Assembly: GCA_030692375.1 (NCBI GenBank)
Contig: JAUYCD010000109.1
Span: 9,221-73,220 of the forward strand
DNA length: 64,000 nucleotides
DNA from: Candidatus Latescibacter sp.
GTDB taxonomy: Bacteria > Latescibacterota > Latescibacteria > Latescibacterales > Latescibacteraceae
Reading direction: 5' to 3'
Part shown: positions 1-64,000 of the stretch, piece after piece
Layout of the letters: every line of letters begins with the position of its first letter
Numbering within the stretch: position 1 is the first letter of the stretch
Made by a program: the position numbers and the translations under genes
Notes under the pieces: generated by a model
The model's input: only the letters and a program-made list of their open reading frames with translations
Database searches by the model: none
What the model was told of the DNA's origin: nothing

Positions 1-1318
1 GGGCTGTGGTCAGGGTGGTCGCCAGGTATGAAGCTCCGTGAACGCCGAACAGGAATTCCTCGTTGATGATCCGCCCCTTCAGTTCCGGGAAGGGGCCGGT
101 TCCGTGGTTGACCGGGCTGATATTGGGCAGGACGAAACAGTCGGCGGCCTCTGCCATACGTAAAAGGAGGCGCTCCCAGGGCTGGCTGAGCTTGTCGAAG
201 CCAGCCCCGATCGAGAATATTTTCCCCCTCGATTCAGTCAACTTTTTCATGTGACGGAAATCATTCCCGCCGCCGTAACGGGCGGTGACCACCGGTTCGC
301 CGTCCACTGTGCCCTGTACGAGAAGGTCGCGCCGCCAGCCGTCCGCAGGCAGGCTGAGCTTGTCGCACTTCGACAAGCTCAGTGCTCGGCCGCTGGCTGA
401 GCCTGTCGAAGCCAGCTTGTCGAAGCCGCCGATCCGGGCGATCATGGTCCAGGTTCCCGCCTCCACCTGGATGACCGAATTTCCTGCAGCCTCCGGGAAA
501 GACTGGTAAAAGGTGGAAATGACCGGGATATGGGAAAGACTGGTGTCATGTCCCCCGGGAATGACTGTAACCGGGCAGGAGAGGCCGAATACGGCAGCCT
601 GTCCGGAGGGCATGAAAGCGAGCGGCCGATATACTACCGCTGTCTCACGGGGTATCAGGCGGCTGAATGATGACAGCTTGACAGCCAGGCTGCTCGGTGC
701 GCCGGGGCGCTCGCGGATGTTCCGTGCGCCGGAATGGCACATCCAGTAGCTGTGTTCGTTGCCTGCCTTTTTCACCGCGTACAGGTAGTTCTCGCCGATA
801 AAGTGCCCGGACATCAGGGCGCCGTAGGTTCCGAATCCCGCTGTTTTTTTCAGAAGTTCCGGGCGTTCCATCTCCTCGAAGAGGAGCCGCTTAATAAGGG
901 TGAGGCTCCCCGGAAAGTCGCGAATGGAGCCGGTTTCGAGAAAGAATTCTTCGGCGCTTCCGGCCAGTTCGCAGAACCGGTCTTCAACCGCATCGGGGTA
1001 TCTCTGCGTGTAAGACAGTGTCAAGCCCTCGCCCGGCGCTTCTACCAGCGTATTGTCGTACCCGACCAGCCCGCCGGACGCTCCCCTGGCCGCCGGTGCG
1101 ATGACCGCGCAATTTTTCATCTTTTCGGGCAGGGACCTTATGGTGGCATCGAACCAGGCGAACTCCTCCCCGGTGGCGTTATAGGCTAAATTATCCACCT
1201 GACGGACCGGTGTGGCTGCGCCCTGCGAATAGACGCTCTCGAGGGTCTCGAAATCGAACACCTCGAGTTTGATATTGGAGGCGCCGTCTACCGGCACGAT
1301 GATGGTTTTGAGGGGCAT
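1..1318 (-). CDS. FGGY-family carbohydrate kinase, rhamnulokinase/fuculokinase-like; 3' end runs off the window start
   Basis: Hand translation of the minus strand from the ATG at 1316-1318 gives MPLKTIIVPVDGASNIKLEVFD.. with no stop down to position 1. The VDGAS..K N-terminal and PGGHDTSLS motifs resemble the rhamnulokinase DLGASSGR and HDTASA signatures. It lies downstream of the rhamnosidase on the same strand. It is absent from the ORF track because the window truncates it. Confidence 0.5.
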   Translation of the reverse strand, partial: MPLKTIIVPVDGASNIKLEVFDFETLESVYSQGAATPVRQVDNLAYNATGEEFAWFDATIRSLPEKMKNCAVIAPAARGASGGLVGYDNTLVEAPGEGLTLSYTQRYPDAVEDRFCELAGSAEEFFLETGSIRDFPGSLTLIKRLLFEEMERPELLKKTAGFGTYGALMSGHFIGENYLYAVKKAGNEHSYWMCHSGARNIRERPGAPSSLAVKLSSFSRLIPRETAVVYRPLAFMPSGQAAVFGLSCPVTVIPGGHDTSLSHIPVISTFYQSFPEAAGNSVIQVEAGTWTMIARIGGFDKLASTGSASGRALSLSKCDKLSLPADGWRRDLLVQGTVDGEPVVTARYGGGNDFRHMKKLTESRGKIFSIGAGFDKLSQPWERLLLRMAEAADCFVLPNISPVNHGTGPFPELKGRIINEEFLFGVHGASYLATTLTTA

Positions 1319-1366
1319 GAGCGTGGTTCCTTACATGCATCAGTGGTTCAGACAATCTTTTGATTT

Positions 1367-1579
1367 TTACTTTTTTACTCTACTCACAAACCGGTAAATA
1401 CCAGATCCCACCGTATAAACGGCATACTCCCCTTCGTATTTTACGAACGTGACCCCCGGGGCTTTTTCCGCCGGCTGCCCTCCCTCTGTCACAGCGGCGC
1501 CTTCATCGGCTGGAACATAAACTGAGGCGGTGGTATTGGCGGGGATGGTAATTTCCAGAGTAAATTGAGCCTTTTGCAA
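1367..1579 (-). pseudogene. Displaced C-terminal fragment (about 70 aa) of GH78 alpha-L-rhamnosidase, separated from the gene body by a MITE
   Basis: The 70-aa ORF ..FTLEITIPANTTASVYVPADEG..EYAVYTVGSGIYRFVSRV matches the last beta-sandwich of rhamnosidases. It becomes in-frame with the upstream ORF once the 1563-1772 element is removed. Confidence 0.7.
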
Positions 1580-1772
1580 AAGTCGTGTTGTACTTAAAAA
1601 GAAAACGAGTTTTTTAACAACAGCCCCCTATCCCTCAATCTCTTTTCCCCTGTAGGGGGGCAAGGGAAGTCGTTGCTCAGCAGTCTGTTCCTGCCCCCTC
1701 CGGGAGAAGGATGTCCGAAGGACAGGAGGAGGGCTGTGTCAAACAATCTCGACTTTTGCAAAAGGCTCAATT
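1563..1772. mobile_element. MITE-like insertion of about 210 bp with 23-bp perfect terminal inverted repeats (aattgagccttttgcaaaagtcg / cgacttttgcaaaaggctcaatt) and GC-rich internal hairpins
   Basis: The TIRs were read directly at 1563-1585 and 1750-1772. The interior carries ccccctatccc..cccctgtagggggg hairpins. It sits inside the rhamnosidase reading frame. Confidence 0.75.
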
Positions 1773-4326
1773 GATTGAGTGATTTTGTCCAGGAACTTTG
1801 AATCAGTCCATGTATGGATTGGTATCTGGCCCGGGCATAGGTCAGTCCGCCTCCCGGAACGGGGCGGATGATGATGTGTTTGAAGCCGGGTTTTTCCGGG
1901 TCTAGGTCAATTCCGGCGACAGAGGAGTACAACCATTCACCCACCGATCCGAGAGAGTAGTGGTTGAATGAATTCATCCCCGGGTCCTGGAATCCCTTAT
2001 CCTCCGTCCAGCCGTCCCAGCGCTCCCAGATGGTGGTGGCGCCCTGCTTTATAGAATAACCCCAGGAGGGAAATGTGTCGTTGTTCAGAAGACGGTAAGC
2101 CACATCGGGGTATCCCATCCGAGTCAGCACCGGAGCGAGATGCCGCACACCGATGAATCCGGTGGAAAGATGCCAGCCCTTGCTGCGGATGTCTTCCACC
2201 AGATACTGCGCCGCCTTTACCCGAAGCTCTTCCGGCAGAAGGTCCATGTAGAGCGCCAGGAGATACCCGGTCTGGGTTTCACCTCTGATACGGCCTTCGG
2301 GGGACAGGTATTCCTTCTGGAATGCCGCCCTGATCTTCCGGAACAGGTCTTCATACCGGGCCGCATCGGAATCATTGTCGATGACGCGCGCCATCCTTGA
2401 CATGAGACGGGCGTCATAGGCCCAGTAGGCGGTAGCCAGAAGGTCTTTCGGGGTATTGGCTTTTATGGAAAGCCAGTCGCCGTAATTGTTGTTGAGCAGG
2501 TTCTTGCGGAGGTAATTGGGATTTCCGCCCTGGAGGTAGTCCATCCATCTCGCCATGGAGCGATAATGGTCTCCGATAATCTTTTTATCGCCGTACACCT
2601 GGTAGAATGTCCAGGGAACGATGATACCGGCGTCTCCCCAACCGGGGGCGCCGTCGCCTCCGAGGCCTTTGATGAACGGGCAGGTGTCTGTGAATGCGCC
2701 CTGCGGGGTCTGTTCATCCGCCACATCCTGCATCCACTTGGTGATGAAGGCGGCTGCATCGGCGTTATAAGTGGCGGTGCGGATGAATATCTGGGCGTCG
2801 CCCATCCAGCCCTGTCGTTCGTCACGCTGCGGGCAGTCGGTCGGGATGCTGATGAAATTGCTCATCTGGCCCCAGAGGATGTTGCTCACAAGCTTGTTTA
2901 CCATGGGATTTGAGCAATCGAAGGTTCCGATTTGCGGTGTTGTGGAGGTGATGACGCACCCGGTGAGGGCATCGAGCGCCGGTTTTCCCGGATAACCGGT
3001 AATCTCCACATACCGGAAGCCGTGGAAGGTGAAATGCGGCTCGTACATTTCCTGGCCGCCGCCGCGCAGGGTGTACCGGTCGATGGATCTGGCCCTCCGC
3101 AGGTTGGCGGTGTACAGGGAGCCGTCGGGATTGAGCATCTCGGCGAAACGCATAGTGACCGTTGTTCCCGACGGCCCCATCACCTTTAGCCTGGCCCAGC
3201 CGGCGAAATTCTGCCCCATGTCGAAGACAAATTCACCGGGCTTCGGTTCGGTCATTTTGACCGGCCGGAGTTCTTTGACAACCTGGACCGGCTCGGCATG
3301 CTGGGCTACCAGCGGGGCATCAGTTTTATCCATTACCGAGGCGTTTTCCCATACGGAATCATCAAACGCCGGACCGTCCCAGCCGGGAATTTCTTTCCTG
3401 GCGTCATAGGTTTCGCCAAGGAGCATGTCGGAATCGAGAATGGGGCCGAGAGAGCATTTCCAGGACGCATCGGTTGCCACCGTTTGTTCGGAGCCATCGG
3501 ATAACTCCAGGCGCAGTTCAGCCAGAAGGCCGTTCTGAACGCCGTAGTAATTTCTTATCATGATCCCCCCGATATACCCGCTGTACCAGCCGTCGCCCAC
3601 TATGGCGCCGATAGCGTTTTTCCCGGGACGGAGCATTCCGGTGATATCGTAGGCGCGGTACTGGATGCGTTTGGAGTAGTCAGTGTATTCTGGGGCGAGC
3701 ATGTCTTTTCCCACCCGTTTCCCATTGATATGAGCTTCAAACATTCCCCGGGCGGAGATATACAGCATGGCACGGCGCACAGATTTCTTCCCTGTATCGA
3801 ACGTTTTCCGGAAATACGGCGCCGGAGGGCCAGGTTTGGCGGTTTCCCCTTTTTTGGGGGGATCGGTCGGCTTCTGTATCTTAGATATCCATTGTGCATG
3901 CCAGTCCGAAGGTAAAAGAAGCCCCATACTCCAGAAAGCCGGCATGCTGTAAGGGGAAGGAATCCCGTTTTTGTCCCAGGCGCGGATTTTCCAGAAACAG
4001 GCCATACCGCTTTTGAGCGGCTTGCCCGCATAAGGAACAAGAGTTGATTGGTCAGAGGAAACCTTTCCGCTGTCCCAGAGATCGCCGGAGTTCTTGTCCA
4101 GATTTTTCCGGTCCGAAGCAACCAGAATCTGGTAAGCGGTCTGAATCTCTCCGCGCTCCGACGATCCAAGAATCCAGCTCAACCGCGGGTTGGAGGCGTC
4201 GATTCCAAGGGGATTTGTCAGGTATTCGCACCGGAGGTCGGCGGATTTGATTGCGCCATATCCCTGGCAGGCAGCGGTATAAAAGAATGTGAGGAGAAGT
4301 GCAGGGAAAACAACATGTCTTGTCAT
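1594..4326 (-). CDS. Alpha-L-rhamnosidase (GH78), interrupted near the 3' end; the ORF reads out of the gene into the MITE and terminates there
   Basis: The 933-aa ORF carries GH78 signatures (DCPQRDERQGWMGDAQIF, GWGDAGIIVPWTFYQVYGD, GDGWYSG). There is a signal peptide MTRHVVFPALLLTFFYTAAC after GAGG. The last 55 or so residues are element-derived garbage. Confidence 0.85.
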   Translation of the reverse strand: MTRHVVFPALLLTFFYTAACQGYGAIKSADLRCEYLTNPLGIDASNPRLSWILGSSERGEIQTAYQILVASDRKNLDKNSGDLWDSGKVSSDQSTLVPYAGKPLKSGMACFWKIRAWDKNGIPSPYSMPAFWSMGLLLPSDWHAQWISKIQKPTDPPKKGETAKPGPPAPYFRKTFDTGKKSVRRAMLYISARGMFEAHINGKRVGKDMLAPEYTDYSKRIQYRAYDITGMLRPGKNAIGAIVGDGWYSGYIGGIMIRNYYGVQNGLLAELRLELSDGSEQTVATDASWKCSLGPILDSDMLLGETYDARKEIPGWDGPAFDDSVWENASVMDKTDAPLVAQHAEPVQVVKELRPVKMTEPKPGEFVFDMGQNFAGWARLKVMGPSGTTVTMRFAEMLNPDGSLYTANLRRARSIDRYTLRGGGQEMYEPHFTFHGFRYVEITGYPGKPALDALTGCVITSTTPQIGTFDCSNPMVNKLVSNILWGQMSNFISIPTDCPQRDERQGWMGDAQIFIRTATYNADAAAFITKWMQDVADEQTPQGAFTDTCPFIKGLGGDGAPGWGDAGIIVPWTFYQVYGDKKIIGDHYRSMARWMDYLQGGNPNYLRKNLLNNNYGDWLSIKANTPKDLLATAYWAYDARLMSRMARVIDNDSDAARYEDLFRKIRAAFQKEYLSPEGRIRGETQTGYLLALYMDLLPEELRVKAAQYLVEDIRSKGWHLSTGFIGVRHLAPVLTRMGYPDVAYRLLNNDTFPSWGYSIKQGATTIWERWDGWTEDKGFQDPGMNSFNHYSLGSVGEWLYSSVAGIDLDPEKPGFKHIIIRPVPGGGLTYARARYQSIHGLIQSSWTKSLNQLSLLQKSRLFDTALLLSFGHPSPGGGRNRLLSNDFPCPPTGEKRLRDRGLLLKNSFSF

Positions 4327-4552
4327 GGTATTCATCCTCAAAAAGTGTATGTAATAGATGCCAAAACAGGATAGTATGACGTCAGTAAATATCATTGTTT
4401 AACGCCGAATCAATAGATGCCGAAACGGTTTTATCGTTCCCGCGAAGCGGCAACAAGTTCGGCATGACATGTTCATTTTGGGCAAAATCATAGGGCAGGC
4501 ACGGGGACCTGCCCCTACAATGTGCTCCAATTCTGTCTTCTGTCTTCTATCT

Positions 4553-4722
4553 TAATTCTTTTTCCCCATCCAGAACGGCGCGGTGACAAACCACATCACC
4601 ATTCCGGCAAACATCAGATTGGCGTGGGTATTCCAGCTCACAGCACCATAAAATACAAAAAACGCCGGGATGACAGTCAAAGCCAGCCCCAGGAAAGAAA
4701 GTACGATCAGAACTTTTTTCAT
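4553..4722 (-). CDS. Small (56 aa) two-TM membrane protein immediately downstream of the permease
   Basis: ATG preceded by GGAGG; translation MKKVLIVLSFLGLALTVIPAFFVFYGAVSWNTHANLMFAGMVMWFVTAPFWMGKKN. It abuts the permease stop. It is below the ORF-track size cutoff. Confidence 0.35.
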
Positions 4723-4723
4723 A

Positions 4724-6115
4724 TTATGCCTCCGATGCCGGAATGACGGTGCTTTTCTTTTGGACAGCCAAACTCAGAAGGGTGTAGAGTATCACTGCGA
4801 TGAACCATCCCGGCAGTCCCTTGAAGAAGATCTCGACGGGAAGAAAAAAGACAACCAGGAGTGAAATGCCCCAGGCAGCCGCCGCCGGCCAACTGAACAG
4901 GAGGCCGGTCAACTCTGCATAGTTCCGCTTCAACCCAAGTTTCGGAAGAATCCAGTAATCCGCGAAAACTACCGCGCCCATGGGCATGAGCAGGAGGCCG
5001 TAGAGAGCCACGAAATCGAGCAGCCGCATGACCAGCGCCGGGAACAGGGCGGCAGTTGTAGTAACCATCCCGGCGGCAAGAGTGACTTTCCAGCGTTTCC
5101 AGTTGGGTGTTGCCACCTGCAGGGCGAGACCGGCGCGGTAGAGTGTCGGATTCGCAGTTGTCCAACTGGCCAGCACCACACAAACCACCCCGGCTGCACC
5201 CGCACCCATCCAGGCGATGGGACCGGGCGCCACCGAGCCAAGCGCCGCGGCGCAGAGGATCCCCGAAGCGATCCAGGCGGTATAGTGGCCGAGGAACATG
5301 CCGAAAGCGCTCGCGAAACCATACTGCCATTTTTTTGCATACCGCAGGACGGAGAGATCGGACATCCCGATATGCATTGCCATGTTGCAGAACCAGGCGA
5401 AGAACATCACATGCCAGAAGGTGAATTTCGACTGCCCGGCAAGAGGCACCCCGGTCCAGATTTTCTCGTTCGCCACCCGCCAGAAATCACCGAACGATGT
5501 GCAGCCCAGGGTCGGGAGCACTGCTAAAGCGGCTGCCACGAACACTAGGAACATCCAGGGCGAGCATACCGACCCGAAATGGGCCAGCTTTTCAAATCCG
5601 AGTATGGCAAGAAGGGTAAAAAGCGCTCCGAGAATGAAGATAATCACTACCCAGCTCACGCTGGCCGGGTAAAGGTCGGTAAGCTGCGGCATAGGCATGT
5701 GGAAAGGCAGTCCTATCGCGGTCGCCGCTACCGAGATCATCGCTCCTGCAAGAAAACAGAACATGAGCGCGTTCACAATGCTGTAGACGAACGTCAGGTA
5801 CGGCCCGGTTATTTTCCGTAAGAGCCAGTAGAGGGTGAGCCGCGTCCTGACCGCGATGGGCGCGCAGAGAAACGCCCAACTCAAAACGGCGAGGATGTTC
5901 CCCACCAGGAGTCCCAGGAAAAGGTCGATCGCAGCGACCCCGTGGGCGACAAACAGCGGGCCGATGATAAATTCCGTTCCGGCGACATGTTCCCCCGCAT
6001 ACATCCCGATGAAGCTTCCGGCCCCCTGGAGCTTGGCCTCGGTGACCGGCTCACGGTCGAATTCGTAGAGGGCGTCGAGACGTTCGGTGACTGTGGTTTT
6101 TTCAGGTGCGGACAT
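4724..6115 (-). CDS. NCS1/purine-cytosine-permease-family transporter, 12 TM; possibly the sugar importer of the rhamnose locus
   Basis: Polytopic membrane protein. The N-terminal region ..QGAGSFIGMYAGEHVAGTEFIIGPLF.. resembles CodB/NCS1 TM1. The start was trimmed to MSAPEK (6115) because the upstream extension runs through a repeat element. Confidence 0.5.
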   Translation of the reverse strand: MSAPEKTTVTERLDALYEFDREPVTEAKLQGAGSFIGMYAGEHVAGTEFIIGPLFVAHGVAAIDLFLGLLVGNILAVLSWAFLCAPIAVRTRLTLYWLLRKITGPYLTFVYSIVNALMFCFLAGAMISVAATAIGLPFHMPMPQLTDLYPASVSWVVIIFILGALFTLLAILGFEKLAHFGSVCSPWMFLVFVAAALAVLPTLGCTSFGDFWRVANEKIWTGVPLAGQSKFTFWHVMFFAWFCNMAMHIGMSDLSVLRYAKKWQYGFASAFGMFLGHYTAWIASGILCAAALGSVAPGPIAWMGAGAAGVVCVVLASWTTANPTLYRAGLALQVATPNWKRWKVTLAAGMVTTTAALFPALVMRLLDFVALYGLLLMPMGAVVFADYWILPKLGLKRNYAELTGLLFSWPAAAAWGISLLVVFFLPVEIFFKGLPGWFIAVILYTLLSLAVQKKSTVIPASEA

Positions 6116-6198
6116 ATACTCCCCTTGGAAAAAAGATCCCCCTGTCGCCAAAAGCAGCGACATCCCCCTTGTCGAAGGGGGATAAAAGAAAAAAAATA

Positions 6199-6254
6199 GA
6201 TGCCGAAACGGTATCATCGTTCCCGCGAAGAGGCAACAAGTTCGGCATGACATG
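6199..6254. repeat. Palindromic element of the gccgaaac/gttcggc family; a second copy lies at 4417-4470
   Basis: atagatgccgaaacgg..cgttcccgcgaag..ggcaacaagttcggcatgacatgtt is nearly identical at both sites. Confidence 0.7.
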
Positions 6255-6262
6255 TTCTGCCA

Positions 6263-6587
6263 TTACTCAATTAATGATGGTACGGCAAAAAGTCACAGTG
6301 AATGTTATTTTCAGAATGACAAGACAGTATTATATGTTTTATTGTGCATACTATACTATTGAAAACTCACCCCCTGACCCCCTCTCTTGAAAATAGAGGG
6401 GGAGAACCATCTGCTTCTTAAAATACGTATTATCAACAAAATAACTAACTCAAAGTCGTACCCCCTCTCTTATTAAGAGAGGGGATCAAGGGGTGAGTTA
6501 TCTCCAAAAAATGAGATTGTATAGTGTTCTAATGTCTTGATGAATATTTTCTGAATTCTTTTTTGCCGTATCATCAATTAATGATAG
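6263..6587. repeat. MITE-like element: imperfect 28-bp terminal inverted repeats (ttactcaattaatgatggtacggcaaaaagt / cttttttgccgtatcatcaattaatgatag) enclosing GC-rich hairpin repeats
   Basis: TIRs read at 6263-6292 and 6559-6587. Inside are ccccctctcttgaaaatagaggggg and ccctctcttattaagagagggg hairpins flanked by cacccc/ggggtgag. Confidence 0.5.
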
Positions 6588-6901
6588 CTTAAAATCCAAA
6601 GGGAAAGAAAATATGATTCGGGGGAAAAGACAAGTTTTTATTTTCGCGGATTTCATTCTCGACGCCCCCCGGTCGCCGGAATGTGCGGAATGGGGCACTG
6701 GGTAAACCGTATGTTTTTGCTTGACATGGGGAGGAATTACTGTATATTCCACCGAACACATGCTGATGCTTATCGAACGGGAGGCGCACCCTTGTACCGT
6801 CAGGAGTTCGCAGTCCGGTAGATGGGTTTTAAGGCAACCCGAGGAGGTTGTTAGATAGGGCTAAACGTAACTCCGAGACATTGGACTGTAAAGGAGGGAG
6901 T

Positions 6902-7711
6902 ATGCTACCGAATATAGATCGCTATAAGAAGGACATTGACTCTCTACTTGCCATGGGCGAGCAACTACATCTCGCCATGCAGCGAGAGTGTTTTCCTGAG
7001 GGGCTCGAGAGCGCCGTTAAAAAGAATTTCGGCGACAAGGCGAAGGACATCCTCAAAGGCCTTCCCTCGTTTACAGAGACTTATCAGTCGTGGTACTCGG
7101 AGGCGAAGGTGCTGGTCAGGCAAATGCTGCCCGACCGTCTTTCAGACTTCGTTCGCCACTACGAGAAACCTAAGCCGCGCAAGGACATCACGTACGAGAA
7201 TTACAGAATCGAGGACTACCTTCAAGGACTAAACGTTACTCGCGGATGGGAGAAAGTGAAGGTCGTTGGACCCGACGCCGCTATTCCGCACTTCCGCCAG
7301 CAGCTAGCCATCCTGAAGTCAGTGAAAGTACGCTTTGAGAGCTCTCTATTCGACATCCGTCAGCTGGTTCAAGCCGATCTTTTCGACTCAGAACTGGATG
7401 CAGCGAGAGAACTTGCAAAGCACAAGTTTACGCGAGCCGCGGGTGCCTTGGCCGGAGTGGTTCTAGAGCGGCACCTGGCACAGGTGTGCGACAACCACGG
7501 CATAAAGGTTACGAAAAAGGCGCCTGGCATCGCTGATCTGAATAACGCTCTCAAGGATTCGGATGTTATCGATGTCCCTCAGTGGCGCTTTTTACAGCAT
7601 TTGGCAGACATCCGTAACTTATGCGACCACAATAAGAAGTCAGAGCCTACTGCGGAGCAAGTTGATGACCTAGTGGCTGGTATAATGAAGGTCACAAAGA
7701 CACTTTTCTAA
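6902..7711 (+). CDS. Hypothetical protein with a C-terminal HEPN-like RNxxxH motif (DIRNLCDHN); candidate Abi/HEPN ribonuclease
   Basis: ORF with GGAGGGAG RBS before MLPNIDRYKK. Local GC is lower than the flanks. It has an Rx4H motif and a helical C-terminus. No homologue was recognised beyond that motif. Confidence 0.5.
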   Translation: MLPNIDRYKKDIDSLLAMGEQLHLAMQRECFPEGLESAVKKNFGDKAKDILKGLPSFTETYQSWYSEAKVLVRQMLPDRLSDFVRHYEKPKPRKDITYENYRIEDYLQGLNVTRGWEKVKVVGPDAAIPHFRQQLAILKSVKVRFESSLFDIRQLVQADLFDSELDAARELAKHKFTRAAGALAGVVLERHLAQVCDNHGIKVTKKAPGIADLNNALKDSDVIDVPQWRFLQHLADIRNLCDHNKKSEPTAEQVDDLVAGIMKVTKTLF

Positions 7712-7823
7712 CCATATCATGCGCCACAACTGGACGACGATATCTTACAACCGGCTGTATGCAAAGCGGCTGACCGTACACCTCAGCCGTAGTGTTAGCC
7801 CTTGAATGCCAATCTGGTGAAGA

Positions 7824-7970
7824 ATTGTCAAAACGTCTTACCGATACCCATCCGAAAGCAGGGGAATTTCAGATTTCTCTGATTCGCCGCGCCAGTGTAG
7901 CTGAAAGGTTTTCGCTGACACGCTCGCTGTCCCGGACGGCCGCGGCGCTGCCGGGTGGCTGCAGCCGGTG
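7824..7970 (+). pseudogene. Truncated diverged duplicate of the 5' part of the 8590-8847 gene
   Basis: Positions 7826-7950 are about 85% identical to 8590-8715 (..cttaccgatac.catccgaa.gcag.ggaattccagatttctctg.ttcgccgcgccag.gtagctgaaagg.tttcgctgacacgctcgctgtcccggacgg). It reads LSKRLTDTHPKAGEFQISLIRRASVAERFSLTRSLSRTAAALPGGCSR and then stops. Confidence 0.45.
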
Positions 7971-8043
7971 AGCGCCATCCGTTAGGCATTTATGAAATTA
8001 CTTCTTGACATGAGCTGATTGTCATACAAAACGAGAAAATAAA

Positions 8044-8316
8044 ATGGGTAAATATGAAAAGCTATTGATAAAAATCTTACGAGGGACATATGATGCCAAT
8101 ATTTCTTTTTCAAACATATGCCAGTTATTGAGAAAGTTTGGATTTGATGAACGAACTCAAGGTGACCATCATATTTTCACCAAGGATGGCGCTGAAGAAA
8201 TACTGAACTTGCAATCCAAAGAATCAAAAGCTAAGTTATATCAGGTAAAGCAAGTTCGTAATTTCATACTTAAATATAAATTGAAATTGGAGGAAAAAGA
8301 TGATGAGCAGATATGA
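8044..8316 (+). CDS. hicA: HicA-like mRNA interferase toxin (YcfA family)
   Basis: ..LLRKFGFDERTQGDHHIFTKDG.. matches the HicA G.HH core. It is immediately followed by an overlapping HicB gene. The locus is low GC. Confidence 0.5.
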   Translation: MGKYEKLLIKILRGTYDANISFSNICQLLRKFGFDERTQGDHHIFTKDGAEEILNLQSKESKAKLYQVKQVRNFILKYKLKLEEKDDEQI

Positions 8317-8512
8317 AATAATCGTTTATTGGAGCGAGGAAGACAAGGCATTTATTGCTGAAGTCCCTGAATTGCCTGGATGTATGGCAGATGGAGAGAC
8401 ATATCAAAAAGCCATTTCAAACGCTGAAGTTATTATCCAGGAGTGGATTGAAACTGCCAAGGAATTAGGTCGTGCAATTCCTCAACCCAAAGGACGATTG
8501 ATGTATGCCTAA
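8300..8512 (+). CDS. hicB: HicB-family antitoxin (UPF0150)
   Basis: YEIIVYWSEEDKAFIAEVPELPGCMADGETYQKAISNAEVIIQEWIETAKELGRAIPQP is a canonical HicB N-domain. It overlaps hicA by 17 nt. Confidence 0.75.
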   Translation: MMSRYEIIVYWSEEDKAFIAEVPELPGCMADGETYQKAISNAEVIIQEWIETAKELGRAIPQPKGRLMYA

Positions 8513-8589
8513 CAAGTCATTGCAGCGGACGGCGAAAACGCCACCGCTGATTTAGGTCATTGAGACTTTTAACTACTACATGTTGAATA

Positions 8590-8847
8590 ATGTCAAAACT
8601 GCTTACCGATACTCATCCGAAGGCAGAGGAATTCCAGATTTCTCTGCTTCGCCGCGCCAGCGTAGCTGAAAGGCTTTCGCTGACACGCTCGCTGTCCCGG
8701 ACGGTTATTCAGCTTTCCCGGCGGGCAATAGCACGGGCCAATCCGGGGTTAAGCAAACAGGAGCGGGATATCGCTTTTGTGGTGTATCACTATGGAAACG
8801 ATCTGGCTGAGCGTCTGCGTAAGTATTTAAACCGGAAGGTATTATGA
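8590..8847 (+). CDS. Hypothetical small protein (85 aa); parent copy of the 7824-7970 fragment
   Basis: ORF only; the duplicated 5' region is described above. Confidence 0.4.
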   Translation: MSKLLTDTHPKAEEFQISLLRRASVAERLSLTRSLSRTVIQLSRRAIARANPGLSKQERDIAFVVYHYGNDLAERLRKYLNRKVL

Positions 8848-8993
8848 GAGAGCCTGATTTGTTGGCTACTATTGGGCCGGTAGCTGAAGCTTTTGAAAAG
8901 TTAAAAGCGCTTTACTAAATCGGTGATATTTGCGGAGAATGAAGGCGAACCCCTTTTATACATTTGCAAGGACAGAGTCAAAAACCAAGACCT

Positions 8994-9416
8994 TTATAAT
9001 TGTTTTGGTTTATCAATCTCAGGGGGCAAAATTTCACGAACCGCGTTACGAATCCGTTCCGCAAGAGCCACTGCTTTCCTGGCGTCTTCCAATGAAATCT
9101 CCTCGGAAGCCGGATATCGGGTATCGACAGCATAGGCGGTCATTGTGCGCATCTCGGAGGTTGTCATGGGAAACCGGTCACTATCGGGAATGAGACTCAG
9201 TATTTGCTCTATGTCATGAGTTTTGGGAACGGGGATTTGGTTTAAGACCAAAACGGATTTCAGATATTTCTCTATACATTGTTGCGCATGAAAGCAGACA
9301 ATATCGGTTGTAGCAACAACGCCCAATGAGAGCATGTGAACTGCCGCTTGCATATCTTGTTCAGCCTTTTTGACCCATTCCCTGACAACTCGAAGCACCT
9401 GTTCACGGCTTGGCAT
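8994..9416 (-). CDS. HEPN-domain protein (toxin-like partner of the MNT)
   Basis: 140-aa helical protein placed downstream of, and overlapping by 14 nt, a minimal nucleotidyltransferase gene. This is the typical HEPN/MNT module arrangement. Confidence 0.65.
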   Translation of the reverse strand: MPSREQVLRVVREWVKKAEQDMQAAVHMLSLGVVATTDIVCFHAQQCIEKYLKSVLVLNQIPVPKTHDIEQILSLIPDSDRFPMTTSEMRTMTAYAVDTRYPASEEISLEDARKAVALAERIRNAVREILPPEIDKPKQL

Positions 9417-9735
9417 ACAGTATCACTCCATCGTGACTTGCCGGATACTCGATTGTACCGGTTACGTCTTTCCGCCACTCATACTCTTCAGAGGTGCTGA
9501 CAATAATGTCCTTTGCCACGGGAATATCGTGGAGAAGACTTCCAATTTCAATAGCTTTCTCGCGTTTGGAGCCTTTCATATCAATCACGACCAGGATATC
9601 CACATCGCTGTCCGAACCGGCATCGCCTCTGGCATGGGAGCCGAAAAGGATTATCCGTTCCGGCTGGAACCGTTCGATGATTCTGTCCTTAATGGTTTGA
9701 ATCATTTCCTGAATGTCATTATGCGATACTAACAT
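9403..9735 (-). CDS. Minimal nucleotidyltransferase (MNT) antitoxin-like protein
   Basis: LFGSHARGDAGSDSDVDILVV carries the GSxxxG..DxD motif. The start was trimmed to MLVSHNDIQ (9735) after an AAAGG RBS. Confidence 0.7.
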   Translation of the reverse strand: MLVSHNDIQEMIQTIKDRIIERFQPERIILFGSHARGDAGSDSDVDILVVIDMKGSKREKAIEIGSLLHDIPVAKDIIVSTSEEYEWRKDVTGTIEYPASHDGVILYAKP

Positions 9736-9957
9736 TGTTGTAGCCTTTGCGGTGATGAGGATTATGATTATGAAAATAACTCTTTCCGCCGCCGAATGCA
9801 ACAGAGTGTATCAAGCTTCCGGCTTGGAACATCACGTGGAGTCCTCTTTTATTCTATTCGAGAAAGGCTTACCTTTGCGACTTTGCGTCTCTGCGAGATA
9901 TAATCTTTATTCTCTCTTCTGTCTTCTTCCTCTGCGTCTCTGCGAGAAATAATCTTT

Positions 9958-11034
9958 TCAGCCCAGCGGATAGTTCCCATATTCCCGGACGGCGCCGTAA
10001 AATGCAAGGATATTTTCCAGCGGCACGTCCGGCTGAAAATTGTGCGAAGGCCCCAGGATAAGTCCCCCGCCTGGCCCGACCGTCCTGATACGCAGTTTCA
10101 CTTCTTCCTCTACATCATGGGGAGAGCCAAAGGGCATTACATCCTGGATATCCACTGTGCCCCAGAAGCTTAGATTTTTTCCGAAGCGCTGTTTCAGGTG
10201 CGCCGGGTCCATGGATTTCGGCTGGACGGCGTTCAGGATATCCACACCGATTTCGATGTATTCGGGAAGGAGGCTTTCGATGTTGCCGTCGCTGTGGTAG
10301 GCGATTTTCACATCGGGCTCTATCTTCCGGAATTCCTGTATCAGTGAGGCATACCGGGGTTTGAAGAATTCCCGCCATGTATCCGGAGAAACGATGAGTG
10401 AATGCTGGGTTCCGAAGTCATCCCCCAGCCAGAGAATATCCACTCCGAGTCCTGCAAGGGTCTTGCCGGTAACCAGTTGAAAGCCGTAAAGCTTATCCAG
10501 GAGAGCATGGGCGAAATCCTTGTTCAGCATCAGGTCTGCCAGGAATTCCTCATAACCGCGCAGATACCAGGCAGCTTCGAACAGGGTGCAGGGCATGCCT
10601 CCGACAATGACATGGGTACTGCCGTGCTCAGTGAGAAGCCTGCGGGCCGAATCATATCTCCAGGATTCGTGAGGGTCGGGACAGGAGAAAGAGGAGAGTT
10701 GGTTTCCATCGCGGAGGGGGCGTTTCACCATCTCCGTGTAGCGGCCGTGCGGGATGTCAACCCAGCGCCAGCCGATCCCCCATTCGCAGGTGTATTCCTT
10801 TTCTTCTCTGGCATAGTAGCTCGTGGCGATACCATGCCAGGCCACCAGGATGTCGTGCCCCATGACCAGCGGAAGTTCCGAGACCTTGCCGCTGTAGGCT
10901 TCGGCGGTAGAGTTCCGGAGCCTGAGATGCCGGGAGAGCTTTTCGGCGGCCTCGGGGGTAAAATCCGCATGAATGGGGACCCTGTCCGGCTCTTCGTGGT
11001 TGATGGCGGTCAGAACCCGTTCTCGTGAGGTCAT
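9958..11034 (-). CDS. Uroporphyrinogen-decarboxylase (URO-D)/MtaA-CmuA-family protein, paralogue 1
   Basis: About 358 aa with a URO-D-like fold signature (..EEPDRVPI..GGMPCTLFEAAWYLRGYEEFLADL..). The start is at MTSRERV after AAAGGAAA. Confidence 0.7.
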   Translation of the reverse strand: MTSRERVLTAINHEEPDRVPIHADFTPEAAEKLSRHLRLRNSTAEAYSGKVSELPLVMGHDILVAWHGIATSYYAREEKEYTCEWGIGWRWVDIPHGRYTEMVKRPLRDGNQLSSFSCPDPHESWRYDSARRLLTEHGSTHVIVGGMPCTLFEAAWYLRGYEEFLADLMLNKDFAHALLDKLYGFQLVTGKTLAGLGVDILWLGDDFGTQHSLIVSPDTWREFFKPRYASLIQEFRKIEPDVKIAYHSDGNIESLLPEYIEIGVDILNAVQPKSMDPAHLKQRFGKNLSFWGTVDIQDVMPFGSPHDVEEEVKLRIRTVGPGGGLILGPSHNFQPDVPLENILAFYGAVREYGNYPLG

Positions 11035-11394
11035 GAGTGAGTTTCCTTTTCGATTCATGGAAAAGACAACATCAGGGTTTTCCCCTCGCCCGTTTATGGG
11101 AGAGGAGACATGGGGTGAGGGCAAAAGCGTTTCAGTGCTAAAATTAGGAAAAGCTTCCGTGGAGTCAAGAGTATTTGTCAGAGTGAAGAAAAAAGGCGGA
11201 CAAGATTCCCTGCCATATAGACATTACATATGTCATAATGACATCAGGCCGTATAATTCAAGGGATAATTTGTAATGTACTCTATTCGCATGTAATTATT
11301 AATACAAGAGTTACATTAAATGTACATGCTTGGCGCGTTTTTTGCGCAGATTCTATTACCTAAGAAGATTATAACTTGATAAGGAGGAAGTACT

Positions 11395-13338
11395 ATGGCA
11401 AAAACAATTGGCATTGATTTGGGGACAACCAACTCGGTGGTGGCTGTACTCGAAGGAGGGCAGCCGGTTGTTATTCCGAACCAGGAAGGCGGGAGAACAA
11501 CCCCGAGCGTGGTTGCTTTTACAGATAAAGGCGAAAGGCTGGTCGGCCAGATCGCCAAACGGCAGGCTATAACCAATCCCCACCGTACCGTCTATTCCAT
11601 CAAAAGGTTCATGGGGAGAAAATACAATGAAGTCCTGAACGAAATCAAGACGGTTCCCTACAAAGTGGAAATGGGAGAAAACGAGACTGCCCGGGTCGAA
11701 ATAGAGGGAAAGCATTTTTCTCCGCCGGAGATATCCGCTCTCATTCTTCAGAAGATGAAACAGACCGCGGAAGATTATCTTGGCGAGAAGGTTACCGATG
11801 CCATTGTAACCGTCCCCGCCTATTTCAACGATGCCCAACGTCAGGCCACCAAAGATGCCGGCCGTATCGCGGGTCTTAATGTAAAGAGAATCATAAACGA
11901 ACCGACCGCAGCTTCACTCGCCTATGGATTAGACAAAAAGCATGACGAAAAAATTGCTGTATTCGACCTTGGCGGCGGAACATTCGACATCTCCATACTG
12001 GAGCTTGGCGACGGGGTATTCGAGGTGCTGTCCACCAACGGAGATACGCATCTCGGGGGAGATGATTTCGACCAGCGGCTGGTGGACTGGCTGGCTGATA
12101 ATTTCAAAAAACAGGAAGGAATCGATCTGAGAAAAGATCCGATGGCCCTTCAGCGGCTCAAGGAGGCTGCTGAAAAAGCCAAGATCGAGCTTTCGAACAC
12201 CCTGCAGACAGACATCAACCTCCCGTTTATTACCGCGGACGCCACCGGCCCGAAACACCTGAATATTACCCTGACCAGGGCGACATTTGAGGAAATGGTC
12301 AAGGACCTCATCGAACGTGCGCGCAAGCCGGTTGAAAATGCCCTCCGGGATGCCGGACAGAGTTCACAGCAGATAGACGAGGTAATTTTAGTAGGAGGCT
12401 CCACCAGAATCCCGAAAGTAGTGGACCTTGTACGGGAGATGTTTGGCAAGGAACCGCACAAAGGGGTCAATCCTGATGAGGTTGTTGCACTCGGCGCGGC
12501 AATCCAGGGAGGTGTTTTGACCGGTGAGGTGAAGGATATACTCTTATTGGATGTCACCCCTCTCTCTCTCGGAATCGAGACCCTTGGCGGAGTATTCACC
12601 AAGCTTATAGAACGGAACACCACCATTCCCACAAAGAAGAGCGAAGTATTCTCAACTGCCGCGGACAGCCAGACTTCGGTGGAAATCCATGTTCTCCAGG
12701 GGGAACGTGAGATGGCCGCCGACAACCGTACCATCGGTCGGTTCCATCTGGACGGCCTTCCTCCTGCGCCGCGGGGGATTCCGCAGATTGAGGTTACCTT
12801 TGACATTGACGCCAACGGAATATTGAATGTGTCCGCCAAGGACCGGGCGACATCCAAGGAGCAGAATATACGTATCGAAGCTTCCAGCGGCCTGAATGAG
12901 TCCGAAATCCAGAAGATGGTTAAAGATGCCCAGGTTCACGCCAATGAGGATAAGCAGAAACGCGATGAAATTCAAACCCGCAACCAGACCGACCAACTCG
13001 TGTATCAGACGGAAAAAAACCTGAAGGATCTGGGAGACCGTCTGGATGCTGACGCCAAAGCGAAGGTGGAGGCTGCGCTTGAACGGGCAAGACAAGCGCT
13101 GAAAGGAACGGATGCACGGGAAATCGCTTCGGCTCGCGACGGTCTCACGGCGGCCTGGCACGAAGCGTCTACCAAGCTTTACAGTCAGGGTGGGCCGGGT
13201 GGACCCGGCGGTCCTGGGGCGCAGGGTGGTCCGGGAGGTGCTGAAGGCGCTCCACCCACGGGAGAACCAAAGGGGCAGGAAAAGGGTACCAAAGGCGGAG
13301 GCTCCCCGGTTGATGCTGATTACGAGGTAATGGATTAA
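11395..13338 (+). CDS. dnaK: Molecular chaperone DnaK (Hsp70)
   Basis: [18 protein letters not shown]..; full-length Hsp70 with an AAGGAGGAAG RBS. Confidence 0.97.
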
Positions 13339-13509
13339 TATAATCCGCTGAAAGCCACCCTTAATCGGATTTTACTCCAACAATGCAGGGGTTAACTGCG
13401 GCAAACCCCTGCAGTTGTAAAGAATCTGTATACTTTCTCATGTAATTTTCAAAAAATCTTTGATACACGGCATGAAAAATACATATATTATATATCTATT
13501 TTTAAAAAA

Positions 13510-13536
13510 TTAGCATTCTCCATTGTCGAGTGCTAA
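13510..13536 (+). promoter_or_regulatory. CIRCE operator (HrcA binding site) upstream of groES
   Basis: ttagcattc-tccattgtc-gagtgctaa matches TTAGCACTC-N9-GAGTGCTAA. Confidence 0.75.
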
Positions 13537-13569
13537 TAGATCGTAAACCCCATCAAAGGAGGAGTACCA

Positions 13570-13860
13570 TTGAAAATTAAACCTTTGGCAGACAGAGTCA
13601 TTGTGAAACCTTCCGATTCTGCGGAAAACAAAACCCCCGGTGGAATTATTATCCCCGACACCGCGAAAGAAAAACCTCAGGAAGGTAAGATTGTGGCCGT
13701 AGGACCCGGCAGGATCGATGAAAATGGCAAGATCATACCCATGAATGTCAAGGTCGGAGAAAATGTTCTCTACTCCAAGTACGGCGGTTCCGAGCTGAAG
13801 TATGAAGGCGAGGAATACCTCATCATGTCCGAATCCGATATTCTTGCAGTAATCGAATAA
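13570..13860 (+). CDS. groES: Co-chaperonin GroES (TTG start)
   Basis: [37 protein letters not shown].. Confidence 0.93.
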
Positions 13861-13880
13861 CCTGTAACGGCTGACAGTAA

Positions 13881-15545
<1,665 letters not shown>

Positions 15546-15574
15546 AAAAGCAAAAGCAACAAGAAATACCGAAA

Positions 15575-15607
15575 GCGCCTGCAAAAAAAGCGGGCGCTTT
15601 TTTATTG
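15575..15607 (+). terminator. Rho-independent terminator after groEL
   Basis: agcgcctgcaaaaaaagcgggcgctttttt stem-loop plus T-run. Confidence 0.6.
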
Positions 15608-15679
15608 ATTTGCAATACGATATACGGTATATATTAAATCCATAAGAAATTTATACGGATGTTTTGAAAGGAATATTTC

Positions 15680-16009
15680 ATGAATGATCGGATACACTCA
15701 ATCCTGGCGATGTTCGAAGGTGATATTCCACCGTTGCTCCGTAATAATATCGTCAAAATACTCATATTTGGATCGTATGCCAGGGGCGAACCCACGAGTG
15801 AGTCCGACCTTGATATAGCGGTTATAGTAACAAAAAAAATCCCCAAAATGGTCCAGATGCTGGATGATTGCGCATACCGGGTTATGTGGGAATATGATTT
15901 CGATCCGGTTATATCGCTGAAAGTGTTCTCGGAAGATGAGTTTTCCGAAGCGGTGCGGTGCGGCTTTTCTTTTTATCGCAACGTTCTCGACAAGGGGATA
16001 CCGGTATGA
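15680..16009 (+). CDS. Minimal nucleotidyltransferase (MNT) inserted behind groEL
   Basis: ILIFGSYARGEPTSESDLDIAVIV motif. AT-rich cassette. A 30-aa overlapping ORF (16006-16098) may be the remnant of its HEPN partner. Confidence 0.65.
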   Translation: MNDRIHSILAMFEGDIPPLLRNNIVKILIFGSYARGEPTSESDLDIAVIVTKKIPKMVQMLDDCAYRVMWEYDFDPVISLKVFSEDEFSEAVRCGFSFYRNVLDKGIPV

Positions 16010-16117
16010 ATACAGTACAGGTGGCTGTTGCCTTCTGGATGAAAGCGATTATCTTTGTTGATGCTATGAGAGCGCTTCTTAATGACATTGATGAATGATA
16101 GAGAATCCTGACCTCCG

Positions 16118-16232
16118 GGCAGCGGCTCGCACGGCGGTGGAATGGGTGGAATAGGCAGAATGTACTAAAAAGCAAAAGCAACAAGATATCATGAACGCGC
16201 CTGCGAAAAAAAGCGGGCGCTTTTTTTATTGT
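16118..16232 (+). repeat. Diverged duplicate (about 88% identical) of the groEL 3' end plus terminator (15498-15607), flanking the MNT cassette on the right
   Basis: gggcagcggctcgcacggcggtggaatgggtggaataggcagaatgtactaaaaagcaaaagcaacaag..gcgcctgcgaaaaaaagcgggcgcttttttt compared with the groEL end. Confidence 0.8.
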
Positions 16233-16359
16233 CTTTACCTCGGAAAACTATTTTTCATATTTTCAAAAATTTCACTTGACAAACCAGCTTTTTCTTGTAT
16301 TTTACAAAGTAGATTTAAATATTAAATTTAAACATTCAATGAAATGCAGGTAATGAACG

Positions 16360-16734
16360 ATGTCCGAATTACGATTAGGCCGGGTGCAGATGAGAATCAT
16401 GCAGGTTCTCTGGAAAAAACAGAGGGCGACTGCGCAGGAAATTACCGATGAGATAAATAAGCTGGAGCCGATAAAACACAGCACAGTTCAGACCTTTCTC
16501 AGGGTGCTTGCGAAAAAGAAGATTGTAGCATTTGATGTTGAGAAACGCACATTCGTGTATTACCCGATGGCAAACAGCGAAAGTGTCACACAGAGCGCGG
16601 TCAGAAATTTTATCGACACCACCTTTTCCGGCTCGCTTGAAGGTATGATCTCCTACATCATCAAAAATGTTGACATATCTCCCGAACAGTTGGAAAAAAT
16701 CAAAAAATTACTGGATGAAGAGGAAAAATTCTGA
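16360..16734 (+). CDS. BlaI/MecI/CopY-family winged-helix transcriptional repressor
   Basis: MSELRLGRVQMRIMQVLWKKQRATAQEITDEINK..HSTVQTFLRVLAKKKIV..; about 120 aa; directly followed by an M56 peptidase gene with a 1-nt overlap. Confidence 0.8.
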   Translation: MSELRLGRVQMRIMQVLWKKQRATAQEITDEINKLEPIKHSTVQTFLRVLAKKKIVAFDVEKRTFVYYPMANSESVTQSAVRNFIDTTFSGSLEGMISYIIKNVDISPEQLEKIKKLLDEEEKF

Positions 16735-19700
16735 TGTGGGCCTTCGATTCTTTTGACCGGCTGATTGTCTGGTCAAACGTGATGGCGCCGATTCTGGCCG
16801 ATCTCATGCTATATTCGACCATCATCGGAGGGATTGGGCTTCTCGGCGCCCGTTTGCTGAAGAAGCGAGGGGCGGTGTATCAATCAGTGTTCCTGCGGCT
16901 CAGTCTTCTCGCAATCCTCATAACCCCTATGGCCGCGCTTGTTTTATCTTCATTTGATGTAATGGGTATCCGCCTGCCAATGGCGCAGGTAAAAAGACCG
17001 GATACTATCAGGGTGTTTGCGGCCCCGAATGCCTCCGCTCCGGTGCAAAAGAATCTCACATTTAAGCAACCTGCTCCGCAAGAACCAGTTCGCACCAATG
17101 ACACCCCTATCCGAGGGAAAGACTTACAAAATCGAAAAACCTCGCAGGCGTCTTCAACTGACATAGGCGCAGCGGCTTCAAATCCCGATGATTCACACAT
17201 GAAGAAAGAATCGCCGCTCTCTTCTCCTGGCGGAAACAGCATTTCGCCCGGGAAAGTTAAGGAAATCAACAAGCCTGGGATGTTTGCCGCTCTGTTTCCG
17301 TTTCTCTATGTGACGATTTCTCTTGTATGGATACTCGTTTCACTTATCCTTCTCCTTAAAGCTGTCTTCCACAATCTGTATATCAAATACCTGCTTCTCA
17401 CCGCATACGATGCAAATCCGGCGCATGTAAAAACCTGCCGTGCTCTCGCCGAAGAATTGCATGTAAAGCCGCCCCGGGTTCTGCAGAGTCCCCGGGTAAA
17501 AAGATCCTTTCTGGCTGGTTTTTTTAGTCCCACGATTGTGTTACCGCTTCATGAAAATGAAGTTTCCATGTCGAGCCGTGAGGTGTTTCTTCATGAGTTT
17601 GCCCACATGATCCGCCGAGACCACCTCTGGAACCTGGTATGCCAGATGGGGAAGATTATTCTGCCGCTTCAGCCGCTCATGTGGCTTCTTGCCCGTGAAA
17701 TAGAGGTAACAAGCGAATACGTATGCGATGATTATGTGGTGGTGTACGGAAAAAGCAATAAGAAATATGCTTTTCAGCTCTATTCTATGGCGAAAATGCT
17801 CCAGGCGGAGCGCCGTGAGGTATCCGCCGGAGTGGGAATTTTCTCGGTCCGCTCGTATCTCCTTAAACGGATCGAGCGGATTCTCGACCAGTCCCACTCC
17901 CGCTTTCTGACCTTGAAATTCCATGAAATGCTGTCATTTATCGTATTATTCCTTTCTTTCGTTGTGCTTACCGGTTTTATCAGTTTCAAAGGGGAGGCGC
18001 TCAAACGTAAGGCAATGAATGGGAATTCCTATTCCCGGGGAAACACGCATTCTTTATCGCTTACAAATAAAACTCAAGAAAATCAGCCATCATCTGCCGA
18101 TTTTAAAAGTGTTTCAGAGAAATCTGCTACCCCAACAGGCGTTACTTCACGTGAGAATCAAAAAGAAAATGCCGTTTCTCCAAAAACTGAGAATCTTTCG
18201 GAAGATGCTTCTTCTCCCTATGATATACTTGTACAAAGCGATTCCCCGGTAGTTTCAAATCCTTTTCTTGCCTTGCTGACGACTGAACCCAATTCTGATA
18301 CTCAGGCCGCACCGGTTACCAATACTCCGGCTGCTTCTGTCCCTGAACTGAAGCTTGAATCAGCAGCGGATGTCAGTGTTCCAACCGGAAGAACAGACGG
18401 TAAAAGCAGCAATGAAACGAAAGAGCACCTCGGTTCTCACAACGCTCTCGTAAAGCCTGAACCAATTGAAATGAAAATAAACCCTGGCATCGCCGCGAAT
18501 ATCATACCTGCCGGAATAAAATCTGAGCAGTTCGCCAGTGTGGTCACCCTTACCCAGAATTTCAGGAGCCTCACTCCTCTGGATATGCGGGCGAGGACAC
18601 TGCAATACACTTCAGCAAGCGCCAGCCAGCTTGACCCGGTCTGGTCGCCGGACGGTAAATCCATCGCTTTCACCGACGGTCAGTACGGGGTCTGGGTCGT
18701 TCCGGCGGAGGGGGGAGAGCCGGTTCTTGTGTATGACAACTATTATAAATCGAGTTGGCATGGAATAAAATTCCATTCTGTGGGAAGTATGGATACTTTC
18801 GGGTTCACACCGGACGGACAGAAACTCCTGTTCCAGTATTTCCTTATAGATGAAAATAGGGGAACAAAGGTTACCATGGAGCGGGACAAATACGGCAGTG
18901 TTACAATCTATCAGATCGATGGGCTGGTTCCGGTCATCATGAGCGTCGATATCAAGACCGGGACGATTGCCGCGGTGCGCCAGGAAGCGGAAAAAGGCCA
19001 ATACAGTCATAATGGAAGGTATCTGGCATTTATCAACTACGATCACCGGTATTTCACCGATCCCAACGAATCCTTCCATATGCAGGACCTGACGGTTCAG
19101 GACACCGGAACGGGCGAAATCAGGTATCTGACCTATGGGCAGTATCGTATTCAAAACTTCTGTTTTGCGCCTGATGGTGTTTCGGTGCTCGCCTATATGA
19201 CGCCTCGTGATGGAAGTTCTTCTGCGGGCATCTATCGTATCCCGCTCAAAGGAGGCAAAGCCGAAAAGCTTCCTGTCTCTCTTGCAGGCGAGAGCGGCGG
19301 CAACCTCCAGTGTTCGCCGGATGGCCGGTGGATCATCTACTCCGAAAAGAGATCGGATCAACACACCATCGTGTACTATGATGTATTGACCGGCGCCGAG
19401 CGGCGTAAGACGCTTCCGGCAGCCACCAAAGGGGTGAGCCTTTCCCCTGACGGAACAAAATTCTGTTCGGTGATGGACACGGGAATATCCGAACCGGTTT
19501 TTAAACTCTTCCTGTCCGGTTCTTTGAACATGCCCGCCGGTGTGCAGACGATCGCGCCGGTCGGATTCGCCATAAGGGGGAATTACCCGAATCCGTTCAA
19601 CCAGTCCACGGTTATCGAGTACACCCTTCCCGAATCCGGGGAAGTTACTCTTGAAATATATAACGTTCTCGGCCAGAAAGTCCGTAGGCTGGTATCCGAG

Positions 19701-19838
19701 ACCATTCAGCCGGGCCGTCATACTGCGAGGTGGGACGGCCGAACCGACAAAGGCCTGACAGTATCTACGGGAACCTATATCATGCGGCTCAGCATGGGTA
19801 AGTTTGTAGTCACGAAAAATATCATGGTGCTTAAATAA
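16734..19838 (+). CDS. BlaR1/MecR1-like M56 membrane metalloprotease fused to a TolB-like (PD40) beta-propeller region and a FlgD-Ig/T9SS-type C-terminal domain
   Basis: N-terminal TM helices plus the HEFAHMIRRDH zinc motif (M56). The C-terminal half has repeated ..SPDGK/SPDGR.. propeller blades and ends GNYPNPFNQSTVIEYTLPESGEVTLEIYNVLGQKVRRL..WDGRTDKG..SGTYIMRL. Confidence 0.8.
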   Translation: MWAFDSFDRLIVWSNVMAPILADLMLYSTIIGGIGLLGARLLKKRGAVYQSVFLRLSLLAILITPMAALVLSSFDVMGIRLPMAQVKRPDTIRVFAAPNASAPVQKNLTFKQPAPQEPVRTNDTPIRGKDLQNRKTSQASSTDIGAAASNPDDSHMKKESPLSSPGGNSISPGKVKEINKPGMFAALFPFLYVTISLVWILVSLILLLKAVFHNLYIKYLLLTAYDANPAHVKTCRALAEELHVKPPRVLQSPRVKRSFLAGFFSPTIVLPLHENEVSMSSREVFLHEFAHMIRRDHLWNLVCQMGKIILPLQPLMWLLAREIEVTSEYVCDDYVVVYGKSNKKYAFQLYSMAKMLQAERREVSAGVGIFSVRSYLLKRIERILDQSHSRFLTLKFHEMLSFIVLFLSFVVLTGFISFKGEALKRKAMNGNSYSRGNTHSLSLTNKTQENQPSSADFKSVSEKSATPTGVTSRENQKENAVSPKTENLSEDASSPYDILVQSDSPVVSNPFLALLTTEPNSDTQAAPVTNTPAASVPELKLESAADVSVPTGRTDGKSSNETKEHLGSHNALVKPEPIEMKINPGIAANIIPAGIKSEQFASVVTLTQNFRSLTPLDMRARTLQYTSASASQLDPVWSPDGKSIAFTDGQYGVWVVPAEGGEPVLVYDNYYKSSWHGIKFHSVGSMDTFGFTPDGQKLLFQYFLIDENRGTKVTMERDKYGSVTIYQIDGLVPVIMSVDIKTGTIAAVRQEAEKGQYSHNGRYLAFINYDHRYFTDPNESFHMQDLTVQDTGTGEIRYLTYGQYRIQNFCFAPDGVSVLAYMTPRDGSSSAGIYRIPLKGGKAEKLPVSLAGESGGNLQCSPDGRWIIYSEKRSDQHTIVYYDVLTGAERRKTLPAATKGVSLSPDGTKFCSVMDTGISEPVFKLFLSGSLNMPAGVQTIAPVGFAIRGNYPNPFNQSTVIEYTLPESGEVTLEIYNVLGQKVRRLVSETIQPGRHTARWDGRTDKGLTVSTGTYIMRLSMGKFVVTKNIMVLK

Positions 19839-19984
19839 GGAAAGGAGGTGAACCCGGCATCGAGTCTGTTCGGAGGCGCTCTCAATTGAAAGTACTAAAG
19901 CTTTTTCGGGGTCATGTATCGGGGTCAGATAAATTTCTCATCAACTTTTCAAAGTGCATCAAAAATGTAACGGAGGTTGGAACC

Positions 19985-22312
19985 ATGAAAACAAAAATCA
20001 TCACCCTGGTAATGATCCTGTGCGCACTCTGCGCCTTCTCAACGTTCGCTCTGCAGATCGATCCCGGAACGGGGACAAGGATCAGCGACTCGACACTACT
20101 TTCCCCGGTTTGGTCGCCTGATGGTAAATGGATTGCAAGTTTAGGTTTTGATGGGAAATGGTGGTTACAATTAACCCCATCTGAGGGAGGAGCGACAGAA
20201 AAGCTCTATACTCCAACCCCTTCCGAGGGATATATCCTTGGTTTAACAAAAAAACCCTGTTTCACTCCAGATAGCCAGGAGGTCGTGTTTACCTATTCTC
20301 TCATAGATAAGAATCGGGGAACCATTGTTAACATGGTAAATGGGAGTGGGTCAATTATTAATCAAATCCCTATAATAATGGCGGTCAACATCAAATCAAA
20401 AGCCACCCGTGTTATCCGTGAGGAAGCAGAAAACGCACGATATAGTCACAACGGCCGATATTTCGCCTATGTGAATTACGACCACCGGGCAGTGACCGAT
20501 CCGGCGCATGCCGAGCACCACTACTCACTTGCTGTCTATGACACGGTTACAAAGGAGACGAAATATCTCACCGACAACCTGGGAGTTAGAACTGGAGATT
20601 TTTCTTTCAGTTCGGATGATACCTATCTTGCAGTCTATATATCAGAATCCAATGGTCCTCCTAAAATCTACCGGATCAATCTGGATGGAAGCAACACAGA
20701 AGAGATAAGCTCATCAGATAATCCCTGGAAACTACCTTTTTTCTCCACCCCGGAATGTTCTCCTGGTGGAGGCTGGATCATGTATACTGCAAGTGAATCG
20801 ACCAATACTACAAGGGCATTGCTCGTATATGACACCGCAACAAAAAAAACCACACCTGTTTTCCCGATCAGCACTGTCCAAAATACCGCTGGCACCTGGT
20901 CCCCGGACGGCAAAAAATTCTGCTGCTCCCTGGTGTTAAAGAGTACGAACAAGGGAGCACTGTATACGTATGATTTTATTGAAAAAAATCTTGGCAAAGA
21001 ACCGGTTTTGCAGGAAGTCGCCCAATATATTCCACAAGGTTTCGGCACAAAACTGATCAACATCAATTTGAATGCCATCAGCCCATCCGACAGCAGCCTG
21101 TATCAGGGAACAAAAATACTGGAAACAAACCAGCAGTTTGCAGTCTGGTCGCCCGATGGCAAATGGATCGCGGTGTCAACACCGGTTGCAAATATGATCT
21201 GGATAGTGCCGGCCGGTGGAGGCGCCCCGATCAACGTGGCTGATTTTACTCATAACACGGTCTATAAGGGATATGAATTGGCTAGTTTCGGCTCTCCGAC
21301 CGTGACGGCTTTTACACCGGACAGCCAGGAAATTGTCTACAATACTACGATCATTGATGAGTCCAGAGGCACGACTGTCACAATCACAGATGAAATCACA
21401 TCAACCGGAACCAGACATTTTGGAGTTTCTGTTATGCAGCCCATAAATGTGATAAAGGCTGTCAATATTTATACCGGCGCGATCCGCCTGGTCATGGATG
21501 CCGCATCATGGGGAACGTTTAGCCATAACGGAAAATATTTTGCATATACTTCCAGCATTACTCCTAAAGATCCCGTAACGATCAATATCCTTGATATGGA
21601 AACGAAGAAATCACGAATCTTTTATAACGGCGGAGGTCAACCGGTCTGTTTCAACAAGGATGATTCTTATCTTGTTGCAATAGCCGGACCCGGAGGGGGC
21701 TATACAATGCTGCCTTTGGGCCAGGGTGGCGAAAAAAAGGTTCCCCAATATACTACCAGCATGTCGCCTGATGACCGGTTCGTAATCTATGGAGCTCTTG
21801 CAGGGGCCGGTGTAGTCATTCGACTGTATGATATGGTCCTGGGAAAAACGATCAATGTTTTACCCGAGGGAACAGAATTTCAAAGTTGGAACGGTTCATT
21901 TTCCCCTGACGGCAAAAAGTTCTGTTATCAACTGATAAGCAAGGTTGAACCAAGCTGGACCCGCCTCTATGTCCGCGATTTCAACCCGGCGGAATTCTCT
22001 TCGATAACCAGCGTCGATATCGCCAAACCTCTTGAATTTGCCCTCCAGGGTAACTATCCCAACCCATTTAACCCTTCGACATCTATCCAATTTTCCCTTG
22101 CAAAGGCAGGGAAAGTGAATCTGACGATATACAGCGTGGCCGGCCAGAAGATACGTGAACTCTTCACGAATACCGAAATGACCCCCGGGATTCACCACGT
22201 GCTTTGGGACGGCCGCGATGATCTTGGCAAGCCAGTCTCATCAGGCGTTTACATAACCAGGCTGCACATGGGCGGGAAGGCGCTTGCAGGCCGGATGCTG
22301 CTCATGAAGTAG
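19985..22312 (+). CDS. Secreted TolB-like beta-propeller protein with T9SS-type CTD; paralogue of the BlaR1-like C-terminal half
   Basis: Signal peptide MKTKIITLVMILCALCAFSTFA after GGAGG. It shares the blocks VWSPDGKWIA and YSHNGRYFAYVNYDHRAVTDP with the upstream gene. The CTD is GNYPNPFNPSTSIQFSLAKAGKVNLTIYSVAGQKIREL.. Confidence 0.75.
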   Translation: MKTKIITLVMILCALCAFSTFALQIDPGTGTRISDSTLLSPVWSPDGKWIASLGFDGKWWLQLTPSEGGATEKLYTPTPSEGYILGLTKKPCFTPDSQEVVFTYSLIDKNRGTIVNMVNGSGSIINQIPIIMAVNIKSKATRVIREEAENARYSHNGRYFAYVNYDHRAVTDPAHAEHHYSLAVYDTVTKETKYLTDNLGVRTGDFSFSSDDTYLAVYISESNGPPKIYRINLDGSNTEEISSSDNPWKLPFFSTPECSPGGGWIMYTASESTNTTRALLVYDTATKKTTPVFPISTVQNTAGTWSPDGKKFCCSLVLKSTNKGALYTYDFIEKNLGKEPVLQEVAQYIPQGFGTKLININLNAISPSDSSLYQGTKILETNQQFAVWSPDGKWIAVSTPVANMIWIVPAGGGAPINVADFTHNTVYKGYELASFGSPTVTAFTPDSQEIVYNTTIIDESRGTTVTITDEITSTGTRHFGVSVMQPINVIKAVNIYTGAIRLVMDAASWGTFSHNGKYFAYTSSITPKDPVTINILDMETKKSRIFYNGGGQPVCFNKDDSYLVAIAGPGGGYTMLPLGQGGEKKVPQYTTSMSPDDRFVIYGALAGAGVVIRLYDMVLGKTINVLPEGTEFQSWNGSFSPDGKKFCYQLISKVEPSWTRLYVRDFNPAEFSSITSVDIAKPLEFALQGNYPNPFNPSTSIQFSLAKAGKVNLTIYSVAGQKIRELFTNTEMTPGIHHVLWDGRDDLGKPVSSGVYITRLHMGGKALAGRMLLMK

Positions 22313-22337
22313 CTTCACATTCAATCGTGTGGACAAG

Positions 22338-22366
22338 AGGCGCCCGAAACGGCGCCTCTTTAAGTA
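22338..22366 (+). terminator. Rho-independent terminator
   Basis: aagaggcgcccgaaacggcgcctcttt hairpin. Confidence 0.55.
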
Positions 22367-22617
22367 GAATGCCGAAAAGGTGAAAATTTTCCGGAATTTT
22401 TTTTGTATCTTGACAGCCTTTATTCTGTAGAGTATTTTCAATCTTAGCCTTTATATGATAAAAGAAATCCCCTCTGCCTGTCGGCATCTCCCCTTATTAA
22501 GGGGAGAATTATACGGGGCTGTCTTTTTTCCTTTGTACCCCCTTAACAAGGGGGTCGCCGTTAAACGGCGGGGGGATTTTATCCTTGAGTAAAGGATAGA
22601 TCAGGTTAATTAAATAT

Positions 22618-22881
22618 ATGAAACGTTCCTTCATTAACACTTCAACCGTTGAAGTGACTAACATATCAAAGCACGGTTTCTGGATACTGATCGGGAGCGA
22701 AGAGCTGTATTTACCGTTCAAGGACTTCCCCTGGTTCCAGAAAGCGACAGTGTCTTCCATTCTCAAGGTGGAACTTAATGGCGAGGAGCATCTCTATTGG
22801 CCGGAACTCGATATTGACCTTACCCTTGACTCGATTCGGTACCCGGAAAATTATCCCCTTATATCAAAATTCGATGCCTGA
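22618..22881 (+). CDS. DUF2442-family small protein (orphan, no DUF4160 partner)
   Basis: ..LNGEEHLYWPELDIDLTLDSIR.. resembles the DUF2442 core also seen at 52230-52505. Confidence 0.5.
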   Translation: MKRSFINTSTVEVTNISKHGFWILIGSEELYLPFKDFPWFQKATVSSILKVELNGEEHLYWPELDIDLTLDSIRYPENYPLISKFDA

Positions 22882-23074
22882 ATCCTTCTATCAAACCTGT
22901 TGATTTACCCTCACGATTTTCCTATCTTATTTTTTCCATATTATTTTTACACCTTTGTATAACGTCAAAATTCAACAGTTAATTAATTTATAGAAACTCG
23001 CCCTTGTATTGAACCCGGTTCTTCCCCTCTCTTGAAAGAGAGGGGGCAGGGGGTGAGTTTCAGGAGGTTTGAGT

Positions 23075-24100
23075 ATGATATCCATGGACGGGTTGCGCGG
23101 GCAGTTTCTCCGAGATGTCGAAACTGTGCAGTCCATGAAGGATCTGGAGTCGGTTCAGATACAATACCTGGGCCGGAAAGGGCTTCTGGCGGAGTTCCGC
23201 AAGAATGTGGATTTCCGGGCATTGAGCGAGGAGGAACGGGGCGCGCTCGGCAAGAGCTTCAACGACCTTAAAAACCTGATGGAGAACTCCCTCGGTGAGG
23301 CGAAGAGCAGGCTGGAGTCGGCGGCAACAGTGTCCGGGCCGTGCATCGACCTGACCCTGCCCGGCGCCGGGCAGTCGCTCGGATCGCTCCATCCGATCAC
23401 CCTGGTGCAGATGGAATTGGAGAACATCTTCATGAGCATGGGTTTTGCCATCGAGACCGGTTTCGATGTGGAGACGGAGTACTATAACTTCGACTCCCTG
23501 AACATCCCGTTCGATCACCCGGCAAGGGAGATGCAGGACACTTTCTGGCTGACCAACGGCATGCTCTTGAGGACTCATACTTCGGCCAACCAGGTTCGCG
23601 CCCTGGAAAAGTACGGCGTCCCCATGAAAGTCATTTTCCCAGGGCGGTGCTTCCGCTATGAAGCCATCGACGCCAACCATGAGAACACCTTTTACCAGCT
23701 CGAAGGTCTGATGGTGGACAGAGACATTTCGGTCGCCCACCTTATCAGCGTCATGAAAACCCTTCTCGCCGAAGTGTTCCACCGTGAGGTAGAAGTACGG
23801 CTGCGGCCGGGATATTTCCCTTTCGTGGAGCCCGGTTTCGAGCTGGACATCAAGTGTCTCATCTGCGACGGCGGGGGATGCCGTTCATGCAAGGAGGCCG
23901 GCTGGCTGGAGCTTCTCCCCTGCGGCCTCGTGCATCCAAACGTGCTCCGGTACGGCGGAGTGGACCCGGAGAAATGGAGCGGGTTTGCGTTCGGTCTGGG
24001 ACTTACCCGTCTGGCCATGATGAAATTCGGGATTCCAGACATTAGGCTGTTCAATCTTGGTGATATCAGGATGCTGGATCAGTTCCCGGCGACAGTGTGA
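23075..24100 (+). CDS. pheS: Phenylalanine--tRNA ligase alpha subunit
   Basis: FDHPAREMQDTFWL, FRYEAIDANHENTFYQLEGLMVD, GFAFGLGLTRLAMMKFGIPDIR; CAGGAGG RBS. Confidence 0.95.
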   Translation: MISMDGLRGQFLRDVETVQSMKDLESVQIQYLGRKGLLAEFRKNVDFRALSEEERGALGKSFNDLKNLMENSLGEAKSRLESAATVSGPCIDLTLPGAGQSLGSLHPITLVQMELENIFMSMGFAIETGFDVETEYYNFDSLNIPFDHPAREMQDTFWLTNGMLLRTHTSANQVRALEKYGVPMKVIFPGRCFRYEAIDANHENTFYQLEGLMVDRDISVAHLISVMKTLLAEVFHREVEVRLRPGYFPFVEPGFELDIKCLICDGGGCRSCKEAGWLELLPCGLVHPNVLRYGGVDPEKWSGFAFGLGLTRLAMMKFGIPDIRLFNLGDIRMLDQFPATV

Positions 24101-24120
24101 AAATAAAGTGACAAAGTAAA

Positions 24121-24272
24121 AACTGTCTGAACCATGATTCGCTTGATTTCATGATTACCATGATTAGATGCCGAAACGAGTTCGGCATGACACGTGTCAC
24201 CCTGAACTTGTTTCAGGGTCATCATGGTAATCCTTGAATCCCATGAATCATGGTTCAGACAATCTGTGAGAA
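24121..24272. repeat. Nested palindromic compound element filling the pheS-pheT spacer
   Basis: Outer inverted repeat ctgtctgaaccatgattc/gaatcatggttcagacaatc, middle inverted repeat catgattaccatgat/atcatggtaatc, and a central gccgaaac..gttcggc-atgacacgtgtca-ccctgaac..gtttcaggg core. Confidence 0.75.
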
Positions 24273-24287
24273 AGGGTTGAATTTTTC

Positions 24288-26855
24288 ATGAAACTTTCGC
24301 TCGAATGGCTCGGACAGTATGTTGACCTTGCCGACCTTTCACCAAAAGATATCGCCTATAAACTGACCATGTCCACCGCTGAGGTCGAGGATGTGGAAAT
24401 ACTGAAACGCGCGGTGAAAGGGATTATAGCCGGAGAGATTATCGAGATTGAACCCATCGATACCGGCGACAGCGGCAAACTCATGCAGTATGTCACTGTG
24501 AACACCGGCGCGGAAACCTTCAAAACCGTTTGCGGCGCGCCCAATGTGAAACCGGGCATGAAATCCGCGTTCGCCGCCCCCGGCGCTGTCATCGCTGACA
24601 ATTTTTTAGTGCAGGAGCAAAAGGTCTTCGGCCTCATGAGCCGGGGAATCCTTTGCAGTCCGAAAGAGCTGGGCTGGGGCGAATCTCACGCCGGGATAAT
24701 TGCGTTTCCGGACAGTCTGCCAAAAGGAACCGAGCTTGCCTCCCTCGTTCCCGAATACGACCATGTCATCGAGATCGACAACAAGAGCATCACGCATCGC
24801 CCCGACCTCTGGGGTCATTACGGTTTCGCGCGGGAGATGGCCGCCATCTACGGGCGTAGTCTTAAACCGCTGGAGTTGATCGATGCTTCGGAAGGAAATG
24901 ACCTGCCTCCCTTCCCCCTGCGTATCGATGACCGTGAGGGCTGCCCTGGGTATTGCTGCCTGGAAATCGACGGCCTTTCTCCGGCTTTTTCGCCGGTGGA
25001 GATGCAGTACCGTCTCCTGGCGGTAGGTCTCCGGCCTATTAACCTGCTGGTAGACTTGACCAATTACCTGATGTGCGAGCTGGGGCAGCCCATGCACTCG
25101 TTCGACGGCGAGAGGGTGAGGGATATTATCGTTGCTCCCTTCGGAAAAATCGGCGCCTACCAGACACTGGACAGTGTGGAGCGGAAGATGATTCCCGAAG
25201 ACCTGATGATCTGCGACCATGACGGCCCCATTGCTCTGGCCGGTATCATGGGCGGCGAGGATTCGGAGGTAAAAGAGGGGACTTCACGGGTGCTTCTGGA
25301 AAGCGCCAATTTCAATCCCGCCCGCATCCGGAGGACCATGATCCGTCTCGGGCTGCGCACCGACGCCGGAGTCCGGTTTGAAAAGGGACAGCCGCCCTAT
25401 CACATGGCTCTTTCCATACGGCGTTTCGTTCATCTCCTCCGCGAGGCGGGGCAGAAAGCGAGGCTCCGCTCGCAGCTTACCTGCGGGGGTGATACCGGAG
25501 AAAAAGGCCGCCTTTTGTCCATGGATAAATCGGACCTGACTCGTTCCATCGGTATGGCGATCCCTGACGGGCGGGTGCGGAAGATTCTCGTTTCGCTCGG
25601 CTTCGAATGCACGATCAACGACAAGGAGATTCTCCTTGTTATCCCGCCGCACCGGAGTGCGAGGGACATTTCCATTCCCCGCGACATTGTCGAGGAGGTA
25701 GCCCGCATCTACGGCTACGACAATATTGTCCCGTCCATGCCTGATATGAAGATGCGGTCCGGTACATTTAATACCGAACTCCAGAAACAGCATAAAATCC
25801 GCCGATTCCTGAGCCAGGCTAAGGGATTTTCAGAGGTCCATACCTACAGTTGGTATGATGACATATGGCTCAAACGGATGGCATACAACCCGGGAGAGAC
25901 GCTGACCCTGGTGAATCCCGCCGCTGAGAACAACACCCGTATGCGCCGTGAGCTTATTCCGAACCTTTTGGAACTGGTGGAAATGAATGCGGTTCACCGC
26001 GACACTATCTCATTTTATGAAATAGGCAACGTGTTCCATCCCGCTCTTCGGCAGGCTCAGAGCCCACTGAACTCTGAGCTTGTCGAAGAGTCGAATGGTT
26101 TCCGGCAAGCCATGCATCTGGGAGGAGTGGTTTATCAAACGGAAAAAATCGGGAATCTCCAGGAACTTTTCCTGCGTGTAAAAGGGACTGTGGAGGAGAT
26201 ATGCGCATTTACGAATGCGGGGATTCCGGAATTCACCGCCTCGCACTCTTCGGCAGGCTCAGAGCCCACTGATCGAGCACTGAGCTTGTCGAATCGAGCA
26301 CTGAGCTTGTCGAATCAAGCACTGAGCTTGTCGAATCGAGCACTGAGCTTGTCGAAGTCCGCCAAACCCTGGACTGTACCAGGCTCTTATCTCAATATTC
26401 ATATTGGTGATTCCTCCGCAGGGCAGATCGGGTATCTTACAGGCAATCTTTTGAACCTTTACGAGCACTTAACGCAGATTGTCTGGTTCGAGCTCCTGGT
26501 GGATGTCCTGGCCGGGCCGACTTTCCCCGATGTATTGTATAGCGAGATACCGGTGTACCCCGGTTCCTGGATGGATTTCTCCGTTTTAGCGGATAAGAAT
26601 CTGAGCTATGCCGTTTTGGGGGAAAGCATAAGGAAGTTTACTCATCCGATTCTCCGAAAGGTAAAGTACCTGTATCTTTTCAGCGGAAATATTAAGGGGG
26701 GAGAAAAAGGCCTGCCGGAAGGCGAAAAAAAAATTTCCTATACATTCCGTTTCTGGCTCGGGCTGAAGGATAGAACTTTGACTGGAGATGATCTATCACA
26801 ATTTAGGGAGTTTTTCCTTCGCTATCTGGAAGAAAACGGACTTGCGCTAAGATAA
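24288..26855 (+). CDS. pheT: Phenylalanine--tRNA ligase beta subunit carrying in-frame repeat-element insertions
   Basis: Domain order is typical of PheT (N-terminal tRNA-binding, B3/B4, B5, C-terminal). At 855 aa it is about 50 aa longer than usual because of the repeat-encoded segments ..RQAQSPLNSELVEES.. and ..SHSSAGSEPTDRALSLSNRALSLSNQALSLSNRALSLSKS.. Confidence 0.93.
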   Translation: MKLSLEWLGQYVDLADLSPKDIAYKLTMSTAEVEDVEILKRAVKGIIAGEIIEIEPIDTGDSGKLMQYVTVNTGAETFKTVCGAPNVKPGMKSAFAAPGAVIADNFLVQEQKVFGLMSRGILCSPKELGWGESHAGIIAFPDSLPKGTELASLVPEYDHVIEIDNKSITHRPDLWGHYGFAREMAAIYGRSLKPLELIDASEGNDLPPFPLRIDDREGCPGYCCLEIDGLSPAFSPVEMQYRLLAVGLRPINLLVDLTNYLMCELGQPMHSFDGERVRDIIVAPFGKIGAYQTLDSVERKMIPEDLMICDHDGPIALAGIMGGEDSEVKEGTSRVLLESANFNPARIRRTMIRLGLRTDAGVRFEKGQPPYHMALSIRRFVHLLREAGQKARLRSQLTCGGDTGEKGRLLSMDKSDLTRSIGMAIPDGRVRKILVSLGFECTINDKEILLVIPPHRSARDISIPRDIVEEVARIYGYDNIVPSMPDMKMRSGTFNTELQKQHKIRRFLSQAKGFSEVHTYSWYDDIWLKRMAYNPGETLTLVNPAAENNTRMRRELIPNLLELVEMNAVHRDTISFYEIGNVFHPALRQAQSPLNSELVEESNGFRQAMHLGGVVYQTEKIGNLQELFLRVKGTVEEICAFTNAGIPEFTASHSSAGSEPTDRALSLSNRALSLSNQALSLSNRALSLSKSAKPWTVPGSYLNIHIGDSSAGQIGYLTGNLLNLYEHLTQIVWFELLVDVLAGPTFPDVLYSEIPVYPGSWMDFSVLADKNLSYAVLGESIRKFTHPILRKVKYLYLFSGNIKGGEKGLPEGEKKISYTFRFWLGLKDRTLTGDDLSQFREFFLRYLEENGLALR
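26262..26345 (+). repeat. Four tandem copies of the 21-nt unit cgagcactgagcttgtcgaat inside the pheT reading frame
   Basis: Read directly from the sequence. The same gagcttgtcgaa/ttcgacaagctc core recurs at 26072-26088, 186-200, 350-430 and 56106-56160. Confidence 0.85.
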
Positions 26856-26861
26856 AGACGG

Positions 26862-26925
26862 TTACCTCACCCCGGCCCTCTCCTAATTAGGAGAGGGTGC
26901 CCGAAGGGCGGGTGAGGTTTTAGGT
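26862..26925. repeat. cctcaccc..ccctctcctaattaggagaggg..gggtgagg palindromic element after pheT
   Basis: Same family as 37036-37140, 40228-40345 and 48150-48270. Confidence 0.7.
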
Positions 26926-26960
26926 CAAAATAATCCGCGGCAGGGAATTTAGAGTGGGAA

Positions 26961-28277
26961 ATGAAATCACGATTCAGTTCGATAGTCACCGCTACTCGAA
27001 ATTTCCTCGTTTCGATGCTCCTCTGGACCTACGCCGGTTTCGTGCTGTTCACCTGGTATGTTGCCCGTCTGACTCCTGACTGGGCTGTTCTTCTAAGGGT
27101 GTCTGCCAGTATCCTGAACGACCTTATCTGGATACCTCTGGGAATCATCTTATGGAGCCGGGCGTTCATGCTCTTTTCCGGGATAACCGGTAAAAGCCCA
27201 TTTAAAAGCTTTATACTCTCTTTTTTCATTGTCACTGGGATTTCTCTATTCGTTATCATTTTACCGGATATTTCATTCAAATTTCTGTTTATTCCTCTTG
27301 CGCTTACCATCCTTGCATTTATCCATGCATTGTTTACCAGGCGGCATGGTCATCCAGAACTTGTTTCAGGATCTATTTTGAAAAGGTATGTTCCGCTCTC
27401 ACTGATTATTCTTCTGACTGTTTTCCATTACCGGTATCAGATGCTCCCCCATAGAATTGAGGCGCGGTCGGGTATTGATATCAAGGTCATGAGTTATAAC
27501 ATTTATTGCGATGGCGGACGGGCTGACCGTGAAAAAGCGATCGAGACTATCCGGGACGAAGGCGCCGATGTAGTGTGCTGCATGGAATTCAACATCATCA
27601 CAGACAATGAGATATTCAGCCGTGAGCTGGGCGGTCTTTATCCTTACAAAGTGCTCAGCGGAGATCCCCGGGAATCGAAAAGCGGGGCGATAATTCTTTC
27701 AAAGTTCCCTGTTACTGTCGAAAAATTGCCTGATAACAAAGGCAACTGGAGCCACCGCATCGAACTGATTCTGGCGGAAGTGGACATGAAAGGAAAGAAA
27801 ATCCATATCTTGAATTACCACCTGAAGTCTGTTGGTCACTATATCGAGTATGTTGCTGACAAAAAGCTGGATTTCAAAAAGAAAATGGATTTCGCAGCCA
27901 GAAATGAGGTGATTTTTGACCGGGAGAAGTATACCCAGGCGAAATATATCGAGAATTTGATCACCACCTCCTCGGAGCCGGTTATCCTCTGCGGTGATTT
28001 GAACGATACTCCCAACAGCCGGGCGTTTCATGTCCTGGAAAAGAAGTACACCAACACCTTTTCCGCCCGAGGCTGGGGATTGGGAGCGACCTTTGGTGAA
28101 GAGAGGATGAAGGTCAAGCTGCGTAATAAACGGTTTATTTCCTTCCTGGCTCGGGATGTGTTACGGATCGACCACATCTTTGTCACCAAAGGCATGCGGG
28201 TGATCTCCGCAGAAGTCCTGAGCGGCGCCAGGGGTTCCGATCATAAACCAGTGGTAGCGGTAGTGCAAATAAAGTAA
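26961..28277 (+). CDS. Membrane-anchored endonuclease/exonuclease/phosphatase (EEP) family hydrolase
   Basis: N-terminal TM helices; the C-terminal part has KVMSYNIYCDGG, ILCGDLNDTPNS and GSDHKPVVAVVQIK, the EEP catalytic motifs. Confidence 0.7.
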   Translation: MKSRFSSIVTATRNFLVSMLLWTYAGFVLFTWYVARLTPDWAVLLRVSASILNDLIWIPLGIILWSRAFMLFSGITGKSPFKSFILSFFIVTGISLFVIILPDISFKFLFIPLALTILAFIHALFTRRHGHPELVSGSILKRYVPLSLIILLTVFHYRYQMLPHRIEARSGIDIKVMSYNIYCDGGRADREKAIETIRDEGADVVCCMEFNIITDNEIFSRELGGLYPYKVLSGDPRESKSGAIILSKFPVTVEKLPDNKGNWSHRIELILAEVDMKGKKIHILNYHLKSVGHYIEYVADKKLDFKKKMDFAARNEVIFDREKYTQAKYIENLITTSSEPVILCGDLNDTPNSRAFHVLEKKYTNTFSARGWGLGATFGEERMKVKLRNKRFISFLARDVLRIDHIFVTKGMRVISAEVLSGARGSDHKPVVAVVQIK

Positions 28278-28426
28278 CTGTCCATCTTGACGGTTTCCCC
28301 GCTTTTGTCTAATCCACCACATACTGAATACTTCTAACAAAATTCCACACCATAAAGTAGTATTTCAGAATTATCTTTCATGGAAAAATAAGATTTATTA
28401 TATTTTTTAGTTAATTCAAAAATATA

Positions 28427-30049
28427 GTGCTTATTCCCGGAGATAAAATGCCGAAGGTAGATTTTCTGATTATAGGGTCCGGTATCGCCGGTCTTTCCTT
28501 TGCGCTCAAGGTTGCCAAACTGGGCCGGGTGGCCATCATCACCAAAAAAGGCGATTGCGAGTCTTCCACCAATTACGCCCAGGGGGGCATCGCCAGCGTC
28601 CTGGGGAATGATGATTCCCCTGAACGTCATGTCGCCGATACACTGGCTGCCGGCGACGGCATCTGTCATGAAGATATGGTGCGGATGGTTGTCGAAGAGG
28701 GCCCGGGGATGATTGAGCAGTTGATTACCTGGGGCTGCCGGTTTAACCGTGAGCCGGACGGAACCCTGTCCCTGGGAAGAGAGGGAGGGCATACCCGTGA
28801 CCGGATCGTGCACACAGACGATCTTACCGGCCGTGAGATAGAGAGGGCGCTCATCGAGAGGGTGAAAGAGCATGAGAATATAACTTTTCTCAACAACCAC
28901 ATCGCGGTTGACCTCCTTACCGAGCATAATGTGGGGGTGATCAGCAAACACCGCTCCTTCAACTGTTTCGGCGCCTATGTCCTGGATGTTGAGAACGCCC
29001 GCATCGAGACTTTCATGGCGGGAACCACCCTTCTTGCCACCGGAGGGACCGGTCAGGTATACCTGCATACTACAAACCCTGAAATCGCCACCGGCGATGG
29101 GGTTGCCATGGCATTCCGCGCAGGCGCGAGCGTGGGAAACATGGAATTCATGCAGTTTCATCCCACTACGCTCAATCTCCCGGATGGAGGGTCGTTTCTT
29201 ATATCGGAAGCGGTAAGGGGATATGGCGGCATTCTGGTGACCGAGAGCGGGAAACGCCTCATGGAGTCTCATCCCATGAAAGACCTGGCTCCCAGAGATA
29301 TTGTGGCCCGGACAATCGACCATTACCTGAAAAGCAGCGGCCAGGAACAGGTGTACCTCGATATCACCGGATTCGACCCCGGCGCGACCAGGGCGCGATT
29401 TCCCCATATCCATGAAACCTGTCTCAGGTATGGTATCGACATTACCAGGGAACAGATTCCGGTTGTTCCGTCGGCGCACTATATGTGCGGAGGGGTGGTT
29501 ACCGATGCATGGGGACGGACCTCCATTTCCAATCTCTATGCAGCGGGAGAAACGGCATTCACCGGCCTGCACGGCGCGAACCGTCTGGCATCCAATTCCC
29601 TTCTCGAAGCGGTGGTCATGGCGGACCGTGCCGCGACGGCGGTGCGCAAAGAGCGCCAGAAACCCCAGGATCTCCCCGAAGTGCCCGACTGGAACGACCG
29701 CGGCACTTTTGACCCGGAGGAATGGGTTATCATATCACACGACAGGGAGAATATCCGTCGTCTCATGTGGGATCTGGTCGGCATTGTGCGGAGCGATTTC
29801 CGCCTGCGCCGGGCCATGAGCCGTATCGCTCTGATCCGTGAAGAAGTCGAGGAATACTACCGCCGCACCCGGCTTTCGCTCGAGTTGATCGAGCTTCGGA
29901 ACCTGGCGGTATCGGCCTGGCTTATTGTCGTATGCGCCCGGCACCGCAAGGAATCGCGGGGGCTGCACTATAATACCGATTACCCTGGCCGTGACGATCT
30001 GCTCTGGAAACATGATACCGTGATCAGGAATGAAGAGATACTTTTATAA
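28427..30049 (+). CDS. nadB: L-aspartate oxidase
   Basis: VDFLIIGSGIAGLSFAL..YAQGGIA.. FAD fold; length and motifs fit NadB. Confidence 0.88.
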   Translation: MLIPGDKMPKVDFLIIGSGIAGLSFALKVAKLGRVAIITKKGDCESSTNYAQGGIASVLGNDDSPERHVADTLAAGDGICHEDMVRMVVEEGPGMIEQLITWGCRFNREPDGTLSLGREGGHTRDRIVHTDDLTGREIERALIERVKEHENITFLNNHIAVDLLTEHNVGVISKHRSFNCFGAYVLDVENARIETFMAGTTLLATGGTGQVYLHTTNPEIATGDGVAMAFRAGASVGNMEFMQFHPTTLNLPDGGSFLISEAVRGYGGILVTESGKRLMESHPMKDLAPRDIVARTIDHYLKSSGQEQVYLDITGFDPGATRARFPHIHETCLRYGIDITREQIPVVPSAHYMCGGVVTDAWGRTSISNLYAAGETAFTGLHGANRLASNSLLEAVVMADRAATAVRKERQKPQDLPEVPDWNDRGTFDPEEWVIISHDRENIRRLMWDLVGIVRSDFRLRRAMSRIALIREEVEEYYRRTRLSLELIELRNLAVSAWLIVVCARHRKESRGLHYNTDYPGRDDLLWKHDTVIRNEEILL

Positions 30050-30066
30050 AGAAGGAATCCAGAATC

Positions 30067-30589
30067 CAGGAGCCAGAATCCAGAATCATGAAGCAAACAA
30101 ATGAGAATCTAATACTATACATTCTATCGATATCGCGGTTATGAAATGGAACGGTCTCCCGCAAAGAGTTTTGAAGATTTGCTGGTCTGGCAGAAATCAC
30201 ACCGGCTGGTTTTGGGTATATATAGCTTCAGCGAATCATTCCCAAATAAGGAAATGTACGGACTGATATCTCAGATAAGGCGCGCAGCGGTTTCCGTTCC
30301 TGCGAATATTGCCGAAGGTTTCAAAAAGCGGGGCTGTAACGATAAGGTTCGCTTCATGAACATAGCACAAGGTTCTTTGGAAGAATGTCGGTACTATCTT
30401 ATTCTGGCGAAAGATCTAGGATATGGGGACAGCATAAATTTGCTTAAACAGTTGGAAGAGGTGAGTAGACTCCTTGATTCATATTCCCGAACAATTAGTG
30501 CACAAAATTCCTGATATTATTGGAAGAAGAATATTCTGCTGTACTAATATATTTTCGCATTTATTCTGGATTCTGGATTCTGGCTCCTG
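30067..30589. mobile_element. Cassette of about 520 bp bounded by 21-bp perfect inverted repeats (caggagccagaatccagaatc) that carries the four-helix-bundle gene
   Basis: Left inverted repeat at 30067-30087 and right inverted repeat (as reverse complement) at 30569-30589. It sits between nadB and guaA. Confidence 0.6.
30146..30514 (+). CDS. Four-helix-bundle protein (23S rRNA intervening-sequence protein family, TIGR02436-like)
   Basis: ..FEDLLVWQKSHRLVLGIYSF..ISQIRRAAVSVPANIAEGF.R....F..IAQGSLEE..YL.LA.DLGY. Confidence 0.75.
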   Translation: MERSPAKSFEDLLVWQKSHRLVLGIYSFSESFPNKEMYGLISQIRRAAVSVPANIAEGFKKRGCNDKVRFMNIAQGSLEECRYYLILAKDLGYGDSINLLKQLEEVSRLLDSYSRTISAQNS

Positions 30590-30610
30590 AATTCTTCTTT
30601 TTGAGGTTTT

Positions 30611-32416
30611 ATGCTTAAAACAAACAAAATCACCATTCTCGATTTCGGCGGCCAGTACGCCCACCTTATCACCAAGCGGATCCGCCGCCTGGGAGTGTAC
30701 GCGGATATAAAGCATCCCGATGTGAGCCTGGAGGAATTGGGGCATCCCGGCGGCATCATTCTCTCCGGCGGGCCATCGAGCGTGTATGCAGAGAACGCGC
30801 CGCCCTTCAACCGTAAGATTCTCGGGACCGGCATTCCCATTCTGGGCTTGTGTTACGGCATGCAGCTTATCGCCTATTTCCTTGGCGGTGAGGTGCGAAG
30901 GCTCGCGAAGCGGGAGTACGGCCGGGCGGAGCTGGAAGTGACCGGGTACTCCCCCCTGTTCGAGGGACTTTCGCGCCGGGAGCTTGTGTGGATGAGTCAC
31001 GGCGATTCGGTGGCGAGTATCCCTGAAGGTTATCGGAGCATCGGAAAAACTTCCGACTGCCCCTTTGCCGCAGTCAGCAATGAGGAAGAGAAGATTTACG
31101 GTTTGCAGTTCCATCCCGAAGTCACCGATACCCCTTCCGGCAGCCGGATTCTGGAAAATTTCATCCGCATCTGCGGCCTTGAGCGGAACTGGTCGATGGA
31201 AGGGTATATCGAGGAGAAGATGAAAGAAATCCGGGAGAAGGTAGGCAGCCGTAATGTATTTCTCCTGGTGTCGGGAGGGGTAGATTCCACCGTGACCTTC
31301 ATGTTACTCAACCGTGCGCTGGGCGAAGACAGGGTGATCGGTATCCACATTGATAACGGGTTCATGCGGAAGAACGAAACCGCCGAAGTGAAGGAAGCCC
31401 TCGGCCGGCTCGGATTCCACAATCTCATTGTTGTGGACCGCACGGAAGATTTCCTTCGGGCGGTTGAAGGTCTGACCGACCCGCAGGAAAAGCGGAATGC
31501 TATCGGCGATGAATTCATGTATGTGAAAGACCGCGAGCTCGAGGCGCTGCACCTTGATCCCGACCGGTGGCTGCTTGGACAGGGAACGCTCTATCCGGAC
31601 ATAATCGAATCCGGAGGCAGCCGTCACGCCGATATAATCAAGACCCATCACAACCGCACAGATATGATCAAGAAAATGGTGGCGCGCGGTCAGGTGATAG
31701 AGCCGCTGGATCAGCTCTACAAGGACGAGGTGCGCGAAGTCGGCGAAAAGCTCGGACTGCCTCACGAGCTGGTCTGGCGTCATCCGTTCCCCGGACCGGG
31801 AATCGGAGTCCGGGTTTTGTGCGACCGTGGAGGAGTTTCCTCAGAGGATTTCAAAGAAATCCGCAGCCGGGTGAGAAAAAAAGCAAAACTTGCCGGGTAT
31901 GAGGCGATGATCCTGCCGGTGAAGAGTGTAGGAGTGCAGGGAGACTGCCGCACTTATGCCCATCCCGCCGCGCTGGACGGCCCGCCGGACTGGGAAAAAC
32001 TCGAGTTCCTCTCCACCGATATCACGAACGAGATTACCGGAGTGAACCGCGTGGTCCTCAAAATCGGCGGCGGCGCCCTGAAACCGCTTGTGAGCAAGGC
32101 TGCCACTCTTACCCGCGACCGACTCGACCTCCTCCGCGAGGCCGATAACCAGGCGATGCAGGTGCTCCGCGAGCATGGATTGTATGCAGAGATTTTTCAG
32201 ATGCCGGTGGTTCTTCTGCCCATATCGTCCGATGGTGTGAAAGAGAGCATAGTCATACGGCCGCTCCGGTCATCGGATGTGATGACCGCAAAGTTCTACC
32301 GGATGCCGGTCGGGAGTGTAGAGGAGATCGCAAGGAGGATTCTTGCGCTGGGGGTCATCGAGTATGTATTTTACGACCTCACCAACAAACCGCCGGGAAC
32401 GTTCGAGTGGGAATGA
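30611..32416 (+). CDS. guaA: GMP synthase (glutamine-hydrolysing)
   Basis: Class-I GATase N-terminus (ILDFGGQYAHLI..LGLCYGMQL..) followed by an ATP-pyrophosphatase SGGVDSTV P-loop and a C-terminal dimerisation domain. Confidence 0.9.
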   Translation: MLKTNKITILDFGGQYAHLITKRIRRLGVYADIKHPDVSLEELGHPGGIILSGGPSSVYAENAPPFNRKILGTGIPILGLCYGMQLIAYFLGGEVRRLAKREYGRAELEVTGYSPLFEGLSRRELVWMSHGDSVASIPEGYRSIGKTSDCPFAAVSNEEEKIYGLQFHPEVTDTPSGSRILENFIRICGLERNWSMEGYIEEKMKEIREKVGSRNVFLLVSGGVDSTVTFMLLNRALGEDRVIGIHIDNGFMRKNETAEVKEALGRLGFHNLIVVDRTEDFLRAVEGLTDPQEKRNAIGDEFMYVKDRELEALHLDPDRWLLGQGTLYPDIIESGGSRHADIIKTHHNRTDMIKKMVARGQVIEPLDQLYKDEVREVGEKLGLPHELVWRHPFPGPGIGVRVLCDRGGVSSEDFKEIRSRVRKKAKLAGYEAMILPVKSVGVQGDCRTYAHPAALDGPPDWEKLEFLSTDITNEITGVNRVVLKIGGGALKPLVSKAATLTRDRLDLLREADNQAMQVLREHGLYAEIFQMPVVLLPISSDGVKESIVIRPLRSSDVMTAKFYRMPVGSVEEIARRILALGVIEYVFYDLTNKPPGTFEWE

Positions 32417-32425
32417 GGAGGATAT

Positions 32426-32902
32426 ATGGAAACAACTGTGGATTTTGAAAAGAGAGATTTGTTTGTAGAAAGAGTTCACCAACTCATTTCCATGATGCAG
32501 AAATGGGTAACATATACCGGACTATATACTATCGTCTCAAATATTATAGTTGAGGAAACTATTCCGGGGAAATATACTATTGAAATGCTTGAAATTAATG
32601 ATAAAGATGGAAAACTTGTTGCAAAAGTAATCCCTGTCGGTGCGTATGTGATTGCAGCAGAAGGGCGTGTTGATATCAAAGGCTACCTGGGAAAAGAAAG
32701 TGTGGTATTCCTTAAATACGGCGGGCCTTCAATTGTTTCCAAAGTTAATGGAGAGGTTGACAGGGTATCGAGTCTTTACGATGGTATTACTGCCGAAGGA
32801 TGGTTTTGGATAGAAGATAAGCGGATGAGAAGGGCTTATCCATTTGATGAAAAGATATTTTTAGAACTAATAACCAGGGTGAGCGATTATGAGTTCCGTT
32901 GA
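32426..32902 (+). CDS. Hypothetical protein (158 aa), first gene of an AT-rich two-gene cassette
   Basis: ORF with an AGGAGGATAT RBS; no recognisable family. Confidence 0.5.
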   Translation: METTVDFEKRDLFVERVHQLISMMQKWVTYTGLYTIVSNIIVEETIPGKYTIEMLEINDKDGKLVAKVIPVGAYVIAAEGRVDIKGYLGKESVVFLKYGGPSIVSKVNGEVDRVSSLYDGITAEGWFWIEDKRMRRAYPFDEKIFLELITRVSDYEFR

Positions 32903-33446
32903 TCTTCTCCTGCCCATTTGGGAATCCTATCGTTTGCTTAAAGATTCTTCTGTTGTAACGAAGCGAGCACTGAACAGAGAATGGGAATCGCCTGAAGAGC
33001 AGAAATACTTCTTCGATGGTACCGAATTTCGCAGCGATACAAAATCTGAAGCCGCTGAGTCTGTAGATAGAAGTTTACAATCGATTGAAGATTTGATGAT
33101 TTTATCGTTATATGCGACTTTTGAGCGGTATATCATCGAATGCCTCCAGGAGAAGGGTGAATCGATAAAAGGCAAGAGACCTGAATGGTTATCCGATAAG
33201 TTGTATTTACGTTTTGAAAACAGCATCGAAAGAGGAAGTCTCGACGAAGTTTTTTCCTGGTTTAAAAATGCTCAGGTTATTGATAGCCAGCTTTTTGAGG
33301 ATTTAAAAAAGACAAAGATGTACCGAGATTGGATCGCTCATAGAAATCCAAAAAGAAAGCCTCAAGAAATAAGCGATCCTTCAACTGTTTATAGTATCCT
33401 TTCAACGGCGATTGAAAAAATCGATTCGGTTTTTCATATTCATTAA
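32889..33446 (+). CDS. Hypothetical protein (185 aa) with a candidate HEPN Rx4H motif (YRDWIAHRNPK)
   Basis: ATGA-type start overlap with the upstream gene; helical protein; the motif was read from the translation. Confidence 0.5.
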   Translation: MSSVDLLLPIWESYRLLKDSSVVTKRALNREWESPEEQKYFFDGTEFRSDTKSEAAESVDRSLQSIEDLMILSLYATFERYIIECLQEKGESIKGKRPEWLSDKLYLRFENSIERGSLDEVFSWFKNAQVIDSQLFEDLKKTKMYRDWIAHRNPKRKPQEISDPSTVYSILSTAIEKIDSVFHIH

Positions 33447-33465
33447 ACCATCGAGGAATCACTGC

Positions 33466-34257
33466 ATGAATATTGTTGTTTGCATAAAACAGGTTCCTGA
33501 CACCATGGATGTACGGATAGACCCGAAAACCAATACCCTGATCCGGGACGGAGTACCCTCGATCCTCAACCCGTTCGATGAATTCGCCATCGAAGAGGGC
33601 TTACGGATACGGGAAAAGCTTGGGGGGAAAGTGACCGCGGTCTCCATGGGGCCTCCCCAGGCGGCGGAGATTCTCAGGACCGCTCTAGCCATGGGAGTAG
33701 ATGCAGTGGTGCTGCTTTCCGATCGGGCGTTTGCCGGGTCGGATACTCTTGCGACTTCTTACACGCTCTCGCAAGGCATCGAAAAAATCGGGAATGTCGA
33801 TCTTGTAATCACCGGGAAACAGGCCATTGACGGCGACACCGCCCAGGTGGGTCCGGGGATTGCCTCCCGTCTCGGATTCACACAGCTTACCTATGTATCA
33901 AAAGTGGAAAATGTGGATATTGTGAACCGAACCATTACGGTGGAGCGCCTCCTGGATGATGGCCGTGAGCGTGTCGAGGGGAAACTCCCGGCTCTCCTGA
34001 CTGTGGTTAAAGACATCAATGTGCCCCGCCAGCCGTCGATTCTGAAGATGAAAAAAGCCCGCAGCGCCGAGATTCCCGTCTGGAAGGCGCAGGATATCGA
34101 GGCCGATCCTCAGAAAATCGGGCAGAACGGCTCGCCCACCTGGGTGGAGAGGATCTTTTCCCCCGAACAGAAAACCGGCGGTGAGATATTTCAGGGCGAA
34201 TCGAGCGAGGTGGCGGGAAGGCTGGCTGAACTTTTAATGGAAATGATGGCAAAATAG
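33466..34257 (+). CDS. etfB: Electron transfer flavoprotein beta subunit (FixA-type)
   Basis: MNIVVCIKQVPDT.. and ..VITGKQAIDGDTAQVGP.., the second-FAD/NADH-site signature reported for bifurcating Etfs. Confidence 0.85.
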   Translation: MNIVVCIKQVPDTMDVRIDPKTNTLIRDGVPSILNPFDEFAIEEGLRIREKLGGKVTAVSMGPPQAAEILRTALAMGVDAVVLLSDRAFAGSDTLATSYTLSQGIEKIGNVDLVITGKQAIDGDTAQVGPGIASRLGFTQLTYVSKVENVDIVNRTITVERLLDDGRERVEGKLPALLTVVKDINVPRQPSILKMKKARSAEIPVWKAQDIEADPQKIGQNGSPTWVERIFSPEQKTGGEIFQGESSEVAGRLAELLMEMMAK

Positions 34258-34266
34258 AGAGGACTC

Positions 34267-35463
34267 ATGGGAGTAACAATAATCGTAGATAAATGTACAG
34301 GCTGCCGTGCATGCGTCAAGGCATGCCCGTTCGGCGCCCTAGAGATGGTGAACGCCAAGGCTGTCTGCCTCGATTCATGCAACCTTTGCGGGATCTGTGT
34401 CGAATCCTGCAAGTTCGAGGCCATCGAAGCCCCCGCCCGCGATACCTCTCCGGTCGCGGATCCGGACAGCTACCGCGGTGTATGTGTTTTCATACAGGCG
34501 GATGGAGATTCCATCCATCACGTCTCGCTCGAACTGGTCGGAGAGTCCCGGAAACTTGCCGACGAACTGGGAACAGAAGTGTGCTGCATGGTGATGAGCG
34601 GTTCGGTGGAAAAAATCATAGACGACCTTTCTCATTATGACATACAACATATCTATACGGTGGAAAATCCCGTTCTCGCGCGCTATCGCACAGTACCCTA
34701 CGTCGAGGCCGCTTCCTTTTTGATTCGGAGTTTCCGGCCGGAGATCGTTCTCATCGGGGCCACATCCACCGGAAGAGATTTCGCCGGGGGGCTGGCCACC
34801 GAGCTCCAAACCGGACTCACCGCCGACTGCACCAGCCTGGATGTCGATGTTTCCGCCCGCAGCCTTCTCCAGACCCGTCCGGCTTTCGGCGGGAACATCA
34901 TGGCCACCATCAAATCCTCCCGCCACCGGCCTCAGATGGCGACCGTGCGGCCCAAGGTTTTCCCTATGCCGCTCCGGGGCGACCTGCGCCCGGTCAAAGT
35001 GGTAAAGATAAAAAGGAACCTGGCGGAAAACGGCCAGAAAACCCGTATCCTCGAATGGCTTCCTATTCGCGACGGAGTAAACCTTGCCGATGCCAATATC
35101 ATCGTCTCCGGCGGAAGAGGCATCGGAAAACCGGAGAATTTCGCCATTCTTCAGGAACTTGCCGACTTGCTCGGCGGGGCTTTGGGCGCCTCACGGGCGG
35201 CGGTGGATGCCGGTTGGATCGATTACTCCCACCAGGTGGGACAGACGGGACGGACAGTTCGTCCCATCGTCTACATTGCCTGCGGAATCTCCGGCGCCGT
35301 GCAGCATCTGGCCGGGATGAAAACGTCCGATGTGATTATCGCCGTCAACCGCGACCCTTCGGCGCCCATCTTCTCTGTGGCGACCTATGGGTACGTCGGC
35401 GATGTCATGGATATCGTTCCGAAAATGATCCAGGAATTGAAGAGCCGCATGGGACGGAAATGA
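34267..35463 (+). CDS. etfA: Electron transfer flavoprotein alpha subunit with an N-terminal 2x[4Fe-4S] ferredoxin domain (FixB-type)
   Basis: CTGCRACVKACPFGAL..CNLCGICVESCKFEAI followed by the EtfA FAD-binding domain. Confidence 0.85.
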   Translation: MGVTIIVDKCTGCRACVKACPFGALEMVNAKAVCLDSCNLCGICVESCKFEAIEAPARDTSPVADPDSYRGVCVFIQADGDSIHHVSLELVGESRKLADELGTEVCCMVMSGSVEKIIDDLSHYDIQHIYTVENPVLARYRTVPYVEAASFLIRSFRPEIVLIGATSTGRDFAGGLATELQTGLTADCTSLDVDVSARSLLQTRPAFGGNIMATIKSSRHRPQMATVRPKVFPMPLRGDLRPVKVVKIKRNLAENGQKTRILEWLPIRDGVNLADANIIVSGGRGIGKPENFAILQELADLLGGALGASRAAVDAGWIDYSHQVGQTGRTVRPIVYIACGISGAVQHLAGMKTSDVIIAVNRDPSAPIFSVATYGYVGDVMDIVPKMIQELKSRMGRK

Positions 35464-35556
35464 GATAATAATAGAATACAGGAGTCAGGAGTCAGAAGAC
35501 AGAATGAAAGACAAGGACGAAGGATGAAAAGATTGTCTCTTGAGCATGTTTTGAGT

Positions 35557-35628
35557 ATTTAGATCCTGAAACGAGTTCAGGATGACACGTGTCATGCCGA
35601 ACTTGTTTCGGCATCTATTCCAGGATCA
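35557..35628. repeat. Palindromic element agatcctgaaacgagttcagg-atgacacgtgtcat-gccgaacttgtttcggcatct
   Basis: Near-identical copies occur at 49680-49745 and, split by another repeat, at 56078-56190. A partial copy forms the 5' end of the 58320 gene. Confidence 0.8.
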
Positions 35629-35681
35629 GCAATCAGCGTATGCAGAAAAATGTTTTCCATATATAAGGATGGTGAAACTTC

Positions 35682-36959
35682 ATGAATAAAACTAGCGACA
35701 GTCCATCGGGGTGTTGTACGGGATCTTATCTTTCAAAATCAGATCCCGAAGTTTACGCCCAGATGGTTGAGGAATACGAACGTCAGCGCGGCAGCCTGGA
35801 AATGATAGCCTCGGAGAACTATGTTTCTCCGGCGGTTCTTGAAGCAGCAGGCTCGGTGCTCACCAACAAGTACGCCGAAGGTTATCCGGAGCGCCGTTAT
35901 TACGGCGGGTGCGAGTTTGTGGACAAAGTGGAGAATCTCGCCATCGAGCGCGCCATAAAACTGTTCGGCTGCGACCATGTGAATGTCCAGCCACATGCCG
36001 GTTCTCAGGCAAATATGGCGGCCTACTTTGCTTTAATCAAGCCCGGCGCGAAAATCATGGCCATGGACCTTGTTCACGGCGGCCACCTGACCCACGGCAG
36101 CAAGGTGAATTTCTCCGGTCGCATGTATCAGATCATTCCCTACGGTGTCCGTCCGGGCGACTGCCTCATCGATTATGACGGCCTTGCCCGGAAGGCCCGT
36201 GAAACCAAACCCGACCTGATAGTAGCCGGAGCGACCGCCTATCCAAGGCTGATCGATTTCACCCGATTCCGTGAAATAGCGGATGAAGCCGGGGCAAAAT
36301 TCATGGTGGACGCCGCCCATATAGCCGGACTCATCGCGGGCGGGGTACACCCCAGCCCCATACCCTGCGCGGACATTGTCACCTGCACGACCCACAAGAC
36401 CCTTCGCGGTCCACGCGGCGGAATGATCATGAGCACCGCGGAATTCGGCAGGGCGGTGGACAGGCAGGTTTTCCCCGGCATCCAGGGCGGGCCGCTCATG
36501 CATATCATCGCCGCCAAGGCGGTTGCATTCGGAGAGGCGTTGAAGCCTGAGTTCAAAGCGTATTCAGAAACGGTTGTTTCGAACTGCAGGATTCTTGCCG
36601 ATGTGCTCCTGTCGTACGGTTTCAAGCTCGTTTCCGGCGGTACTGACAACCATCTGATCCTGGTGGATTTCACCGGCGCCGGAATTACAGGAAAAGCCGC
36701 CCAGGAGGCTCTCGGCGTGGCCGGAATTACCGTGAACAAGAACAATGTTCCGTTCGACACCGCCAGCCCGGCAGTAACCAGCGGAATGCGCATCGGCGCC
36801 GCGGCTCTCACCACCCGTGGCATGCGCGCCGGGGAAATGCGCCGTGTTGCCTCCATGATCAAACGGGCGCTGGAATCGATCGATGACGCCGATAATCTCC
36901 TGAAAATCCGTGAGGAAACCCGGGAGATGGCCGAGTCGTTCCCGATATTCGCGTGGTAA
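35682..36959 (+). CDS. glyA: Serine hydroxymethyltransferase
   Basis: ..[30 protein letters not shown].. Confidence 0.95.
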
Positions 36960-37035
36960 AAACAAAGAAGGTAAAGACTGTCTGAACCACTGATAAAAAA
37001 GTATTGTTTACATTATTTTCTGGTGCTTCTATACC

Positions 37036-37140
37036 TCACCCCCTGTCCCCCTCTCCTAGTCAGGAGAGGGGGTAACTCGCGGCGGGCCATGTTATTACCC
37101 TCTCCTAATTAGGAGAGGGTGGCTGAAAGCCGGGTGAGGT
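37036..37140. repeat. Compound palindromic element: cctcaccc outer inverted repeats with cccctctcctagtcaggagagggg and ccctctcctaattaggagaggg hairpins
   Basis: Read directly from the sequence; it lies after glyA. Confidence 0.8.
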
Positions 37141-37162
37141 TTTTCTTCGAAGGGGAAGAACA

Positions 37163-37612
37163 ATGAAATGTCCTTTCTGCGGTTCGGATACGGATAAGGT
37201 AGTCGATTCACGGTCGGCGAAAAACGGCGAATCCATTCGCAGGCGCCGTGAGTGCCTGAAATGCTGCCAGCGTTTCACCACCTACGAGTATATCGAGGAT
37301 GTTTCGCTCAATGTCATCAAATCCGACGGCACCCGTGAGCCGTTCGACCGGAAAAAGCTCCTGAAGGGCATTGCCATATCCTGCGCCAAACGGCCAATTT
37401 CCACCGACAAGCTTGACGAGATCGTGGACGAAATAACCCGTCAGATCGAAACCCGTGGAGAGCGAGAGATATCCTCCCACGATATTGGCGAGATGGTCAT
37501 GGCGCGGCTCAAGGACATGGATGATGTAGCGTATGTGAGGTTTGCCTCAGTTTATCGTAAGTTCAAAGACAAGAACGAATTTTTGCAGGAGCTGAACCGC
37601 ATCCTGGAGTAG
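37163..37612 (+). CDS. nrdR: Transcriptional repressor NrdR
   Basis: [42 protein letters not shown].. zinc ribbon plus ATP-cone. Confidence 0.92.
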
Positions 37613-37645
37613 TATTCACGCAGCGCATTTCTTCGAGGCAGGAAC

Positions 37646-38338
37646 TTGATCGGCGAAAATGTTAAAAGAGTCTTTGGCGAGATAGCGGATGCTGCCTTAT
37701 TGTCCGGCCGTGATCCCTCGGAGATAATCCTGGTGGCGGTCGCCAAAACCCGCACTGTGGGTGAAATCAGAGAGGCGGTGAAAGCCGGAATCACCCATCT
37801 CGGCGAGAACCGGGTGCAGGAAGCGGCAGAGAAGATTCCCCTTCTGGAAAAAGGGCCGGTCTGGCACATGGTCGGCTCACTCCAGTCGAACAAGGCAAAG
37901 GTGGCAGCAGGGTTGTTTGACTGGATCGACAGCATTCACGCAAGAAAGACAGCCGACATACTCTCCGGTCAGGCGCAGAACCTGGGGAAAACCCTTCAGG
38001 TTCTCGTGCAGGTCAATATTTCCGGGGAGGTTGCGAAATCGGGAGTTGTCCCGGAGGAAGCAAAAGACCTTGTTCTCTATACTGAGAGCCTTCCCGGTCT
38101 TGCGCTTCGGGGGCTTATGACCATCGGGTCTTTCTTTGTGTCTCCCGAGGTTACCCGGAATGAGTTCCGGCGGATGAAAATACTGTTTGACAGCCTGCGT
38201 GATGACCGCCTTGTGAAATCCCGCCTGGATATTCTCTCCATGGGCATGTCCGGCGATTTTCAGATTGCTGTCGAAGAGGGGGCCACCATGGTAAGAATCG
38301 GTCAGGCGATATTCGGAGAGAGAAGGTTCGGGCAGTAA
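37646..38338 (+). CDS. YggS-family pyridoxal-phosphate homeostasis protein
   Basis: ..VAVAKTRTVGEIREAVKAGITHLGENRVQEA..WHMVGSLQSNKAK..; the upstream start is uncertain. Confidence 0.85.
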   Translation: MIGENVKRVFGEIADAALLSGRDPSEIILVAVAKTRTVGEIREAVKAGITHLGENRVQEAAEKIPLLEKGPVWHMVGSLQSNKAKVAAGLFDWIDSIHARKTADILSGQAQNLGKTLQVLVQVNISGEVAKSGVVPEEAKDLVLYTESLPGLALRGLMTIGSFFVSPEVTRNEFRRMKILFDSLRDDRLVKSRLDILSMGMSGDFQIAVEEGATMVRIGQAIFGERRFGQ

Positions 38339-38470
38339 AGGAATTACCCAATTGAGTTTCACTCATTTCATCCAGATAGCTCTGAGCAGCGCCGAAATTA
38401 CCATAATTTTTTATGATGATTCTGAAAACTTTTTGATATATTATTTCGAACTTTGAGAGGAGGGAATAAC

Positions 38471-39067
38471 GTGAATCTGTCGCCGCTCGACATACGAAAA
38501 CATGAATTCAAGAAAACTTTCCGTGGGTTCGATCCGGACGAGGTCATGGCATTTCTCGACATCGTATCCATGGAATACGAGAACCTGGTGCTGCAAAATA
38601 CCATGCTTTCAGAAAAGCTGGTCATGACCGAGAACCATCTGAAAAAATACCGTGAAATTGAAAATACGCTTCAGGAGGCGCTCATGTCCGCCGAACGTGT
38701 CCGCGAGGATACCATCAAAAATGCGAAAAATCAGGCCGACCTGATTGTCCGTGAGGCTGAAATAAAGGCCGCCTCCATTGTGGAGGAGGGACGCAGCTCG
38801 CTTGTCCGTCTCCGGAATACGTTTACCGAGCTGAAAATCCACAAGGATACCTATCTCGCCAAACTGAAAACGATTGTCAATACACAACAGGAGCTTTTTA
38901 AACAGTATTCTTTCTCCGAAGAAAAGGCTTTCGAGAAAGCCGAGCCGGTGTTTGAGGATATAAAATCGCTGCGCCGCTCACCAGCCGCGAAAACGGTTGA
39001 GGATGTCTCCCTGAACGATAGTGATGATGAATATCCGGGAACCGATGAGAAAAAGGTCAGTTCGTAA
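38471..39067 (+). CDS. DivIVA-domain protein
   Basis: LSPLDIRKHEFKKTFRGFDPDEVMAFLD.. followed by coiled coil; GTG start after GGAGG. Confidence 0.8.
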   Translation: MNLSPLDIRKHEFKKTFRGFDPDEVMAFLDIVSMEYENLVLQNTMLSEKLVMTENHLKKYREIENTLQEALMSAERVREDTIKNAKNQADLIVREAEIKAASIVEEGRSSLVRLRNTFTELKIHKDTYLAKLKTIVNTQQELFKQYSFSEEKAFEKAEPVFEDIKSLRRSPAAKTVEDVSLNDSDDEYPGTDEKKVSS

Positions 39068-39330
39068 TGAAAATGGGTATACGGCTTGTTCCCAATGCCT
39101 CCCGTGATGAAGTTGCGGGTATTACTGAAGACGGCAGGTATAAGGTAAAGGTGCAGTCGCCGCCGGTGGAAGGCGCGGCAAACAGGCGGCTGATTCTCTT
39201 TCTTGCCGAGCGGCTGGGGGTATCCAAATCACGGGTACGGATTGTAAGCGGTGAAAAATCTAGAAACAAAGTGATTGAAATCGAGGGTGAGGAGAAAGAT
39301 ATACTGCGCCGTATGGAAGGGAAGACATGA
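39067..39330 (+). CDS. YggU/DUF167-family protein
   Basis: ..RLVPNASRDEVAGI..YKVKVQSPPVEGAANRRLILFLAERLGVSKSRVRIVSGEKSRNKVIEIEG. Confidence 0.75.
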   Translation: MKMGIRLVPNASRDEVAGITEDGRYKVKVQSPPVEGAANRRLILFLAERLGVSKSRVRIVSGEKSRNKVIEIEGEEKDILRRMEGKT

Positions 39331-40148
39331 CACGAATTGTGGAATCCATGAATAGAGCCCGGGATTTTATTCGCGGGCATACTGATGTGGTTCCCGATGT
39401 GGGAATTGTGCTGGGAACGGGTTTGGGAGGACTGGTTGATGAGATAGATGCCGATGTGGTGATTCCCTATCATGATATACCCGGTTTCTGCGCTTCCACT
39501 GTGGAATCTCACAGCGGGAAACTGATTGTGGGTAAGCTTTCAGGCCGTCCCGTGGTCACCATGCAGGGGAGGTTTCACTTCTACGAGGGATACACCATGC
39601 AGGAGATTACCTTCCCCATACGGGTCATGAAAACCCTGGGGGCTTCCATACTCATCATATCCAATGCGGCGGGAGGAATGAACCCCGGCTTCAGGAAGGG
39701 CGATCTCGTGCTCATCAGGGATCACATCAATCTCCTGGGCGGCAATCCGCTGATCGGAGCGAGCGAGCCGGAACTCGGTCCACGCTTCCCCGATATGAGC
39801 AGGCCGTACTCCAGGCGCCTCATGGCTCAGGCCAAAAAAATCGCCGGCCGTGAGGGGATAACACTCCGTGAGGGAGTATATGTCGCAGTGCCCGGACCTT
39901 CCCTTGAAACAGCCGCGGAATACCGGTTTCTGCGTATGATCGGAGCGGACATGGTGGGCATGTCAACTGTACCGGAGACTATTGTAGCGGCTCAGATGGA
40001 CATGGAGGTTCTGGGAGTGACCATCATAACAGACCTGTGTAACCCGGATGCCCTGGAACCGGCTGATATCAAAGATATAATCGCTGTTTCCGAAAGCGCT
40101 GAACCGAAGCTTACTCTGCTGACCAGAGAAGTCATACGGGGAATGTGA
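39327..40148 (+). CDS. Purine nucleoside phosphorylase / MTA phosphorylase (PNP-I family)
   Basis: ..GRFHFYEGYTMQEITFPIRVMKTLGASILIISNAAGGMNP.. Confidence 0.85.
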   Translation: MTRIVESMNRARDFIRGHTDVVPDVGIVLGTGLGGLVDEIDADVVIPYHDIPGFCASTVESHSGKLIVGKLSGRPVVTMQGRFHFYEGYTMQEITFPIRVMKTLGASILIISNAAGGMNPGFRKGDLVLIRDHINLLGGNPLIGASEPELGPRFPDMSRPYSRRLMAQAKKIAGREGITLREGVYVAVPGPSLETAAEYRFLRMIGADMVGMSTVPETIVAAQMDMEVLGVTIITDLCNPDALEPADIKDIIAVSESAEPKLTLLTREVIRGM

Positions 40149-40227
40149 TCGTTTGGAATGGGGTGTTTTGCGAATTGAAAATATGATGATGTGGCAAAAA
40201 GTGTTGCAAAGTCTTCAATTCTGTCGA

Positions 40228-40345
40228 AACCTCACCCGGCCTTTGGCCACCCTCTCCTAGACAGGAGAGGGTAAAGACTTGGCTCGCCGTGAGTTACCCC
40301 CTCTCCTGACTAGGAGAGAGGGATAGGGGGTGAGGTTTATAAAGC
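40228..40345. repeat. Compound palindromic element of the ctcaccc/ccctctcctag.caggagaggg family
   Basis: Read directly from the sequence; it lies after the PNP gene. Confidence 0.8.
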
Positions 40346-40536
40346 TGAGTAGGAGGTAAATTATCCTTTATTGCCGGGTAATCAAAATATAAATGGTTTG
40401 GAATTTTTTAATTTCTTATGTAAATTAATTCGATATTTTTCATCATAATGTTAAGGGTCATCCTGAACCTGTTTCCGTACCTTCTTTTCCTCGCTGCAGG
40501 TGAATGCTAATTTGGTATTTCCGAAAGGATATGCAT

Positions 40537-40920
40537 ATGAATAAAAAAGATCTTGAATATTTTAAAGACTTGATTATCAAGAAAAAACAGGAACTACTGG
40601 CAGAGCTTGGCTACCTGGAGTCCGCATCCATGAGCACTACATCCAAAGATCAGGCAGGCGACCTTTCCTCTTATTCATTCCACATGGCAGACCAGGGAAC
40701 AGATACGATGGAACGTGAGATGGCGTTCACCTTTGCTTCGCGGGAAGGCCGGTACCTGCATCATCTGAACGAGGCGCTGGAACGGATAGAGAATGGAACG
40801 TACGGTAAATGCCGTGGCTGCGGTGGTGAAATCAGCAAAGCCCGCCTTGAAGCAGTTCCTCATGCCACCCAGTGCATCAAATGCAAGAACTCCGAAGAGA
40901 AAAAGCAGCGGGGGATGTAG
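40537..40920 (+). CDS. DksA/TraR-family C4 zinc-finger regulator
   Basis: ..CRGCGGEISKARLEAVPHATQCIKCKN.. at the C-terminus; the start was trimmed to MNKKD after AAAGGA. Confidence 0.75.
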   Translation: MNKKDLEYFKDLIIKKKQELLAELGYLESASMSTTSKDQAGDLSSYSFHMADQGTDTMEREMAFTFASREGRYLHHLNEALERIENGTYGKCRGCGGEISKARLEAVPHATQCIKCKNSEEKKQRGM

Positions 40921-40931
40921 TGCGCACCCGC

Positions 40932-41396
40932 ATGATATACTTACTCCTGTTTCTTTTTCTAGTGGCACTGGACCAGGCGACAAAACTGGCGGTTGCCTCG
41001 TATTTTCCCCTCTACAGTACCACGAATATCATCGATGATTTTCTGCGGCTGACCCATGTGAAGAATCCCGGAGCGGCGTTCAGTTTGTCTTTCGGGAACC
41101 GGGAAGTCATGCTCGTGGTTACCATCGTGGTGATTGCGCTCCTGGCATATCTTATCGTCCGTGGAACCATTCGTCCGAAAAGTCTTACAGGGAAGATCGC
41201 GCTGGTCATGATTTTCGGTGGAGCAGTCGGCAACCTGATCGACCGTATACGGATGGAAGAGGTCACCGATTTCATCGATATGGGCATCGGGGTGCATCGC
41301 TGGCCTGTTTATAACCTGGCAGATATTTATGTCACCATCGGTATGATCATCCTTTTTCTCATCTATTCCCTCAATAAAGAAAAGGACGATGGATAA
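40932..41396 (+). CDS. lspA: Lipoprotein signal peptidase II
   Basis: ..LAVASYFPL.., NPGAAFSL, VGNLIDRI, VYNLADIYVTIG motifs. Confidence 0.85.
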   Translation: MIYLLLFLFLVALDQATKLAVASYFPLYSTTNIIDDFLRLTHVKNPGAAFSLSFGNREVMLVVTIVVIALLAYLIVRGTIRPKSLTGKIALVMIFGGAVGNLIDRIRMEEVTDFIDMGIGVHRWPVYNLADIYVTIGMIILFLIYSLNKEKDDG

Positions 41397-41450
41397 AAAC
41401 GGTCCAAAGTCCCTTCTGCTTTTCGATTTTCTTTGCACAAAAAAAATCAC

Positions 41451-42425
41451 ATGGACGAATTTGATGACATCCGCACCTTCACTGTCGGGGAAAAAGAAGC
41501 CGGAAAGCGTCTCGATATTTTTCTTGCCGCGGCTTCCGGGCTTTCACGCTCACGGATAAAAAACCTCATCGATGAAGGTTTCACAGCAGTGGATGACTGC
41601 GCTGCGATAAAGCCGTCATACCCGGTATCGCCTGGGGACATGATCGAGCTGACCATTCCGGCAGTCCACGAACAGCATTTTCTCCCGGAAAATCTTCCCC
41701 TCGACATTGTATACGAGGATAGGCAGATGCTGGTGGTGAACAAGCCTGCGGGCATGGTCGTCCACCCCGGCTGCGGTAATGTTACAGGAACACTTGCCTC
41801 CGCGCTCCTCCACTACTGCCAGGGGCTTTCCACCCAAGGCGGCGCTTTCAGGCCCGGAATCGTGCACCGTCTTGATATGAATACATCCGGCCTCTTGGTC
41901 ATCGCCCTGGATGATGAAACCCATGCACTTCTCGCACGGATGATTTCCGAGCGCCGGATAAAGCGTATCTATACTGCATTCGTCTGGGGCCATCCCCATC
42001 CGCCTTCCGGGACCATCGATGCACCCGTGGGCCGTCACCCACGGATACGGACCCTCCAGGCGGTAGTCCCGGAAGGCCGCCCGGCTGTCACCCATTATGA
42101 AACCACGCATCGGTATTCCTTTCTCTCCCGGTTGAATGTCACCCTTGAAACCGGCCGAACCCACCAGATCCGGGTGCATCTGGCCTCTATCGGTCACCAT
42201 GTGTTCGGCGATCCTGACTATGGAGGCCGCGAGGAGCGCCTAAAAGGATTCGACCCGGAAATCCGCGAACGGGCGCGGAGACTGCTCAAGGATCTGGACC
42301 GTCAGGCCCTCCATGCCGGGCGACTGGAATTAAGGCATCCGTTCACCGGGAAGGAGATGGTATTCGAGGTTGATCTTCCTGAGGATATGAAGAAGCTTAA
42401 AGAAAGCCTGGATGTGGAAGTGTGA
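41451..42425 (+). CDS. RluA-family 23S rRNA pseudouridine synthase (RluD-like)
   Basis: S4 domain followed by HRLDMNTSGLLVIALD and HQIRVHLASIGHHVFGDPDYG. Confidence 0.85.
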   Translation: MDEFDDIRTFTVGEKEAGKRLDIFLAAASGLSRSRIKNLIDEGFTAVDDCAAIKPSYPVSPGDMIELTIPAVHEQHFLPENLPLDIVYEDRQMLVVNKPAGMVVHPGCGNVTGTLASALLHYCQGLSTQGGAFRPGIVHRLDMNTSGLLVIALDDETHALLARMISERRIKRIYTAFVWGHPHPPSGTIDAPVGRHPRIRTLQAVVPEGRPAVTHYETTHRYSFLSRLNVTLETGRTHQIRVHLASIGHHVFGDPDYGGREERLKGFDPEIRERARRLLKDLDRQALHAGRLELRHPFTGKEMVFEVDLPEDMKKLKESLDVEV

Positions 42426-42599
42426 AGATATCCCCCTGTCCTACGGACATCCCCCTTGCTAAGGGGGACAAAAGATTATAGACGAAAAAGCTCTTTTAAC
42501 CCCCTTCGATAAGGGGGTCGGCGCAAAGCGCCGGAGGGATCAAAAACGCAGGAAAAAAATATTGACATTATCATAGCCGGCGCCGGTCCTGCCGGGCTC

Positions 42600-43832
42600 A
42601 TGGCCGCTATCGAAGGAGCGCGGAGCGGAGCCGCGGTTATTCTCCTCGAAGCCGGGCCGAAACCCGGAAGGAAGCTCCTGGCCACCGGCGGCGGAAGATG
42701 CAACCTCTCTCACTCCGGGACCATCGAATCTTTCCTGGAAGGATTCGACCGGAAGGCTGCGCGTTTCCTCAAACCGGCGGCGTATGCATTTCCCCCGGAA
42801 GAAGCAGTACGGTTTTTCGAATCGCTGGGGGCGCCGCTCAAGGTGGAGCGCGGGGCGCGGGTATTCCCGGCAAGCGACCGCGCCGAAGACATTCTCAAAG
42901 CCCTTCTGAAAGAGGCGGAAGCTGCCGGAGTCATCCTGCACATGGCCGCGCCGGTGAAATCAATCAGCGGCTGTTCGGGCGCTTTCGAGATAAGCTCCGG
43001 CCGGGGGATTTACCGCTCCGGAGCAGTTATCCTGGCCACCGGAGGGCTTTCCATGCGGAGAACAGGCTCGACCGGCGATGGGTATGCTTTCGCCCGGAAA
43101 CTCGGCCACACCATCGTGGAGCCGCATCCGAGCCTGGTGCCCCTGATCACTGAAGAAACATGGCCCCGCGAGGCGGCGGGGCTTGCCCTGAAAAATGTTC
43201 TGCTGGCCGCTCACCTCGGGAAAAAACGTATCACCCGGTTCGGGGAGATGCTTTTTACCCACAATGGCATCGGCGGGCCGATCACCCTGGAAATCAGCCG
43301 TTTCCTCACGGATACGCTGAGCGGCGGCGGCGGCCCTGTCCGGGTGGAAATAGACCTGAAACCGGCCCTCGACGAGAAGAAGCTCGACGCCCGCCTGCTC
43401 CGCGAACTGCAGGAAAACCCCAGGCGCAGGCTTTCCACCATTCTCCATACCCTCATGCCGGAATCGCTCATGAAAATATTCACCTCTCATTTCGGATTCA
43501 ACCCGGAGCTGACCGCAGGCCATGTGACCCGTGAGGAACGCCTCCGCCTGCTCCGGCTCCTGAAAACCCTGCCGTTGACGGTGATTGCCACCGAACCCAT
43601 AGAGGAAGCGTTGGTGACCCGCGGCGGAGTATCCCTATCCGAGATTTACTCCCACACCATGGAGTCGAAGCTTTGCCCGGGACTTTTTTTCGCCGGGGAG
43701 ATCATCGATGCGGACGGCGACTGCGGAGGCTATAACCTGCATCAATGCTGGGCCACCGGGGCGCTGGCCGGAAGGTCGGCGGCGGGAAAAGCAAGGATGA
43801 AGGAAGAAAAGACAAAAGAAGAGAGCCGCTGA
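42600..43832 (+). CDS. BaiN/YhiN-family NAD(FAD)-utilising flavoprotein; the true start is probably upstream of the first ATG
   Basis: ..GGGRCNLSHSG.. and HI0933-like motifs. The dinucleotide-binding IIAGAGPAGLMAA segment is encoded in-frame upstream of 42600 with no canonical start codon. Confidence 0.7.
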   Translation: MAAIEGARSGAAVILLEAGPKPGRKLLATGGGRCNLSHSGTIESFLEGFDRKAARFLKPAAYAFPPEEAVRFFESLGAPLKVERGARVFPASDRAEDILKALLKEAEAAGVILHMAAPVKSISGCSGAFEISSGRGIYRSGAVILATGGLSMRRTGSTGDGYAFARKLGHTIVEPHPSLVPLITEETWPREAAGLALKNVLLAAHLGKKRITRFGEMLFTHNGIGGPITLEISRFLTDTLSGGGGPVRVEIDLKPALDEKKLDARLLRELQENPRRRLSTILHTLMPESLMKIFTSHFGFNPELTAGHVTREERLRLLRLLKTLPLTVIATEPIEEALVTRGGVSLSEIYSHTMESKLCPGLFFAGEIIDADGDCGGYNLHQCWATGALAGRSAAGKARMKEEKTKEESR

Positions 43833-43919
43833 TATCGCAGATTTACACGGATAGAAGAATATATCTTATCTGCGAAAATCCGCGCAATCCGCGGCAAAAA
43901 TGGAAAAGGAGTATAATCC

Positions 43920-45260
43920 ATGCCGAAAAATAATACCCTGAACACAGCCTTTATGGTGATCTCTATCCTGCTGGTGTTTTTCACCACAAGTTCCCCGGCA
44001 ACTGCGGCGGACGCCTGGAAGTACCGCATGCCCATCACCCTGACTCACCGTGACGCCGGAACTGCAGGGCTGGCGCCGGTGGATGTAACATTCTCCCTTT
44101 TCTCCGACCGGTGCACCCGCCCGGAAAAGGAAATTCGCCTGGTGCTCGAAACCGCTTCCGGAGAAAAGGAAATCCCGTTCCAGCTCTCACGGCTTTTCCG
44201 ATGGACCAAGGACACCGAGAGCGGGAGGAGCCTTCCCACGCAGAACGGCATGATCACCTTTTTCGATGAAGCGCCGGGAAACGGGGACGCCCGGTATTTC
44301 CTGCTCTACGGCAACCCGGATGCCGCCGCGCCCTCTTATCCGACCGACCTGAAAGTCTCCGGCAAAGGCCCCGCCTGGACCATCGAGAACTCGAAAATGG
44401 TGGTGCAGCTCCACGGTAAAAAACCAGGAATCGGCGAGTCCACCAATCACGATTCCGGGCAGCTTTCCGCTGTAACCCTCAAATCCAAGCCTGACGCGCC
44501 GTTTAAAACCGCGGAGAACGTCATGCACTGGAACCCCTGCGTGTTCGTTCCGGCGCGGGGATGGATCCACTCCTTTGCCTGGGACCCGCCGGAGGTCTGC
44601 GAGATCGAAACCGGGCCGCTTTACACCGAAATCCGCCGCAGCGGGGCGTTTCCCGGCATTCCGGAGGTTCACCTTGCGGTGACCTACCGCATTTTCACCC
44701 GGAGAGCCTATGTAGAGTCCGGAACGGTGGTGGATGTCCGTGAGCCGATCGGCGTGGTGGCCATCCGCAACGATCAGCTCATTTTCAGTCCAGGATTCTT
44801 CACCCATATCGGCTGGGATGACGGCGGCCGGACTGTCACACACCCGCTGAGCAGCTATAAGCCGGTCAACAAGCACGGCGACATCCTGCGGCTGGCGGAC
44901 ACAGTACCGTTCCTGACTTTCTACAACCCTGCCAAAGGAGTGGGCGCCGCCACTATCAGGGAAAGTTTCTCCGCCATCGGCCCGAACGGCGCACCTCCCA
45001 CCCTGTTCGACAACGCCACGTATGTTTCCAACGGCGATCTCCAGTACTGGTTCCGCCCGCTTATCTATTTCCATGTGGGCTGGGACCGGAAGCAGCTCAT
45101 CACCGTCCCCCAAGGCGCCCTCTATTCCGAGCGGAACCTCTACCTCTTCTACGAGCCGAAGGGAAACGAGCCTGTCGCCGAAGTCGTGAATCTTTCCAAA
45201 GCTGTCCGCTCGATGCCCGGATTGAAAATCGGAGAGTATGTGCTGCCGCCGGAAAGATGA
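43920..45260 (+). CDS. Secreted hypothetical protein (446 aa)
   Basis: Sec signal peptide MPKNNTLNTAFMVISILLVFFTTSSPATAADA; no recognised family. Confidence 0.6.
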   Translation: MPKNNTLNTAFMVISILLVFFTTSSPATAADAWKYRMPITLTHRDAGTAGLAPVDVTFSLFSDRCTRPEKEIRLVLETASGEKEIPFQLSRLFRWTKDTESGRSLPTQNGMITFFDEAPGNGDARYFLLYGNPDAAAPSYPTDLKVSGKGPAWTIENSKMVVQLHGKKPGIGESTNHDSGQLSAVTLKSKPDAPFKTAENVMHWNPCVFVPARGWIHSFAWDPPEVCEIETGPLYTEIRRSGAFPGIPEVHLAVTYRIFTRRAYVESGTVVDVREPIGVVAIRNDQLIFSPGFFTHIGWDDGGRTVTHPLSSYKPVNKHGDILRLADTVPFLTFYNPAKGVGAATIRESFSAIGPNGAPPTLFDNATYVSNGDLQYWFRPLIYFHVGWDRKQLITVPQGALYSERNLYLFYEPKGNEPVAEVVNLSKAVRSMPGLKIGEYVLPPER

Positions 45261-45420
45261 AAGGTCAAATATTTCTTTGGAAATCCCCAAAAAAACTTTG
45301 ATTCATACCTGACATTTTTCTATATTAGTTTTGATCTCTTTGGCAATTTGGTTTCATCTTAAACAGGGGGCTTCTCGAGCGATGGCCGCTGAAAATTTTG
45401 ACGGAATACCCGAAAAGAGG

Positions 45421-45948
45421 ATGAGCATAGTCGGGAAACGAGTTCATACTCTAAGGCTCGCTCGTCACATGTCTATTGAAGACCTCTCGAAAAAAACCAG
45501 CGTCAGCTCTGTAACCATATCTAATATTGAAAAAGGCGTTTACAGCCCCAAACTGAGCACCATTCTTGAGATCGCCCGCGCTCTCGATACTACCATCGTG
45601 TACCTTGTGGAAGATGTGGAAGAGCCTCAGATTTTCAAAATCGACAAGGAGAAACAGCGCCTGGTTTCGGAAAAGGGAGTTACGCTTCATGATTTCGGCC
45701 ATATCATTCTGGACAAGCGGTTTATTGTCACGGTCATGGAGATGGAGAAAGGTTCTTCCACCATGGAGCATGACTCGTTTGACGGCAGGGAATTCATTCA
45801 TCTCCTGTCCGGAGAAATTGCAGTGAATGTGGAAGATAAAACCATATCGCTGAAGGAAGGCGATTCCCTGTATTTTCACGGTTCGTACCGGCATGCCATC
45901 AATGCAGTGAAAGGATCGAAACTGATTTTCATAAGCGTGTATACCTGA
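45421..45948 (+). CDS. XRE-family HTH regulator with a C-terminal cupin domain
   Basis: ..GKRVHTLRLARHMSIEDLSKKTSVSSVTISNIEKG.. HTH, then a cupin C-terminus (..EFIHLLSGEIAVNVEDKTISLKEGDSLYF..). Confidence 0.7.
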   Translation: MSIVGKRVHTLRLARHMSIEDLSKKTSVSSVTISNIEKGVYSPKLSTILEIARALDTTIVYLVEDVEEPQIFKIDKEKQRLVSEKGVTLHDFGHIILDKRFIVTVMEMEKGSSTMEHDSFDGREFIHLLSGEIAVNVEDKTISLKEGDSLYFHGSYRHAINAVKGSKLIFISVYT

Positions 45949-45980
45949 TCTCTCATTCCATTAAAAAAAGGAGCGCGAAC

Positions 45981-47069
45981 ATGGCAAAAGTAGGAAGGAT
46001 TGGAGTTGTCGGAGGAGGCATCTTCGGGCAATGGCATCTCAAGGCATTCACTCAATCGCAGAATGAAGGTAAGGTGGAATTGGTTGCGATTGCTGACTTG
46101 AAGGAAGAAGCCCGCAATAAAGCCGCCAAGGAGTATGGTATAAAAGCATACGCCGATTTCCGTGAAATGATAGAAAAGGAGAAACTCGACGCTATCTCGG
46201 TGGTAACCCCGGATGTCATGCACGCCGATATAGCGCTGGCCGGCCTTGAAATGGGATGCCATGTCCTCTGTGAAAAACCCATGGCTACCACAATGGAACA
46301 CTGCCGGAAGATCATTGAAGCTTCCAACAACAATCCTGAAAAGATTTTTATGGTGGATTACCACAAGCGTCTCGATATGTACCATGTGGAACTGGAACGT
46401 GCCGCCCGTATGGGAGAGCTGGGCAAGATTCAGTATGGGTACGCTTACATGGAGGACCGGATCGAAGTATCCCGCGACTGGTTCAAGAACTGGCCGGCCG
46501 GCGCCTCCCCCTTCTGGTTCGTGGGCGTGCATTTTGTGGATCTCATCCGCTGGGTCATCAAGTCCAACGGCGCCAAGGTGTTCGCCACCGGCCACAAGGA
46601 CAAGCTGAGAAGCCTGGGGCTGGATTTCTGGGACAGCCTTTCCGTCACCATCCTGTTCGAAAACGGCGCCACCTTTACTGTGGACGCCTGCTGGATTCTG
46701 CCCGAAGGATTCGAAGCCATTGTAAACCAGGCTATCCGGGTAGTCGGCACCGAGGGTATCTACGAAGTTGACAGCCAGGACCGCGGCGCAGGCGCCTGCC
46801 TGAAAGGCCAGACTCAGAAGTCGTTCAATCTCGGCGTTTACGCCGAGAAACACACCCCTGACGGCAAGGTCACATACGGCGGATACGGCATCTGGTCCAT
46901 CATGGAATTCGGCGAGCACCTCTACCACGTGCTCAACGGCGGGAGTGTCCGGGACCTTACCGGTCTTTACGCCAATGCCATGGACGGTCTGGAGGTCTCC
47001 AAGATCTGTGTGGCGGCGCACATGAGCGCTGAAGCAGGCGGTACACTCATCGATCTGTCCACCCTCTAG
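45981..47069 (+). CDS. Gfo/Idh/MocA-family oxidoreductase
   Basis: MAKVGRIGVVGGGIFGQWHLKAF.. Rossmann fold and ..VLCEKPMATT.. motif. Confidence 0.85.
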   Translation: MAKVGRIGVVGGGIFGQWHLKAFTQSQNEGKVELVAIADLKEEARNKAAKEYGIKAYADFREMIEKEKLDAISVVTPDVMHADIALAGLEMGCHVLCEKPMATTMEHCRKIIEASNNNPEKIFMVDYHKRLDMYHVELERAARMGELGKIQYGYAYMEDRIEVSRDWFKNWPAGASPFWFVGVHFVDLIRWVIKSNGAKVFATGHKDKLRSLGLDFWDSLSVTILFENGATFTVDACWILPEGFEAIVNQAIRVVGTEGIYEVDSQDRGAGACLKGQTQKSFNLGVYAEKHTPDGKVTYGGYGIWSIMEFGEHLYHVLNGGSVRDLTGLYANAMDGLEVSKICVAAHMSAEAGGTLIDLSTL

Positions 47070-47081
47070 GAGAACTGGCGC

Positions 47082-48098
47082 ATGGCGAAGAAACCGGTTA
47101 TCAAAATCACCGATTACATCGAACGCGAGCTTGACTATGAAAAAGCGGAAATGGACAAACTCGGCGTGGATTTTTCCTATTACCAGCTTAAAACGGCTTC
47201 CACGGAAGAATTAATCAAAAACTTCCGGGACGCCGATTTCCTGGTGGTCAATATGGCTAAGATGACTCCTGAAGTCATGGCCGGGCTGGATAATGTCAAG
47301 GTAATCATCCGTCACGGCATAGGGTTTGACAATCTGAACCTGCCTGCGGCTACCGAAAACGGCATTATCTGCGCCAACGAGCCGACCGCTTCGAGCGAAG
47401 ATGTAGCAGAGCAGGCGATCATGCTCATGCTCGCTGTATACCGCAAGCTGTTCATCCAGATCGATATTCTCAAGGATTCCGTGGCCCGGCATTTATGGGT
47501 TTTCGACCGCATCTACCCGGTCTACCGTATGGGCGGCAAAACGCTCGGCATCGTCGGCTGCGGAAACATCGGAAGCATCGTTCTCCGCAAGATGCGCTCA
47601 TTCGGGATGCGGATTCTGGTCTGCGATCCCTATATGTCCGGTGAACGGCAGAAGGAATTAGGAATCGAACTCACCCCGCTGGAAACGCTCCTGAAAGAGT
47701 CGGATATTGTCACCATCCACGTTCCGGTGACCAATGAGACGAGAGGAATGTTCAAAGCCGATCTTTTCCGGCTCATGAAAAAATCCGCCATCCTGATCAA
47801 CACCGCCCGCGGGCCGGTGGTGAATGTTCACGATCTGGCGGAGGCTCTGCGGAACAAGATGCTTGCCGGCGCAGGCATCGATGTCTACGAATTCGAGCCG
47901 CCCCAGCCTGATTATGAGCTGCTGGGATTGGAAAATGTAATACTCACTCCGCACCTTGCCTGGTACAGCGAGGAAGGCGGGTGGGATATCCGGGTACTGA
48001 TAGTGGAGGACCTGAAGAGGTGCCTGGCGGGCAAACCGCCCAAAAGCATTGTCAATCCCGAAGTGTTACAAAGCCCGAAGCTGAAATTGAAGGCGTAA
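47082..48098 (+). CDS. D-isomer-specific 2-hydroxyacid dehydrogenase family protein
   Basis: ..GKTLGIVGCGNIGSIVLRKMRSFGMRILVCDPY.. NAD-binding domain. Confidence 0.85.
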   Translation: MAKKPVIKITDYIERELDYEKAEMDKLGVDFSYYQLKTASTEELIKNFRDADFLVVNMAKMTPEVMAGLDNVKVIIRHGIGFDNLNLPAATENGIICANEPTASSEDVAEQAIMLMLAVYRKLFIQIDILKDSVARHLWVFDRIYPVYRMGGKTLGIVGCGNIGSIVLRKMRSFGMRILVCDPYMSGERQKELGIELTPLETLLKESDIVTIHVPVTNETRGMFKADLFRLMKKSAILINTARGPVVNVHDLAEALRNKMLAGAGIDVYEFEPPQPDYELLGLENVILTPHLAWYSEEGGWDIRVLIVEDLKRCLAGKPPKSIVNPEVLQSPKLKLKA

Positions 48099-48149
48099 AA
48101 GAAAGATACAATTCTCACTAGGGGGCGCTCATACACCCTTCTTCACTGT

Positions 48150-48270
48150 TTTAAACCACACCCCCTGTCCCCCTCTCCTAGTCAGGAGAGGGGGGTAACT
48201 CTTTACGTGCCACATCTTTACCCTCTCCTAATTAGGAGAGGGTGGCCGAAGGCCGGGTGAGGTTTTATCG
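48150..48270. repeat. Compound palindromic element, near-identical to 37036-37140
   Basis: acaccccctgtccccctctcctagtcaggagagggggg..ccctctcctaattaggagagggtggccgaaggccgggtgaggtt. Confidence 0.8.
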
Positions 48271-48331
48271 AAATACGACTTTCAGCCGATTTATAGAATA
48301 TCATATTTTTAAAAATAAGGAAATACATGCT

Positions 48332-49636
48332 ATGGTTGTTAATATAAAAACGCCCATACCCGGGCCGAAAACCCTTGCGTATAAGGCCATTTCTGAAAAA
48401 TACGAGTCCCGCTGTCTTAATCTTCAGGCGCCCATTGTCTGGGATCATGCCAGGGGAGTGACCGTATGGGATGTGGACGGCAACGCGTTCATCGACTGGA
48501 CCAGCGGCGTTTTGGTTACCAATGTGGGTCATGCCCATCCGAAGCTCGCCAAAGCCATCGCCGACCAGGCCCAGCGACTCCTGAACTGTTATGATTCCCC
48601 CACTGTGGAGCGGATTACCCTGGCCGAGCGCATGGTCAGGCTTGCACCGGATAACCTGAATAACGCATTTTTCGCCACAGTCGGCTCCGAAGCCGTGGAC
48701 GCCGCGGTGCGGGTGGCGAAGCGGTTCACCGGCAATTTCGAGATTATATCCTTTTTCGGCGCCTTTCACGGCCGCACCATGGGAACCATGAGTCTCGCCG
48801 GAAAGATGGGAACCAAGAAACAATTCGGCCCGGTGGTGCCCGGCATTATCCATGTTCCCTACCCGGACCCCTACCGGAATCCCTTCGGTTCTGAGAGCGC
48901 CGATGTGGCTTCCCAGTGCCTCGAATTCATGGACAAGACCGTCTATGCACAGTCCACCGGCTCCATCGCCGGCCTCATCATCGAGCCTTACCAGGGCGCT
49001 GCCGGATTCATCTTTCCTCCCTCAGGCTTCCTGAAATCCCTCGAAAAGTGGTGCAGGGATCACGATATCGTTTTCATCCTCGACGAAGTCCAGTCATCCT
49101 TCGGCCGTACAGGCAAGTTCCTGGCCCTGGAATGGGAAGGTCTCAAACCCAACATGGTCACCATCGGCAAGGGCATCGGCTCCGGTATGCCCATTTCCTG
49201 CCTCCTGGCGGAATCGCGGATCATGGAATCGCTCGGCGAAGGAGAGATGAGCTCCACCTGGGGCGGCAATCCCATCTGCTGCGCAGCTTCCCATGCCATC
49301 CTCGACATCTTCAAGGAGGAGAGGCTGGTGGAGAATTCCCAGACAATGGGCGAATACATAAAAACCCGCCTTAAAGCCATGCAGGAAAAGTGCCGCTGCC
49401 TGGGCGATGTCCGTGGCAGCGGCCTCGTCATGGGTCTCGACATCGTGAAAGACAAAAAGACCAAGGAGCGCGATCCCAAAACCACCCGCCGTATAATCGA
49501 CGAGTGCTGCAGGAAAGGCCTTATCATCGGCTCGGTCTCCGGGAATGTGATCCGGGTCGCTCCTCCCCTGGTCATCACCAGGGACGAGGCGGACGAGAGC
49601 CTGGACATCATAAAAAAGGTGCTTGCAAGCCTTTAA
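48332..49636 (+). CDS. Class-III (acetylornithine/GABA-type) PLP-dependent aminotransferase
   Basis: ..FFGAFHGRTMGTMSLAG.., ILDEVQSSFGRTGKFLALEW, TIGKGIGSGMPIS. Confidence 0.85.
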   Translation: MVVNIKTPIPGPKTLAYKAISEKYESRCLNLQAPIVWDHARGVTVWDVDGNAFIDWTSGVLVTNVGHAHPKLAKAIADQAQRLLNCYDSPTVERITLAERMVRLAPDNLNNAFFATVGSEAVDAAVRVAKRFTGNFEIISFFGAFHGRTMGTMSLAGKMGTKKQFGPVVPGIIHVPYPDPYRNPFGSESADVASQCLEFMDKTVYAQSTGSIAGLIIEPYQGAAGFIFPPSGFLKSLEKWCRDHDIVFILDEVQSSFGRTGKFLALEWEGLKPNMVTIGKGIGSGMPISCLLAESRIMESLGEGEMSSTWGGNPICCAASHAILDIFKEERLVENSQTMGEYIKTRLKAMQEKCRCLGDVRGSGLVMGLDIVKDKKTKERDPKTTRRIIDECCRKGLIIGSVSGNVIRVAPPLVITRDEADESLDIIKKVLASL

Positions 49637-49679
49637 TAAAGTAATCCGAGTATGTCATTTAGTAGGTATTTTGGAAGAA

Positions 49680-49745
49680 TTGCTTCGATTTAGATCCTGA
49701 AACAAGTTCAGGATGACACGTGTCATGCCGAACTTGTTTCGGCAT
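49680..49745. repeat. Palindromic cctgaaac/gccgaac element, copy of 35557-35628
   Basis: tttagatcctgaaacaagttcaggatgacacgtgtcatgccgaacttgtttcggcatctat. Confidence 0.8.
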
Positions 49746-49919
49746 CTATAAACGATCACAAATCAGATCGCGAACCTTGTCGAATGGTAAGATAGTAAAA
49801 ATGTAAAATGACCCTTCAACTCGTCAGTATGATTTCAATATCACTCACCGAAGGCGCTTCTGATGCAATGCGCACCAGACAGCCTCATGCTGCTTGACAT
49901 TCATTTTGGAGTATACTCA

Positions 49920-51149
49920 ATGATCGATAAAGAACACATTCTTCAAACCTGCCTTGACTTTCATGAGGAAACCGCCGCCTTCCTTGACCGGCTTGTGCGT
50001 TTTGAATCGATAAGCGGCTATGAAGACTCGGCGATGGAGTGGCTGCACGGTCAATTTTGGGAGGCGGCGGATGAATGCGAGCTGGTCCCCGTTCCCGAAG
50101 AGATTGTAAACGACCCGGATTACGCCTTCCGTACCGATGACCGTCCCTATTCAGGCAGGCCCAATGTGCGTGCGGTGTTCAAGGGCGCGGGCAACGGAAA
50201 GCGGGTGATTCTCAATTCCCATGTGGATGTGGTTCCGCCTTCGATGGGGCAGGAGAGGCCCTTTGAACCTTACATCAGGGATGGCGCTCTCTATGGCCGC
50301 GGCGCCGCCGACGACAAGGGGCAGGTTGCGGTAATCTGGACCATGCTCAAAGTCATGAAAAAGCTGGGCATCAGGCCGCCCGGCGATGTAATCATCCACC
50401 TTGTCATCGAAGAGGAGACCGGCGGCAACGGAACCCTCGCGTTCATTCGCCGCGGTGAGATCGCCGATTACTGTGTCATCATGGAACCCTGCTCTAATAA
50501 TATTATCACCTCAACCCGTGGAGCGGTCTGGTTCACCGGAACCGTATTCGGCCAGGCGGGGCATCCCGGCTCCTCGCAAACTACGGTGAGCGCCCTCAAG
50601 ATGGCCATCGAGGCCATGCGTATCATCGAGGAATACCACGACGAGCTCCTGGCAAAGACCCATGCCGACGATCCGCTGTTCCTGAAATTCAAAAATCCCA
50701 TGTCAGTGACCTTCGGGCAGCTCAATGCAGGGGACTGGCCTGCAATGGCGCCCCAGAAGGCCGTGTTCAAGGGAGTTTTCGGGCTGCTCACCACTCCGAA
50801 GGAAGAGGTCATGCGGGAACTTGTCGAGCGGGTCAAAACCCGTGGGCCGGAATGGCTCAGGGACCATTGCGAGATGACCTTCCAGTACCGTCACGACACC
50901 TGCCGTATCGATCCCAGGCTTCCTTTTGTGCAAAAACTGGTGGATTGCTACCAGGCCATGGGAGTGAAGACCGAGATAGCCGCCCAGCCGGCTTCATCCG
51001 ACACCTGGTTCTATACGAACATCATGAAAATTCCCGCGCTGAGCACCGGCGCCGGGGAGATTGCCGACTGCCATACTGCCACGGAGAAGGTCACACTGCG
51101 GGAACTGTCGGTGGAAGCGGCGATCATGATTCTTTTCCTCTGCTCATAG
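49920..51149 (+). CDS. M20-family metallopeptidase/deacylase (ArgE/DapE-like)
   Basis: ..LNSHVDVVPP.., ..GRGAADDKGQVAV.., ..IEEETGGNG.. Confidence 0.8.
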   Translation: MIDKEHILQTCLDFHEETAAFLDRLVRFESISGYEDSAMEWLHGQFWEAADECELVPVPEEIVNDPDYAFRTDDRPYSGRPNVRAVFKGAGNGKRVILNSHVDVVPPSMGQERPFEPYIRDGALYGRGAADDKGQVAVIWTMLKVMKKLGIRPPGDVIIHLVIEEETGGNGTLAFIRRGEIADYCVIMEPCSNNIITSTRGAVWFTGTVFGQAGHPGSSQTTVSALKMAIEAMRIIEEYHDELLAKTHADDPLFLKFKNPMSVTFGQLNAGDWPAMAPQKAVFKGVFGLLTTPKEEVMRELVERVKTRGPEWLRDHCEMTFQYRHDTCRIDPRLPFVQKLVDCYQAMGVKTEIAAQPASSDTWFYTNIMKIPALSTGAGEIADCHTATEKVTLRELSVEAAIMILFLCS

Positions 51150-51156
51150 GGAAACC

Positions 51157-52152
51157 ATGAAACCGCGCGATATATTTTTACAGGCGCTGGAGAGAAAACC
51201 GACGTCCCGGCCGGCAACAGGCAGCGCCACTTCCATAGTCACAGTCGACCTGATGGAGAAAACCGGTTTCTTCTTTCCCGATGTGCACTTTGATCCGGGA
51301 AAGATGGCCGGGCTTGCGGAGGCAGGGTATACAGAGCTTGGCTTCGATAATGTCATGCCCCTGTTCAGTGTCAGTCACGAATCGGCGGCCCTGGGCTGCC
51401 GGACCGACTGGGGAAGCATCGACAAGATGCCGGACTGCCGCGGAGGGTTGTACGGGATCGAGGATGAGATCATCATCCCGCCGGATTTTCTTGCCAGGCC
51501 GGAATGCCGTGTTCCGCTTCGAGCGCTTGAAATTCTGAAAAAACGGCATGGCAGCGAGGTCGCGGTGGTCGGGAAGGTATTCGGCCCCTGGACTCTTGGG
51601 TATCACCTGTTCGGAGTGGAGGAATTCCTGATCAACACCATTCTTAATCCGGATGCGGTGAAATGTGCGATCTCAACCCTGAAAGAGGTTACTGTCGCTT
51701 TCGGGAAAGCGCAGATCGAGGCAGGCGCGGACGCCCTGACCCTGGGCGACCATGCCACCAGGGACCTCTGCTCGCCGCTTGCGTACCGTGATTTTCTGAA
51801 AGATGTCCATTTTGAGATCAACGAACGCCTTGCCTGCCCCATAATCCTGCATATCTGCGGGGAAACCGGCGACCGTATCGGGTATATCCGTGAGACTGGC
51901 GTCGCCTGTTTTCATTTCGATTCCAAAGTCCCGGCCGGAACCGCCCGCGAACTGGCTGGTGAGAAGCTCTCGCTCATGGGCGGCACGAGCAATTTCGACA
52001 TAATCCTGAAGGGTACTCCCGAATCCATCGCCGCGGATGTGCGAAAGAAAAAGGCTGTCGGCATCGATATCATCGGCCCGGAATGCGCGGTCCCGCTCAA
52101 TGCGCCATGGAAAAACCTGATGATGATAGCGGAGGAAGTAAAGAGGGGGTGA
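51157..52152 (+). CDS. URO-D/MtaA-CmuA-family protein, paralogue 2
   Basis: ..TSRPATGSATSIVTVDLMEKTG.. and ..ILHICGETGDRIGYIRETGVACFHFDS.. are typical of methylcobamide:CoM-methyltransferase-like URO-D proteins. Confidence 0.7.
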   Translation: MKPRDIFLQALERKPTSRPATGSATSIVTVDLMEKTGFFFPDVHFDPGKMAGLAEAGYTELGFDNVMPLFSVSHESAALGCRTDWGSIDKMPDCRGGLYGIEDEIIIPPDFLARPECRVPLRALEILKKRHGSEVAVVGKVFGPWTLGYHLFGVEEFLINTILNPDAVKCAISTLKEVTVAFGKAQIEAGADALTLGDHATRDLCSPLAYRDFLKDVHFEINERLACPIILHICGETGDRIGYIRETGVACFHFDSKVPAGTARELAGEKLSLMGGTSNFDIILKGTPESIAADVRKKKAVGIDIIGPECAVPLNAPWKNLMMIAEEVKRG

Positions 52153-52229
52153 AGAGGGGAACTGAAAGCCACGATTCAGTATATCGGGCAATTCCTTTTT
52201 ATGCCCAGTCTCAGAAATATTTTTTTTCG

Positions 52230-52505
52230 TCAAATAGATTTCGCTACATGTTTAGCACGACGCGCAGGCGTTCCACAGAGCATCCCATTGGCGCTGATGT
52301 CCTCATCTATATCAGGCCAATGAACTCCTTCTCCGTTTCCCATGATCTCAAAGTTTTTTCGTTGCTCTGGTGTTGCTTCCGATAAACGCCATGACCACGC
52401 CAACGGCACGCTCACCGTCCTGCCATCCGCCAATTGCGCTTTAATGCTCTCATTCGTCACTTTCAATCCTATAATACGCGGCTCGCTATTCGCCACAGTG
52501 TTCAT
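52230..52505 (-). CDS. DUF2442-family protein (downstream partner of DUF4160)
   Basis: ..IIGLKVTNESIKAQLADGRTVSVPLAWSWRLSEATPEQRKNFEIMGNGEGVHWPDIDEDISANGML. The start is uncertain (52505 or 52541). Confidence 0.6.
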   Translation of the reverse strand: MNTVANSEPRIIGLKVTNESIKAQLADGRTVSVPLAWSWRLSEATPEQRKNFEIMGNGEGVHWPDIDEDISANGMLCGTPARRAKHVAKSI

Positions 52506-52725
52506 TCCATGCCTCCAAGATATTCTCCAAGTGTCTGACAATAAGGGCGCGAATACGATTCAATTCTGCCGGTGGGAATCCATCGTTGGCAGCCAGGGCT
52601 ACCGGCTCAAGCCAAAACTTACACAACATGCGTTCACGGCGAACGTGAACGTGTTTTGACTCATTGCAGTCAAAACTGTAGAAAAATAGACGGTACGGAC
52701 CAGGAATACCGTGAACGGTAGGCAT
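52486..52725 (-). CDS. DUF4160-family protein
   Basis: MPTVHGIPGPYRLFFYSFDCNESKHVHV.. is the DUF4160 hallmark. It overlaps the DUF2442 gene. Confidence 0.6.
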   Translation of the reverse strand: MPTVHGIPGPYRLFFYSFDCNESKHVHVRRERMLCKFWLEPVALAANDGFPPAELNRIRALIVRHLENILEAWNEHCGE

Positions 52726-52995
52726 CAAGTCCTCATCTGCCGGTCGAATATAAGTCATCTATACTTTATGCAGACATTATAGCAATATTCTCTTAAAAGT
52801 CAAGCTGATTCCACATGGATTCATAATCCTGAGCCACCGGAACGGAGTTCCCCTTACCCACTTGGAGAGGAGGTTTAGGGAATGCGGGTGTTTTTCCCGC
52901 TTGCAAAAATCCTTGCGTCTTTTTATCTTCTATTCACTTACACCGTTGAGAAACGCTGCGCCCCCATCCTCTTCACCCACTCAAGGAGGAGAACA

Positions 52996-54243
52996 ATGCT
53001 TTCGTCCCTTTACAAAGGTCTGCTTTTGCTTATTGTTTTCCTGCTGATAATCGGTCTGGCTTCATGTTCGAAAAAAGCTCCCGAAAAGGCAGTGCAACCG
53101 CCGCCCCCTCCGAACAGCCTTCTGGCTCTGAAAAACGCGCTAACCGACTCCACCAAACGTCCCATAATCCCCAGGCAGGTCGGAAAAGAGAATAAACAGC
53201 TCATAACCCTCGCCGGAATGGATCCTTCCGGGCCGCAGTTGGTCATCGATCCCGCACTGGCCGGAAGGGTCATGGGTGTTTCCTTTGACGGGGATAACGG
53301 CGACAACCTCTTCTGGGTAGATAAGTCCATCCTCGATGGAAGTTACTTCAGCGCCAAACCGCCGAGCTGGAACGCCGGAGGTCTCCGTACCTGGCTGTCT
53401 CCCGAAGACCTGTTTTTCCTGCCGGAGGACAAGGATGCGAAGAAGTGGTTTGTGCCCGCCGAGCTCGACCCGGCGCCCTATACAGTGTATGCTCAGGGTA
53501 AAGGCGAAGTTACCCTTCAGCTTACCACAAGCATCAAATCCAACATGGGGAAGACCTATAACCTTCTCCTCACCCGCCGTATCCAGCTTGTTCCTTTCTA
53601 TACCGATTCGGTCGGGACGGTGTTGCCGAAGGACCTCAAGTATGTAGGCATAAATCTCTTCCATTCCATGCAGAATCTATCCGATGGAATAATCGGCAAG
53701 GACATGCCCTATATCTGCCTCTGGAGCCTTCTCCAGATGAATCCCTCCGGGACCATGCTCATCCCCCTCGCCAAAAAAGCCGACCCAAAGAGGGCATACC
53801 GCGACTATTTCAATCCGCTGGGGCCGGACCGTATTGCCATCGAGAACAATATCATCTCGGTGAAGATCGACGGGAAATACCGCTCAAAGATCGGTGTGAA
53901 CGCTAAAGCCGCCGGGCCTGGTATCGCATACCTTAAGGATGAGGGCAGCGGCCAGGGAATACTGTTCGTCCAACTTTTCACGGTCGATCCTAAAGGGATC
54001 TATGTAGACAAGCCCTGGGGCAAGAAGAGCGATTACGGCGACGCTATCGAGATGTACAATGATGACGGCAACATGGGCGGTTTCACCGAAATGGAGTGCC
54101 ACAGCCCGGCGAAAAAAATGGCCAGGGGTGAGTCGGAATTTCATGAACTCCACCTGCACATTTTCAAGGGACCTATACCCGAACTCCATAAAATCGGCTC
54201 TTTGCTCCTTTCGACCGATATTTCCAAGGCGAAATATTATTAA
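52996..54243 (+). CDS. Lipoprotein, hypothetical (415 aa)
   Basis: AAGGAGG RBS; MLSSLYKGLLLLIVFLLIIGLASC lipobox. Confidence 0.65.
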   Translation: MLSSLYKGLLLLIVFLLIIGLASCSKKAPEKAVQPPPPPNSLLALKNALTDSTKRPIIPRQVGKENKQLITLAGMDPSGPQLVIDPALAGRVMGVSFDGDNGDNLFWVDKSILDGSYFSAKPPSWNAGGLRTWLSPEDLFFLPEDKDAKKWFVPAELDPAPYTVYAQGKGEVTLQLTTSIKSNMGKTYNLLLTRRIQLVPFYTDSVGTVLPKDLKYVGINLFHSMQNLSDGIIGKDMPYICLWSLLQMNPSGTMLIPLAKKADPKRAYRDYFNPLGPDRIAIENNIISVKIDGKYRSKIGVNAKAAGPGIAYLKDEGSGQGILFVQLFTVDPKGIYVDKPWGKKSDYGDAIEMYNDDGNMGGFTEMECHSPAKKMARGESEFHELHLHIFKGPIPELHKIGSLLLSTDISKAKYY

Positions 54244-54640
54244 AAAGCAGAATACAGGAGTCAGAATAAAAGACAATTTCTCGCAAAGTTCGCAAAGTTC
54301 GCAAAGAAAGAAATGAAGATGTCTGAACCACGGATAGCCGGGATTGAAGGACAGGATAAAGAGACAAAGACAGGATGAAAAGATATTTTCCCTCTTCTGT
54401 ATTTTGTATACTTTCTTTATCGCTTTTGCGTCTGGATAAATTTATTTACATCCCGTTTATCCGTTCATCCTGACCATCCGTGGTTCAGACAATCTTTCTG
54501 TCTTTTCATCATCTTCTATCACTCACATCACACAAATCAGTGGTTCAGACAATCCTTCATCCTTTTCTTTCCTTTTGACTTTTGCCCCCGGAAAATGTAT
54601 CCTGTATAGAGCATATTTGGAGAAACCGATGAAGGAGGAT
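54244..54640. repeat. 400-bp repeat-dense intergenic region: 3x cgcaaagtt tandem repeat, three gtggttcagacaatc motifs, and caggagtcag motifs
   Basis: Read directly from the sequence. The gtggttcagacaatc motif also occurs at 1340-1357, 24121-24140, 24253-24270 and 36975-36995. Confidence 0.7.
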
Positions 54641-54644
54641 TAAA

Positions 54645-56015
54645 TTGAAATATCTTACCGTGTTCTTGCTGATAGTTCTCTTTCCTTTCCACGCCGGGTC
54701 ACAATCCAGGGGACCGGATTATCAATGGTATACCGAAGGCAATTACATTCCCGCAACACGGGTGAAAGTTGTGTTGAAAAATGTTCTTGATTTCGGCCGT
54801 ACATACTGTCCGGTAATCATCCCTCGAAAAGATTTTCCCATCCCCAATATCAGCGATTTTTACGTGACTGTCGTCGACCCTTCCCTGCCATCGGACACGG
54901 AACCGACCGAGGCGGAGATAAAAGCTGTCGGCGGCTGGAAAACCCGTCAGGAAACCAACGGCCATTATCTTCGGTATCAGCTCGACGATCTTGACAAGGA
55001 CGGGCTATGGGATGAACTGTATTTTGCCTGTGATATAAAGCCAAAGGAAACAAAAACTGTTTATGTATATGTGCAACCGCCTCAGCAATTATGGCTTCGA
55101 GGGCTTTACAGACATGAAACACATTGCATCATAGGCAATTACGAACGCAATTTTATACCCTGGTGGGAATCGGAAGTGATCGGATGGAAAATCGCCACCC
55201 TTACCGATGTGGATTTATTCGGCAAGCGGGAACGTATCATGATAACGCCAATGGAATGCATCGAAAACTGGGCCGGGTATAACAGGCCGTATAGATACGG
55301 CCTGGACATTCTCCTTGTCGGCAGCACTTTTGGAGCAGCCGGGCTCTGCCTTTTTGAAGAGCCGGCCATTCCCGATTCGGTTTCACGGCCAAGATTCAGC
55401 CCCACGAGCAAAGAGGGGCAGTATTATAATACACGGTATTCGCGGGATGTTGTGGTCAACGGCCCCATGAGAAGCATAATCCTTGTCCGAACCATGGACT
55501 GGCGTTCCGGAAAAGGATTGTATGCTCTCGACCAATACTATACCGCTTACGCCGATAAATATTATTCGACCTGCAAGGCGGTATTTAAAACCTTCGTTCC
55601 GGAGGAAAAGAAAACGCTTTTCGGCTGCGGCATGAGAGCCATTATGGATCAATACGACTACTACCAGAAAGGCGGCACGGTCATTTCTTACGGGAAAAAT
55701 GTCGTCATCGAGTCGCCCAGTCCCGATGAAAAAGGGCAGGAAAAGGTGCGGGCTGTTCTTGATTTTGAAGGTCTCGCGCTTGTGGTCAAAGACAAATACA
55801 AACCGCAGTACCAGTATGTTAAATCCTATGGCGGAAACCATTGTTTCAGGATACCGGTTAATGACGAAAAGACCTTTGAATATCTTTTCGCCGGCGCATG
55901 GAGCGAGGGGCTCGACAATAAAAATCGGGAAGCTTTCCAGGATTATGTATTGAAGGCCGCCCAGGAATTCAATAATCCGCTGGACATCGTTGAATACACC
56001 ATTGAAAAGAAATAG
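54645..56015 (+). CDS. Secreted hypothetical protein (456 aa)
   Basis: Signal peptide MKYLTVFLLIVLFPFHAGSQS; no family recognised. Confidence 0.6.
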   Translation: MKYLTVFLLIVLFPFHAGSQSRGPDYQWYTEGNYIPATRVKVVLKNVLDFGRTYCPVIIPRKDFPIPNISDFYVTVVDPSLPSDTEPTEAEIKAVGGWKTRQETNGHYLRYQLDDLDKDGLWDELYFACDIKPKETKTVYVYVQPPQQLWLRGLYRHETHCIIGNYERNFIPWWESEVIGWKIATLTDVDLFGKRERIMITPMECIENWAGYNRPYRYGLDILLVGSTFGAAGLCLFEEPAIPDSVSRPRFSPTSKEGQYYNTRYSRDVVVNGPMRSIILVRTMDWRSGKGLYALDQYYTAYADKYYSTCKAVFKTFVPEEKKTLFGCGMRAIMDQYDYYQKGGTVISYGKNVVIESPSPDEKGQEKVRAVLDFEGLALVVKDKYKPQYQYVKSYGGNHCFRIPVNDEKTFEYLFAGAWSEGLDNKNREAFQDYVLKAAQEFNNPLDIVEYTIEKK

Positions 56016-56077
56016 TTATTTCGTCTTTTCAAACCACTATATATGACGACATAATTATTGCTCATGTTTTGAGTGAT

Positions 56078-56282
56078 TAGATCCTGAAACGAGTTCAGGA
56101 TGACACGTGCACTTCGACAAGCTCAGTGCTCGGTCAGCGGACTCAGAGCCTGTCGAAGAGTCCGCTACATCCTGAACTCGTTTCAGGATCTAATTTTAAA
56201 TCACGGCACAATATTTTTAAATTCAAAAGAAGCAACTATTCTTTTCCCCTCGCCCGCTTACGGGAGAGGGGGCAGGGGGTGA
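56078..56282. repeat. Composite element: a cctgaaac palindrome split by a ttcgacaagctcagtgctcgg..gagcctgtcgaag unit, followed by a cccctcgcccgcttacgggagagggggcagggggtgagg hairpin
   Basis: Read directly from the sequence. It links the pheT-internal repeat family with the intergenic palindromes. Confidence 0.75.
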
Positions 56283-56287
56283 GGGAA

Positions 56288-57274
56288 ATGAACAGGCGAT
56301 ATTTTTTCATGAGCGCGGCTGCACCCGTCCTGGCAGCATCCGGATGTTCGGTGTTATCCGGAGTGAAGATGAAGACCGGAACTATCTCCCGGAAGAAGCT
56401 GGGAAAAACCGGGATCGATGTTTCACAGTTCGGGTTCGGTTCGCACCTGAAACCCGTGCTTATCAAGAATCCGAAGCTCCGTGACCGTATGATCAAAGCA
56501 GGATTCGAGCGAGGGATTTCCACATTCGATGTATACGACCACGGCGGGTATAAACAGTTCGAGCCTATGGGCAAAAGTGTGAGGGGATTCCGAAAGGAAG
56601 CGGTGATTTCACTCTGCGCGGTAAAATCGAACAAGGAAATGCAGGCTGAGATCGATGAGGCCCTTCAGAAATTTTATACCGATTACATCGACCTGTACCG
56701 TACTCAGACGTTGAACGACGAGCGTATCGCCATCCTGGAGAAGAACAGGAAAGCCGGAAAAATCCGTGCTGTCGGAGTTGTGTCCCATGACGCTGTCCAG
56801 ATGTCCGGGTTTGTGGAGAAATATAAGGATGTTCTTGATTTTGTCATGATCGTTTACAATTTCCACCATAGCATCGGCCGCCCTAAAAAAGGCTCCGGGA
56901 TGCCGCCGAATGATTACTCCGCCCTCATACCCCGGTGCTCCGCACTGGGACTGGGTATACTCGGCATCAAACCCATGGGCAGCGACGACATGGTCGCCTT
57001 TGCCTTGAACAAAGGATATTATAAAAAAGGTCCCTCTCTCAGCCATGCCATGCTGAGGTATGCGTTTGCCAATGACCAGATAGACTGCGTTATGACAGCA
57101 ATGAATACTTCCGGAGAGCTGGCGTCCAATCTTGAAGCAGCGTACCGGCCGGCGTTCTCCCGCGAAGAAGAAGCGCTCCTGAGGTCGCTGAACCGCGATG
57201 CAGATTCCATGCGGGCGGAATACCTTACCCCGAAGTACCGCTGGCTGGAGAGTTGGGCTGCCAGAACGGTATAA
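56288..57274 (+). CDS. Aldo/keto reductase with a twin-arginine (Tat) signal peptide
   Basis: MNRRYFFMSAAAPVLAASG, then AKR motifs (..GIDVSQFGFGS.., ..YIDLYR..). Confidence 0.7.
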   Translation: MNRRYFFMSAAAPVLAASGCSVLSGVKMKTGTISRKKLGKTGIDVSQFGFGSHLKPVLIKNPKLRDRMIKAGFERGISTFDVYDHGGYKQFEPMGKSVRGFRKEAVISLCAVKSNKEMQAEIDEALQKFYTDYIDLYRTQTLNDERIAILEKNRKAGKIRAVGVVSHDAVQMSGFVEKYKDVLDFVMIVYNFHHSIGRPKKGSGMPPNDYSALIPRCSALGLGILGIKPMGSDDMVAFALNKGYYKKGPSLSHAMLRYAFANDQIDCVMTAMNTSGELASNLEAAYRPAFSREEEALLRSLNRDADSMRAEYLTPKYRWLESWAARTV

Positions 57275-57277
57275 TTT

Positions 57278-58072
57278 TTATGCTTCCCCAAGCGCCCTTG
57301 CCATTTCGTCCAGGTCATCCTTGAGGAATGCATGAGTGGCCCGATATGGGTCGATGTTCGCGGTGAGGAGCATCTCCTGGCCAAGCACCGAGGCTTCCTG
57401 GATAAGACCGTTGGGGGCGACCACAAGCGAGCGGCAATTATTGGCAGGGTGGCACATGTTCGCCGAGACGAACCACACGGTGTTCTCGGCGGCGCGCGCG
57501 GTGATGAGCGCCTCGTGTACCGGCAGTTTCCACGACATGCTCGCAAAAAAATGGTTGCACTGCGGATGGAAAACTATCTTCGCGCCACCTTTTGCCAGCA
57601 TCCGCACATTCTCCGGGTATCGGAATCCCTCGAAACAGATGACAACCCCCATCGGCACGCCTTTGAAAGTGAATGCGGTAGGGCCGCTCTGCGGGAACGC
57701 ATAAGCCCGGGCGTCCGCCGGGGTAAGCCTCGATTTGTGATGCACCGTGAGAAGTTCACCCTTCTCGTTTACTACTTGGGCGCTGTTGAACGGTTTCCCT
57801 CCGGGATTGGGCGTCTCAGTTCCGAAAATCACTCCCATTGCAAGCTCCTTCGCCTTCGCGCAGATGGTCTCAGACGCCCGTTCGAGCGCGTCCTCGTTCA
57901 CCGGGGAGTCCGGTTCGAGCAGCCCCACGCGGTAGCCGGGGATATGCGTCTCCGGAAAGCAGAGGAGTTCCACTCCCGCTCTCACGGCTTTATCCATATA
58001 TTCAAGGACTTTGTCAAGGTTTTTTCCGATGTATGGAGTCTGGGGAACTTGTGCGATGCCGATGCGAAGCAT
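57278..58072 (-). CDS. Carbon-nitrogen hydrolase (nitrilase-superfamily) protein
   Basis: MLRIGIAQV..ELLCFPE..; fits the E-K-C triad architecture. Confidence 0.8.
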   Translation of the reverse strand: MLRIGIAQVPQTPYIGKNLDKVLEYMDKAVRAGVELLCFPETHIPGYRVGLLEPDSPVNEDALERASETICAKAKELAMGVIFGTETPNPGGKPFNSAQVVNEKGELLTVHHKSRLTPADARAYAFPQSGPTAFTFKGVPMGVVICFEGFRYPENVRMLAKGGAKIVFHPQCNHFFASMSWKLPVHEALITARAAENTVWFVSANMCHPANNCRSLVVAPNGLIQEASVLGQEMLLTANIDPYRATHAFLKDDLDEMARALGEA

Positions 58073-58319
58073 TGGGGCCTCCTGAAACGAGTTTTGATAT
58101 ATTCAAGGATATAACATGCTTGCATAGGAAAGAAAGGAAAACGACAGGTCAATGTCAAGACGGAAAGGGTGGATTGGGGAAAATTTACATTCTGACAGGA
58201 AGTTTGATGCATTCTTTTACTTGACAATAAGCACTGATTTCAGTATCGTTTTATGCGCGAAATATATTCTCCATACAATTGTTGTGATATCAACCGGTGA
58301 ATGGGAAGGCGATGTATGG

Positions 58320-58649
58320 ATGAAACGGTTTTATCGTTCCCGCGAAGCGGCAACGGTGATATCGAAGAATGGCGTCCGGATTCTACTTACCACTGAACGA
58401 TGGACGCATATCACCGAGGGGCACTGCGAACTTGCCGGGATGAGGGAAGAAGTCCTCGATACAATTTCGAATCCATTGAAGATTTTTGCAGGCAATCAGG
58501 GAGAACTGATCGCCTTCCGCGAGATCAGGGACGGCAAGTTCCTTGTCGTGCCCTACCGAGAGATGGACCAGGAGGGGTTCATCATCACCGCCTTTCTTAC
58601 AAGACGAGTCGATTCGCTCGAGAGGAGGATACAGGTATGGCCCCTATAG
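58320..58649 (+). CDS. Small toxin-like protein partnered with DUF2283; its first 13 codons derive from a copy of the gccgaaac repeat element
   Basis: MKRFYRSREAATV is encoded by ggatgaaacggttttatcgttcccgcgaagcggcaacgg, which matches 4417-4455. The remainder (..ILLTTERWTHITEGH..FLVVPY..FIITAFLTRR) resembles the DUF4258 pattern. Confidence 0.4.
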   Translation: MKRFYRSREAATVISKNGVRILLTTERWTHITEGHCELAGMREEVLDTISNPLKIFAGNQGELIAFREIRDGKFLVVPYREMDQEGFIITAFLTRRVDSLERRIQVWPL

Positions 58650-58876
58650 TAGTTGACGAATATGTTCGGATGATTTCCGCCGTGAAACACTCCCCCAAAC
58701 AATCTCTTTGGTCTACATACGATCCCGAAGCGGATGTGCTGTATGTAAATTTCAAAAAACCGAGTCACGCCGACAACAGCGAATTGACTGATGACGACAT
58801 CATAATACGTTACGAACATGGCGAGGTCATCGGCCTCACCATCATGAACGCCAGCAAACGCCTCCTGGGGGAATGA
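58637..58876 (+). CDS. DUF2283-family antitoxin-like protein
   Basis: ..YDPEADVLYVNFKKPSHADNSELTDDDIIIRYEHGEVIGLTIMNASKRL is a canonical DUF2283. Confidence 0.65.
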   Translation: MAPIVVDEYVRMISAVKHSPKQSLWSTYDPEADVLYVNFKKPSHADNSELTDDDIIIRYEHGEVIGLTIMNASKRLLGE

Positions 58877-58934
58877 AGCGGCCTCCGGAAAAGGAGGCTT
58901 GTTTGGTTTGAATGTATAACCCACATGTACAATT

Positions 58935-60191
58935 TCATTCCTTTCCATACCTCCCATACTCCTCGCACAGCCCCGCCATCATTTCGAGCCGGTCCGGATT
59001 CACCCGCGGCGCCACACTGCACGCGGTGGAAAGGATGTAGGCGCCCCCCGGCTTTCCCCAGGCCAGACGCCGTATGATGTCCTCTCTCGCCGCGCCAAGG
59101 TCTTTCAGGAGCAGGGTATTCACCGAATCGATATTTCCTTTGATGAATACCCGGTTGTCGAGAAATTTTTTCGCTCTGTCAAGCTCGACCGTTCCGAGCG
59201 GCGGAGGGTCAAGGGTGTCGATGCCGTCGAGGCCGGTGGCTTCCATGAGGTCCAGGCGGTCGCCGATTGCGCCGCAGGTGTGGGTGTAGCAGGGCACAGA
59301 GGGGAATTCGCGCCTGATGCCGTCCCAGCAGGCCTTTTCGAACGGAAGAACATACTCCCCGTACATCTGCCGTGATATGAAACCGCCGCCTGCAAACGCC
59401 GAGCTCATAAGGATGGCGTCGACTCCCATCCGGGCCAGCTCCCGGCCGTAATATATGCAGCCTTCCGCGTACCGTCCCAGAATTGCTTTGCTCTTTTCAG
59501 GATGCGTAATGAGCGCAACGAGCGCGTTTTCGTAGCCGAGGAGTTCCATGAACTGGGTGAACGGGCTGAAGAATTCACCCTGAATGCTCACTGCCCCGCC
59601 GGTCGCTTTCTGCACAAGCTCGATGGTTCGGAATTCGGATTCCGGGAACCACTCCTCAGGCCTGGATGGACTCCGGTATCCCCGTTCGATATCATAGGAG
59701 AAATAGGGGTATTTCAGACCGCCGCAGGTATGTGGAGTCTCGTAGAAAAGACGGTCGATTTCCACCTCATCGATGGCGAGCCGTATTCGGTTGTCCTGGA
59801 CGTATTCTCCCGTGACGGGATGTTTCCGGAAGGTCGCCGCCGAATCGTCCCGCGGGCAGACAGTGTACGAACCGTCTTTCCACCATACCACCTCGGCTTC
59901 CGTGCGCTCCTCGATACGCGCGATCTCCCGTGTCCAGTCCTCGGGATGTCCCGGCAGATTGACGAGGATGCCGTCGAACCGGTATCGCCTCTGCAGTGTT
60001 ACCAGCGCCTCCGTGAATCCTTCCGAGCTGAACCACATGCGTGCGGGGGTCACCGGGGTATTCAGGAGGTAGTGCCCGATGGAAAGCTGGCACATCACCG
60101 GCACACGGTCGGGTTTACCCTTGCGCATGGCGATGGCCATGCGTGTTCGTGGGGTGAGGGGAGAATTATTATAGATCATGGAAAGAGTCAA
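58935..60191 (-). CDS. URO-D-family protein, paralogue 3
   Basis: 418 aa with URO-D-like blocks (..KPDRVPVMCQLSIGHYLL.., ..CYTHTCGAIGDRLDLMEATGLDGID..). Confidence 0.7.
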   Translation of the reverse strand: MTLSMIYNNSPLTPRTRMAIAMRKGKPDRVPVMCQLSIGHYLLNTPVTPARMWFSSEGFTEALVTLQRRYRFDGILVNLPGHPEDWTREIARIEERTEAEVVWWKDGSYTVCPRDDSAATFRKHPVTGEYVQDNRIRLAIDEVEIDRLFYETPHTCGGLKYPYFSYDIERGYRSPSRPEEWFPESEFRTIELVQKATGGAVSIQGEFFSPFTQFMELLGYENALVALITHPEKSKAILGRYAEGCIYYGRELARMGVDAILMSSAFAGGGFISRQMYGEYVLPFEKACWDGIRREFPSVPCYTHTCGAIGDRLDLMEATGLDGIDTLDPPPLGTVELDRAKKFLDNRVFIKGNIDSVNTLLLKDLGAAREDIIRRLAWGKPGGAYILSTACSVAPRVNPDRLEMMAGLCEEYGRYGKE

Positions 60192-60394
60192 GCAATTTCG
60201 TTATTTCAGTCTTTGCATCGGGGATATTGGTTGATACAATTCTCCAAACGATTTCGAGGTCTATGCCGAAATAGGCATGAATGGCAATATTCCTCAGGCC
60301 GATCATTTTTTTCCATACTTTCAATGTATTCCCCGATCATGCTCATTGACTCAAGAATATCTTCAATGAACAGCCGGTAATCTCGTTTTGTCAT
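60172..60394 (-). pseudogene. Decayed HepT (DUF86, HEPN) toxin: N-terminus in one frame, RNxxxHxY C-terminus in another, about 35 codons missing
   Basis: Frame A: MTKRDYRLFIEDILESMSMIGEYIE.. Frame B: ..LRNIAIHAYFGIDLEIVWRIVSTNIPDAKTEITKLLDSF. Confidence 0.7.
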
Positions 60395-60672
60395 ACCATA
60401 CGCACTTCTTCCAGTATTCTACTCCTCAATTGCCGTTTCAATGCGTTTTTTGTTACTATATCCACCGGCTTTTCGAGTATTTCTTCAAGATAATCCTTCA
60501 AATCGAAAAGTTCCCATCCGACCGGTTCCGAAAATTCGACAAGAATATCCACATCACTTCCCCGGGTCTCCTCATTGCGGGCATATGACCCGAAAACACC
60601 GATGCACTTCACATGAAAACGTGCAGCGAGGACGTCTTTATGGGTTTTTAGTATGGATTCGATTTCTAGCAT
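60391..60672 (-). CDS. MntA-type nucleotidyltransferase antitoxin (intact)
   Basis: ..CIGVFGSYARNEETRGSDVDILVEF..; it overlaps the HepT remnant by 4 nt. Confidence 0.8.
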   Translation of the reverse strand: MLEIESILKTHKDVLAARFHVKCIGVFGSYARNEETRGSDVDILVEFSEPVGWELFDLKDYLEEILEKPVDIVTKNALKRQLRSRILEEVRMV

Positions 60673-61238
60673 TCTCTTATCCTTGATGTAGCGGAATGTA
60701 AGTGTAAGTTTTCAATATTTATCTACGACGTTCAATTCTGTCTTGAATTCGGCGCAACCTGATATATGCCGCTAAGATGTCCAACGCTTATAGTATCGCA
60801 CGAAATGCCTCTGCGGGCAAGGAAAATTTGGCATATCTCACAAGCACCCGGTCGGGTTTCACCCATCCGAAAAAGCTTGGCAATGTCCCGGACAGGCAAC
60901 GGAAGGTTCCGATAACACTTTCTGCAACGAAGTGTTGCTGTGATAAAAGAGAAATACCTCTGCAATAGGGGAAAGCTTTTTAAATACCGACCGACTGTCA
61001 GTTAATTTTTTTTTCACCATTCAAAACCGCTCTCACTTCACAGCTCTTACCCTAAAAACCGCTTGACATATATGTTTACTTTCCCTAATTTACGTATACA
61101 CTTTAATCATTTGATACAGCGTTCTGTCAAATGTGGGGAAGAATAAAAGACCATGATCCAATCCGTCATATATCGCGTACCCTCTTGTGACAGGGTGCGC
61201 TTTTTTATTTGCATAGCAGATGCGCGAAAGGGATGTGC

Positions 61239-63152
61239 ATGATTGTTACATTTCCTGATGGGAGCACAAGGGAATTCCCGGAGAATTCAACTTTTCTCGA
61301 TGTGGCGAAGTCCATAAGCGAGGGATTTGCCCGCAAGGTTCTCGCCGCCAGGGCGAATGGCGGCCTGTATGATTTGACACGACAGGTTCCGGGCGATGTT
61401 TCCGTGACCTTTTTGACTTTTGATGATGAAGAAGGACGCCGGGTGTACTGGCATTCAACCGCCCATGTCATGGCGGCGGCGGTGAAACGGCTGTTCCCGC
61501 AGGCGCGGGTTGCCATCGGCCCGTCGATAGATGACGGATTCTACTATGATTTCGATGTGGAGAAACCGTTCACTGAAGAGGACATCCAGAGAATTGAAGC
61601 TGAGATGGAAGCGGTGGTGGATGAAAATCCGTCTTTCGTTCGGGTGGATACGACCCGTGAAAAAGCAATGGACCTGTTCCGTGACGAGGGCGAAACCTAC
61701 AAGATGGAGATCGCCTCCGAGCTTGGGGATGGGGTGCCAGTGAGCCTGTATCGGCTGGGACAGTTCACCGACCTTTGCCGTGGCCCTCATATTCCCGCAG
61801 CCGGAATGATCAAGGCATTCAATATCCTGAACACCGCGGGCGCCTACTGGCGGGGAGACGAGAGAAACCGTATGCTCCAGCGTATCTACGGCGTTTCGTT
61901 CCCGGATAAAAAGATGCTTTCCGAACGGCTCGTCTGGCTGGAGGAGGTAAAGAAGCGCGACCACCGTGTTCTCGGCGCCAAACTCGACCTGTTCAGTGTG
62001 GACGATGAAATCGGCCCGGGGCTGATTCTCTGGCACCCGAACGGCGCATTGATCCGTGATATTATCGAGGATTACTGGCGCAGCGAACACCGGAAACGGG
62101 GATACCATCTCGTATTTACCCCTCACATAGCTTCGGAGCGGACTTACCGTCGCTCCGGGCATCTGGAGAATTACGCCGGAAACATGTATTCACCGATGGA
62201 TGTCGATGGCACTCCCTACTATGTGAAACCCATGAACTGTCCCGGGCATATCAAAATCTTCAAATCGCGGATGCGGTCATACCGGGAGCTTCCCCTGCGC
62301 CTCTGCGAGCTGGGAACGGTTTACCGGTATGAGCGTTCGGGAGTATTGCACGGCCTTCTGCGCGTCCGTGGATTTACCCAGGATGATTCGCATATTTTCT
62401 GTACTCCGGAGCAGGTGGTGGATGAAGTCAGGGGAGTTCTGAATTTTGTTGTTGAAATACTGCAAATATTTGGTTATGATTATACTGCATATCTTTCGAC
62501 TCGACCTGAAAAATCCCTGGGAGACGATGATTCCTGGAATAATGCTATTGCTGCTCTGAAAAAAGCCCTTGAACAAAACAATGCGAAGTATATCATCGAT
62601 CCGGGCGAGGGTGTATTCTACGGCCCCAAAATTGATATCAAGCTCAGGGATGTTCTCGGCAGGATGTGGCAGGGACCGACCATTCAGGTTGATTTTAACC
62701 TCGCCGATCGTTTCGACATAAATTATGTGGGGAATGATGGTCTGGAACACCGAGTGGTGATGATCCATCGGGTGGTTCTCGGTTCCATGGAACGCTTTGT
62801 TGGCGGGCTGATCGAGCATTTCGGCGGCGCATTTCCTATTTGGATTTCGCCGGTTCAGGTCAGTATCATGCCGATAACCGATGCCCAGCACGATTATGCC
62901 GCAGCTTTGGCGGAGCGGATGAGGGCGGCGGGAATAAGGGTCGAATTAGACCGGCGAAACGAGAAGGTAAATCGGAAGATTCGCGATGCCGAGGAAATGA
63001 AGATTCCTTACATGCTGGTGATCGGACAAAAGGAAGTGAATGCCGGAACGGTATCGGTGCGTAAGCGCGGGAAGAGTGATATCGGCGTACTACCGGAAGA
63101 AGAGATCATAACCCGTATTCGCAGGGAAAACGACGAAAAGTCACGGGATTGA
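61239..63152 (+). CDS. thrS: Threonine--tRNA ligase
   Basis: MIVTFPDGSTREF.. TGS domain and a class-II core (..HRDLRLGELGTVYRYE..-like FRDE/ HIGH-less motifs). The start was trimmed to 61239 after AAAGGGA. Confidence 0.93.
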   Translation: MIVTFPDGSTREFPENSTFLDVAKSISEGFARKVLAARANGGLYDLTRQVPGDVSVTFLTFDDEEGRRVYWHSTAHVMAAAVKRLFPQARVAIGPSIDDGFYYDFDVEKPFTEEDIQRIEAEMEAVVDENPSFVRVDTTREKAMDLFRDEGETYKMEIASELGDGVPVSLYRLGQFTDLCRGPHIPAAGMIKAFNILNTAGAYWRGDERNRMLQRIYGVSFPDKKMLSERLVWLEEVKKRDHRVLGAKLDLFSVDDEIGPGLILWHPNGALIRDIIEDYWRSEHRKRGYHLVFTPHIASERTYRRSGHLENYAGNMYSPMDVDGTPYYVKPMNCPGHIKIFKSRMRSYRELPLRLCELGTVYRYERSGVLHGLLRVRGFTQDDSHIFCTPEQVVDEVRGVLNFVVEILQIFGYDYTAYLSTRPEKSLGDDDSWNNAIAALKKALEQNNAKYIIDPGEGVFYGPKIDIKLRDVLGRMWQGPTIQVDFNLADRFDINYVGNDGLEHRVVMIHRVVLGSMERFVGGLIEHFGGAFPIWISPVQVSIMPITDAQHDYAAALAERMRAAGIRVELDRRNEKVNRKIRDAEEMKIPYMLVIGQKEVNAGTVSVRKRGKSDIGVLPEEEIITRIRRENDEKSRD

Positions 63153-63178
63153 TAAACACTATAGAGGAGGGTTTCCCT

Positions 63179-63688
63179 ATCAACGAGAAAAAAGTCCGAG
63201 TAAATGAACAGATTCAAATCTCACCTATACGGTTGATTGACGGAGAGGGAAAACAGGTGGGCATCGTTCCCATTGAAGAAGCCTTGCGGCTGGCAGATCA
63301 GGCGCACCTTGATCTGGTTGAGGTTTCGCCGACCGCCAAACCTCCGGTATGCCGTATCATGGACTATGGCAAGTTCAAGTATGAGATATCGAAGAAGGTA
63401 AGAACTGCCCGTAAACATCGTCATGTCATCCATGTCAAGGAAATTAAGCTGCGTTCGGAGATTTCAGAGCATGATTTCAATTTCAAGATGAAACATGCTG
63501 AAGAGTTCTTGCAGCGAGGGGACAAGGTAAAATTTACTCTCGTGTTCCGTGGTCGCGAGGCTTTGCATCGAGATATAGGGGAAGGCGTTCTGAAGAAGGT
63601 TACCCAGGCCCTTGAGGAAAAAGCGGTAATAGAATCCGGTATACGATCCGAGGGCCGTAATCTCATGATGATTGTGGCCCCGAAGTAA
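63179..63688 (+). CDS. infC: Translation initiation factor IF-3, probably with a non-AUG start
   Basis: ..IRLIDGEGKQVGIVPIEEALRLADQAHLDLVEVSPTAKPPVCRIMDYGKFKYE.. A GAGGAGG sits at 63163-63169, inside the TTG-initiated ORF of the track, so the real start is probably the ATC/ATT-type codon about 9 nt downstream. Confidence 0.85.
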   Translation: MNEKKVRVNEQIQISPIRLIDGEGKQVGIVPIEEALRLADQAHLDLVEVSPTAKPPVCRIMDYGKFKYEISKKVRTARKHRHVIHVKEIKLRSEISEHDFNFKMKHAEEFLQRGDKVKFTLVFRGREALHRDIGEGVLKKVTQALEEKAVIESGIRSEGRNLMMIVAPK

Positions 63689-63702
63689 GACATAAAAAAA
63701 AT

Positions 63703-63742
63703 GTATTTTGTGACAAAAAAGGCCTTTTGGGATTGATTCCCA
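63703..63742 (+). terminator. Hairpin plus T-run between infC and rpmI (attenuator/terminator)
   Basis: aaaaaggccttttgggattgattcccaggccttttt. Confidence 0.55.
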
Positions 63743-63856
63743 GGCCTTTTTGTATTATTTTATAATGTTCTATTAACGGAAACTCGAAAAATACGGTGCC
63801 CTGAAGCAGTATCGGACATTGATTTTACTGATTACACCAGTCTATATAGAGTGAAA

Positions 63857-64000
63857 GGATTTTTCAATGCCCAAGATGAAATCTGTTAAATCAGCGGTGA
63901 AACGTTTCAGGCTGACTGCAGGCGGCCGGGTAAAACGCGGCAAGGCTTATGCCAGTCATCTTCTGAAACAGAAATCCACCAAGAGGAAGCGGAATTACCG
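63857..64000 (+). CDS. rpmI: 50S ribosomal protein L35 (5' part; runs off window)
   Basis: [42 protein letters not shown].. Confidence 0.9.

Follow-up and report, generated by a model that had tools for sequence, protein, structure and literature searches.

Gene spacers of a Candidatus Latescibacter genome fragment hold a dense mosaic of short palindromic repeats

In our judgement, short non-coding DNA repeats of three known kinds, all of them structure-forming, probably make up a BIME-like mosaic in the gene spacers of Candidatus Latescibacter (Latescibacterota), where they would act at the DNA level and be copied in trans. These repeats belong to recognizable families, are under structural constraint, recur across distant lineages and have recently been gained or lost between strains. 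The main families have already been described in other bacteria, which makes these spacers a new, densely populated case of something already known.

Results

Repeat census and chance expectation

We analyzed a 64-kb stretch of a Candidatus Latescibacter MAG (the window), whose SHMT and PheT are 100% identical to proteins of a Candidatus Latescibacter sp. MAG, and restricted the repeat count to these 64,000 nt. The census gave 34 blocks with at least 50 units that cover 2,739 nt, i.e., 4.3% of the window and 26% of its non-coding bases, and an earlier note on the same DNA had thus put the density too low at around 20 copies. The motifs that it had assigned to families (a), (b), (c) and (d) were all found where it had placed them, and its count of four or more families was right in that several are present but short of the at least seven that we distinguish. 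It had missed family (e) CTTCGACAAGCTCAG, the nonamer family (g), a GTAG-type REP at 4493-4525 and a (b) half-unit at 11078-11124, and its family (d) mixed a palindrome terminus, AAAGAnTGTCTGAACC, with unrelated heptamer repeats (CAGGAGT/GAATCCA).

All motifs were far more frequent in the window than in 100 dinucleotide-preserving shuffles, with 12 observed versus 0.16 expected for the (a) core, 9 versus 0.00 for the (b) hairpin, 2 versus 0.03 for the strict (c) pattern, 6 versus 0.42 for the (d) terminus and 13 versus 0.08 for the (e) motif. The repeat families are genuine and not due to chance. The composites are predicted to fold into stem-loops (z-scores of -4 to -12), and we confirm that the elements nest at 24121-24272 and combine at 56078-56282, as the earlier note had stated. 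Their distribution is patchy, with the motifs no more than at background level across 858 kb of metagenome loci taken without selection.

Family (a), a TGTC-tagged REP

The label REP-like, given to the elements before, suits the two main families: (a) is a CGTC/TGTC-tagged REP by the published definition (PMC3733652), and (b), judged by its sequence, is the BoxC/PIT/TM_ECO motif. A single (a) unit folds into an unpaired TGTC, an 8-bp stem opening with A-T/T-A and a 5-nt loop; we place it in sub-family 2 (CGTC-2) by geometry only. The copies are as follows (here and below, strand is given where one was assigned):

4412..4474, plus strand: single unit whose 33-nt loop insert is identical to the 5' end of a small ORF at 58317
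6195..6257, plus strand: another copy of the preceding unit (95%), 33-nt insert included, in a divergent spacer
24121..24272: d-a-d composite in the pheS-pheT spacer; fold -75.6 kcal/mol, z -12
27351..27377, minus strand: single unit, in-frame HPELVSGSI within the Exo_endo_phos ORF 26961-28277
35557..35618: dimer of CCTGAA and GCCGAA hairpins, TGTC tags meeting at an ATGACA-CG-TGTCAT center; z -7.0
40459..40482, minus strand: decayed unit, dksA-like start 21 nt downstream
49688..49749: dimer, 98% identical to 35557-35618; z -8.1
56075..56194: a-e-a composite, two (a) hairpins around two (e) hairpins (56105-56165); z -11.8

In the d-a-d composite, a tag-to-tag (a) heterodimer (24162-24223) lies within a long palindrome with 41-nt arms (24124-24164/24221-24261), while the unit at 6195..6257 had previously been swallowed by a false N-terminal extension of a permease ORF. 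The 24-nt (a) core matched 22 loci, where by our own calculation fewer than 1 would be expected by chance in 596 Gb, and its hosts comprise Patescibacteria, Peregrinibacteria, Alpha- and Gammaproteobacteria, Bacteroidota, Rhodothermales, Ignavibacteria, Armatimonadota, Vampirovibrio and Babeliaceae. The hairpin also occurs in Treponema and Sphingobium replicons and is known from more than 10 phyla, with compensatory changes in its stems. The 5-nt 5' strand, which our search pattern had left free, was perfectly complementary in 22/24 seeds, including four compensatory variants. The neighbors of (a) hairpins in other phyla are ordinary housekeeping genes.

Families (b) and (c), candidate triplex motifs

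Family (b) fits both the pattern and the mirror rule of the TM_ECO intrastrand-triplex motif (Holder 2015, PMC4666352, which cites previous Maher-lab work):

6361..6502: inverted dimer of BoxC/TM-like units in a divergent spacer; z -8.0
11078..11124, plus strand: half-unit, CCCTCGCCC variant
23018..23062, plus strand: half-unit
26862..26925: closed unit; z -4.5
37033..37143: inverted dimer within a 173-nt block (36977-37149)
40226..40342: inverted dimer, oriented opposite to 37033-37143
48149..48266: inverted dimer
56242..56288, plus strand: half-unit before an aldo/keto reductase gene

The closed unit consists of an outer stem CCTCACCC/GGGTGAGG, a palindromic CCCTCTCC hairpin and a GCCC-GAA-GGGC mini-hairpin followed by TTTT, and can be read as a triplex motif on either strand. 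The copy at 56242..56288 matches BoxC sites of E. coli from end to end, flanks included (e.g., in the araA-araD spacer). Between genes of 1,124 E. coli genomes, at sites that carry no annotation, 92-96% of the length of 56240-56290 can be aligned, at 79-84% identity. Among the (b) matches in viral contigs, 98 of 159 have the unconstrained CCCTCTCC strand.

Family (c) is a variant of the BoxC/PIT/TM type by its architecture, i.e., mirror-repeat logic and a mini-hairpin in the second loop, and not by a published consensus:

6120..6190, minus strand: single unit
22470..22590: inverted dimer, DUF2442 ORF 27 nt downstream; z -4.1
42426..42535: inverted dimer starting 1 nt 3' of a rluD-like stop codon; z -4.6

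On the minus strand, the single unit reads Y strand, loop, R strand AAGGGGG, mini-hairpin and third strand GGGGGAT. Upstream of the dimer at 22470..22590 lie a hairpin that by eye looks like a canonical terminator and a scan-called promoter-like site. A further (c) element had been reported inside a MITE in a rhamnosidase gene; the stretch CCCCTGTAGGGGGG is indeed there but resembles (c) only weakly.

Family (e) and in-frame insertions

Family (e) is an unreported hairpin in which a core of 13 nt is conserved and the stem co-varies; by architecture and not by published consensus, it is probably related to the CGTC/TGTC-tagged REPs. Of 133 matches to it in IMG/VR contigs, 85 have complementary flanks, compared to 4 of 86 when the 15-mer was reversed as a control. 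Besides the a-e-a composite, the window contains:

178..427, minus strand: units 178-205 and 349-427, in-frame GAGFDKLSQP; GGFDKLASTGSASGRALSLSKCDKLSL
26043..26092: inverted dimer, in-frame in pheT, LRQAQSPLNSELVEE
26245..26362: array of one unit and a 21-nt tandem of four, in-frame in pheT

The first pair sits in a minus-strand ORF running past the left end of the window, and the array encodes SSAGSEPTD followed by four RALSLSN. Both PheT insertions are absent from the homologues listed, and the 26043-26092 dimer is absent from 4/4 aligned ones. PheT has 855 aa, whereas full-length homologues among the 120 matches listed have ca. 791-825 aa and the closest of these (74-80% identity) all have 796 aa. 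In-frame repeats affect pheT, a sugar-kinase-like ORF and the Exo_endo_phos protein.

Families (d), (f) and (g)

These families are long palindromes of heptamer or nonamer repeats that carry other elements and, in places, small ORF cassettes. We list them together with the only GTAG-tagged REP of the window, to which a palindrome in a relative (L027) is similar:

1339..1357, plus strand: (d) solo terminus GGTTCAGACAATCTTT
4493..4525, minus strand: GTAG-tagged REP GTAGGGGCAGG...CCTGCCCTAT
9874..9947: (g)-type TCTCGCAGAGACGCA repeats with (f)-like ones of purine/pyrimidine type, 10 nt 3' of a URO-D-like gene on the minus strand
30050..30600: inverted (GAATCCA)n heptamer arms (30050-30087 and 30563-30600) with a PF05635 gene (30146-30514) between
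35470..35542, plus strand: (f) heptamers CAGGAGT, then (d) edge GATTGTCT, directly 3' of the etfA stop
36975..36995, minus strand: (d) solo terminus, left edge of a block missing in L024 (see below)
54244..54640: (d)/(f)/(g) cluster filling the entire DUF6786-DUF4861 gene spacer

The heptamer arms of 30050..30600 pair in MFE and centroid folds alike. The cluster at 54244..54640 comprises (f) heptamers (54250-54266), three copies of the (g) nonamer TCGCAAAGT (54281-54306) and two (d) arms (54320-54351 and 54460-54491), with another terminus, the third, at 54536-54551.

Position relative to genes

The elements had been described as sitting almost exclusively after stop codons. This is overstated and holds as a tendency, seen in a window with most genes on one strand: of 16 same-direction spacers, 8 have their first element within 20 nt of the stop (distances read from our table). 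In all, 10 of the 34 blocks are intragenic (six) or in divergent, promoter-side spacers (four), and several abut start codons, e.g., 23018-23062 (6 nt, pheS) or 56242-56288 (ending 1 nt 5' of the likely ATG).

Strain turnover and distribution

The families are not unique to the window, a point that the earlier note had raised, but were found in sister strains, in a phage-like contig of the same metagenome and in numerous further phyla. A JGI contig with 96-97% nucleotide identity (L024), assembled independently, confirms the flanking genes and bears these families too, yet repeat presence differs from the window at three sites. It lacks the 173-nt block 36977-37149, has other repeats upstream of glyA, and contains a d-a-d composite 3' of an alr-like gene where the window has a remnant alone, with AAG shared by the junctions. 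The (a) dimer 35557..35618 is replaced by other repeats in L024, and an 83% identical copy of the composite at 24121..24272 is present there at another locus. More distant relatives have other repeat families in the corresponding spacers; the 81% relative L027 has a heptamer and (d) palindrome instead of the (a) dimer at 49688..49749 and a GTAG-type REP instead of the (b) dimer at 48149..48266.

Discussion

We suggest that these repeats would act as DNA, forming hairpins, cruciforms or triplexes during transient single-strandedness, and would be copied to new sites in trans. The candidate copier is a single-strand-specific nuclease or an HUH/RAYT-type transposase, with GTAG REPs as a precedent; alternatively, template switching and gene conversion between copies may do the same. 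Copies would persist at sites of low harm, i.e., in spacers right after stops or, if the frame is kept, in protein surface loops, and slippage at short direct repeats would remove or rearrange them; transcript effects such as the shielding of mRNA by a 3' hairpin would be secondary. We know of no mobilizing enzyme for CGTC REPs or BoxC, and neither the 64-kb window nor the surroundings of the hairpins in 22 other genomes yielded a transposase, RAYT or other HUH gene. For TM_ECO, no association with transposons, phages or plasmids was seen (PMC4666352), which leaves the copying step without a known agent. Against our explanation also speak the strain differences, which are messy indels at AAG microhomologies instead of clean insertions and could be deletions, and the conservation of nucleotide sequence across phyla, which is unusual for selfish repeats and could point to a host function.

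Alternatively, the elements might mainly be RNA signals at operon 3' ends that selection rather than selfish spread maintains, be it as intrinsic terminators, as exonuclease blocks stabilizing upstream mRNA or as RNase processing sites. The proximity to stops in half of the same-direction spacers agrees with this, as do the very stable RNA folds of every composite, the (a) dimer and (c) unit placed exactly between a stop and the next ribosome-binding site on phage-like contig L001, and the probable transcription of many REPs noted by Di Nocera et al. (PMC3733652). On the strand that is sense for the gene upstream, the four complete (b) forms moreover end in GGGTGAGG and TTT(T), an ending confined to closed and dimeric forms. 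We nevertheless regard such a role as unlikely given the intragenic and divergent blocks, the occurrence of both unit orientations and the variable presence between 96-97% identical strains. The terminator role proposed earlier is not supported, with a consensus scan flagging one (a) hairpin only and a terminator total at chance; (a) and (c) have no T-tracts, and hairpins that by eye look like canonical terminators lie elsewhere in the window (ca. 15590, 22340 and 61175). For E. coli BoxC/PIT, neither promoter nor terminator activity is reported, and purine-motif triplexes are impossible in RNA (PMC4666352). The likewise proposed mRNA stabilization is plausible by analogy with E. coli REPs.

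The earlier term MITE-like applies to the long-palindrome carriers such as the d-a-d composite and to the separate MITE with perfect 23-bp terminal repeats that interrupts the rhamnosidase gene, but not to the remainder of the set. That the carriers (d-a-d and the 54320-54491 pair) are classical TIR MITEs with REP or triplex units as passengers, which assumes a DDE transposase encoded elsewhere in the genome, strikes us as more doubtful still, even with that genuine MITE nearby, imperfectly inverted arms of 32-41 nt, recurrence of the entire d-a-d unit at another locus and AAAGAnTGTCTGAAYY termini shared with relatives L025 and L027. None of the copies shows a target-site duplication, and termini often stand alone (1339, 36975, 54536). 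The arms consist of heptamer-like repeats and not of a unique transposase-binding end, and neither the window nor the related loci contain a transposase gene. This reading also cannot account for (a), (b), (c) and (e), because they lie mostly outside such carriers. Finally, the source is a MAG and assemblers are known to stumble on repeats, but that the repeats are chance matches or assembly artefacts has next to no probability, being already refuted by the shuffles, by contig L024 and by isolate genomes with the same families (E. coli, Mucilaginibacter, Novosphingobium and Treponema).

The mosaic of DNA-level repeats that we favor shares inverted doublets of palindromes, mosaic clusters, a position after genes and high density with E. 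coli REP/BIME and the REPIN-RAYT system of Pseudomonas (PMC3116915, PMC2817692, PMC6006769). It differs by having just one GTAG-tagged palindrome and no RAYT gene seen in the window, and REPINs are normally lineage-specific, whereas the sequences of (a), (b) and (e) are kept across phyla. Like TM_ECO, family (b) has the order CCCTCNCCC, loop, GGGNGAGGG, loop, GGGNGAGGG and includes the CCCTCGCCC "mismatch" variant; both are intergenic, at times in inverted pairs, in spacers variable among close strains (PMC4666352). In contrast to TM_ECO, which comes from 262 proteobacterial genomes, (b) is hosted by a distant phylum, loop 2 of many of its copies contains a GNRA-like mini-hairpin of 11-13 nt, and the 5' CCTCACCC strand of many could pair with the third strand in a predicted closed three-way form. 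Family (c) uses another triplet set, CCCCCTT/AAGGGGG/GGGGGAT.

The CGTC-tagged REP superfamily, which includes Neisseria dRS3 and Rickettsia RPE-4 and RPE-6 (Di Nocera, De Gregorio & Rocco 2013, PMC3733652), shares with (a) the tag, the 8-bp stem with complementary A-T start, the 5-nt loop and a short tail, inverted heterodimers mostly 3' of ORFs with some intragenic, some dimers set in longer palindromes (reported for H. neapolitanus) and a spread over several phyla including sphingomonads, Bacteroidetes and Spirochaetes. In contrast, Latescibacterota lie outside the five phyla reported, the (a) tail is CTA or CTC instead of CCA, (a) partners are only 2 nt apart and two (a) copies hold a captured 33-nt gene fragment in the loop. 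Rickettsia palindromic elements also keep the frame inside protein genes, even essential ones, while the Latescibacter inserts are shorter (15-36 aa) and partly tandem (four 21-nt units). The hosts differ as well, with Candidatus Latescibacter presumably being a free-living and not an obligate intracellular bacterium.

Cyanobacterial STRR heptamers and small dispersed repeats, reportedly the subject of work by Mazel (1990) and Elhai (2008), are said to show the same heptamer tandems in spacers, here (GAATCCA)n and (CAGGAGT)n, the same nesting of tiny repeats in heptamers and mini-palindromes and the same seeming mobility without a known enzyme, though with other unit sequences and in another phylum.

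Abundance and position of the repeats

The repeats listed in the earlier note, which had described at least four REP/MITE-like families, are present in the window where it placed them. Chance levels for the core motif of each family, including a family (e) missing from that list, were set with 100 dinucleotide-preserving shuffles, and every motif greatly exceeds its chance level.

Core motifs of the repeat families: matches in the window and number expected from shuffles
Family (a), core GAAACNNGTTCRGSAT: 12 matches, 0.16 expected
Family (b), hairpin: 9 matches, 0.00 expected
Family (c), strict hairpin: 2 matches, 0.03 expected
Family (d), terminus GGTTCAGACART: 6 matches, 0.42 expected
Family (e), CTTCGACAAGCTCAG: 13 matches, 0.08 expected

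Further additions are a nonamer family (g), a GTAG-type palindrome (4493-4525) and a (b) half-unit (11078-11124). Family (d) as first drawn had to be divided: its AAAGAnTGTCTGAACC palindrome terminus stands, but the tandem heptamers (CAGGAGT)n / (GAATCCA)n that had been joined with it are now kept apart as family (f). Composite elements fold with z-scores of -4 to -12. As a whole, the inventory comes to 34 blocks with 2,739 nt, equal to 4.3% of the window or 26% of all non-coding bases in it.

SHMT and PheT of the window match proteins of a Candidatus Latescibacter sp. MAG (77,762-nt contig) with 100% identity. Around the repeat blocks lie ordinary housekeeping genes, most of them on the + strand (dnaK, groESL, pheST, nadB, guaA, etfBA, glyA, nrdR, thrS, and others). 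Most blocks (24/34) lie in same-direction spacers, while four occupy divergent promoter-side spacers (6120-6502 and 11078-11124) and six are found inside ORFs. The proposed placement "almost exclusively" after stop codons holds as a tendency, with the first element no more than 20 nt from the stop codon in 8 of 16 same-direction spacers (read from the distance table). It is not a rule, because copies also occur in ORFs, in divergent spacers and abutting start codons, such as the (b) blocks 6 nt 5' of the pheS start (23018-23062) and 1 nt 5' of a likely ATG (56242-56288).

Family (a) and the tagged REPs

Judged by tag, stem, loop and arrangement, family (a) is a CGTC/TGTC-tagged REP that fits the published definition, so that the original label "REP-like" was right and can be replaced by a name. 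CGTC REPs occur in high copy number across a genome and have an unpaired tag at one end of the stem-loop (CGTC, often TGTC or CCTC), a stem of 8-9 bp with A-T in the first two positions, a loop of 4-5 nt, and a short unpaired tail with the consensus CCA; their units form mainly inverted dimers, often heterodimers, and dimers within longer palindromes have been described (PMC3733652). The TGTC tag of family (a) is unpaired in single-unit folds. Every copy in the window has TGTCAT just before the stem, and so do non-seeded copies from other phyla, with CGTCAT in its place in Treponema. The stem has 8 bp (AT-S-C-Y-G-A-A, opening A-T/T-A), the loop 5 nt (CTYGT or ACRAG), and the tail is CTA in the window, while other phyla have CTC (10/24) or the consensus CCA (4/24). 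Among 12 half-sites in 64 kb, the four complete copies are all tag-to-tag dimers with 2 nt between the partners, three of them heterodimers that join a CCTG-type stem (CCCTG at 24162) to a GCCG stem.

The 24-nt core, which by our calculation is expected by chance less than once in 596 Gb, has matches at 22 loci in Patescibacteria, Peregrinibacteria, Alpha- and Gammaproteobacteria, Mucilaginibacter, Sphingobacteriaceae, Rhodothermales, Ignavibacteriaceae, Armatimonadota, Vampirovibrio, Babeliaceae, and Novosphingobium, and BLAST also found family (a) in replicons of Treponema saccharophilum and Sphingobium. The 5-nt 5' strand that the search pattern had left free is perfectly complementary in 22 of 24 seeds from independent loci, with four compensatory stem variants (ATGCC/GGCAT, ATCCT/AGGAT, ATGCT/AGCAT, and ATCCC/GGGAT). 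BLAST of family (a) against phage records gave no match, and string searches of the literature with the cores of families (a) and (e) brought up no relevant paper. CGTC REPs had been known from five phyla, predominantly from Alphaproteobacteria (including Sphingomonas wittichii) and further from Bacteroidetes, Spirochaetes, Chlorobi, and Thermotogae; Neisseria dRS3 and Rickettsia RPE-4 and RPE-6 are classed among them, and they "apparently lack a dedicated transposase" (PMC3733652).

Two (a) hairpins flanking the permease gene carry in their loops (4427-4455 and 6210-6238) a stretch matching 58323-58355. All 33 nt agree with the 5' end of a small ORF at 58317 that is PBECR2-like (toxin-like), and they look like a gene fragment that was captured by an (a) REP and then copied. 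A CRISPR-like repeat of type I appearance, considered for the 29-nt loop insert CGGTTTTATCGTTCCCGCGAAGCGGCAAC, was rejected since the insert is that same 5' end.

Family (e) is a hairpin built of a conserved 13-nt core (TTCGACAAGCTCA) and a variable stem, whose strands differ between copies and stay complementary (GCAC/GTGC, GCTGGC/GCCAGC, GGACTC/GAGTCC, and CTC/GAG). Complementary flanks of at least 2 bp accompany 85 of 133 IMG/VR matches, versus 4 of 86 matches to a control 15-mer of reversed sequence. GACA or GAACG stands at the end of many copies, a hint of kinship with tagged REPs. In Treponema, Rhodothermales, and a MAG of Armatimonadota, family (e) adjoins (a) hairpins. On the Treponema saccharophilum replicon pTS1 (117463-157522), arrays of CGTC/TGTC REPs alternate with a CTTCGACTACGCTCAG hairpin between genes for leucine-rich-repeat proteins.

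Family (b) and its probable relative, family (c)

Family (b) matches in its pattern, and can be identified with, the BoxC / PIT / TM_ECO motif, which has been described as an intrastrand triplex motif. The TM_ECO pattern, CCCTCNCCC N3-6 GGGNGAGGG N3 GGGNGAGGG, occurs 3,610 times in 262 proteobacterial genomes, always intergenic, without strand bias and linked to strain-variable spacers, with other G/C-rich triplex motifs found in cyanobacteria; earlier work of the Maher lab cited there saw neither promoter nor terminator activity, and purine-motif triplexes cannot form in RNA (PMC4666352). Five (b) units (56247, 23025, 40299, 37035 on the - strand, and 26866 on the - strand) fit this pattern with short loops, the remaining ones carry a hairpin in loop 2, and the "mismatch" variant CCCTCGCCC is present as well. 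All eight (b) blocks are intergenic. The third strand mirrors the purine strand, GGAGAGGG against GGGTGAGG, in line with the triads G.G:C, A.A:T, and T.A:T. In 1,124 E. coli genomes, intergenic sites that bear no annotation, such as one in the araA-araD spacer, align to 56240-56290 over 92-96% of its length with 79-84% identity, and the flanks match as well. Of 159 IMG/VR matches to the (b) 3' half, 98 include the CCCTCTCC strand that the pattern had left free.

Relative to the described motif, the closed and dimeric forms of (b) are new. They carry a mini-hairpin within loop 2 (GCCC-GAA-GGGC and similar) that shows compensatory changes, and their third strand can pair with a 5' CCTCACCC strand. 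The same kind of mirror rule applies to family (c) (purine strand AAGGGGG, third strand GGGGGAT), again with a mini-hairpin in loop 2. Its two strands co-vary: AAGGGGAGA goes with GAGGGGAT at 22470, and both strands have six Gs in a viral-classified contig from the sister strain's metagenome. From this architecture, we infer that family (c) is a variant of the triplex motif. PLSDB BLAST with (b) and (c) returned no match, possibly owing to its low-complexity filter. A hammerhead or other ribozyme was rejected for the three-way (b)/(c) folds, which have no conserved core and no Rfam hit.

Palindrome arms and small cassettes

Families (d), (f), and (g) are palindrome arms made of short repeats, and they enclose other elements at 24121-24272 and 54244-54640. 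"MITE-like", the other half of the original label, applies in part. Terminal inverted repeats are present in the d-a-d composite, an (a) dimer inside (d) arms between pheS and pheT (41 nt, 83%; pair I3), in the 54320/54460 arms (32 nt, 81%; I4), and in the MITE of the rhamnosidase gene (23 nt, 100%; I7). Target-site duplication was not found, with no direct repeat beside any (d) copy and AAG alone shared at the junctions with the sister strain; the window, like the related loci, has no parent insertion sequence that shares these termini.

One gene of family PF05635 (30146-30514) lies between inverted (GAATCCA)n arms (30050-30600), which form a stem of ca. 35 bp around it in the MFE fold as well as in the centroid fold; its product class is that of 23S rRNA intervening-sequence, four-helix-bundle, Avd-like proteins. 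The same nadB-guaA spacer of an 80% relative (contig L025, 5407-5880) has a frameshifted PF13366 pseudogene (GxxExxY, PD-(D/E)XK) between nonamer inverted repeats, and the two genes look like alternative small cassettes at one hotspot. The window contains further insertions and duplications:

1563-1772: MITE of ca. 210 bp with perfect 23-bp terminal inverted repeats, disrupting the 3' end of the alpha-L-rhamnosidase gene, whose original C-terminus resumes downstream in another frame, to ca. 1384
7826-7939 and 8591-8704: 114-nt direct repeats, 92% identical, around a hicA/hicB-like pair (8044-8513), which makes this another small cassette between the copies of a long duplication; ORF 8590-8847 has the second repeat as its 5' part
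15474-15610 and 16097-16235: duplicated groEL 3' end and terminator (ca. 137 nt, 81% over a 75-nt core), flanking an inserted nucleotidyltransferase (MNT-like) ORF (15680-16009)
9958-11050, 51157-52152, and 58935-60191: three URO-D-family paralogues in 64 kb, two of which adjoin toxin-antitoxin-like NTase/HEPN pairs

Turnover between strains

A sister strain contig from a separate JGI assembly (L024), 96-97% identical to the window in DNA, differs from it at three sites. It is without a 173-nt block (36977-37149) that contains a (d) terminus and a (b) dimer (37033-37143), carries (g)- and (d)-type repeats upstream of glyA instead of the window's (a) dimer, and has a 148-nt d-a-d composite after an alr-like gene where the window retains only the remnant GGTTCGGGCAGTAA, which now forms the end of an ORF. 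Relatives at ca. 80% protein identity show other repeat families at the same spacers. A metagenome scan based on the aminotransferase provided two near relatives and, with all other loci, a negative control; the closest sister lineage (sample 3300075153) is 85% identical in SHMT and 80% in PheT. The motifs are at background level in 858 kb of unselected metagenome loci, and the families are thus patchy rather than universal. They rarely co-occur in other loci, which lends no support to the idea of repeats that always travel together.

The viral-classified contig IMGVR_UViG_3300036761_002570, from the same metagenome as the sister strain, carries an (a) dimer and a (c) unit (2779-2850 and 11100-11170), each exactly between a stop codon and the next ribosome-binding site, and may be a Latescibacter phage that shares its host's repeats.

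Copies inside genes

PheT of the window has 855 aa, compared with about 791-825 aa in full-length homologues and 796 aa throughout the closest ones (74-80% identity), both among 120 listed. Three lineage-specific in-frame inserts (26043-26092, 26245-26362, and about 26688-26729) account for the excess and are absent from the four close homologues that we aligned (795-796 aa). Two stem from family (e), reading LRQAQSPLNSELVEE and SSAGSEPTD followed by RALSLSN four times (a 21-nt tandem in four copies), while the third, of 8 aa (NIKGGE..EK), has no relation to any of the repeats. Repeats lengthen essential proteins, PheT among them, by 15-36 residues. Family (e) is also in frame twice in the left-end ORF, and an (a) unit is read as HPELVSGSI in an Exo_endo_phos protein.

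The longest-ORF starts at 6253, 48242, and 56126 run through repeat elements, which in this way cause false ORF extensions. For the permease and the aldo/keto reductase, the more plausible start is clearly a later one, and we infer the same for the aminotransferase. A tRNA-like ARAGORN call within the aldo/keto reductase ORF (56990-57078, - strand), whose 4-nt anticodon was left undetermined, is probably spurious.

Function and mobility

The suggestion that the repeats may double as terminators found no support. Intrinsic terminators are G+C-rich stem-loops with a T-run directly behind them. A terminator scan of the window gave totals equal to those of shuffles and flagged a single repeat, the (a) hairpin at 56169-56189. 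Families (a) and (c) have no T-runs; only closed and dimer (b) forms end in TTT(T), and their branched folds lie outside the model of the scan. By eye, canonical-looking terminator hairpins stand elsewhere in the window (ca. 15590, 22340, and 61175). Effects of the repeats on mRNA are possible. Rfam gave no hit at gathering score and five weak, unrelated ones at E up to 1. Integron attC sites were rejected; they have the consensus RYYYAAC / GTTRRRY, which the hairpin ends do not fit by eye.

Nor did the search for a mobilizing enzyme yield a candidate. REP/REPIN-RAYT systems combine GTAG-tagged palindromes with a cognate Y1 (RAYT) gene that the repeats flank. The GTAG tag is missing in families (a), (b), (c), and (e), the window having one GTAG palindrome, and no RAYT (Y1_Tnp) was hit among ca. 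38 window ORFs scanned. The 119 ORFs beside (a) hairpins in 22 genomes are housekeeping genes, so that a linked mobility gene was rejected; no Y1 gene is among the 25 families listed for them (98 others lie outside that list), and the (a)-hairpin loci of these genomes hold no relative of the PF05635 protein. A more far-reaching reading starts from two findings: CGTC REPs, BoxC-type motifs and family (e) keep their nucleotide sequence across distant phyla, and hairpins share spacers with ORF cassettes between heptamer or nonamer inverted repeats. To our knowledge, none of these three kinds of element has a dedicated transposase. Cassettes and small hairpins would then form one undescribed system that copies structured modules behind stop codons. 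Either a cassette-encoded nuclease or nucleic-acid-binding protein would copy DNA/RNA modules into spacers, or a reverse transcriptase acting in trans would do so, as in Avd-containing retroelements. We consider such a system very improbable. We conclude that the repeats are DNA-level, structure-forming selfish elements of known kinds which are gained and lost quickly in tolerant positions.

Significance and relation to known repeats

The observation of the earlier note is essentially sound, apart from its positional rule and terminator reading. What makes the repeats notable is mainly their density, the in-frame insertions, and the way in which several families mix in a candidate phylum. The range of CGTC-tagged REPs and BoxC/TM motifs is widened to an uncultured candidate phylum, where both superfamilies stand side by side at very high density, the repeats together taking up 26% of the non-coding DNA in 64 kb. 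The repeats also mark spacers that differ between strains of 96-97% identity, and metagenome assemblies are likely to break at them. That cores stay near-identical between E. coli and Latescibacterota with no mobilizing enzyme known is a puzzle that the cited papers had already posed and that we merely restate.

The d-a-d composite, a dimer embedded in a longer palindrome, resembles CGTC REPs (PMC3733652), and the in-frame copies resemble Rickettsia RPEs as well as REPs that Di Nocera et al. noted inside genes (PMC3733652). Like BoxC/PIT/TM_ECO, family (b) is intergenic only and sits in spacers that vary between strains. Finally, the a-e-a composite of the window (56075-56194) resembles the arrays of the Treponema replicon, and the partnership of families (a) and (e) is found in both.

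Follow-up and report, generated by a model that had tools for sequence, protein, structure and literature searches.

How does an essential gene come to carry, within its reading frame, the same short palindromic DNA that is also found inside a sugar kinase gene and between genes? The question is raised by pheT in a contig of Candidatus Latescibacter sp. (JAUYCD010000109.1), of which a stretch of 64,000 nucleotides, hereafter called the window, was analysed. A sequence-only reading of this DNA had proposed that the repeat spread as mobile DNA rather than as a selected protein motif, and this is borne out by its occurrence in different frames and by the empty sites of orthologues, as described below. 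We consider it likely that the element is a non-autonomous hairpin-forming repeat, similar in its behaviour to the REP and RPE repeats, which is pasted at the DNA level and whose in-frame inserts survive in protein loops. In-frame REP and RPE insertions have already been published, tRNA synthetases included, and the phenomenon itself is therefore not new; what is added here is that Latescibacterota, an uncultured phylum, and an essential aminoacyl-tRNA synthetase of it join the few known examples in which palindromic DNA of a selfish kind was turned into protein.

The core of the repeat, GAGCYTGTCGAA, searched as GAGCTTGTCGAA with at most one mismatch, has 12 matches in the window against 0.41 expected, a count reached by none of 100 shuffled sequences. 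A complete unit consists of the near-invariant core C-TGAGCYTGTCGAA-G and of closing arms of 3-8 bp that vary between copies while keeping their complementarity, and units are arranged either as singles of 21-29 nt or as divergent dimers of 45-60 nt. The window contains 12-13 such hairpin units, spread over five loci: pheT and an FGGY-type kinase gene have two each, and the remaining one is intergenic (Table 1). The repeat family was defined on 120 genome loci, and its covariance model, R1, was trained on 78 copies from other phyla without a single window sequence. Even so, R1 recovered nine full window hairpins (bit scores 20.6-34.8, E-values 1e-6 to 6e-3), besides three arm-less, core-only tandem units, and gave no match in the window beyond the five loci, among which is the non-coding copy that had been pointed out at 56106-56160. 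The window copies are thus members of a cross-phylum C-TGAGCYTGTCGAA-G hairpin family with complementary arms.

Table 1. Repeat-derived features of the window (positions are those of the whole stretch).
Feature	Coordinates	Strand	Description
Kinase insertion K2	179..207	-	single hairpin, + strand GGGCTGGC-TGAGCTTGTCGAA-GCCAGCCC; net +24 nt; encodes FDKLSQPW
Kinase insertion K1	353..424	-	block of 72 nt in place of 9 ancestral nt; 21 aa, net +63 nt; encodes FDKLASTGSASGRALSLSKCDKLS
pheT insertion 1	26046..26090	+	45-nt dimer, 15 aa, LRQAQSPLNSELVEE; PheT aa 587-601
pheT insertion 2	26247..26354	+	108 nt, 36 aa; PheT aa 654-689
21-nt tandem array	26272..26356	+	unit TCGAGCACTGAGCTTGTCGAA, encodes RALSLSN; within insertion 2 and overlapping its 3' edge
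Intergenic dimer	56109..56166 (motif about 56106-56165)	.	58 nt, reverse + forward hairpin

The pheT open reading frame (24288..26855, plus strand) encodes 855 aa and matches exactly the NCBI protein [quoted passage not shown]. Some 60 Latescibacterota orthologues are shorter, at 795-797 aa. The window protein has three extra segments, two of them (45 and 108 nt) being the repeat, and the peptide RALSLSNRALSLSNQALSLSNRALSLSK is indeed read in its translation, as had been stated. Alignment with 120 PheT homologues found the repeat segments in only one, the window protein, which is also the longest, and they are lineage-specific in this sense. Insertion 1 is made of a reverse-oriented hairpin with the core variant TTCGGCAGGCTC (R1 match at 26040-26066, minus strand) and, after it, a forward hairpin, ACTC-TGAGCTTGTCGAA-GAGT (26068-26094), with E-values of 2.6e-5 and 5.9e-5; the single core copy previously placed at 26072-26088 lies here, at 26076-26087. 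On the mRNA strand, this insertion folds into a 21-bp hairpin (-35.9 kcal/mol, z -6.6), and in a relative (L198) the empty site reads, in the DNA, CATCCTGTT followed directly by TCTGAA. Insertion 2 has its first 27 nt in common with insertion 1 (CTCTTCGGCAGGCTCAGAGCCCACTGA), after which come forward units, and it amounts to a dimer of the 45-nt type plus three additional 21-nt tandem units; R1 matches it at 26242-26268(-) and 26337-26363(+), plus three core-only units. Both insertions have the flank GGCAGGCTCAGAGCCCACTGA in common, at 26050-26070 and 26252-26272, just as the sequence-only reading had it, with no such coincidence expected by chance. The fourfold tandem array that it described is also real, being recovered by TRF as a head-to-tail repeat of period 21 with 4.0 copies, 96% matches and a score of 163; its coordinates, given as 26262-26345, were about 10 nt off. 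A search of 1.84 billion representative proteins with a 41-aa peptide of insertion 2 returned no similar array, only unrelated heptad-repeat proteins, and a 55-aa chimeric query gave no candidate for other proteins with the translated element. At the DNA level, an independent 20-nt tandem duplication of the array's unit is present in a relative's contig (L132).

The AlphaFold2 (AF2) model of PheT has a mean pLDDT of 88.5, and the inserts are its only segments below 50, each placed between two strands: aa 589-602 between E573-585 and E605-618 for insertion 1, and aa 655-691 between E647-651 and E701-706 for insertion 2. The pheT inserts are therefore predicted to lie in surface loops between beta-strands, where they had been expected, with the modelled fold left intact.

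The kinase gene is a minus-strand open reading frame running off the window start, with a Pfam FGGY_C_2 domain and with the locus tag Q8O92_06690 for its protein, and its two in-frame copies were found where they had been reported (Table 1). K1 contains four cores, including the dimer GCTGGC-TTCGACAGGCTCA-GCCAGC / GAGCAC-TGAGCTTGTCGAA-GTGC, with R1 matches at 391-417(+) and 362-388(-). K2 has nearly the same arms as one K1 unit (181-205 vs. 392-416, 96% identity), and is the top R1 match of the window, with 34.8 bits and an E-value of 1.2e-6. Filled and empty alleles coexist among kinase orthologues that are 72-89% identical, the flanks of the window copy and of L002 being identical: K1 is found in L003/P0123 with 8 of its 72 nt different, is decayed in P0125, and is missing from P0122/L002 and P0124, and an insert at the K2 site, LDKLSQPF, was found in P0124 only among the orthologues compared. 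Given that the closest orthologue is without K1 and a more distant one has it, vertical descent plus insertion is insufficient, and allelic recombination or precise replacement has to be added. These clean filled and empty alleles in close relatives make gain, loss, local re-insertion, and tandem growth directly analysable.

Comparison of filled with empty alleles for both pheT insertions and for K1 and K2 showed neither a target-site duplication nor a fixed target sequence, and the K1 and K2 insertions replace 9-12 nt of the target. All four coding inserts of the window have lengths that are multiples of three (45, 108, net 63, and 24 nt), a result in favour of the first observation, with which this check was proposed, and the intergenic copy, with 58 nt, does not. 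The same repeat DNA is translated in five different frames, for example as LRQAQSPL vs. SAGSEPTD, or as ELVE vs. LSLS vs. FDKL, which excludes a selected peptide motif. A stop codon (TGA) is present in one of the six frames of the unit. In each of the two genes, the paired inserts have private variants in common. Neither the same segment in an unrelated PheT nor a copy breaking the frame of an intact gene was seen in the material examined.

The intergenic dimer is placed between the two heads of a REP dimer of the TGTC type (56075-56194), and this host palindrome has three empty copies in the window, at 35557-35618, 49688-49749, and 24162-24223. The dimer is 88% complementary over 52 nt to the pheT segment 26242-26293, the minus strand folds here at -80.3 kcal/mol (z -13), and the same nesting within another palindrome was found in a relative (L174). 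The other repeat of the window, "family A", fits a TGTC-type REP.

The insertions, their frames, their placement in loops of the AF2 model, the filled and empty sites, and the family membership are established, and from them the following course of events may be proposed. New copies would be pasted as DNA, the distance to an existing copy being in many cases only some 200 nt, in a process that would leave no target-site duplication and would sometimes replace a few target bases. Inserts that are multiples of three and fall in tolerant surface loops could then escape purging, even in the essential pheT, given that only one of the six frames has a stop, while others would be lost. In pheT, the three additional 21-nt units of insertion 2 were probably added later by replication slippage between the TCGA present at both ends of the unit, thus expanding the array. 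The inserts would be neutral passengers, and the copying is presumably performed by a trans-acting enzyme, our leading guess being a single-strand mechanism of the HUH/RAYT-like kind. It is from filled vs. empty sites, rather than from a known transposase, that we infer the repeat to be mobile. Of the 51 window ORFs that reach 90 aa, the 30 largest were scanned against Pfam, and no transposase, RAYT, or other HUH gene was found among them.

Beyond the window, the 13-nt core was found in viral contigs as well as in more than 10 bacterial phyla. In GalU (Dehalococcoidia genome) and in an M17 aminopeptidase (Saccharibacteria genome), the hairpin makes an in-frame insertion of 7-9 aa when these proteins are compared with solved homologues, and it also lies within the Pfam domain of two further proteins, a family-A DNA polymerase (cultured Microlunatus) and an FAD oxidoreductase. 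In one metagenomic organism, a true MITE of 136 nt, with TA flanks and terminal inverted repeats of 16 nt, has the hairpin pair as its core. A full-text literature search with the repeat DNA strings and the translated peptides gave irrelevant matches only, and no description of the repeat family was found.

Several points weigh against the mobile repeat: no transposase among the ORFs scanned, no target-site duplication or fixed target, the distribution of K1 in the kinase orthologues, and the single contig with the pheT insertions. A further one is the core, near-invariant across phyla and with covarying arms, which is more in keeping with a structured module that has a function than with a parasite in decay. 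It could be argued that the hairpin serves the host as a structured RNA or single-stranded DNA module recognised by a conserved protein, in mRNA stabilisation, processing, termination, or replication/repair, whose function drives its spread, with the coding copies being spill-over or regulators of pheT translation; we regard this as rather unlikely. The fold proposed for such a module would be made of C-G, U-A, tandem sheared G.A/A.G, and G-C with a CYUGU loop cap. In the cross-phylum copies, 88-90% of the flank pairs are Watson-Crick vs. 35-41% in shuffles, the covariation score is 0.567 vs. 0.154 and was reached by none of 500 shuffles, and G.T wobbles are in excess on the forward strand. 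Within the core, only position 7 and the pairs 1-15 and 2-14 vary, and 3.13 (G.A), 4.12 (A.G), and 5-11 (G-C) are fixed. Also in agreement with a functional module, the private pheT variant keeps its 21-bp hairpin on the mRNA-sense strand exclusively, by means of two G.U pairs, and the cross-phylum copies are depleted from long ORFs, although not absent, with 40% of them vs. 70% of random positions in open stretches of at least 300 codons; in the window, four of the five loci are coding. In contrast, the hairpins occur in either orientation relative to the host gene, and copies are present in some close relatives and lacking in others, so no locus depends on them. The literature search brought up no paper on such a module and no Rfam family covers it: at gathering score there were no matches in the window and nothing over the motif in 18 cross-phylum loci, and a permissive search of 55950-56350 gave chance-level matches only, none of them over the intergenic motif. 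The tandem-GA fold is drawn from the conservation pattern alone, and ViennaRNA leaves the core unpaired.

The remaining explanations are far less probable. A local origin, in which pheT and kinase sequence already in place had slipped or duplicated in the manner of a microsatellite, with the likeness between loci due to coincidence or gene conversion, would agree with the genuine tandem nature of the 21-nt array and with the two inserts of each gene being mutual closest relatives; it is largely refuted by orthologue empty sites that have no core precursor, by the same core being found between genes of the window as well as in relatives and other phyla, and by the recovery of window copies, at E-values down to 1e-6, with a model that had never seen them, and we give it very little credence. 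Short repeats are also classic points of breaks and mis-joins in metagenome-assembled genomes (MAGs), which could mimic in-frame inserts, and the pheT insertions are known from one MAG contig at NCBI, a second assembly having been searched for and not found. An artefact of assembly or binning is nonetheless most improbable, since the pheT ORF is in frame with orthologous sequence on either side of the inserts, the array (85 nt) is shorter than the read length, the kinase inserts are the same in an independent Logan assembly (2.2-kb contig), K1 recurs in diverged form in a different MAG and in JGI proteins, and a cultured isolate (L066) also has the repeat inserted in frame in its genome. That PheRS and the kinase gained the peptides as adaptive additions, under selection at the protein level, might be suggested by the retention of the inserts in an essential gene and by the persistence of the K1 peptide in three lineages. 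This idea, hardly tenable, is already contradicted by the use of different frames of the same DNA at different sites, by the predicted disorder of the inserts, by the lack of the pheT inserts in all other orthologues, and by the conservation of DNA, not of peptide, shared with intergenic copies.

Returning to the mobile hairpin repeat, the closest published parallels are the intragenic GTAG and CGTC REPs (Di Nocera, De Gregorio & Rocco 2013, PMC3733652), small palindromic units, often paired as inverted dimers and in some cases enclosed by longer palindromes, which can lie wholly within ORFs as singles or dimers, encode about 20-30 aa, sometimes occur twice per ORF, and have tRNA synthetases and DNA polymerase I among their host genes; the CGTC REPs have no dedicated transposase (PMC3733652). 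The units described here are likewise stem-loops within the 20-40 bp expected of a REP and frequently form inverted dimers. Unlike REPs, as defined in PMC3733652, they have no unpaired GTAG or CGTC/TGTC tag beside them, and it is their 13-nt centre that is conserved and their arms that vary, whereas REPs have a conserved stem and tag around a loop of 2-5 nt. Identity with GTAG or CGTC REPs was therefore rejected on the missing tag, and the motif strings do not occur in the text or text supplements of PMC3733652. In REPIN-RAYT systems (Bertels & Rainey; PMC3337134, PMC5581495), two inverted hairpins with a short spacer form a non-autonomous replicating entity, and the present repeat resembles them in its inverted pairs and its non-autonomy; REPINs, in contrast, carry the GTAG-type tag, are lineage-specific, and are almost exclusively extragenic.

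In behaviour, the repeat is similar to the RPE of Rickettsia (Ogata et al. 2000), which, as reviewed in PMC3184786 and PMC2229807, is a palindromic selfish repeat inserted in frame in many genes, essential ones too, compatibly with protein fold and function, and for which target duplication was not established. Both keep the frame, are lacking in orthologues, and occupy surface loops, predicted ones in our case; size and host set them apart, since RPE measures about 105-146 bp and is limited to Rickettsia, and the units here measure 21-60 nt (inserts to 108 nt), are found in Latescibacterota, and have a cross-phylum core. MITEs such as Correia/NEMIS and Nezha (PMC2229807, PMC3184786) are also short, fold into hairpins, and can be fused in frame to ORFs, but the window copies have no target-site duplication and the monomers are far under MITE size; the only terminal inverted repeats are the dimer's own two cores (12-13 nt), and monomers insert alone (K2; GalU, PepA). 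The betaproteobacterial repeat element BRE (Hot et al. 2011, PMC3110155) shares the formation of tandem arrays, in its case of variable number, and the coding location, sometimes entirely within coding sequences; its size is about 90 bp, and it was rejected because the motif is not in the BRE sequence list. The CIR repeats of Caulobacter and other alpha-proteobacteria (Chen & Shapiro 2003) are described in review as about 110 bp with two hairpin arms, a linker, and GANTC in a loop, and GANTC is absent from the present core. Compared by eye, the hammerhead core, boxA, integron attC, the tRNA T-arm, domain V of group II introns, and the K-turn were each discarded on mismatches at required positions.

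The core appears to be common to a large part of the bacterial domain, and if this sharing holds, these bacteria have in common a hairpin module that lies outside Rfam. We would tentatively go one step further, and suggest that the 13-nt core may represent a third, undescribed REP-like superfamily beside GTAG and CGTC, namely a tandem-G.A hairpin, near-identical in more than 10 phyla, CPR bacteria, and viral contigs, that would ride in MITEs or other palindromes, insert arms included and without target duplication, and enter repeatedly in frame into PheT, GalU, PepA, and family-A DNA polymerase. Were this possible reading true, such conservation would imply that the machinery recognising the hairpin is widely shared, be it an enzyme acting on single-strand DNA or a protein that binds RNA. 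In predicted proteomes, the repeat gives rise to many spurious peptides ("LSLSK/FDKL/ELVEG/LRQAQ/STSS") and to variants in length.

Two individual loci deserve a separate remark: at L106, the motif lies beside a tRNA-like sequence for which no tRNA or tmRNA was called, and at L026 it abuts the 3' end of a tRNA-Glu.

All copies of the repeat that the sequence-only reading had described, in pheT, in the FGGY-type kinase gene and in non-coding DNA, were located (table), and the observation as a whole was confirmed. With up to one mismatch, the 12-mer GAGCTTGTCGAA matches the 64-kb window 12 times, against 0.41 expected and a count of at least 12 in 0 of 100 shuffles, and a 21-nt flank, GGCAGGCTCAGAGCCCACTGA, occurs twice (26050-26070 and 26252-26272) where zero copies are expected by chance. 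The translation of the ORF holding both pheT copies is identical to the NCBI phenylalanine--tRNA ligase subunit beta of a Candidatus Latescibacter sp. MAG (77,762-bp contig), and the full-length kinase has 553 aa with Pfam FGGY_C_2. The tandem array in pheT exists with its four copies, and only its first coordinates had to be moved some 10 nt rightward, to 26272-26356 by TRF (period 21, 4.0 copies, 96% matches, score 163). A covariance model of the hairpin, built solely from 78 copies of other phyla, picks up all units of the window and has no further hit in it at E < 0.1.

Coordinates of the hairpin insertions, their host genes, the other repeat families of the window and in-frame copies in other genomes
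Feature	Coordinates	Strand	Remarks
pheS	23069..24100		directly upstream of pheT ORF
pheT ORF	24288..26855	+	immediately 3' of pheS; holds both pheT copies
PheT insert 1	26046-26090		LRQAQSPLNSELVEE, 15 aa; absent from orthologues (alignment)
PheT insert 2	26247-26354		SSAGSEPTD(RALSLSN)x3-RALSLS, 36 aa; absent from orthologues (alignment)
PheT third private segment	26687-26704 and 26724-26729 (18 + 6 nt)		NIKGGE + EK, 8 aa in total; near C-terminus
Kinase insertion K1	353-424	-	FDKLASTGSASGRALSLSKCDKLS replacing SAE, net +21 aa; ORF runs off window start
Kinase insertion K2	179-207	-	FDKLSQPW, +8 aa; same ORF
Fifth locus	56106-56165		intergenic
TGTC-type REP dimers	24162-24223, 35557-35618, 49688-49749, 56075-56194
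TGTC-type REP single arms	27349-27383, 40448-40491, 4412-4474, 6195-6257
Third palindromic family	6358-6484, 11078-11124, 26846-26921, 37027-37143, 40227-40342, 48149-48266, 56242-56288
Fourth repeat family	1339-1375, 24102-24164, 24221-24261, 36958-36994, 54320-54351, 54460-54570
M17 leucyl aminopeptidase, Saccharibacteria MAG	L049 ~3041		+9 aa vs PDB 8pz0
GalU, Dehalococcoidia MAG	L078 ~837		+7 aa (PSTSSGQ) vs PDB 5j49
Family-A DNA polymerase, cultured Microlunatus endophyticus	L066 5900-6040		dimer, GPELVEGLRQAQ
FAD oxidoreductase	L104 ~7466		one copy of the 15-mer hairpin, in-frame

The insertions took place at the DNA level. Both pheT inserts begin with the same 27 nt, read in different frames (LRQAQSPL vs SAGSEPTD), and the forward core yields ELVE in the first insert and LSLS in the second, while the reverse core appears in the kinase as FDKL and STGS; since one DNA is read in several frames, this is a DNA element and not a peptide motif. 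Over 52 nt, positions 26242-26293 of pheT and 56113-56164 also show 88% complementarity. By direct reading, only one of the six core frames holds a stop (C-TGA-GC). In genes only in-frame copies survive, with coding inserts of 45, 108, net 63 and 24 nt, and the intergenic copy has 58 nt (120-nt filled vs 62-nt empty host palindrome). The earlier interpretation, in which DNA spread and left in-frame survivors, is thus supported.

The window PheT has 855 aa vs 795-797 aa in about 60 Latescibacterota orthologues (55-80% identity), and the alignment contains exactly three private segments that jointly make up the 59 extra residues. That these are lineage-specific, as had been supposed, is borne out by 120 homologues, among which the window protein is the longest PheT, no other PheT contains the element-derived peptides LSLS[KN], ELVE[EG] or LRQAQ, and short DKLS/DKLR/FDKL strings occur in a few at unrelated positions. 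The DNA of an orthologue (L198, 79% nt identity) has clean empty sites opposite the pheT inserts, and the same comparison shows that the third segment is rich in purines and has no relation to the hairpin repeat. In an AlphaFold2 model (76 sequences, mean pLDDT 88.5), the sole segments with pLDDT < 50 (aa 589-602, 655-691 and 802-806) are the three inserts, each predicted to connect two beta-strands, which agrees with the expected loop location. When HMMER aligns the protein to PheRS beta chains of solved structure, the alignment ends at about residue 584, just ahead of insert 1; the precomputed Pfam list, together with what is generally known of PheRS, would place inserts 1 and 2 in the B6/B7 (tRNA_synthFbeta) region and the third in the FDX-ACB domain.

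Kinase orthologues mostly have 522-526 aa, and the two private segments of the window kinase are patchily present among close relatives: K1 is carried by P0123 (84% identity) and, in decayed form, by P0125 (72%), and is missing in the closest orthologue, P0122 (89%), and in P0124 (79%), while K2 is common to the window kinase and P0124 only. The window and the P0122 locus (L002) are identical over more than 70 nt adjoining K1, where 72 nt in the window stand opposite the ancestral AGCGCAGAG, and a different MAG (GCA_041643175.1) has the same 72-nt block with 8 differences. Because the closest orthologue has the ancestral empty site, allelic recombination at K1 is suggested. K2 brings 24 extra nt and changes about 12 nt of its left flank, giving an 8-bp stem. 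None of the four coding sites shows a direct target duplication when filled and empty DNA are compared. Over 1318 nt, an independent Logan assembly of SRR13727536 matches the kinase sequence of the window without a difference.

Each unit consists of the core enclosed by complementary arms that vary from copy to copy (GGGCTGGC..GCCAGCCC, GCAC..GTGC, ACTC..GAGT, GCGGACTC..GAGTCCGC), and every dimer in the window is a reverse unit followed by a forward one. Insert 1 forms, on the mRNA-sense strand, a 21-bp hairpin (-35.9 kcal/mol, z -6.6) including two G.U pairs, with A.C mismatches at these positions on the opposite strand. Insert 2 amounts to a dimer of the 45-nt type with three 21-nt units added, and since the unit TCGAGCACTGAGCTTGTCGAA has TCGA at both start and end, which suits slippage, we infer that the array grew in this way; in a contig of a relative (L132), this unit has undergone a 20-nt duplication independently. 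In both host genes the two inserts are about 200 nt apart and have private variants in common, which points to local re-insertion within each gene. The element also nests inside other palindromes: the intergenic dimer lies between two heads of another palindromic repeat, of which the window holds three empty copies, and in a relative (L174) the dimer found in K1 is again nested within a different inverted repeat. The energy model leaves the core unpaired; we infer, because of the conservation and covariation pattern among foreign copies, that the forward strand would form a CYUGU loop on a stem containing tandem sheared G.A pairs.

A scan with CTGAGCTTGTCGAAG, taking one genome per species, gave at least 120 loci, with hosts among the matches listed in Chloroflexota, Bacteroidota, Alpha-, Beta- and Gammaproteobacteria, Cyanobacteria, Planctomycetota, Nitrospirota, NC10, Actinomycetota, Armatimonadota, Zixibacteria and CPR bacteria. 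Among the 151 unique copies in these matches, Watson-Crick pairing is seen in 88% and 90% for the two base pairs next to the 15-mer (shuffles: 41% and 35%, at most 50%) and several pair types are in use, CCGTTCG stands directly ahead of 31 copies, and inverted pairs separated by 40-65 nt are present at many loci. Another 74 copies, with 1-2 mismatches, lie in 877 kb vs 1.6 expected; most of their changes affect core position 7 (T/C) or the pairs 1-15 and 2-14, which covary, while 3.13 (G.A), 4.12 (A.G) and 5-11 (G-C) are fixed. The 78-sequence alignment scores 0.567 for covariation vs 0.154 in shuffles (reached by 0/500) and at most 0.166 with slid partners; two of its six pairs had served to select its sequences, and the unbiased figures are therefore the flanking-pair counts. 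In viral contigs with the 15-mer, both closing pairs are formed in 79 of 131 copies vs about 14% by chance.

It is conceivable, though rather unlikely, that the hairpin is a functional structured module with coding copies as mere by-products. The probable explanation, in our view, is a selfish hairpin repeat whose in-frame copies survived where loops tolerate them, and the two readings are mutually compatible. Cross-phylum copies are depleted in long ORFs (40% in open stretches of at least 300 codons vs 70% of random positions), and in the four enzymes of other genomes (table) the copy always lies inside a Pfam domain, with insertion relative to solved homologues checked for the aminopeptidase and GalU. 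No transposase was found in the 30 window ORFs scanned, which are housekeeping only (dnaK, groEL, pheST, guaA, etfAB, glyA, thrS, infC and others).

Such behaviour is of an already known kind, given that in-frame insertions of palindromes have been on record from the Rickettsia RPEs onwards (PMC3184786, PMC2229807), and that Di Nocera et al. 2013 described GTAG- and CGTC-tagged REPs wholly inside ORFs, as singles or dimers and sometimes two per ORF, with tRNA synthetases and DNA polymerase I among the hosts, besides REP dimers nested within longer palindromes and CGTC REPs without dedicated transposase (PMC3733652). The Latescibacter element differs from those families, whose definitions it falls outside, in having no tag, a conserved centre and variable arms. 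Its sequence is absent from the text and text supplements of PMC3733652 (consensus figures lay outside the comparison) and from the BRE list, belongs to no family in Rfam searches and was not found in a full-text literature search; the cross-phylum core is apparently undescribed. Good precedents exist for the phenomenon; a census would be worthwhile for this core and for the clean series of alleles in an essential synthetase.

The 19-mer specific to the Latescibacter subtype occurs at 74 metagenomic loci, about half from one 60%-GC organism (L127-L195, assembly ERZ1740068, coverage ~27x), where the hairpin pair is the central core of a 136-nt MITE that has TA flanks, 16-nt terminal inverted repeats (AGAGTACTCCAC..) and at least 33 copies. 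Contigs whose GC content varies widely, 33-53% (L124, L125, L142, L159, L160, L170, L173, L193, L196, L197), repeatedly contain a nested or duplicated form, CCCTGAGCAC-TGAGCTTGTCGAA-GTGTCGAAGGG, which looks as if one hairpin had been placed in the middle of a second core. In a CPR genome (L026 338-430) the hairpin adjoins the 3' end of tRNA-Glu, and at two other loci (L106 4440-4550 and L185 near 347) it stands beside tRNA-like or T-arm-like sequence uncalled by ARAGORN and Rfam.

The window holds other repeats as well. A second family fits the definition of CGTC/TGTC-tagged REPs with head-to-head dimers (PMC3733652), its units running from TGTC through an 8-bp stem starting with AT (ATGCCGAA or ATCCTGAA), a loop of 5 nt and the returning stem to the 3-nt tail CTA. 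One copy is located in the pheS-pheT spacer, and we know of no earlier report of this type in Latescibacterota. The third family, CCCTCTCC-TAnnnA-GGAGAGGG with flanks GGGTGAGG, has among its members inverted copies of 116 nt separated by 3 kb and a copy that begins at the pheT stop codon. The fourth, intergenic and built on TGTCTGAACCA(C/T)GAT, also occurs as inverted pairs, and two of its arms flank the REP dimer between pheS and pheT. Three URO-D (uroporphyrinogen decarboxylase family) paralogues lie within the 64 kb, at 9958-11124(-), 51157-52152(+) and 58935-60191(-), and of a 75-nt direct repeat (81% identity, 15474-15548 and 16097-16171) one copy spans the chaperonin ORF's C-terminal tail, which is of GGM type, and the other lies 623 nt downstream.

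Follow-up and report, generated by a model that had tools for sequence, protein, structure and literature searches.

How does a small gene come to lie between perfect inverted repeats in the spacer that separates nadB from guaA, and what are the repeats? The question arises from a stretch of 64,000 nt of a Candidatus Latescibacter sp. contig (JAUYCD010000109.1), hereafter called the window, in which that spacer holds the gene of a 122-aa four-helix-bundle protein. A preliminary description took the repeats for terminal inverted repeats (TIRs) and suggested that such genes travel on TIR-bounded cassettes in this genome. We consider it rather probable that the locus is instead a promoterless hairpin cassette of the type known from intervening sequences (IVSs) of 23S rRNA, carried on read-through transcripts of its host operon, with arms that would pair in RNA and would probably be cut by RNase III. 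ORF-bearing rRNA IVSs and bacterial heptamer microsatellites have each been without an explanation for decades. Our analysis suggests that both share one architecture, in which a small conserved gene lies in the loop of a hairpin whose arms are inverted microsatellites, and this architecture occurs in ordinary operon spacers too.

Inverted heptamer arrays enclose a single gene

The features of the locus, together with gene-less arrays found elsewhere in the window, are listed in Table 1.

Table 1. Positions of the cassette, its host genes and the gene-less arrays (window coordinates)
Feature	Position	Strand	Basis
nadB (L-aspartate oxidase), host gene 5' of cassette	28427..30049	+	ORF; 100% identical to P0121, 'L-aspartate oxidase [Candidatus Latescibacter sp.]'
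Left arm, tandem heptamers GAATCCA GAATCCA GGAGCCA GAATCCA GAATC	30050..30092	+	Sequence, TRF, RNA minimum-free-energy fold
122-aa four-helix-bundle gene (PF05635/TIGR02436), in hairpin loop	30146..30514	+	ORF and profile matches
Right arm, reverse-complement heptamers (ATTCTGG x4.7, GGCTCC inside)	30563..30601	+	Sequence, TRF, fold
guaA (GMP synthase), host gene 3' of cassette	30611..32416	+	ORF; orthologues with Pfam GATase and GMP_synt_C
Solo heptamers CAGGAGT CAGGAGT CAGAAGA CAGAATG = CAGGAGTCAGGAGTCAGAAGACAGAATG	35479..35506	+	TRF; fold without inverted partner
Heptamer array CAGAATACAGGAGTCAGAATA	54248..54268 (within 54248..54306)	+	No gene, no inverted partner
9-mer array TCGCAAAGT x2.9, after the preceding heptamer array	54281..54306	+	TRF
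Solo heptamers CAGAAGA CAGAAGA CAGAAT	4529..4553	-	TRF, no gene
Mixed arrays: TCGCAAAG / TCGCAGAGACGCAGAGG 9-mer-type and GAAGACAGAAGAGAG heptamer-type units	9873..9940	-	No gene

The perfect 21-nt core of the left arm, CAGGAGCCAGAATCCAGAATC, lies at positions 30067–30087 (+), and its exact reverse complement forms the core of the right arm at 30569–30589; both are as first described, and, as also claimed there, ORF and profile evidence places only the four-helix-bundle gene between them in the spacer. Allowing up to three mismatches, the 21-mer match did not arise in any of 100 dinucleotide-preserving shuffles. Complementarity of the arms reaches beyond the core (91% over 32 nt, 30061–30092 with 30564–30595), and even their outermost bases, AAAGAAG and CTTCTTT, are inverted relative to each other. 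The predicted RNA fold pairs ≈ 30050–30087 with 30569–30601 through one 7-nt slip, which leaves the PF05635 gene in a loop of ≈ 480 nt. By RNAduplex, the two arms gave − 56.9 kcal/mol, compared with a shuffle mean of − 25.3 kcal/mol.

Both arms are built from one 7-nt unit, GAATCCA/GGAGCCA, and have the GGAGCCA variant in common. TRF reported GAATCCA × 4.7 at 30055–30087 and ATTCTGG × 4.7 at 30563–30595. The left arm is purine-rich on the sense strand. Its array starts 5 nt past the nadB stop, and the right arm, which is followed by a T-rich tail and then the guaA ribosome-binding site, lies 9 nt before the guaA start. Neither GAATCCA nor GGAGCCA has a GGG run and both thus lack the G tract of a G-quadruplex. 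Rfam matched nothing in the whole window, so that no rRNA was found at the locus. These features support the view that the gene and its two inverted arms form a discrete unit.

The encoded protein is a member of PF05635

The 122-aa protein matches PF05635 (E = 4.7e-36, 123.7 bits; cutoff 33.8) and the TIGR02436 model 'four helix bundle protein' (117.5 bits; cutoff 24), both above the curated cutoffs, and is thus a member of this family. Four-helix-bundle families were the only ones that Pfam and NCBIfam reported for the ORF. The start codon is preceded by a weak Shine–Dalgarno sequence, and an identical protein is recorded from a Candidatus Latescibacter metagenome-assembled genome. The nearest solved structure is PDB 2GSC, Xanthomonas campestris XCC0516 (E = 5e-20), an entry with five chains.

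Distant homology connects the protein to Avd of diversity-generating retroelements (DGRs). PHROG 'Avd protein of DGR' matched at 4e-6 and PF22296 at E = 0.0013, whereas the 21.3 bits obtained with NF033474 are far under its 80-bit cutoff, and the gene has nadB and guaA as neighbours instead of a reverse transcriptase. PADLOC assigned neither the gene nor the two unknown ORFs that follow guaA to a defence system. We know of no catalytic motif in this 122-aa helical bundle.

The same site is filled, differently filled or empty in relatives

The comparison of nadB–guaA spacing in relatives that the preliminary description had advised covered 13 contigs of the Latescibacter clade, including the window, all of them metagenomic and found via NadB relatives. 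Besides the window, L081, L082 and L164 (NadB 79–82% identical to that of the window) have a PF05635 gene with heptamer arms at the site. L188, with a NadB 97% identical, shows a heptamer left arm and then the contig end. In L163, L172, L171 and L189 (NadB 73–90%) the site holds a GxxExxY gene (PF13366/TIGR04256) of ≈ 125 aa, whose match to TIGR04256 has an E value of 4e-43; it is bracketed by inverted arrays of the 9-mer TCGCAAAGT. The copy in L172 is frameshifted and that in L189 has premature stops. Finally, the site is empty in L165, L173, L166 and L174, with spacers of 64, 74, 142 and 23 nt (NadB 72–76%). The case that the preliminary description had named against itself, relatives with the gene at this site and no repeats, did not turn up, as the relatives that have the gene also carry the repeats.

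The arms themselves change quickly. The left arm of L188, GGAGACA GGAGTCA GGAGTCA GGAGCCA, already has units different from those of the window. Orthologous cassettes differ in both the sequence and the number of their units, while complementarity of the arms is retained: the arm duplexes of six cassettes at the site gave − 45 to − 73 kcal/mol, compared with shuffle means of − 17 to − 29 kcal/mol. Arm units thus turn over rapidly while complementarity stays. The arms are inverted microsatellite arrays of variable length and not fixed transposon ends.

The genes between the arms have a longer history. In the family tree the Latescibacter PF05635 copies are monophyletic, and pairwise identities at the site are 74–84% for PF05635, 69–73% for GxxExxY and 72–91% for NadB. 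Since the PF05635 copies are monophyletic and have diverged like nadB and guaA, a long vertical residence is indicated; since the site holds a PF05635 gene, another small gene or nothing, cassettes come and go there. The nadB–guaA cassettes are therefore old and mostly inherited, and the site has nonetheless switched state several times. Neighbour joining of nadB places the four empty lineages at the base of the tree, and each of four subclades unites a single PF05635 copy with a single GxxExxY copy; a smaller tree of 11 taxa gave 100% bootstrap to three of these pairs, both trees being distance-based and drawn from short alignments. The changes of state may reflect repeated replacement, exchange between lineages or a long-lived dimorphism. 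A metagenome scan with NadB returned closest matches of 53–59% identity, none with guaA or a cassette downstream.

The pairing within subclades would be expected if nadB–guaA were a recombination hot spot at which two old alleles are swapped via conserved flanks or kept as a polymorphism, the arms being incidental. Both cassette types are also about as diverged between lineages as NadB. We consider this explanation quite improbable: flank identity tracks the species tree as far as the junctions and shows no clear conversion tract, the like architecture found at unrelated sites in other phyla (see below) would be left unexplained, and the sample comprises only the 13 metagenomic contigs.

A classical DNA transposon or MITE-like element with 21-bp TIRs, moved by a transposase in trans, would account for a discrete unit bounded by inverted repeats, as well as for a site that is empty in four relatives and otherwise filled in four. 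However, no further copy of the 21-mer is present in the 64 kb, no direct target-site duplication was found outside the arms at the cassette borders, and the cassette contains no transposase, its sole ORF with a family match encoding the helical-bundle protein. Orthologous cassettes have arms of varying unit number and sequence, even where NadB is 97% identical, and the monophyletic Latescibacter copies have diverged as much as the flanking genes. A megablast search of plasmids with a Nostoc cassette found no near-identical copy in another context; it returned orthologous contexts at ≈ 82–84% identity and array-only matches. Viral contigs scanned with the 122-aa protein gave no match, and we found no sign of recent transposition of the cassette. 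A transposon is thus a very remote prospect.

Of the earlier view, the discrete cassette stands, and it recurs with homologues in many phyla; the transposon-type TIRs do not, the repeats being variable arrays. Travel of cassettes in this genome is not borne out either, given a single pair of the 21-mer in the window, monophyletic copies and no near-identical ones found elsewhere. As for further copies of the 21-mer or further bundle genes, which it had proposed to look for, the 64-kb window has neither (tblastn found no second four-helix-bundle gene), and array-flanked homologues occur in other genomes.

The arms recur around homologous genes

We collected 80 loci from GTDB species genomes whose encoded proteins are 63–77% identical to that of the window. 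By their record titles they carry the labels of ≈ 14 phyla, among them Nitrospirota, Verrucomicrobiota, Cyanobacteriota, Acidobacteriota, Desulfobacterota, Bacteroidota, Ignavibacteriota, Planctomycetota and Bacillota; nearly all are metagenome-assembled contigs, and some of the taxon labels are doubtful. For each locus, 220 nt were taken on either side of the gene, the downstream piece was reverse-complemented and aligned with the upstream piece, and the score was expressed as z against shuffles. A strong inverted repeat (z of at least 4) was obtained in 42 of the 77 evaluable loci. The arm units were nearly always CAG[GA]A[GAT]N heptamers, such as CAGGAGT, CAGAATT and CAGAAGT.

We also applied a strict motif consisting of two adjacent units of CAGRANN, the unit family of the window cassette, on the sense strand at most 160 nt upstream and on the opposite strand at most 160 nt downstream. 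Such double units flank the gene on both sides, in inverted (purine-first) order, in 51/80 loci and on at least one side in 67/80; the remaining 13 had no array by this motif. A dummy gene placed at random in the same loci was positive on both sides in 0 of 1203 placements. The array signal is limited to ≈ 150 nt on either side of the gene and is down at background by 200 nt. Arrays in the opposite, pyrimidine-first order are all but absent from the 80 loci.

Heptamer microsatellites might simply be common in intergenic DNA and flank a small gene by chance. Arrays without a gene are indeed present, both in the window and in other loci, and Xanthomonas and Nostoc are known to have heptamer arrays close to ORF 3' ends (PMC4692102). 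Nevertheless, 51 of 80 loci against 0 of 1203 controls, the return to background within 200 nt and the near absence of the pyrimidine-first arrangement leave coincidence a negligible chance; the control placements and the distance profile of the arrays refute it.

An intervening sequence of rRNA has similar arms

A plasmid copy of PF05635 from Azospirillum lipoferum AZO_p2 (L179) sits within a large-subunit rRNA gene. Rfam LSU_rRNA_bacteria matched there with 401.9 bits, model positions 975–1455 spanning the insertion. The stem consists of CAGAGGA, CGGATGA and CAGAAAG heptamers and their complement (fold z = − 8.9). At least one classical ORF-bearing IVS thus has arms like those of the window cassette.

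The Coxiella IVS has a 28-bp stem of terminal inverted repeats, closed by a loop with a PF05635-family ORF; RNase III cuts within the stem, and similar cleavage is cited for Leptospira and Salmonella (PMC4990558). ORF-bearing 23S IVSs are given for Leptospira and, with S23p, for Coxiella burnetii (Ralph & McClelland 1993, cited in PMC4990558). Like the window cassette, the IVSs place a PF05635 ORF in the loop of an extended stem made from complementary termini. They are likewise ≈ 430–550 nt long, have no promoter of their own and are co-transcribed with the host RNA, as we suppose for the cassette. They differ in location, since IVSs sit in helix 9, 25 or 45 of 23S rRNA and the window cassette in the spacer of a protein-coding operon. 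Tandem-repeat arms and alternation with a second gene family are also absent from the IVS description in the available text of PMC4990558.

A hairpin cassette that would depend on read-through

The reading that we favor, an IVS-type hairpin cassette, would work as follows. The cassette fills the spacer of the co-directional pair nadB and guaA and would be transcribed by read-through from the host operon. Its arms would pair in the RNA to give a stem of 21 to ≈ 40 bp which, by analogy with the ORF-bearing 23S rRNA IVSs, would be a substrate of RNase III. Cleavage would set the cassette RNA free, with the host RNA still usable; such release could explain why these units are tolerated in operon spacers as well as in rRNA helices. 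Being tandem repeats, the arms could pair in several registers, and slippage or template switching could re-homogenise them, which would account for the GGAGCC variant that both arms share.

The transcriptional context is consistent with read-through. Between 29900 and 30750 we found no promoter-like or terminator-like site on the strand of the gene. Of 73 loci, 51 have the long ORFs on both sides running in the direction of the gene, and six have both running against it. Annotated plasmid copies agree with this: PF05635 genes separate cas6 from cas4 and cas10 from cmr3, and the neighbours of GxxExxY genes are radA and the gene of an FAD-dependent protein, ade and a mannose-1-phosphate guanylyltransferase gene, or fabD and fabG. 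Mismatches between arms, read on the sense strand, are G-U in 73 cases versus A-C in 43 (p = 0.007), a modest excess to which arm composition could contribute.

Periodic arms, and units that follow the protein clade, are not required by an RNase III stem alone. Both would fit if gene and arms were transferred together, or if the encoded protein recognised the repeat.

Unit type and protein clade

Nine of twelve more distant plasmid copies of PF05635 (37–48% identity) have inverted arrays of some other unit, among them GGTGACA in Anabaena sp. 90, AGGGTGT in Calothrix brevissima, AGGGAAC in Nostoc edaphicum, GGGAAAA in Nostoc ATCC 53789 and Geminocystis, GGCAGAA in Stanieria and GGTTYAA in Riemerella. 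Units of the GGCAGAA type occur only downstream of the gene in Nostoc PCC 7120, the arrays are direct and not inverted in a Pseudanabaena copy (L176), and those of the Calothrix PCC 7716 copy are weak. Within the cyanobacteria, differing PF05635 clades have differing units. Around GxxExxY genes outside Latescibacter the flanks are heterogeneous, with inverted 9-mer arrays in Gemmatirosa, Bacteroides and Bernardetia, an array upstream only in Sphingomonas, a 12-nt inverted repeat in Treponema and direct repeats in the Fusobacteria and Prevotella copies.

A possible though doubtful explanation of such units is recognition by the four-helix-bundle protein, whose target would be its own 7-nt repeat as RNA or as single-stranded DNA. 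Its gene would then be kept between its own repeats, as RAYT is between REPs, or the protein would bind as a ring in the manner of TRAP on tandem triplets; gene-less arrays would be its targets in trans, and recognition could coexist with the RNA stem. In favor of it, the unit tracks the protein clade and not the host. CAGRANN accompanies the 63–78% clade across ≈ 14 phylum labels, while other clades within the cyanobacteria carry other units. Two pairs of related proteins from different hosts have a unit in common, namely Nostoc 7120 and Stanieria (83% identical, GGCAGAA) and Geminocystis and N. edaphicum (77%, AGGGAA[AC]). The unrelated GxxExxY family at nadB–guaA has arms of another period, 9 nt. 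The five chains of the 2GSC entry and the relation of the family to DGR Avd also fit.

On the other hand, units vary considerably inside one array, L182 and L177 have a common unit at only 43% protein identity, and no catalytic domain able to spread repeats is present. Gene and arms transferred together as one piece would, moreover, produce an equal correlation of clade and unit with no recognition at all.

Arrays without a gene

The arrays of the window that have no gene (Table 1) bear on the same idea. The caggagtcag motifs that the preliminary description related to the cassette, near 35480 and 54250, proved to be real arrays of the cassette's heptamer family (35479–35506 and 54248–54268), gene-less and unpaired. 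The former starts 15 nt past the stop of ORF 34267–35463, and the region 54248–54306 begins 4 nt past that of ORF 52882–54243. The 9-mer at 54281–54306, TCGCAAAGT, is the unit from which the arms of GxxExxY cassettes are built in the relatives L163, L171 and L172. It had also been considered as the decayed 5' end of a four-helix-bundle gene, a reading that was dropped because the 9-mer is the GxxExxY arm unit.

Folds of 4396–4570, 35455–35685, 54236–54460 and 9800–9965 showed no pairing with an inverted array, and two of these four regions were no more stable than shuffles. As solo arrays have no partner, pairing cannot be the role of the gene-less arrays. Gene-less arrays of the cassette's unit family are also present in contigs of the homologous loci, and this occurrence of a matching unit in the same contigs is a further point for recognition of the repeat by the protein.

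Relation to known repeats

Rehm et al. 2015 described heptameric arrays with the units GGGAATC in Xanthomonas and GGGGAYT in Nostoc, and 70 convergent array pairs in X. campestris (PMC4692102). Like the arms of the window, these are tandem 7-mers in intergenic DNA, close behind the upstream ORF. They are frequently arranged as convergent inverted pairs, keep their sites in relatives and vary in length. The units are also alike, with cores GAATC and GGAGT. Rehm et al. treat the arrays as potential G-quadruplex formers, whereas the units of the window have no GGG tracts (PMC4692102). X. campestris array #15, GGGAATCGGGAGTGGAGAATCGGGAATC, is located 6 nt past bccP and extends over the start annotated for XCC0516 (PMC4692102, supplementary file 2). 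A GGGAATC-type array thus adjoins the very gene whose product is the structure 2GSC, a further pointer to recognition. The searched text and supplements of PMC4692102 contain no link of heptamer arrays to the PF05635 gene family.

These observations can be joined into a broader reading, which we regard as unlikely. PF05635 proteins and, separately, GxxExxY proteins of the PD-(D/E)XK fold would each partner family-specific hairpins, every clade recognising its own 7- or 9-nt unit. ORF-bearing 23S IVSs, the heptamer microsatellites (GGGAATC of Xanthomonas and the cyanobacterial types) and the operon-spacer cassettes would then be one system, and the alternation at nadB–guaA a dimorphic locus kept across speciation. 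The nadB–guaA spacer is also a natural experiment, in which one intergenic site of related genomes carries two cassette types or is empty.

Another comparison is with REP/REPIN–RAYT. As Nunvar in 2010 and Bertels and Rainey in 2011 are said to have described, the RAYT gene is flanked by inverted short repeats that also occur, in many copies without a gene of their own, close to gene 3' ends. The window cassette resembles it in that a gene lies between inverted copies of a short repeat that is also found gene-less. However, RAYT is an HUH/Y1 transposase and the window protein a 122-aa helical bundle, which is thus no RAYT, and REP repeats are single palindromes whereas the window arms are tandem microsatellites. 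Searches for TIGR02436, S23 with heptamer, CAGGAGTCAGGAGT, GxxExxY and bundle with inverted repeats retrieved no prior description of the cassette from the literature covered, which was incomplete.

The arrays also matter for annotation, as they explain the frequent miscalled N-terminal extensions of PF05635 genes, which run through arrays. They may likewise be the reason for assembly breaks beside PF05635 genes.

Occupants of the nadB–guaA site

The nadB–guaA spacer of the Latescibacter-clade contig L163 (2388-2850) holds a GxxExxY gene (PF13366/TIGR04256) of ≈ 125 aa, as do those of three other contigs of the clade (L171, L172 and L189). In all four contigs this gene occupies the exact site of the four-helix-bundle gene of the window, and its arms are inverted arrays of the 9-mer TCGCAAAGT. 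Each of four subclades of the nadB tree has one four-helix-bundle and one GxxExxY gene. The window contains two gene-less arrays of this 9-mer family (see the table), and the GxxExxY gene is absent from its contig. In L164, a clade contig with a PF05635 gene at the site, a right-arm segment (CTGGCTCCTGACTTCTGGCTCCTGACTCC and ≈ 45 nt; 4600-4800) is tandemly duplicated, which extends the spacer to 710 nt.

Hairpins without a four-helix-bundle gene

On the contigs of four-helix-bundle homologues, CAGRANN-array hairpins that lack a gene (loops of ≈ 15 to 100 nt) occur together with gene-bearing hairpins; an orthologous site in L001 and L002 carries a gene-less hairpin in both. A further homologue locus, L023, has two heptamer-array pairs (167-640 and 3902-4188) around apparently non-coding inserts of ≈ 250 to 420 nt. 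The inserts share a segment in opposite orientations, and the loop content therefore differs from the four-helix-bundle gene.

Gene-less arrays, hairpins and other repeats
Feature	Location	Remark
Gene-less 9-mer array TCGCAAAGT	window 54281-54306	9-mer family of GxxExxY cassette arms
Gene-less 9-mer-family array TCGCAGAGACGCAGAGG	window 9873-9940	− strand
Gene-less CAGRANN hairpin	L001:1500-1575
Gene-less CAGRANN hairpin	L002:5430-5515
Gene-less CAGRANN hairpins	L031:2490-2575, 7335-7425, 8000-8085
Gene-less CAGRANN hairpin	L055:4023-4165
Double-hairpin repeats (TAGATCCTGAAACGAGTTCAGGATGACACGTGTCATGCCGAACTTGTTTCGGCATCTA type)	window 35560-35617, 49691-49748, 56076-56194, 24173-24214, about 4400-4470
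Paired CCCTCTCCTAGTCAGGAGAGGG-type palindromes	window 37049-37119, 48171-48242, 40252-40318, 6361-6502

Four-helix-bundle genes are also inserted in cyanobacterial CRISPR-cas operons: between cas6 and cas4 in Pseudanabaena galeata pPg_01 (L176), directly upstream of cas4 in Anabaena sp. 90 (L181) and between cas10 and cmr3 in Picosynechococcus (L187). The Pseudanabaena copy has long direct arrays, (AAAAGCT)n / (AAAAGCC)n, in place of inverted ones.

Other features of the window

A dispersed intergenic family of double hairpins, TAGATCCTGAAACGAGTTCAGGATGACACGTGTCATGCCGAACTTGTTTCGGCATCTA and variants, looks REP- or MITE-like. Palindromes of the CCCTCTCCTAGTCAGGAGAGGG type lie in pairs ≈ 27 nt apart at several intergenic sites, and an inverted repeat with the ends TGTCTGAACC...GGTTCAGACA around ≈ 60 to 110 nt is present in two copies (24124-24261 and 54320-54491).

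The interval between guaA and the ETF genes contains two overlapping ORFs of 158 and 185 aa (32426-33446), for which Pfam and PADLOC gave no match. The ETF gene directly follows guaA in three clade contigs with an empty nadB–guaA site (L165, L166 and L173); a second site of variable insertion may lie here. Elsewhere, two nearly identical palindromic hairpins, AAAAAAAGCGGGCGCTTTTTT (15583-15603 and 16207-16227), enclose a gene for a 109-aa nucleotidyltransferase-domain protein (15680-16009), and the long ORF at 24288-26855 contains four copies (96% identity) of the 21-nt tandem repeat ATCGAGCACTGAGCTTGTCGA (26272-26356).

Follow-up and report, generated by a model that had tools for sequence, protein, structure and literature searches.

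What are the two small genes that lie between guaA and etfB in this Candidatus Latescibacter genome, and what would they do in the cells that carry them? They were singled out in an initial annotation of the window (the whole stretch of DNA that was analysed, 64 kb in length), and are referred to here as A and B. The features of the locus are as follows.

30611-32416: guaA, with its stop codon at 32414-32416
32417-32421, + strand: GGAGG Shine-Dalgarno (SD) sequence of gene A, starting 1 nt past the guaA stop
32426-32902, + strand: gene A, 158 aa, ATG start
32889-33446, + strand: gene B, 185 aa
32889-32902, + strand: 14-nt overlap of A and B in two frames, the predicted translational-coupling junction
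33120-33128, + strand: F78-E79-R80 of B, part of the ATFER segment, with conservation of E79
33324-33341, + strand: Rx4H motif R146-D-W-I-A-H151, the predicted catalytic site of B, with conserved R146 and H151
33466: ATG of etfB, 19 nt past the stop of B

Both ORFs, of 158 and 185 aa, were found as the initial annotation had described them, and their overlap can now be refined to 14 nt, counted from the ATG of B to the end of the A stop codon, as against the usual 4-nt ATGA. The B ATG is embedded in the codons for the C-terminal D-Y-E-F-R-stop of A (GATTATGAGTTCCGTTGA). The pair had also been described as lower in GC than its neighbours, and within the window it proves to be extreme: A and B together have a GC fraction of 0.385 compared with a window mean of 0.516 (sd 0.045, 1-kb windows) and form the lowest-GC 1021-nt stretch of the 64 kb, 0.02% of such windows being equally low. 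GC3 is 0.33 and 0.37 in the pair, compared with 0.67-0.69 in guaA and etfA. Compared with a related genome (L001, whose guaA is 85% identical), A has a dN/dS of 0.26 and B one of 0.09, with guaA and etfA at 0.08-0.09; the pair has half the dS of the adjacent genes. Judged by their sequences, A and B are real genes under purifying selection. A protein of a Candidatus Latescibacter sp. MAG matches A at 100% identity. Only 9 nt, with the GGAGG within them, separate the guaA stop from the ATG of A, so there is no room in this spacer for a separate promoter, and a promoter and terminator scan around the pair found nothing above chance. In the Latescibacter lineage, the pair is probably transcribed by read-through from guaA.

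A survey of the guaA-etfB junction, in which one genome per species was scanned with the window GuaA, returned six Latescibacterota loci, and the gene order nadB-guaA-etfB-etfA-glyA is conserved in the Latescibacterota loci. L013 (one and the same contig as L001), L002 and L003 carry the pair, as does a JGI contig, on which A is 54% and B 52% identical. The pair is absent between guaA and etfB in four genomes with the same synteny: Ca. Latescibacter anaerobius (L015), where the spacer is 42 nt; a Latescibacterota MAG (L017) with a spacer of 173 nt; a MAG that shares the Latescibacterota synteny and has a guaA 80% identical (L016), with a spacer of 256 nt and no ORF; and another Latescibacterota MAG (L014), with a spacer of 580 nt and an unrelated 155-aa ORF inside it. 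Since four genomes of identical synteny do without the pair, it is best described as an insertion. The sequence directly before etfB (…aggaatcacYgcATG) is common to the window and L017, which indicates an almost exact replacement of the spacer by the cassette. A transposon-like insertion is unsupported, since the cassette is flanked by neither terminal repeats nor a target-site duplication and has no promoter or terminator signal above chance. The pair entered the ancestor of one Latescibacterota subclade and has been kept there since; it is not a lineage-wide housekeeping component. This bears out the initial annotation, which had proposed an insertion into a housekeeping stretch and had suggested the junction as the place to look: the pair is present in one subclade and missing in L014-L017, the four genomes that keep the synteny without it. 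What would have spoken against that proposal, housekeeping conservation across the lineage and lack of a HEPN fold, was not found; at this locus the pair is confined to one subclade, and the fold is present. The guaA-etfB spacer and the neighbouring nadB-guaA spacer appear to be slots for swapping small mobile genes.

The nature of the pair is most readily approached through B, a 185-aa all-helical protein with a HEPN fold. Its all-alpha, up-down helical bundle is shared with solved HEPN domains, the structures named for the fold being HepT SO_3166 (5yep_B), TTHA0636 (1wwp), 7ae2_A (the HEPN toxin from an MNT-HEPN pair), YutE (1ylm) and HI0074 (1jog). The segment YRDWIAHRNPKRK (B residues 145-157) contains the R-x4-H pattern near the C-terminus that the initial annotation had likened to the HEPN catalytic motif, a comparison that the fold and the conservation of R146 (33324-33326) and H151 (33339-33341) uphold. 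An alignment of 12 close homologs shows no variation at R146, H151, N153 and P154 or in the ATFER segment (A76-R80). When 1.84 billion cluster representatives were searched with a profile, 606 full-length relatives (about 170-200 aa) were retrieved at E<=1e-3, 380 of them at E<=1e-10. Across a 48-sequence sample of the 606, E79 is the sole invariant residue, and at least 90% of the sequences share F78, Y145, R146, H151 and L171; a distant variant of B (L106) retains the Rx4H motif as RHHVAH.

Curated models approach B without reaching it. HepT-like models match below threshold (13.3 bits for Pfam PF01934, cut-off 23.5; 13.1 for NCBIfam NF047751, cut-off 60), and these weak alignments cover the R-x4-H region and end on the motif. 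When the 48 family members were scanned singly, they gave sub-threshold matches to HEPN families only, namely MAE_28990 (11 members), RiboL-PSP (8), Apea (8) and DUF4145 (5). The best E-values in the family are 7.7e-5 for PF18735 (HEPN_RiboL-PSP), 5.5e-4 for PF18737 (HEPN_MAE_28990) and 7.9e-4 for PF18739 (HEPN_Apea); the PF18735 score listed for one member is 16.9 bits compared with a gathering threshold of 28.4, and one member, P0011, is labelled 'RiboL-PSP-HEPN domain' in UniRef. The window copy of B itself has no match to PF18735, PF18737 or PF18739 at E<=1, and PDB sequence searches with four A and B profiles gave chance matches only, with E near 1. The remote-homology and structure searches that had been proposed at the outset thus give B a HEPN fold with HEPN-family matches that stay below threshold. 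By fold and motif B is a member of the HEPN superfamily, in a family not covered by current curated models. HEPN domains are established as endoribonucleases (Anantharaman et al. 2013, PMC3710099).

The 158-aa partner, A, is an acidic protein (pI 5.2) of a new family. A first homology search yielded six close relatives, and a profile that included the partners found in B neighbourhoods raised this to at least 81, all of them annotated as hypothetical and none with Pfam domains. They come mostly from Burkholderiaceae (Paraburkholderia, Caballeronia, Trinickia, Burkholderia, Cupriavidus, Bordetella). Searches of A against Pfam, NCBIfam, PADLOC and PHROGs gave no match, so that the statement in the initial annotation that neither protein belongs to a recognisable family stands for both, no match above curated thresholds having been found in these four collections. 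In a confident structure model built from 38 sequences (pLDDT 88.9, pTM 0.83), a long helix at the N-terminus (residues 4-28) and another helix at the C-terminus (142-153) accompany about nine beta strands, and the protein is predicted to be a frataxin-like alpha/beta sandwich. Invariant positions are W27, L33, E44, P70, A78, G80, R81, G86, W126, W128, E130, F145, L148 and D154, and the C-terminal V-S-D-Y-E-F is nearly invariant. No NTP_transf or Polbeta match was found in A and 46 homologs, no HTH, RHH or AbrB domain in A and its homologs, and a fold search of the viral collection BFVD with A gave no match at E<=0.001. Homology to frataxin itself was rejected: hhalign gives a probability of 3% against E. 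coli CyaY, and there is no Pfam Frataxin_Cyay match. As this profile comparison reveals no sequence relationship, the likeness is one of fold only. The fold is shared with frataxin/CyaY and with the complex I subunit Nqo15, but A is about 50 residues longer than frataxin and has more strands, and its gene always accompanies B, never the genes of Fe-S cluster assembly. A may be related to the beta-rich 'MAE_18760-NTD1' domain described by Anantharaman et al.

Linkage between the two genes is strict. The B profile identified 80 metagenome loci. In 64 of these B is full-length and preceded by at least 520 nt of sequence, and A lies directly upstream of it on the same strand in every one of the 64. 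These informative loci come from Burkholderiaceae, Thiomargarita, plasmids, one prophage-like contig and metagenomes. The same arrangement occurs on Burkholderia glumae and Cupriavidus pauculus plasmids, in Paraburkholderia, Thiomargarita, an unassigned MAG and the chromosome of Bordetella sp. N, and the distant, shortened variant of B also has A directly upstream. Where B is found without A, only contig edges or N-terminally truncated remnants with no intact ORF are involved (L085, L087, L088). Of 58 unique intact pairs, 34 overlap by 11 nt and 19 by 14 nt (53 of 58 together), and in unrelated taxa the ATG of B always falls within the D-Y/H-E-F codons of A (gaY-YAT-GAr-TTy), with the consequence that the same DNA encodes the conserved C-terminus of A and the N-terminus of B (M-S/N-x-x-N-P-L). 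A canonical SD 4-mer precedes the B ATG in 21% of the pairs compared with 14% of background windows, and mean anti-SD pairing upstream of the ATG is somewhat stronger than background. This is compatible with translation of B that would depend largely on termination and reinitiation after A. Pairwise distances in A and B are highly correlated (Pearson/Mantel r 0.905, with none of 2000 permutations as high), which argues that the two genes are inherited and diverge together. A three-component system was rejected, as the neighbours are heterogeneous and include no conserved third gene.

The pair is a horizontally mobile, patchily distributed unit found in several bacterial phyla. It occurs on four plasmid records, three from Burkholderia glumae and one from Cupriavidus, and in B. 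glumae it adjoins an AbiTii gene, a Phd/PIN pair and an integrase. In the unassigned MAG its neighbours are a transposase and a TIR-domain gene; in Thiomargarita, Fic and ADP-ribosylglycohydrolase genes lie nearby; and in the single IMG/VR match, the prophage-like contig, a CI-like repressor is 1.3 kb away. One locus (L061) has two tandem A-B pairs plus a further fragment of B. Some of 133 flanking ORFs match defence components, among them Type III restriction-modification (RM) proteins, Dsr1, PIN and AbiTii proteins and AriA-, PtuA- and LmuB-like ATPases, and many are ordinary metabolic genes. Wherever 3 kb or more of flank is available (37 loci), the pair has a lower GC content than its surroundings, on average by 6.3 points.

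The reading preferred here, which we consider fairly probable, is that the pair forms a mobile module of the toxin–antitoxin (TA) or abortive-infection type, in which B would be the RNase effector and A its neutralising partner. Under the same moderate confidence B would act as a HEPN endoribonuclease through R146 and H151 of the Rx4H motif, and A is predicted to be its cognate partner and neutraliser. B would cut RNA through these two residues, probably as a dimer like other HEPN RNases, and A, a folded acidic sandwich protein, would bind B and hold it inactive. Mainly ribosomes finishing A would go on to translate B. Since B starts inside the last codons of A, mostly without a strong SD of its own, it would be translated mainly after A, so that the toxin would never be made without its partner; A would be made first, and in at least equal amounts, owing to the overlapping junction. 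The module might stabilise the DNA that carries it (addiction), or the RNase activity might be set free by depletion or displacement of A, as in a phage infection (defence).

Support for this neutralising module is architectural and evolutionary, and it is from such evidence that we infer RNase activity and toxicity of B, neutralisation by A, translational coupling and a biological role. Compared with type II-like TA systems, the genes are small, adjacent and co-directional, with the partner upstream, tightly linked and mobile; the DNA-binding, autoregulating antitoxin of such systems has no counterpart, A being an alpha/beta sandwich with no separate promoter region in the window. The upstream position of A agrees with the antitoxin-first order of MNT-HEPN pairs and most type II dyads (PMC3710099), and the acidity of A, seen in 53 of 58 pairs (median pI 5.3), likewise speaks for the module. 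The proposal in the initial annotation of a TA-like or defence-like module fits a strictly linked, co-evolving unit that recurs across unrelated phyla, and fits its context of plasmids, integrases, PIN/Phd, AbiTii, TIR and RM genes and a prophage CI-like repressor.

Several observations sit less comfortably with a TA module. A is without a DNA-binding domain, unlike classic type II antitoxins, and is well folded, with invariant polar residues (E44, R81, E130, D154) that would suit an enzyme or sensor too. B is not basic (pI 5.25 in the window copy; the family median, 6.85, is near neutral), as an RNA-binding toxin would typically be. In many loci the pair lies among plain housekeeping genes, and no PADLOC model matches A or B. 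Retention at one locus in the Latescibacterota subclade, with selection on B as strong as on guaA, is compatible with a domesticated function.

Three departures from a classic type II system (A without a DNA-binding domain, A with many invariant polar residues, B not basic) lead to the main rival reading: the pair would be a two-gene defence system, and A, as its sensor, adaptor or co-effector, would switch on the RNase B, which would be inert by itself. The trigger, sensed through a conserved polar pocket of A, would be a small molecule or a phage protein, and the system would need both proteins. The invariant W27, E44, R81, W126, W128, E130 and D154 in a well-folded protein, as opposed to a disordered antitoxin, favour such a role, as do the defence genes among a subset of the neighbours and the position next to a prophage repressor, a typical site of defence morons. 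However, the inferred partner-first translational coupling and the decay of B wherever A is missing fit neutralisation better, and no known sensor domain was detected in A, so that activation of B by A is considered rather unlikely. A related and more tentative proposal, to which a slightly lower probability is given, is that the frataxin-fold family of A is a ligand- or trigger-sensing or enzymatic switch that controls an unclassified family of HEPN RNases through E44, R81, E130 and D154 and the Trp cluster. If true, such a switch would be a new mechanistic class of HEPN toxin control, found in several phyla and encoded in overlapping frames.

Alternatively, the pair may have been domesticated to serve the host in RNA processing or regulation, expressed together with guaA and etfBA and neither selfish nor defensive. 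Its tight fit in the Latescibacter locus (9 nt from the guaA stop to the A ATG, 19 nt before etfB, no promoter or terminator signal), its persistence at this locus in several Latescibacterota lineages, some with copies only about 52-54% identical, a dN/dS for B (0.09) similar to that of guaA and the many loci elsewhere that lie among metabolic genes would be expected of such a pair. However, the four Latescibacterota-type loci of identical synteny that lack it, the wholly different neighbours in every other taxon, its presence on plasmids and a prophage-like contig and its persistently foreign composition (GC3 0.33-0.37 compared with 0.67-0.69) make domestication improbable. A reversed polarity, with A as the toxic or enzymatic component and B as a non-catalytic HEPN-like binding or regulatory subunit, would mirror the first proposal for MNT-HEPN and accommodate invariant polar residues in A beyond antitoxin expectation, and non-catalytic HEPN subunits are known (PMC3710099), but it is very unlikely, since such domains typically lose Rx4-6H (PMC3710099) whereas B keeps R and H in all close homologs and in at least 90% of the wider sample, along with E79, and since A matches no known toxin or enzyme family, has a frataxin-like fold and occupies the upstream position that favours an antitoxin.

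Returning to the neutralising module, its placement among known systems matters since many toxin–antitoxin, abortive-infection and CRISPR-associated systems use HEPN RNases as their effectors, and the ways in which they are restrained (AMPylation by MntA, binding by RnlB, the RNA antitoxin of AbiV) have proved mechanistically informative. B and A have no match at E<=1 among the PADLOC-DB 2.0 component models, and the searched literature holds no account of the pair, of its accessions or of HEPN linked to a frataxin-fold partner. AbiV (with its RNA antitoxin) and HEC-08 (a DUF3644 HEPN) were judged unrelated to the pair in architecture.

RiboL-PSP, MAE_28990 and Apea, the families to which B lies near but below threshold, are HEPN families of Anantharaman et al. 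2013, predicted to be RNases of conflict systems. Their described partners or fusions are L-PSP, ParB, ParA/Soj, methylases and NTD domains (PMC3710099); these are absent beside B, and the A family is always present instead. RnlA/RnlB and LsoA/LsoB also pair a HEPN RNase toxin with a folded partner that does not bind DNA, a likeness that would extend to A and B if A neutralises B as proposed. In both of these systems TA and phage-defence roles are combined (PMC8266594), and the A-B pair is likened to them in this respect, a similar double role being a prediction. However, RnlA is large and multidomain with its antitoxin encoded downstream, the opposite of the A-B gene order, and A and RnlB have no relation in sequence or fold.

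The nearest named system is the type VII TA pair HepT/MntA, represented by Shewanella SO_3166/SO_3165 (PDB 5yep) and Aphanizomenon HEPN/MNT (7ae2). Its partner is an MNT nucleotidyltransferase, whereas A is a frataxin-like sandwich with no NTP_transf match, and B is longer than HepT, with extra N-terminal helices. HepT has the Tyr of RX4HXY, which is the AMPylation site; B reads R146-DWIA-H151-R152-N153, and N153 is invariant. Identification of B as HepT was rejected on these grounds, its scores being below threshold, an invariant Asn replacing the Tyr of HXY and the partner being without an MNT domain. The pair would therefore resemble the HEPN dyads HepT/MntA and RnlA/RnlB in its working, yet it belongs to neither: two-gene conflict modules with a HEPN protein are a known theme, and the partner family A and the conserved two-frame junction are new.

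The pair defines two unannotated protein families, with about 600 clusters at 50% identity for B and at least 81 homologs for A, and the fold of A has no earlier link to toxin control in the searched literature or to our knowledge. Its inclusion would extend PADLOC, DefenseFinder and TADB and would better annotate Burkholderia and Cupriavidus plasmids. As two genes in 1 kb it is a compact and easily testable system, and a clean new family, of little surprise to specialists. A true MNT gene is present elsewhere in the window, at 60391-60672, where it matches PF01909 at 3.2e-17.

The guaA-etfB junction is variable even where the surrounding nadB-guaA-etfB-etfA-glyA order is retained. In L014, a Latescibacterota genome with this synteny that lacks the A-B pair, the guaA-etfB spacer holds an ORF unrelated to the pair, and a search of this ORF against Pfam returned no match:

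L014 5894-6361, forward strand: 155-aa ORF in the guaA-etfB spacer

The junction therefore takes different small genes, lineage by lineage. Contents also vary between genomes in the adjacent nadB-guaA spacer, a second such slot, with these occupants:

Window 30146-30514, forward strand: '23S rRNA intervening sequence protein' gene, 122 aa, four-helix-bundle, low GC (PF05635, 4.7e-36)
L001 2030-2407: PDDEXK_3 nuclease-family gene (PF13366, 2.9e-40)

The nuclease-family gene stands in place of the PF05635 gene of the window in both L001 and L002, two related genomes that carry the A-B pair, while in L014 and L015 (a second genome with the synteny and without the pair) nadB and guaA lie 30-40 nt apart with no gene between them.

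Divergence of the pair was compared with that of its flanking genes between the window (32426-33446) and L001 (4282-5302). Here, A and B have a dS of ~0.53-0.57, about half of that of flanking guaA and etfA (~1.06-1.17). Codon bias in AT-rich genes is one possible cause of the lower A/B values; another is that the cassette was later exchanged between lineages.

Among the metagenome loci found with the B profile, some contigs (L061, L095) carry two tandem A-B pairs each. In L061 these lie at 3562-4552 and 5828-6815, accompanied by a third B fragment at 2-127. Such tandem arrangements suggest either local duplication or an island accumulating modules of this kind. Contig-edge cases aside, the only B copies without A are three metagenomic remnants, each N-terminally truncated (profile positions 67-173), with neither an upstream A nor an intact ORF:

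L085 2037-2357: B remnant
L087 4001-4321: B remnant
L088 2019-2339: B remnant

In the viral collection IMG/VR, the sole match was contig IMGVR_UViG_3300039452_000355 (L104), where the A-B pair (821-1853) lies 1.3 kb from a repressor gene:

L104 3207-3953, reverse strand: CI/LexA-like repressor (phrog_4, 4e-45)

Prophages typically carry accessory or defence genes at such a position.

The window itself contains further toxin-antitoxin-like and low-GC genes:

8044-8316, forward strand: HicA-like toxin gene, GC 0.32 (23.2 bits, just under the Pfam cut-off of 27)
8300-8512, forward strand: HicB-like antitoxin gene, GC 0.42 (40.6 bits)
16360-16734, forward strand: BlaI/MecI-type repressor gene, 124 aa, low GC (Penicillinase_R, 3.1e-26)
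60391-60672, reverse strand: MNT nucleotidyltransferase gene (PF01909, 3.2e-17)
60206-60394, reverse strand: 62-aa ORF directly after the MNT gene

The HicA-like and HicB-like genes overlap, forming another low-GC overlapping pair besides A-B, and by sequence resemblance 8044-8512 looks like a HicAB toxin-antitoxin module. The place after an MNT gene is where the HEPN toxin HepT is expected; the 62-aa ORF found there has no match in Pfam, and the 60206-60672 segment may represent an antitoxin with a decayed toxin.
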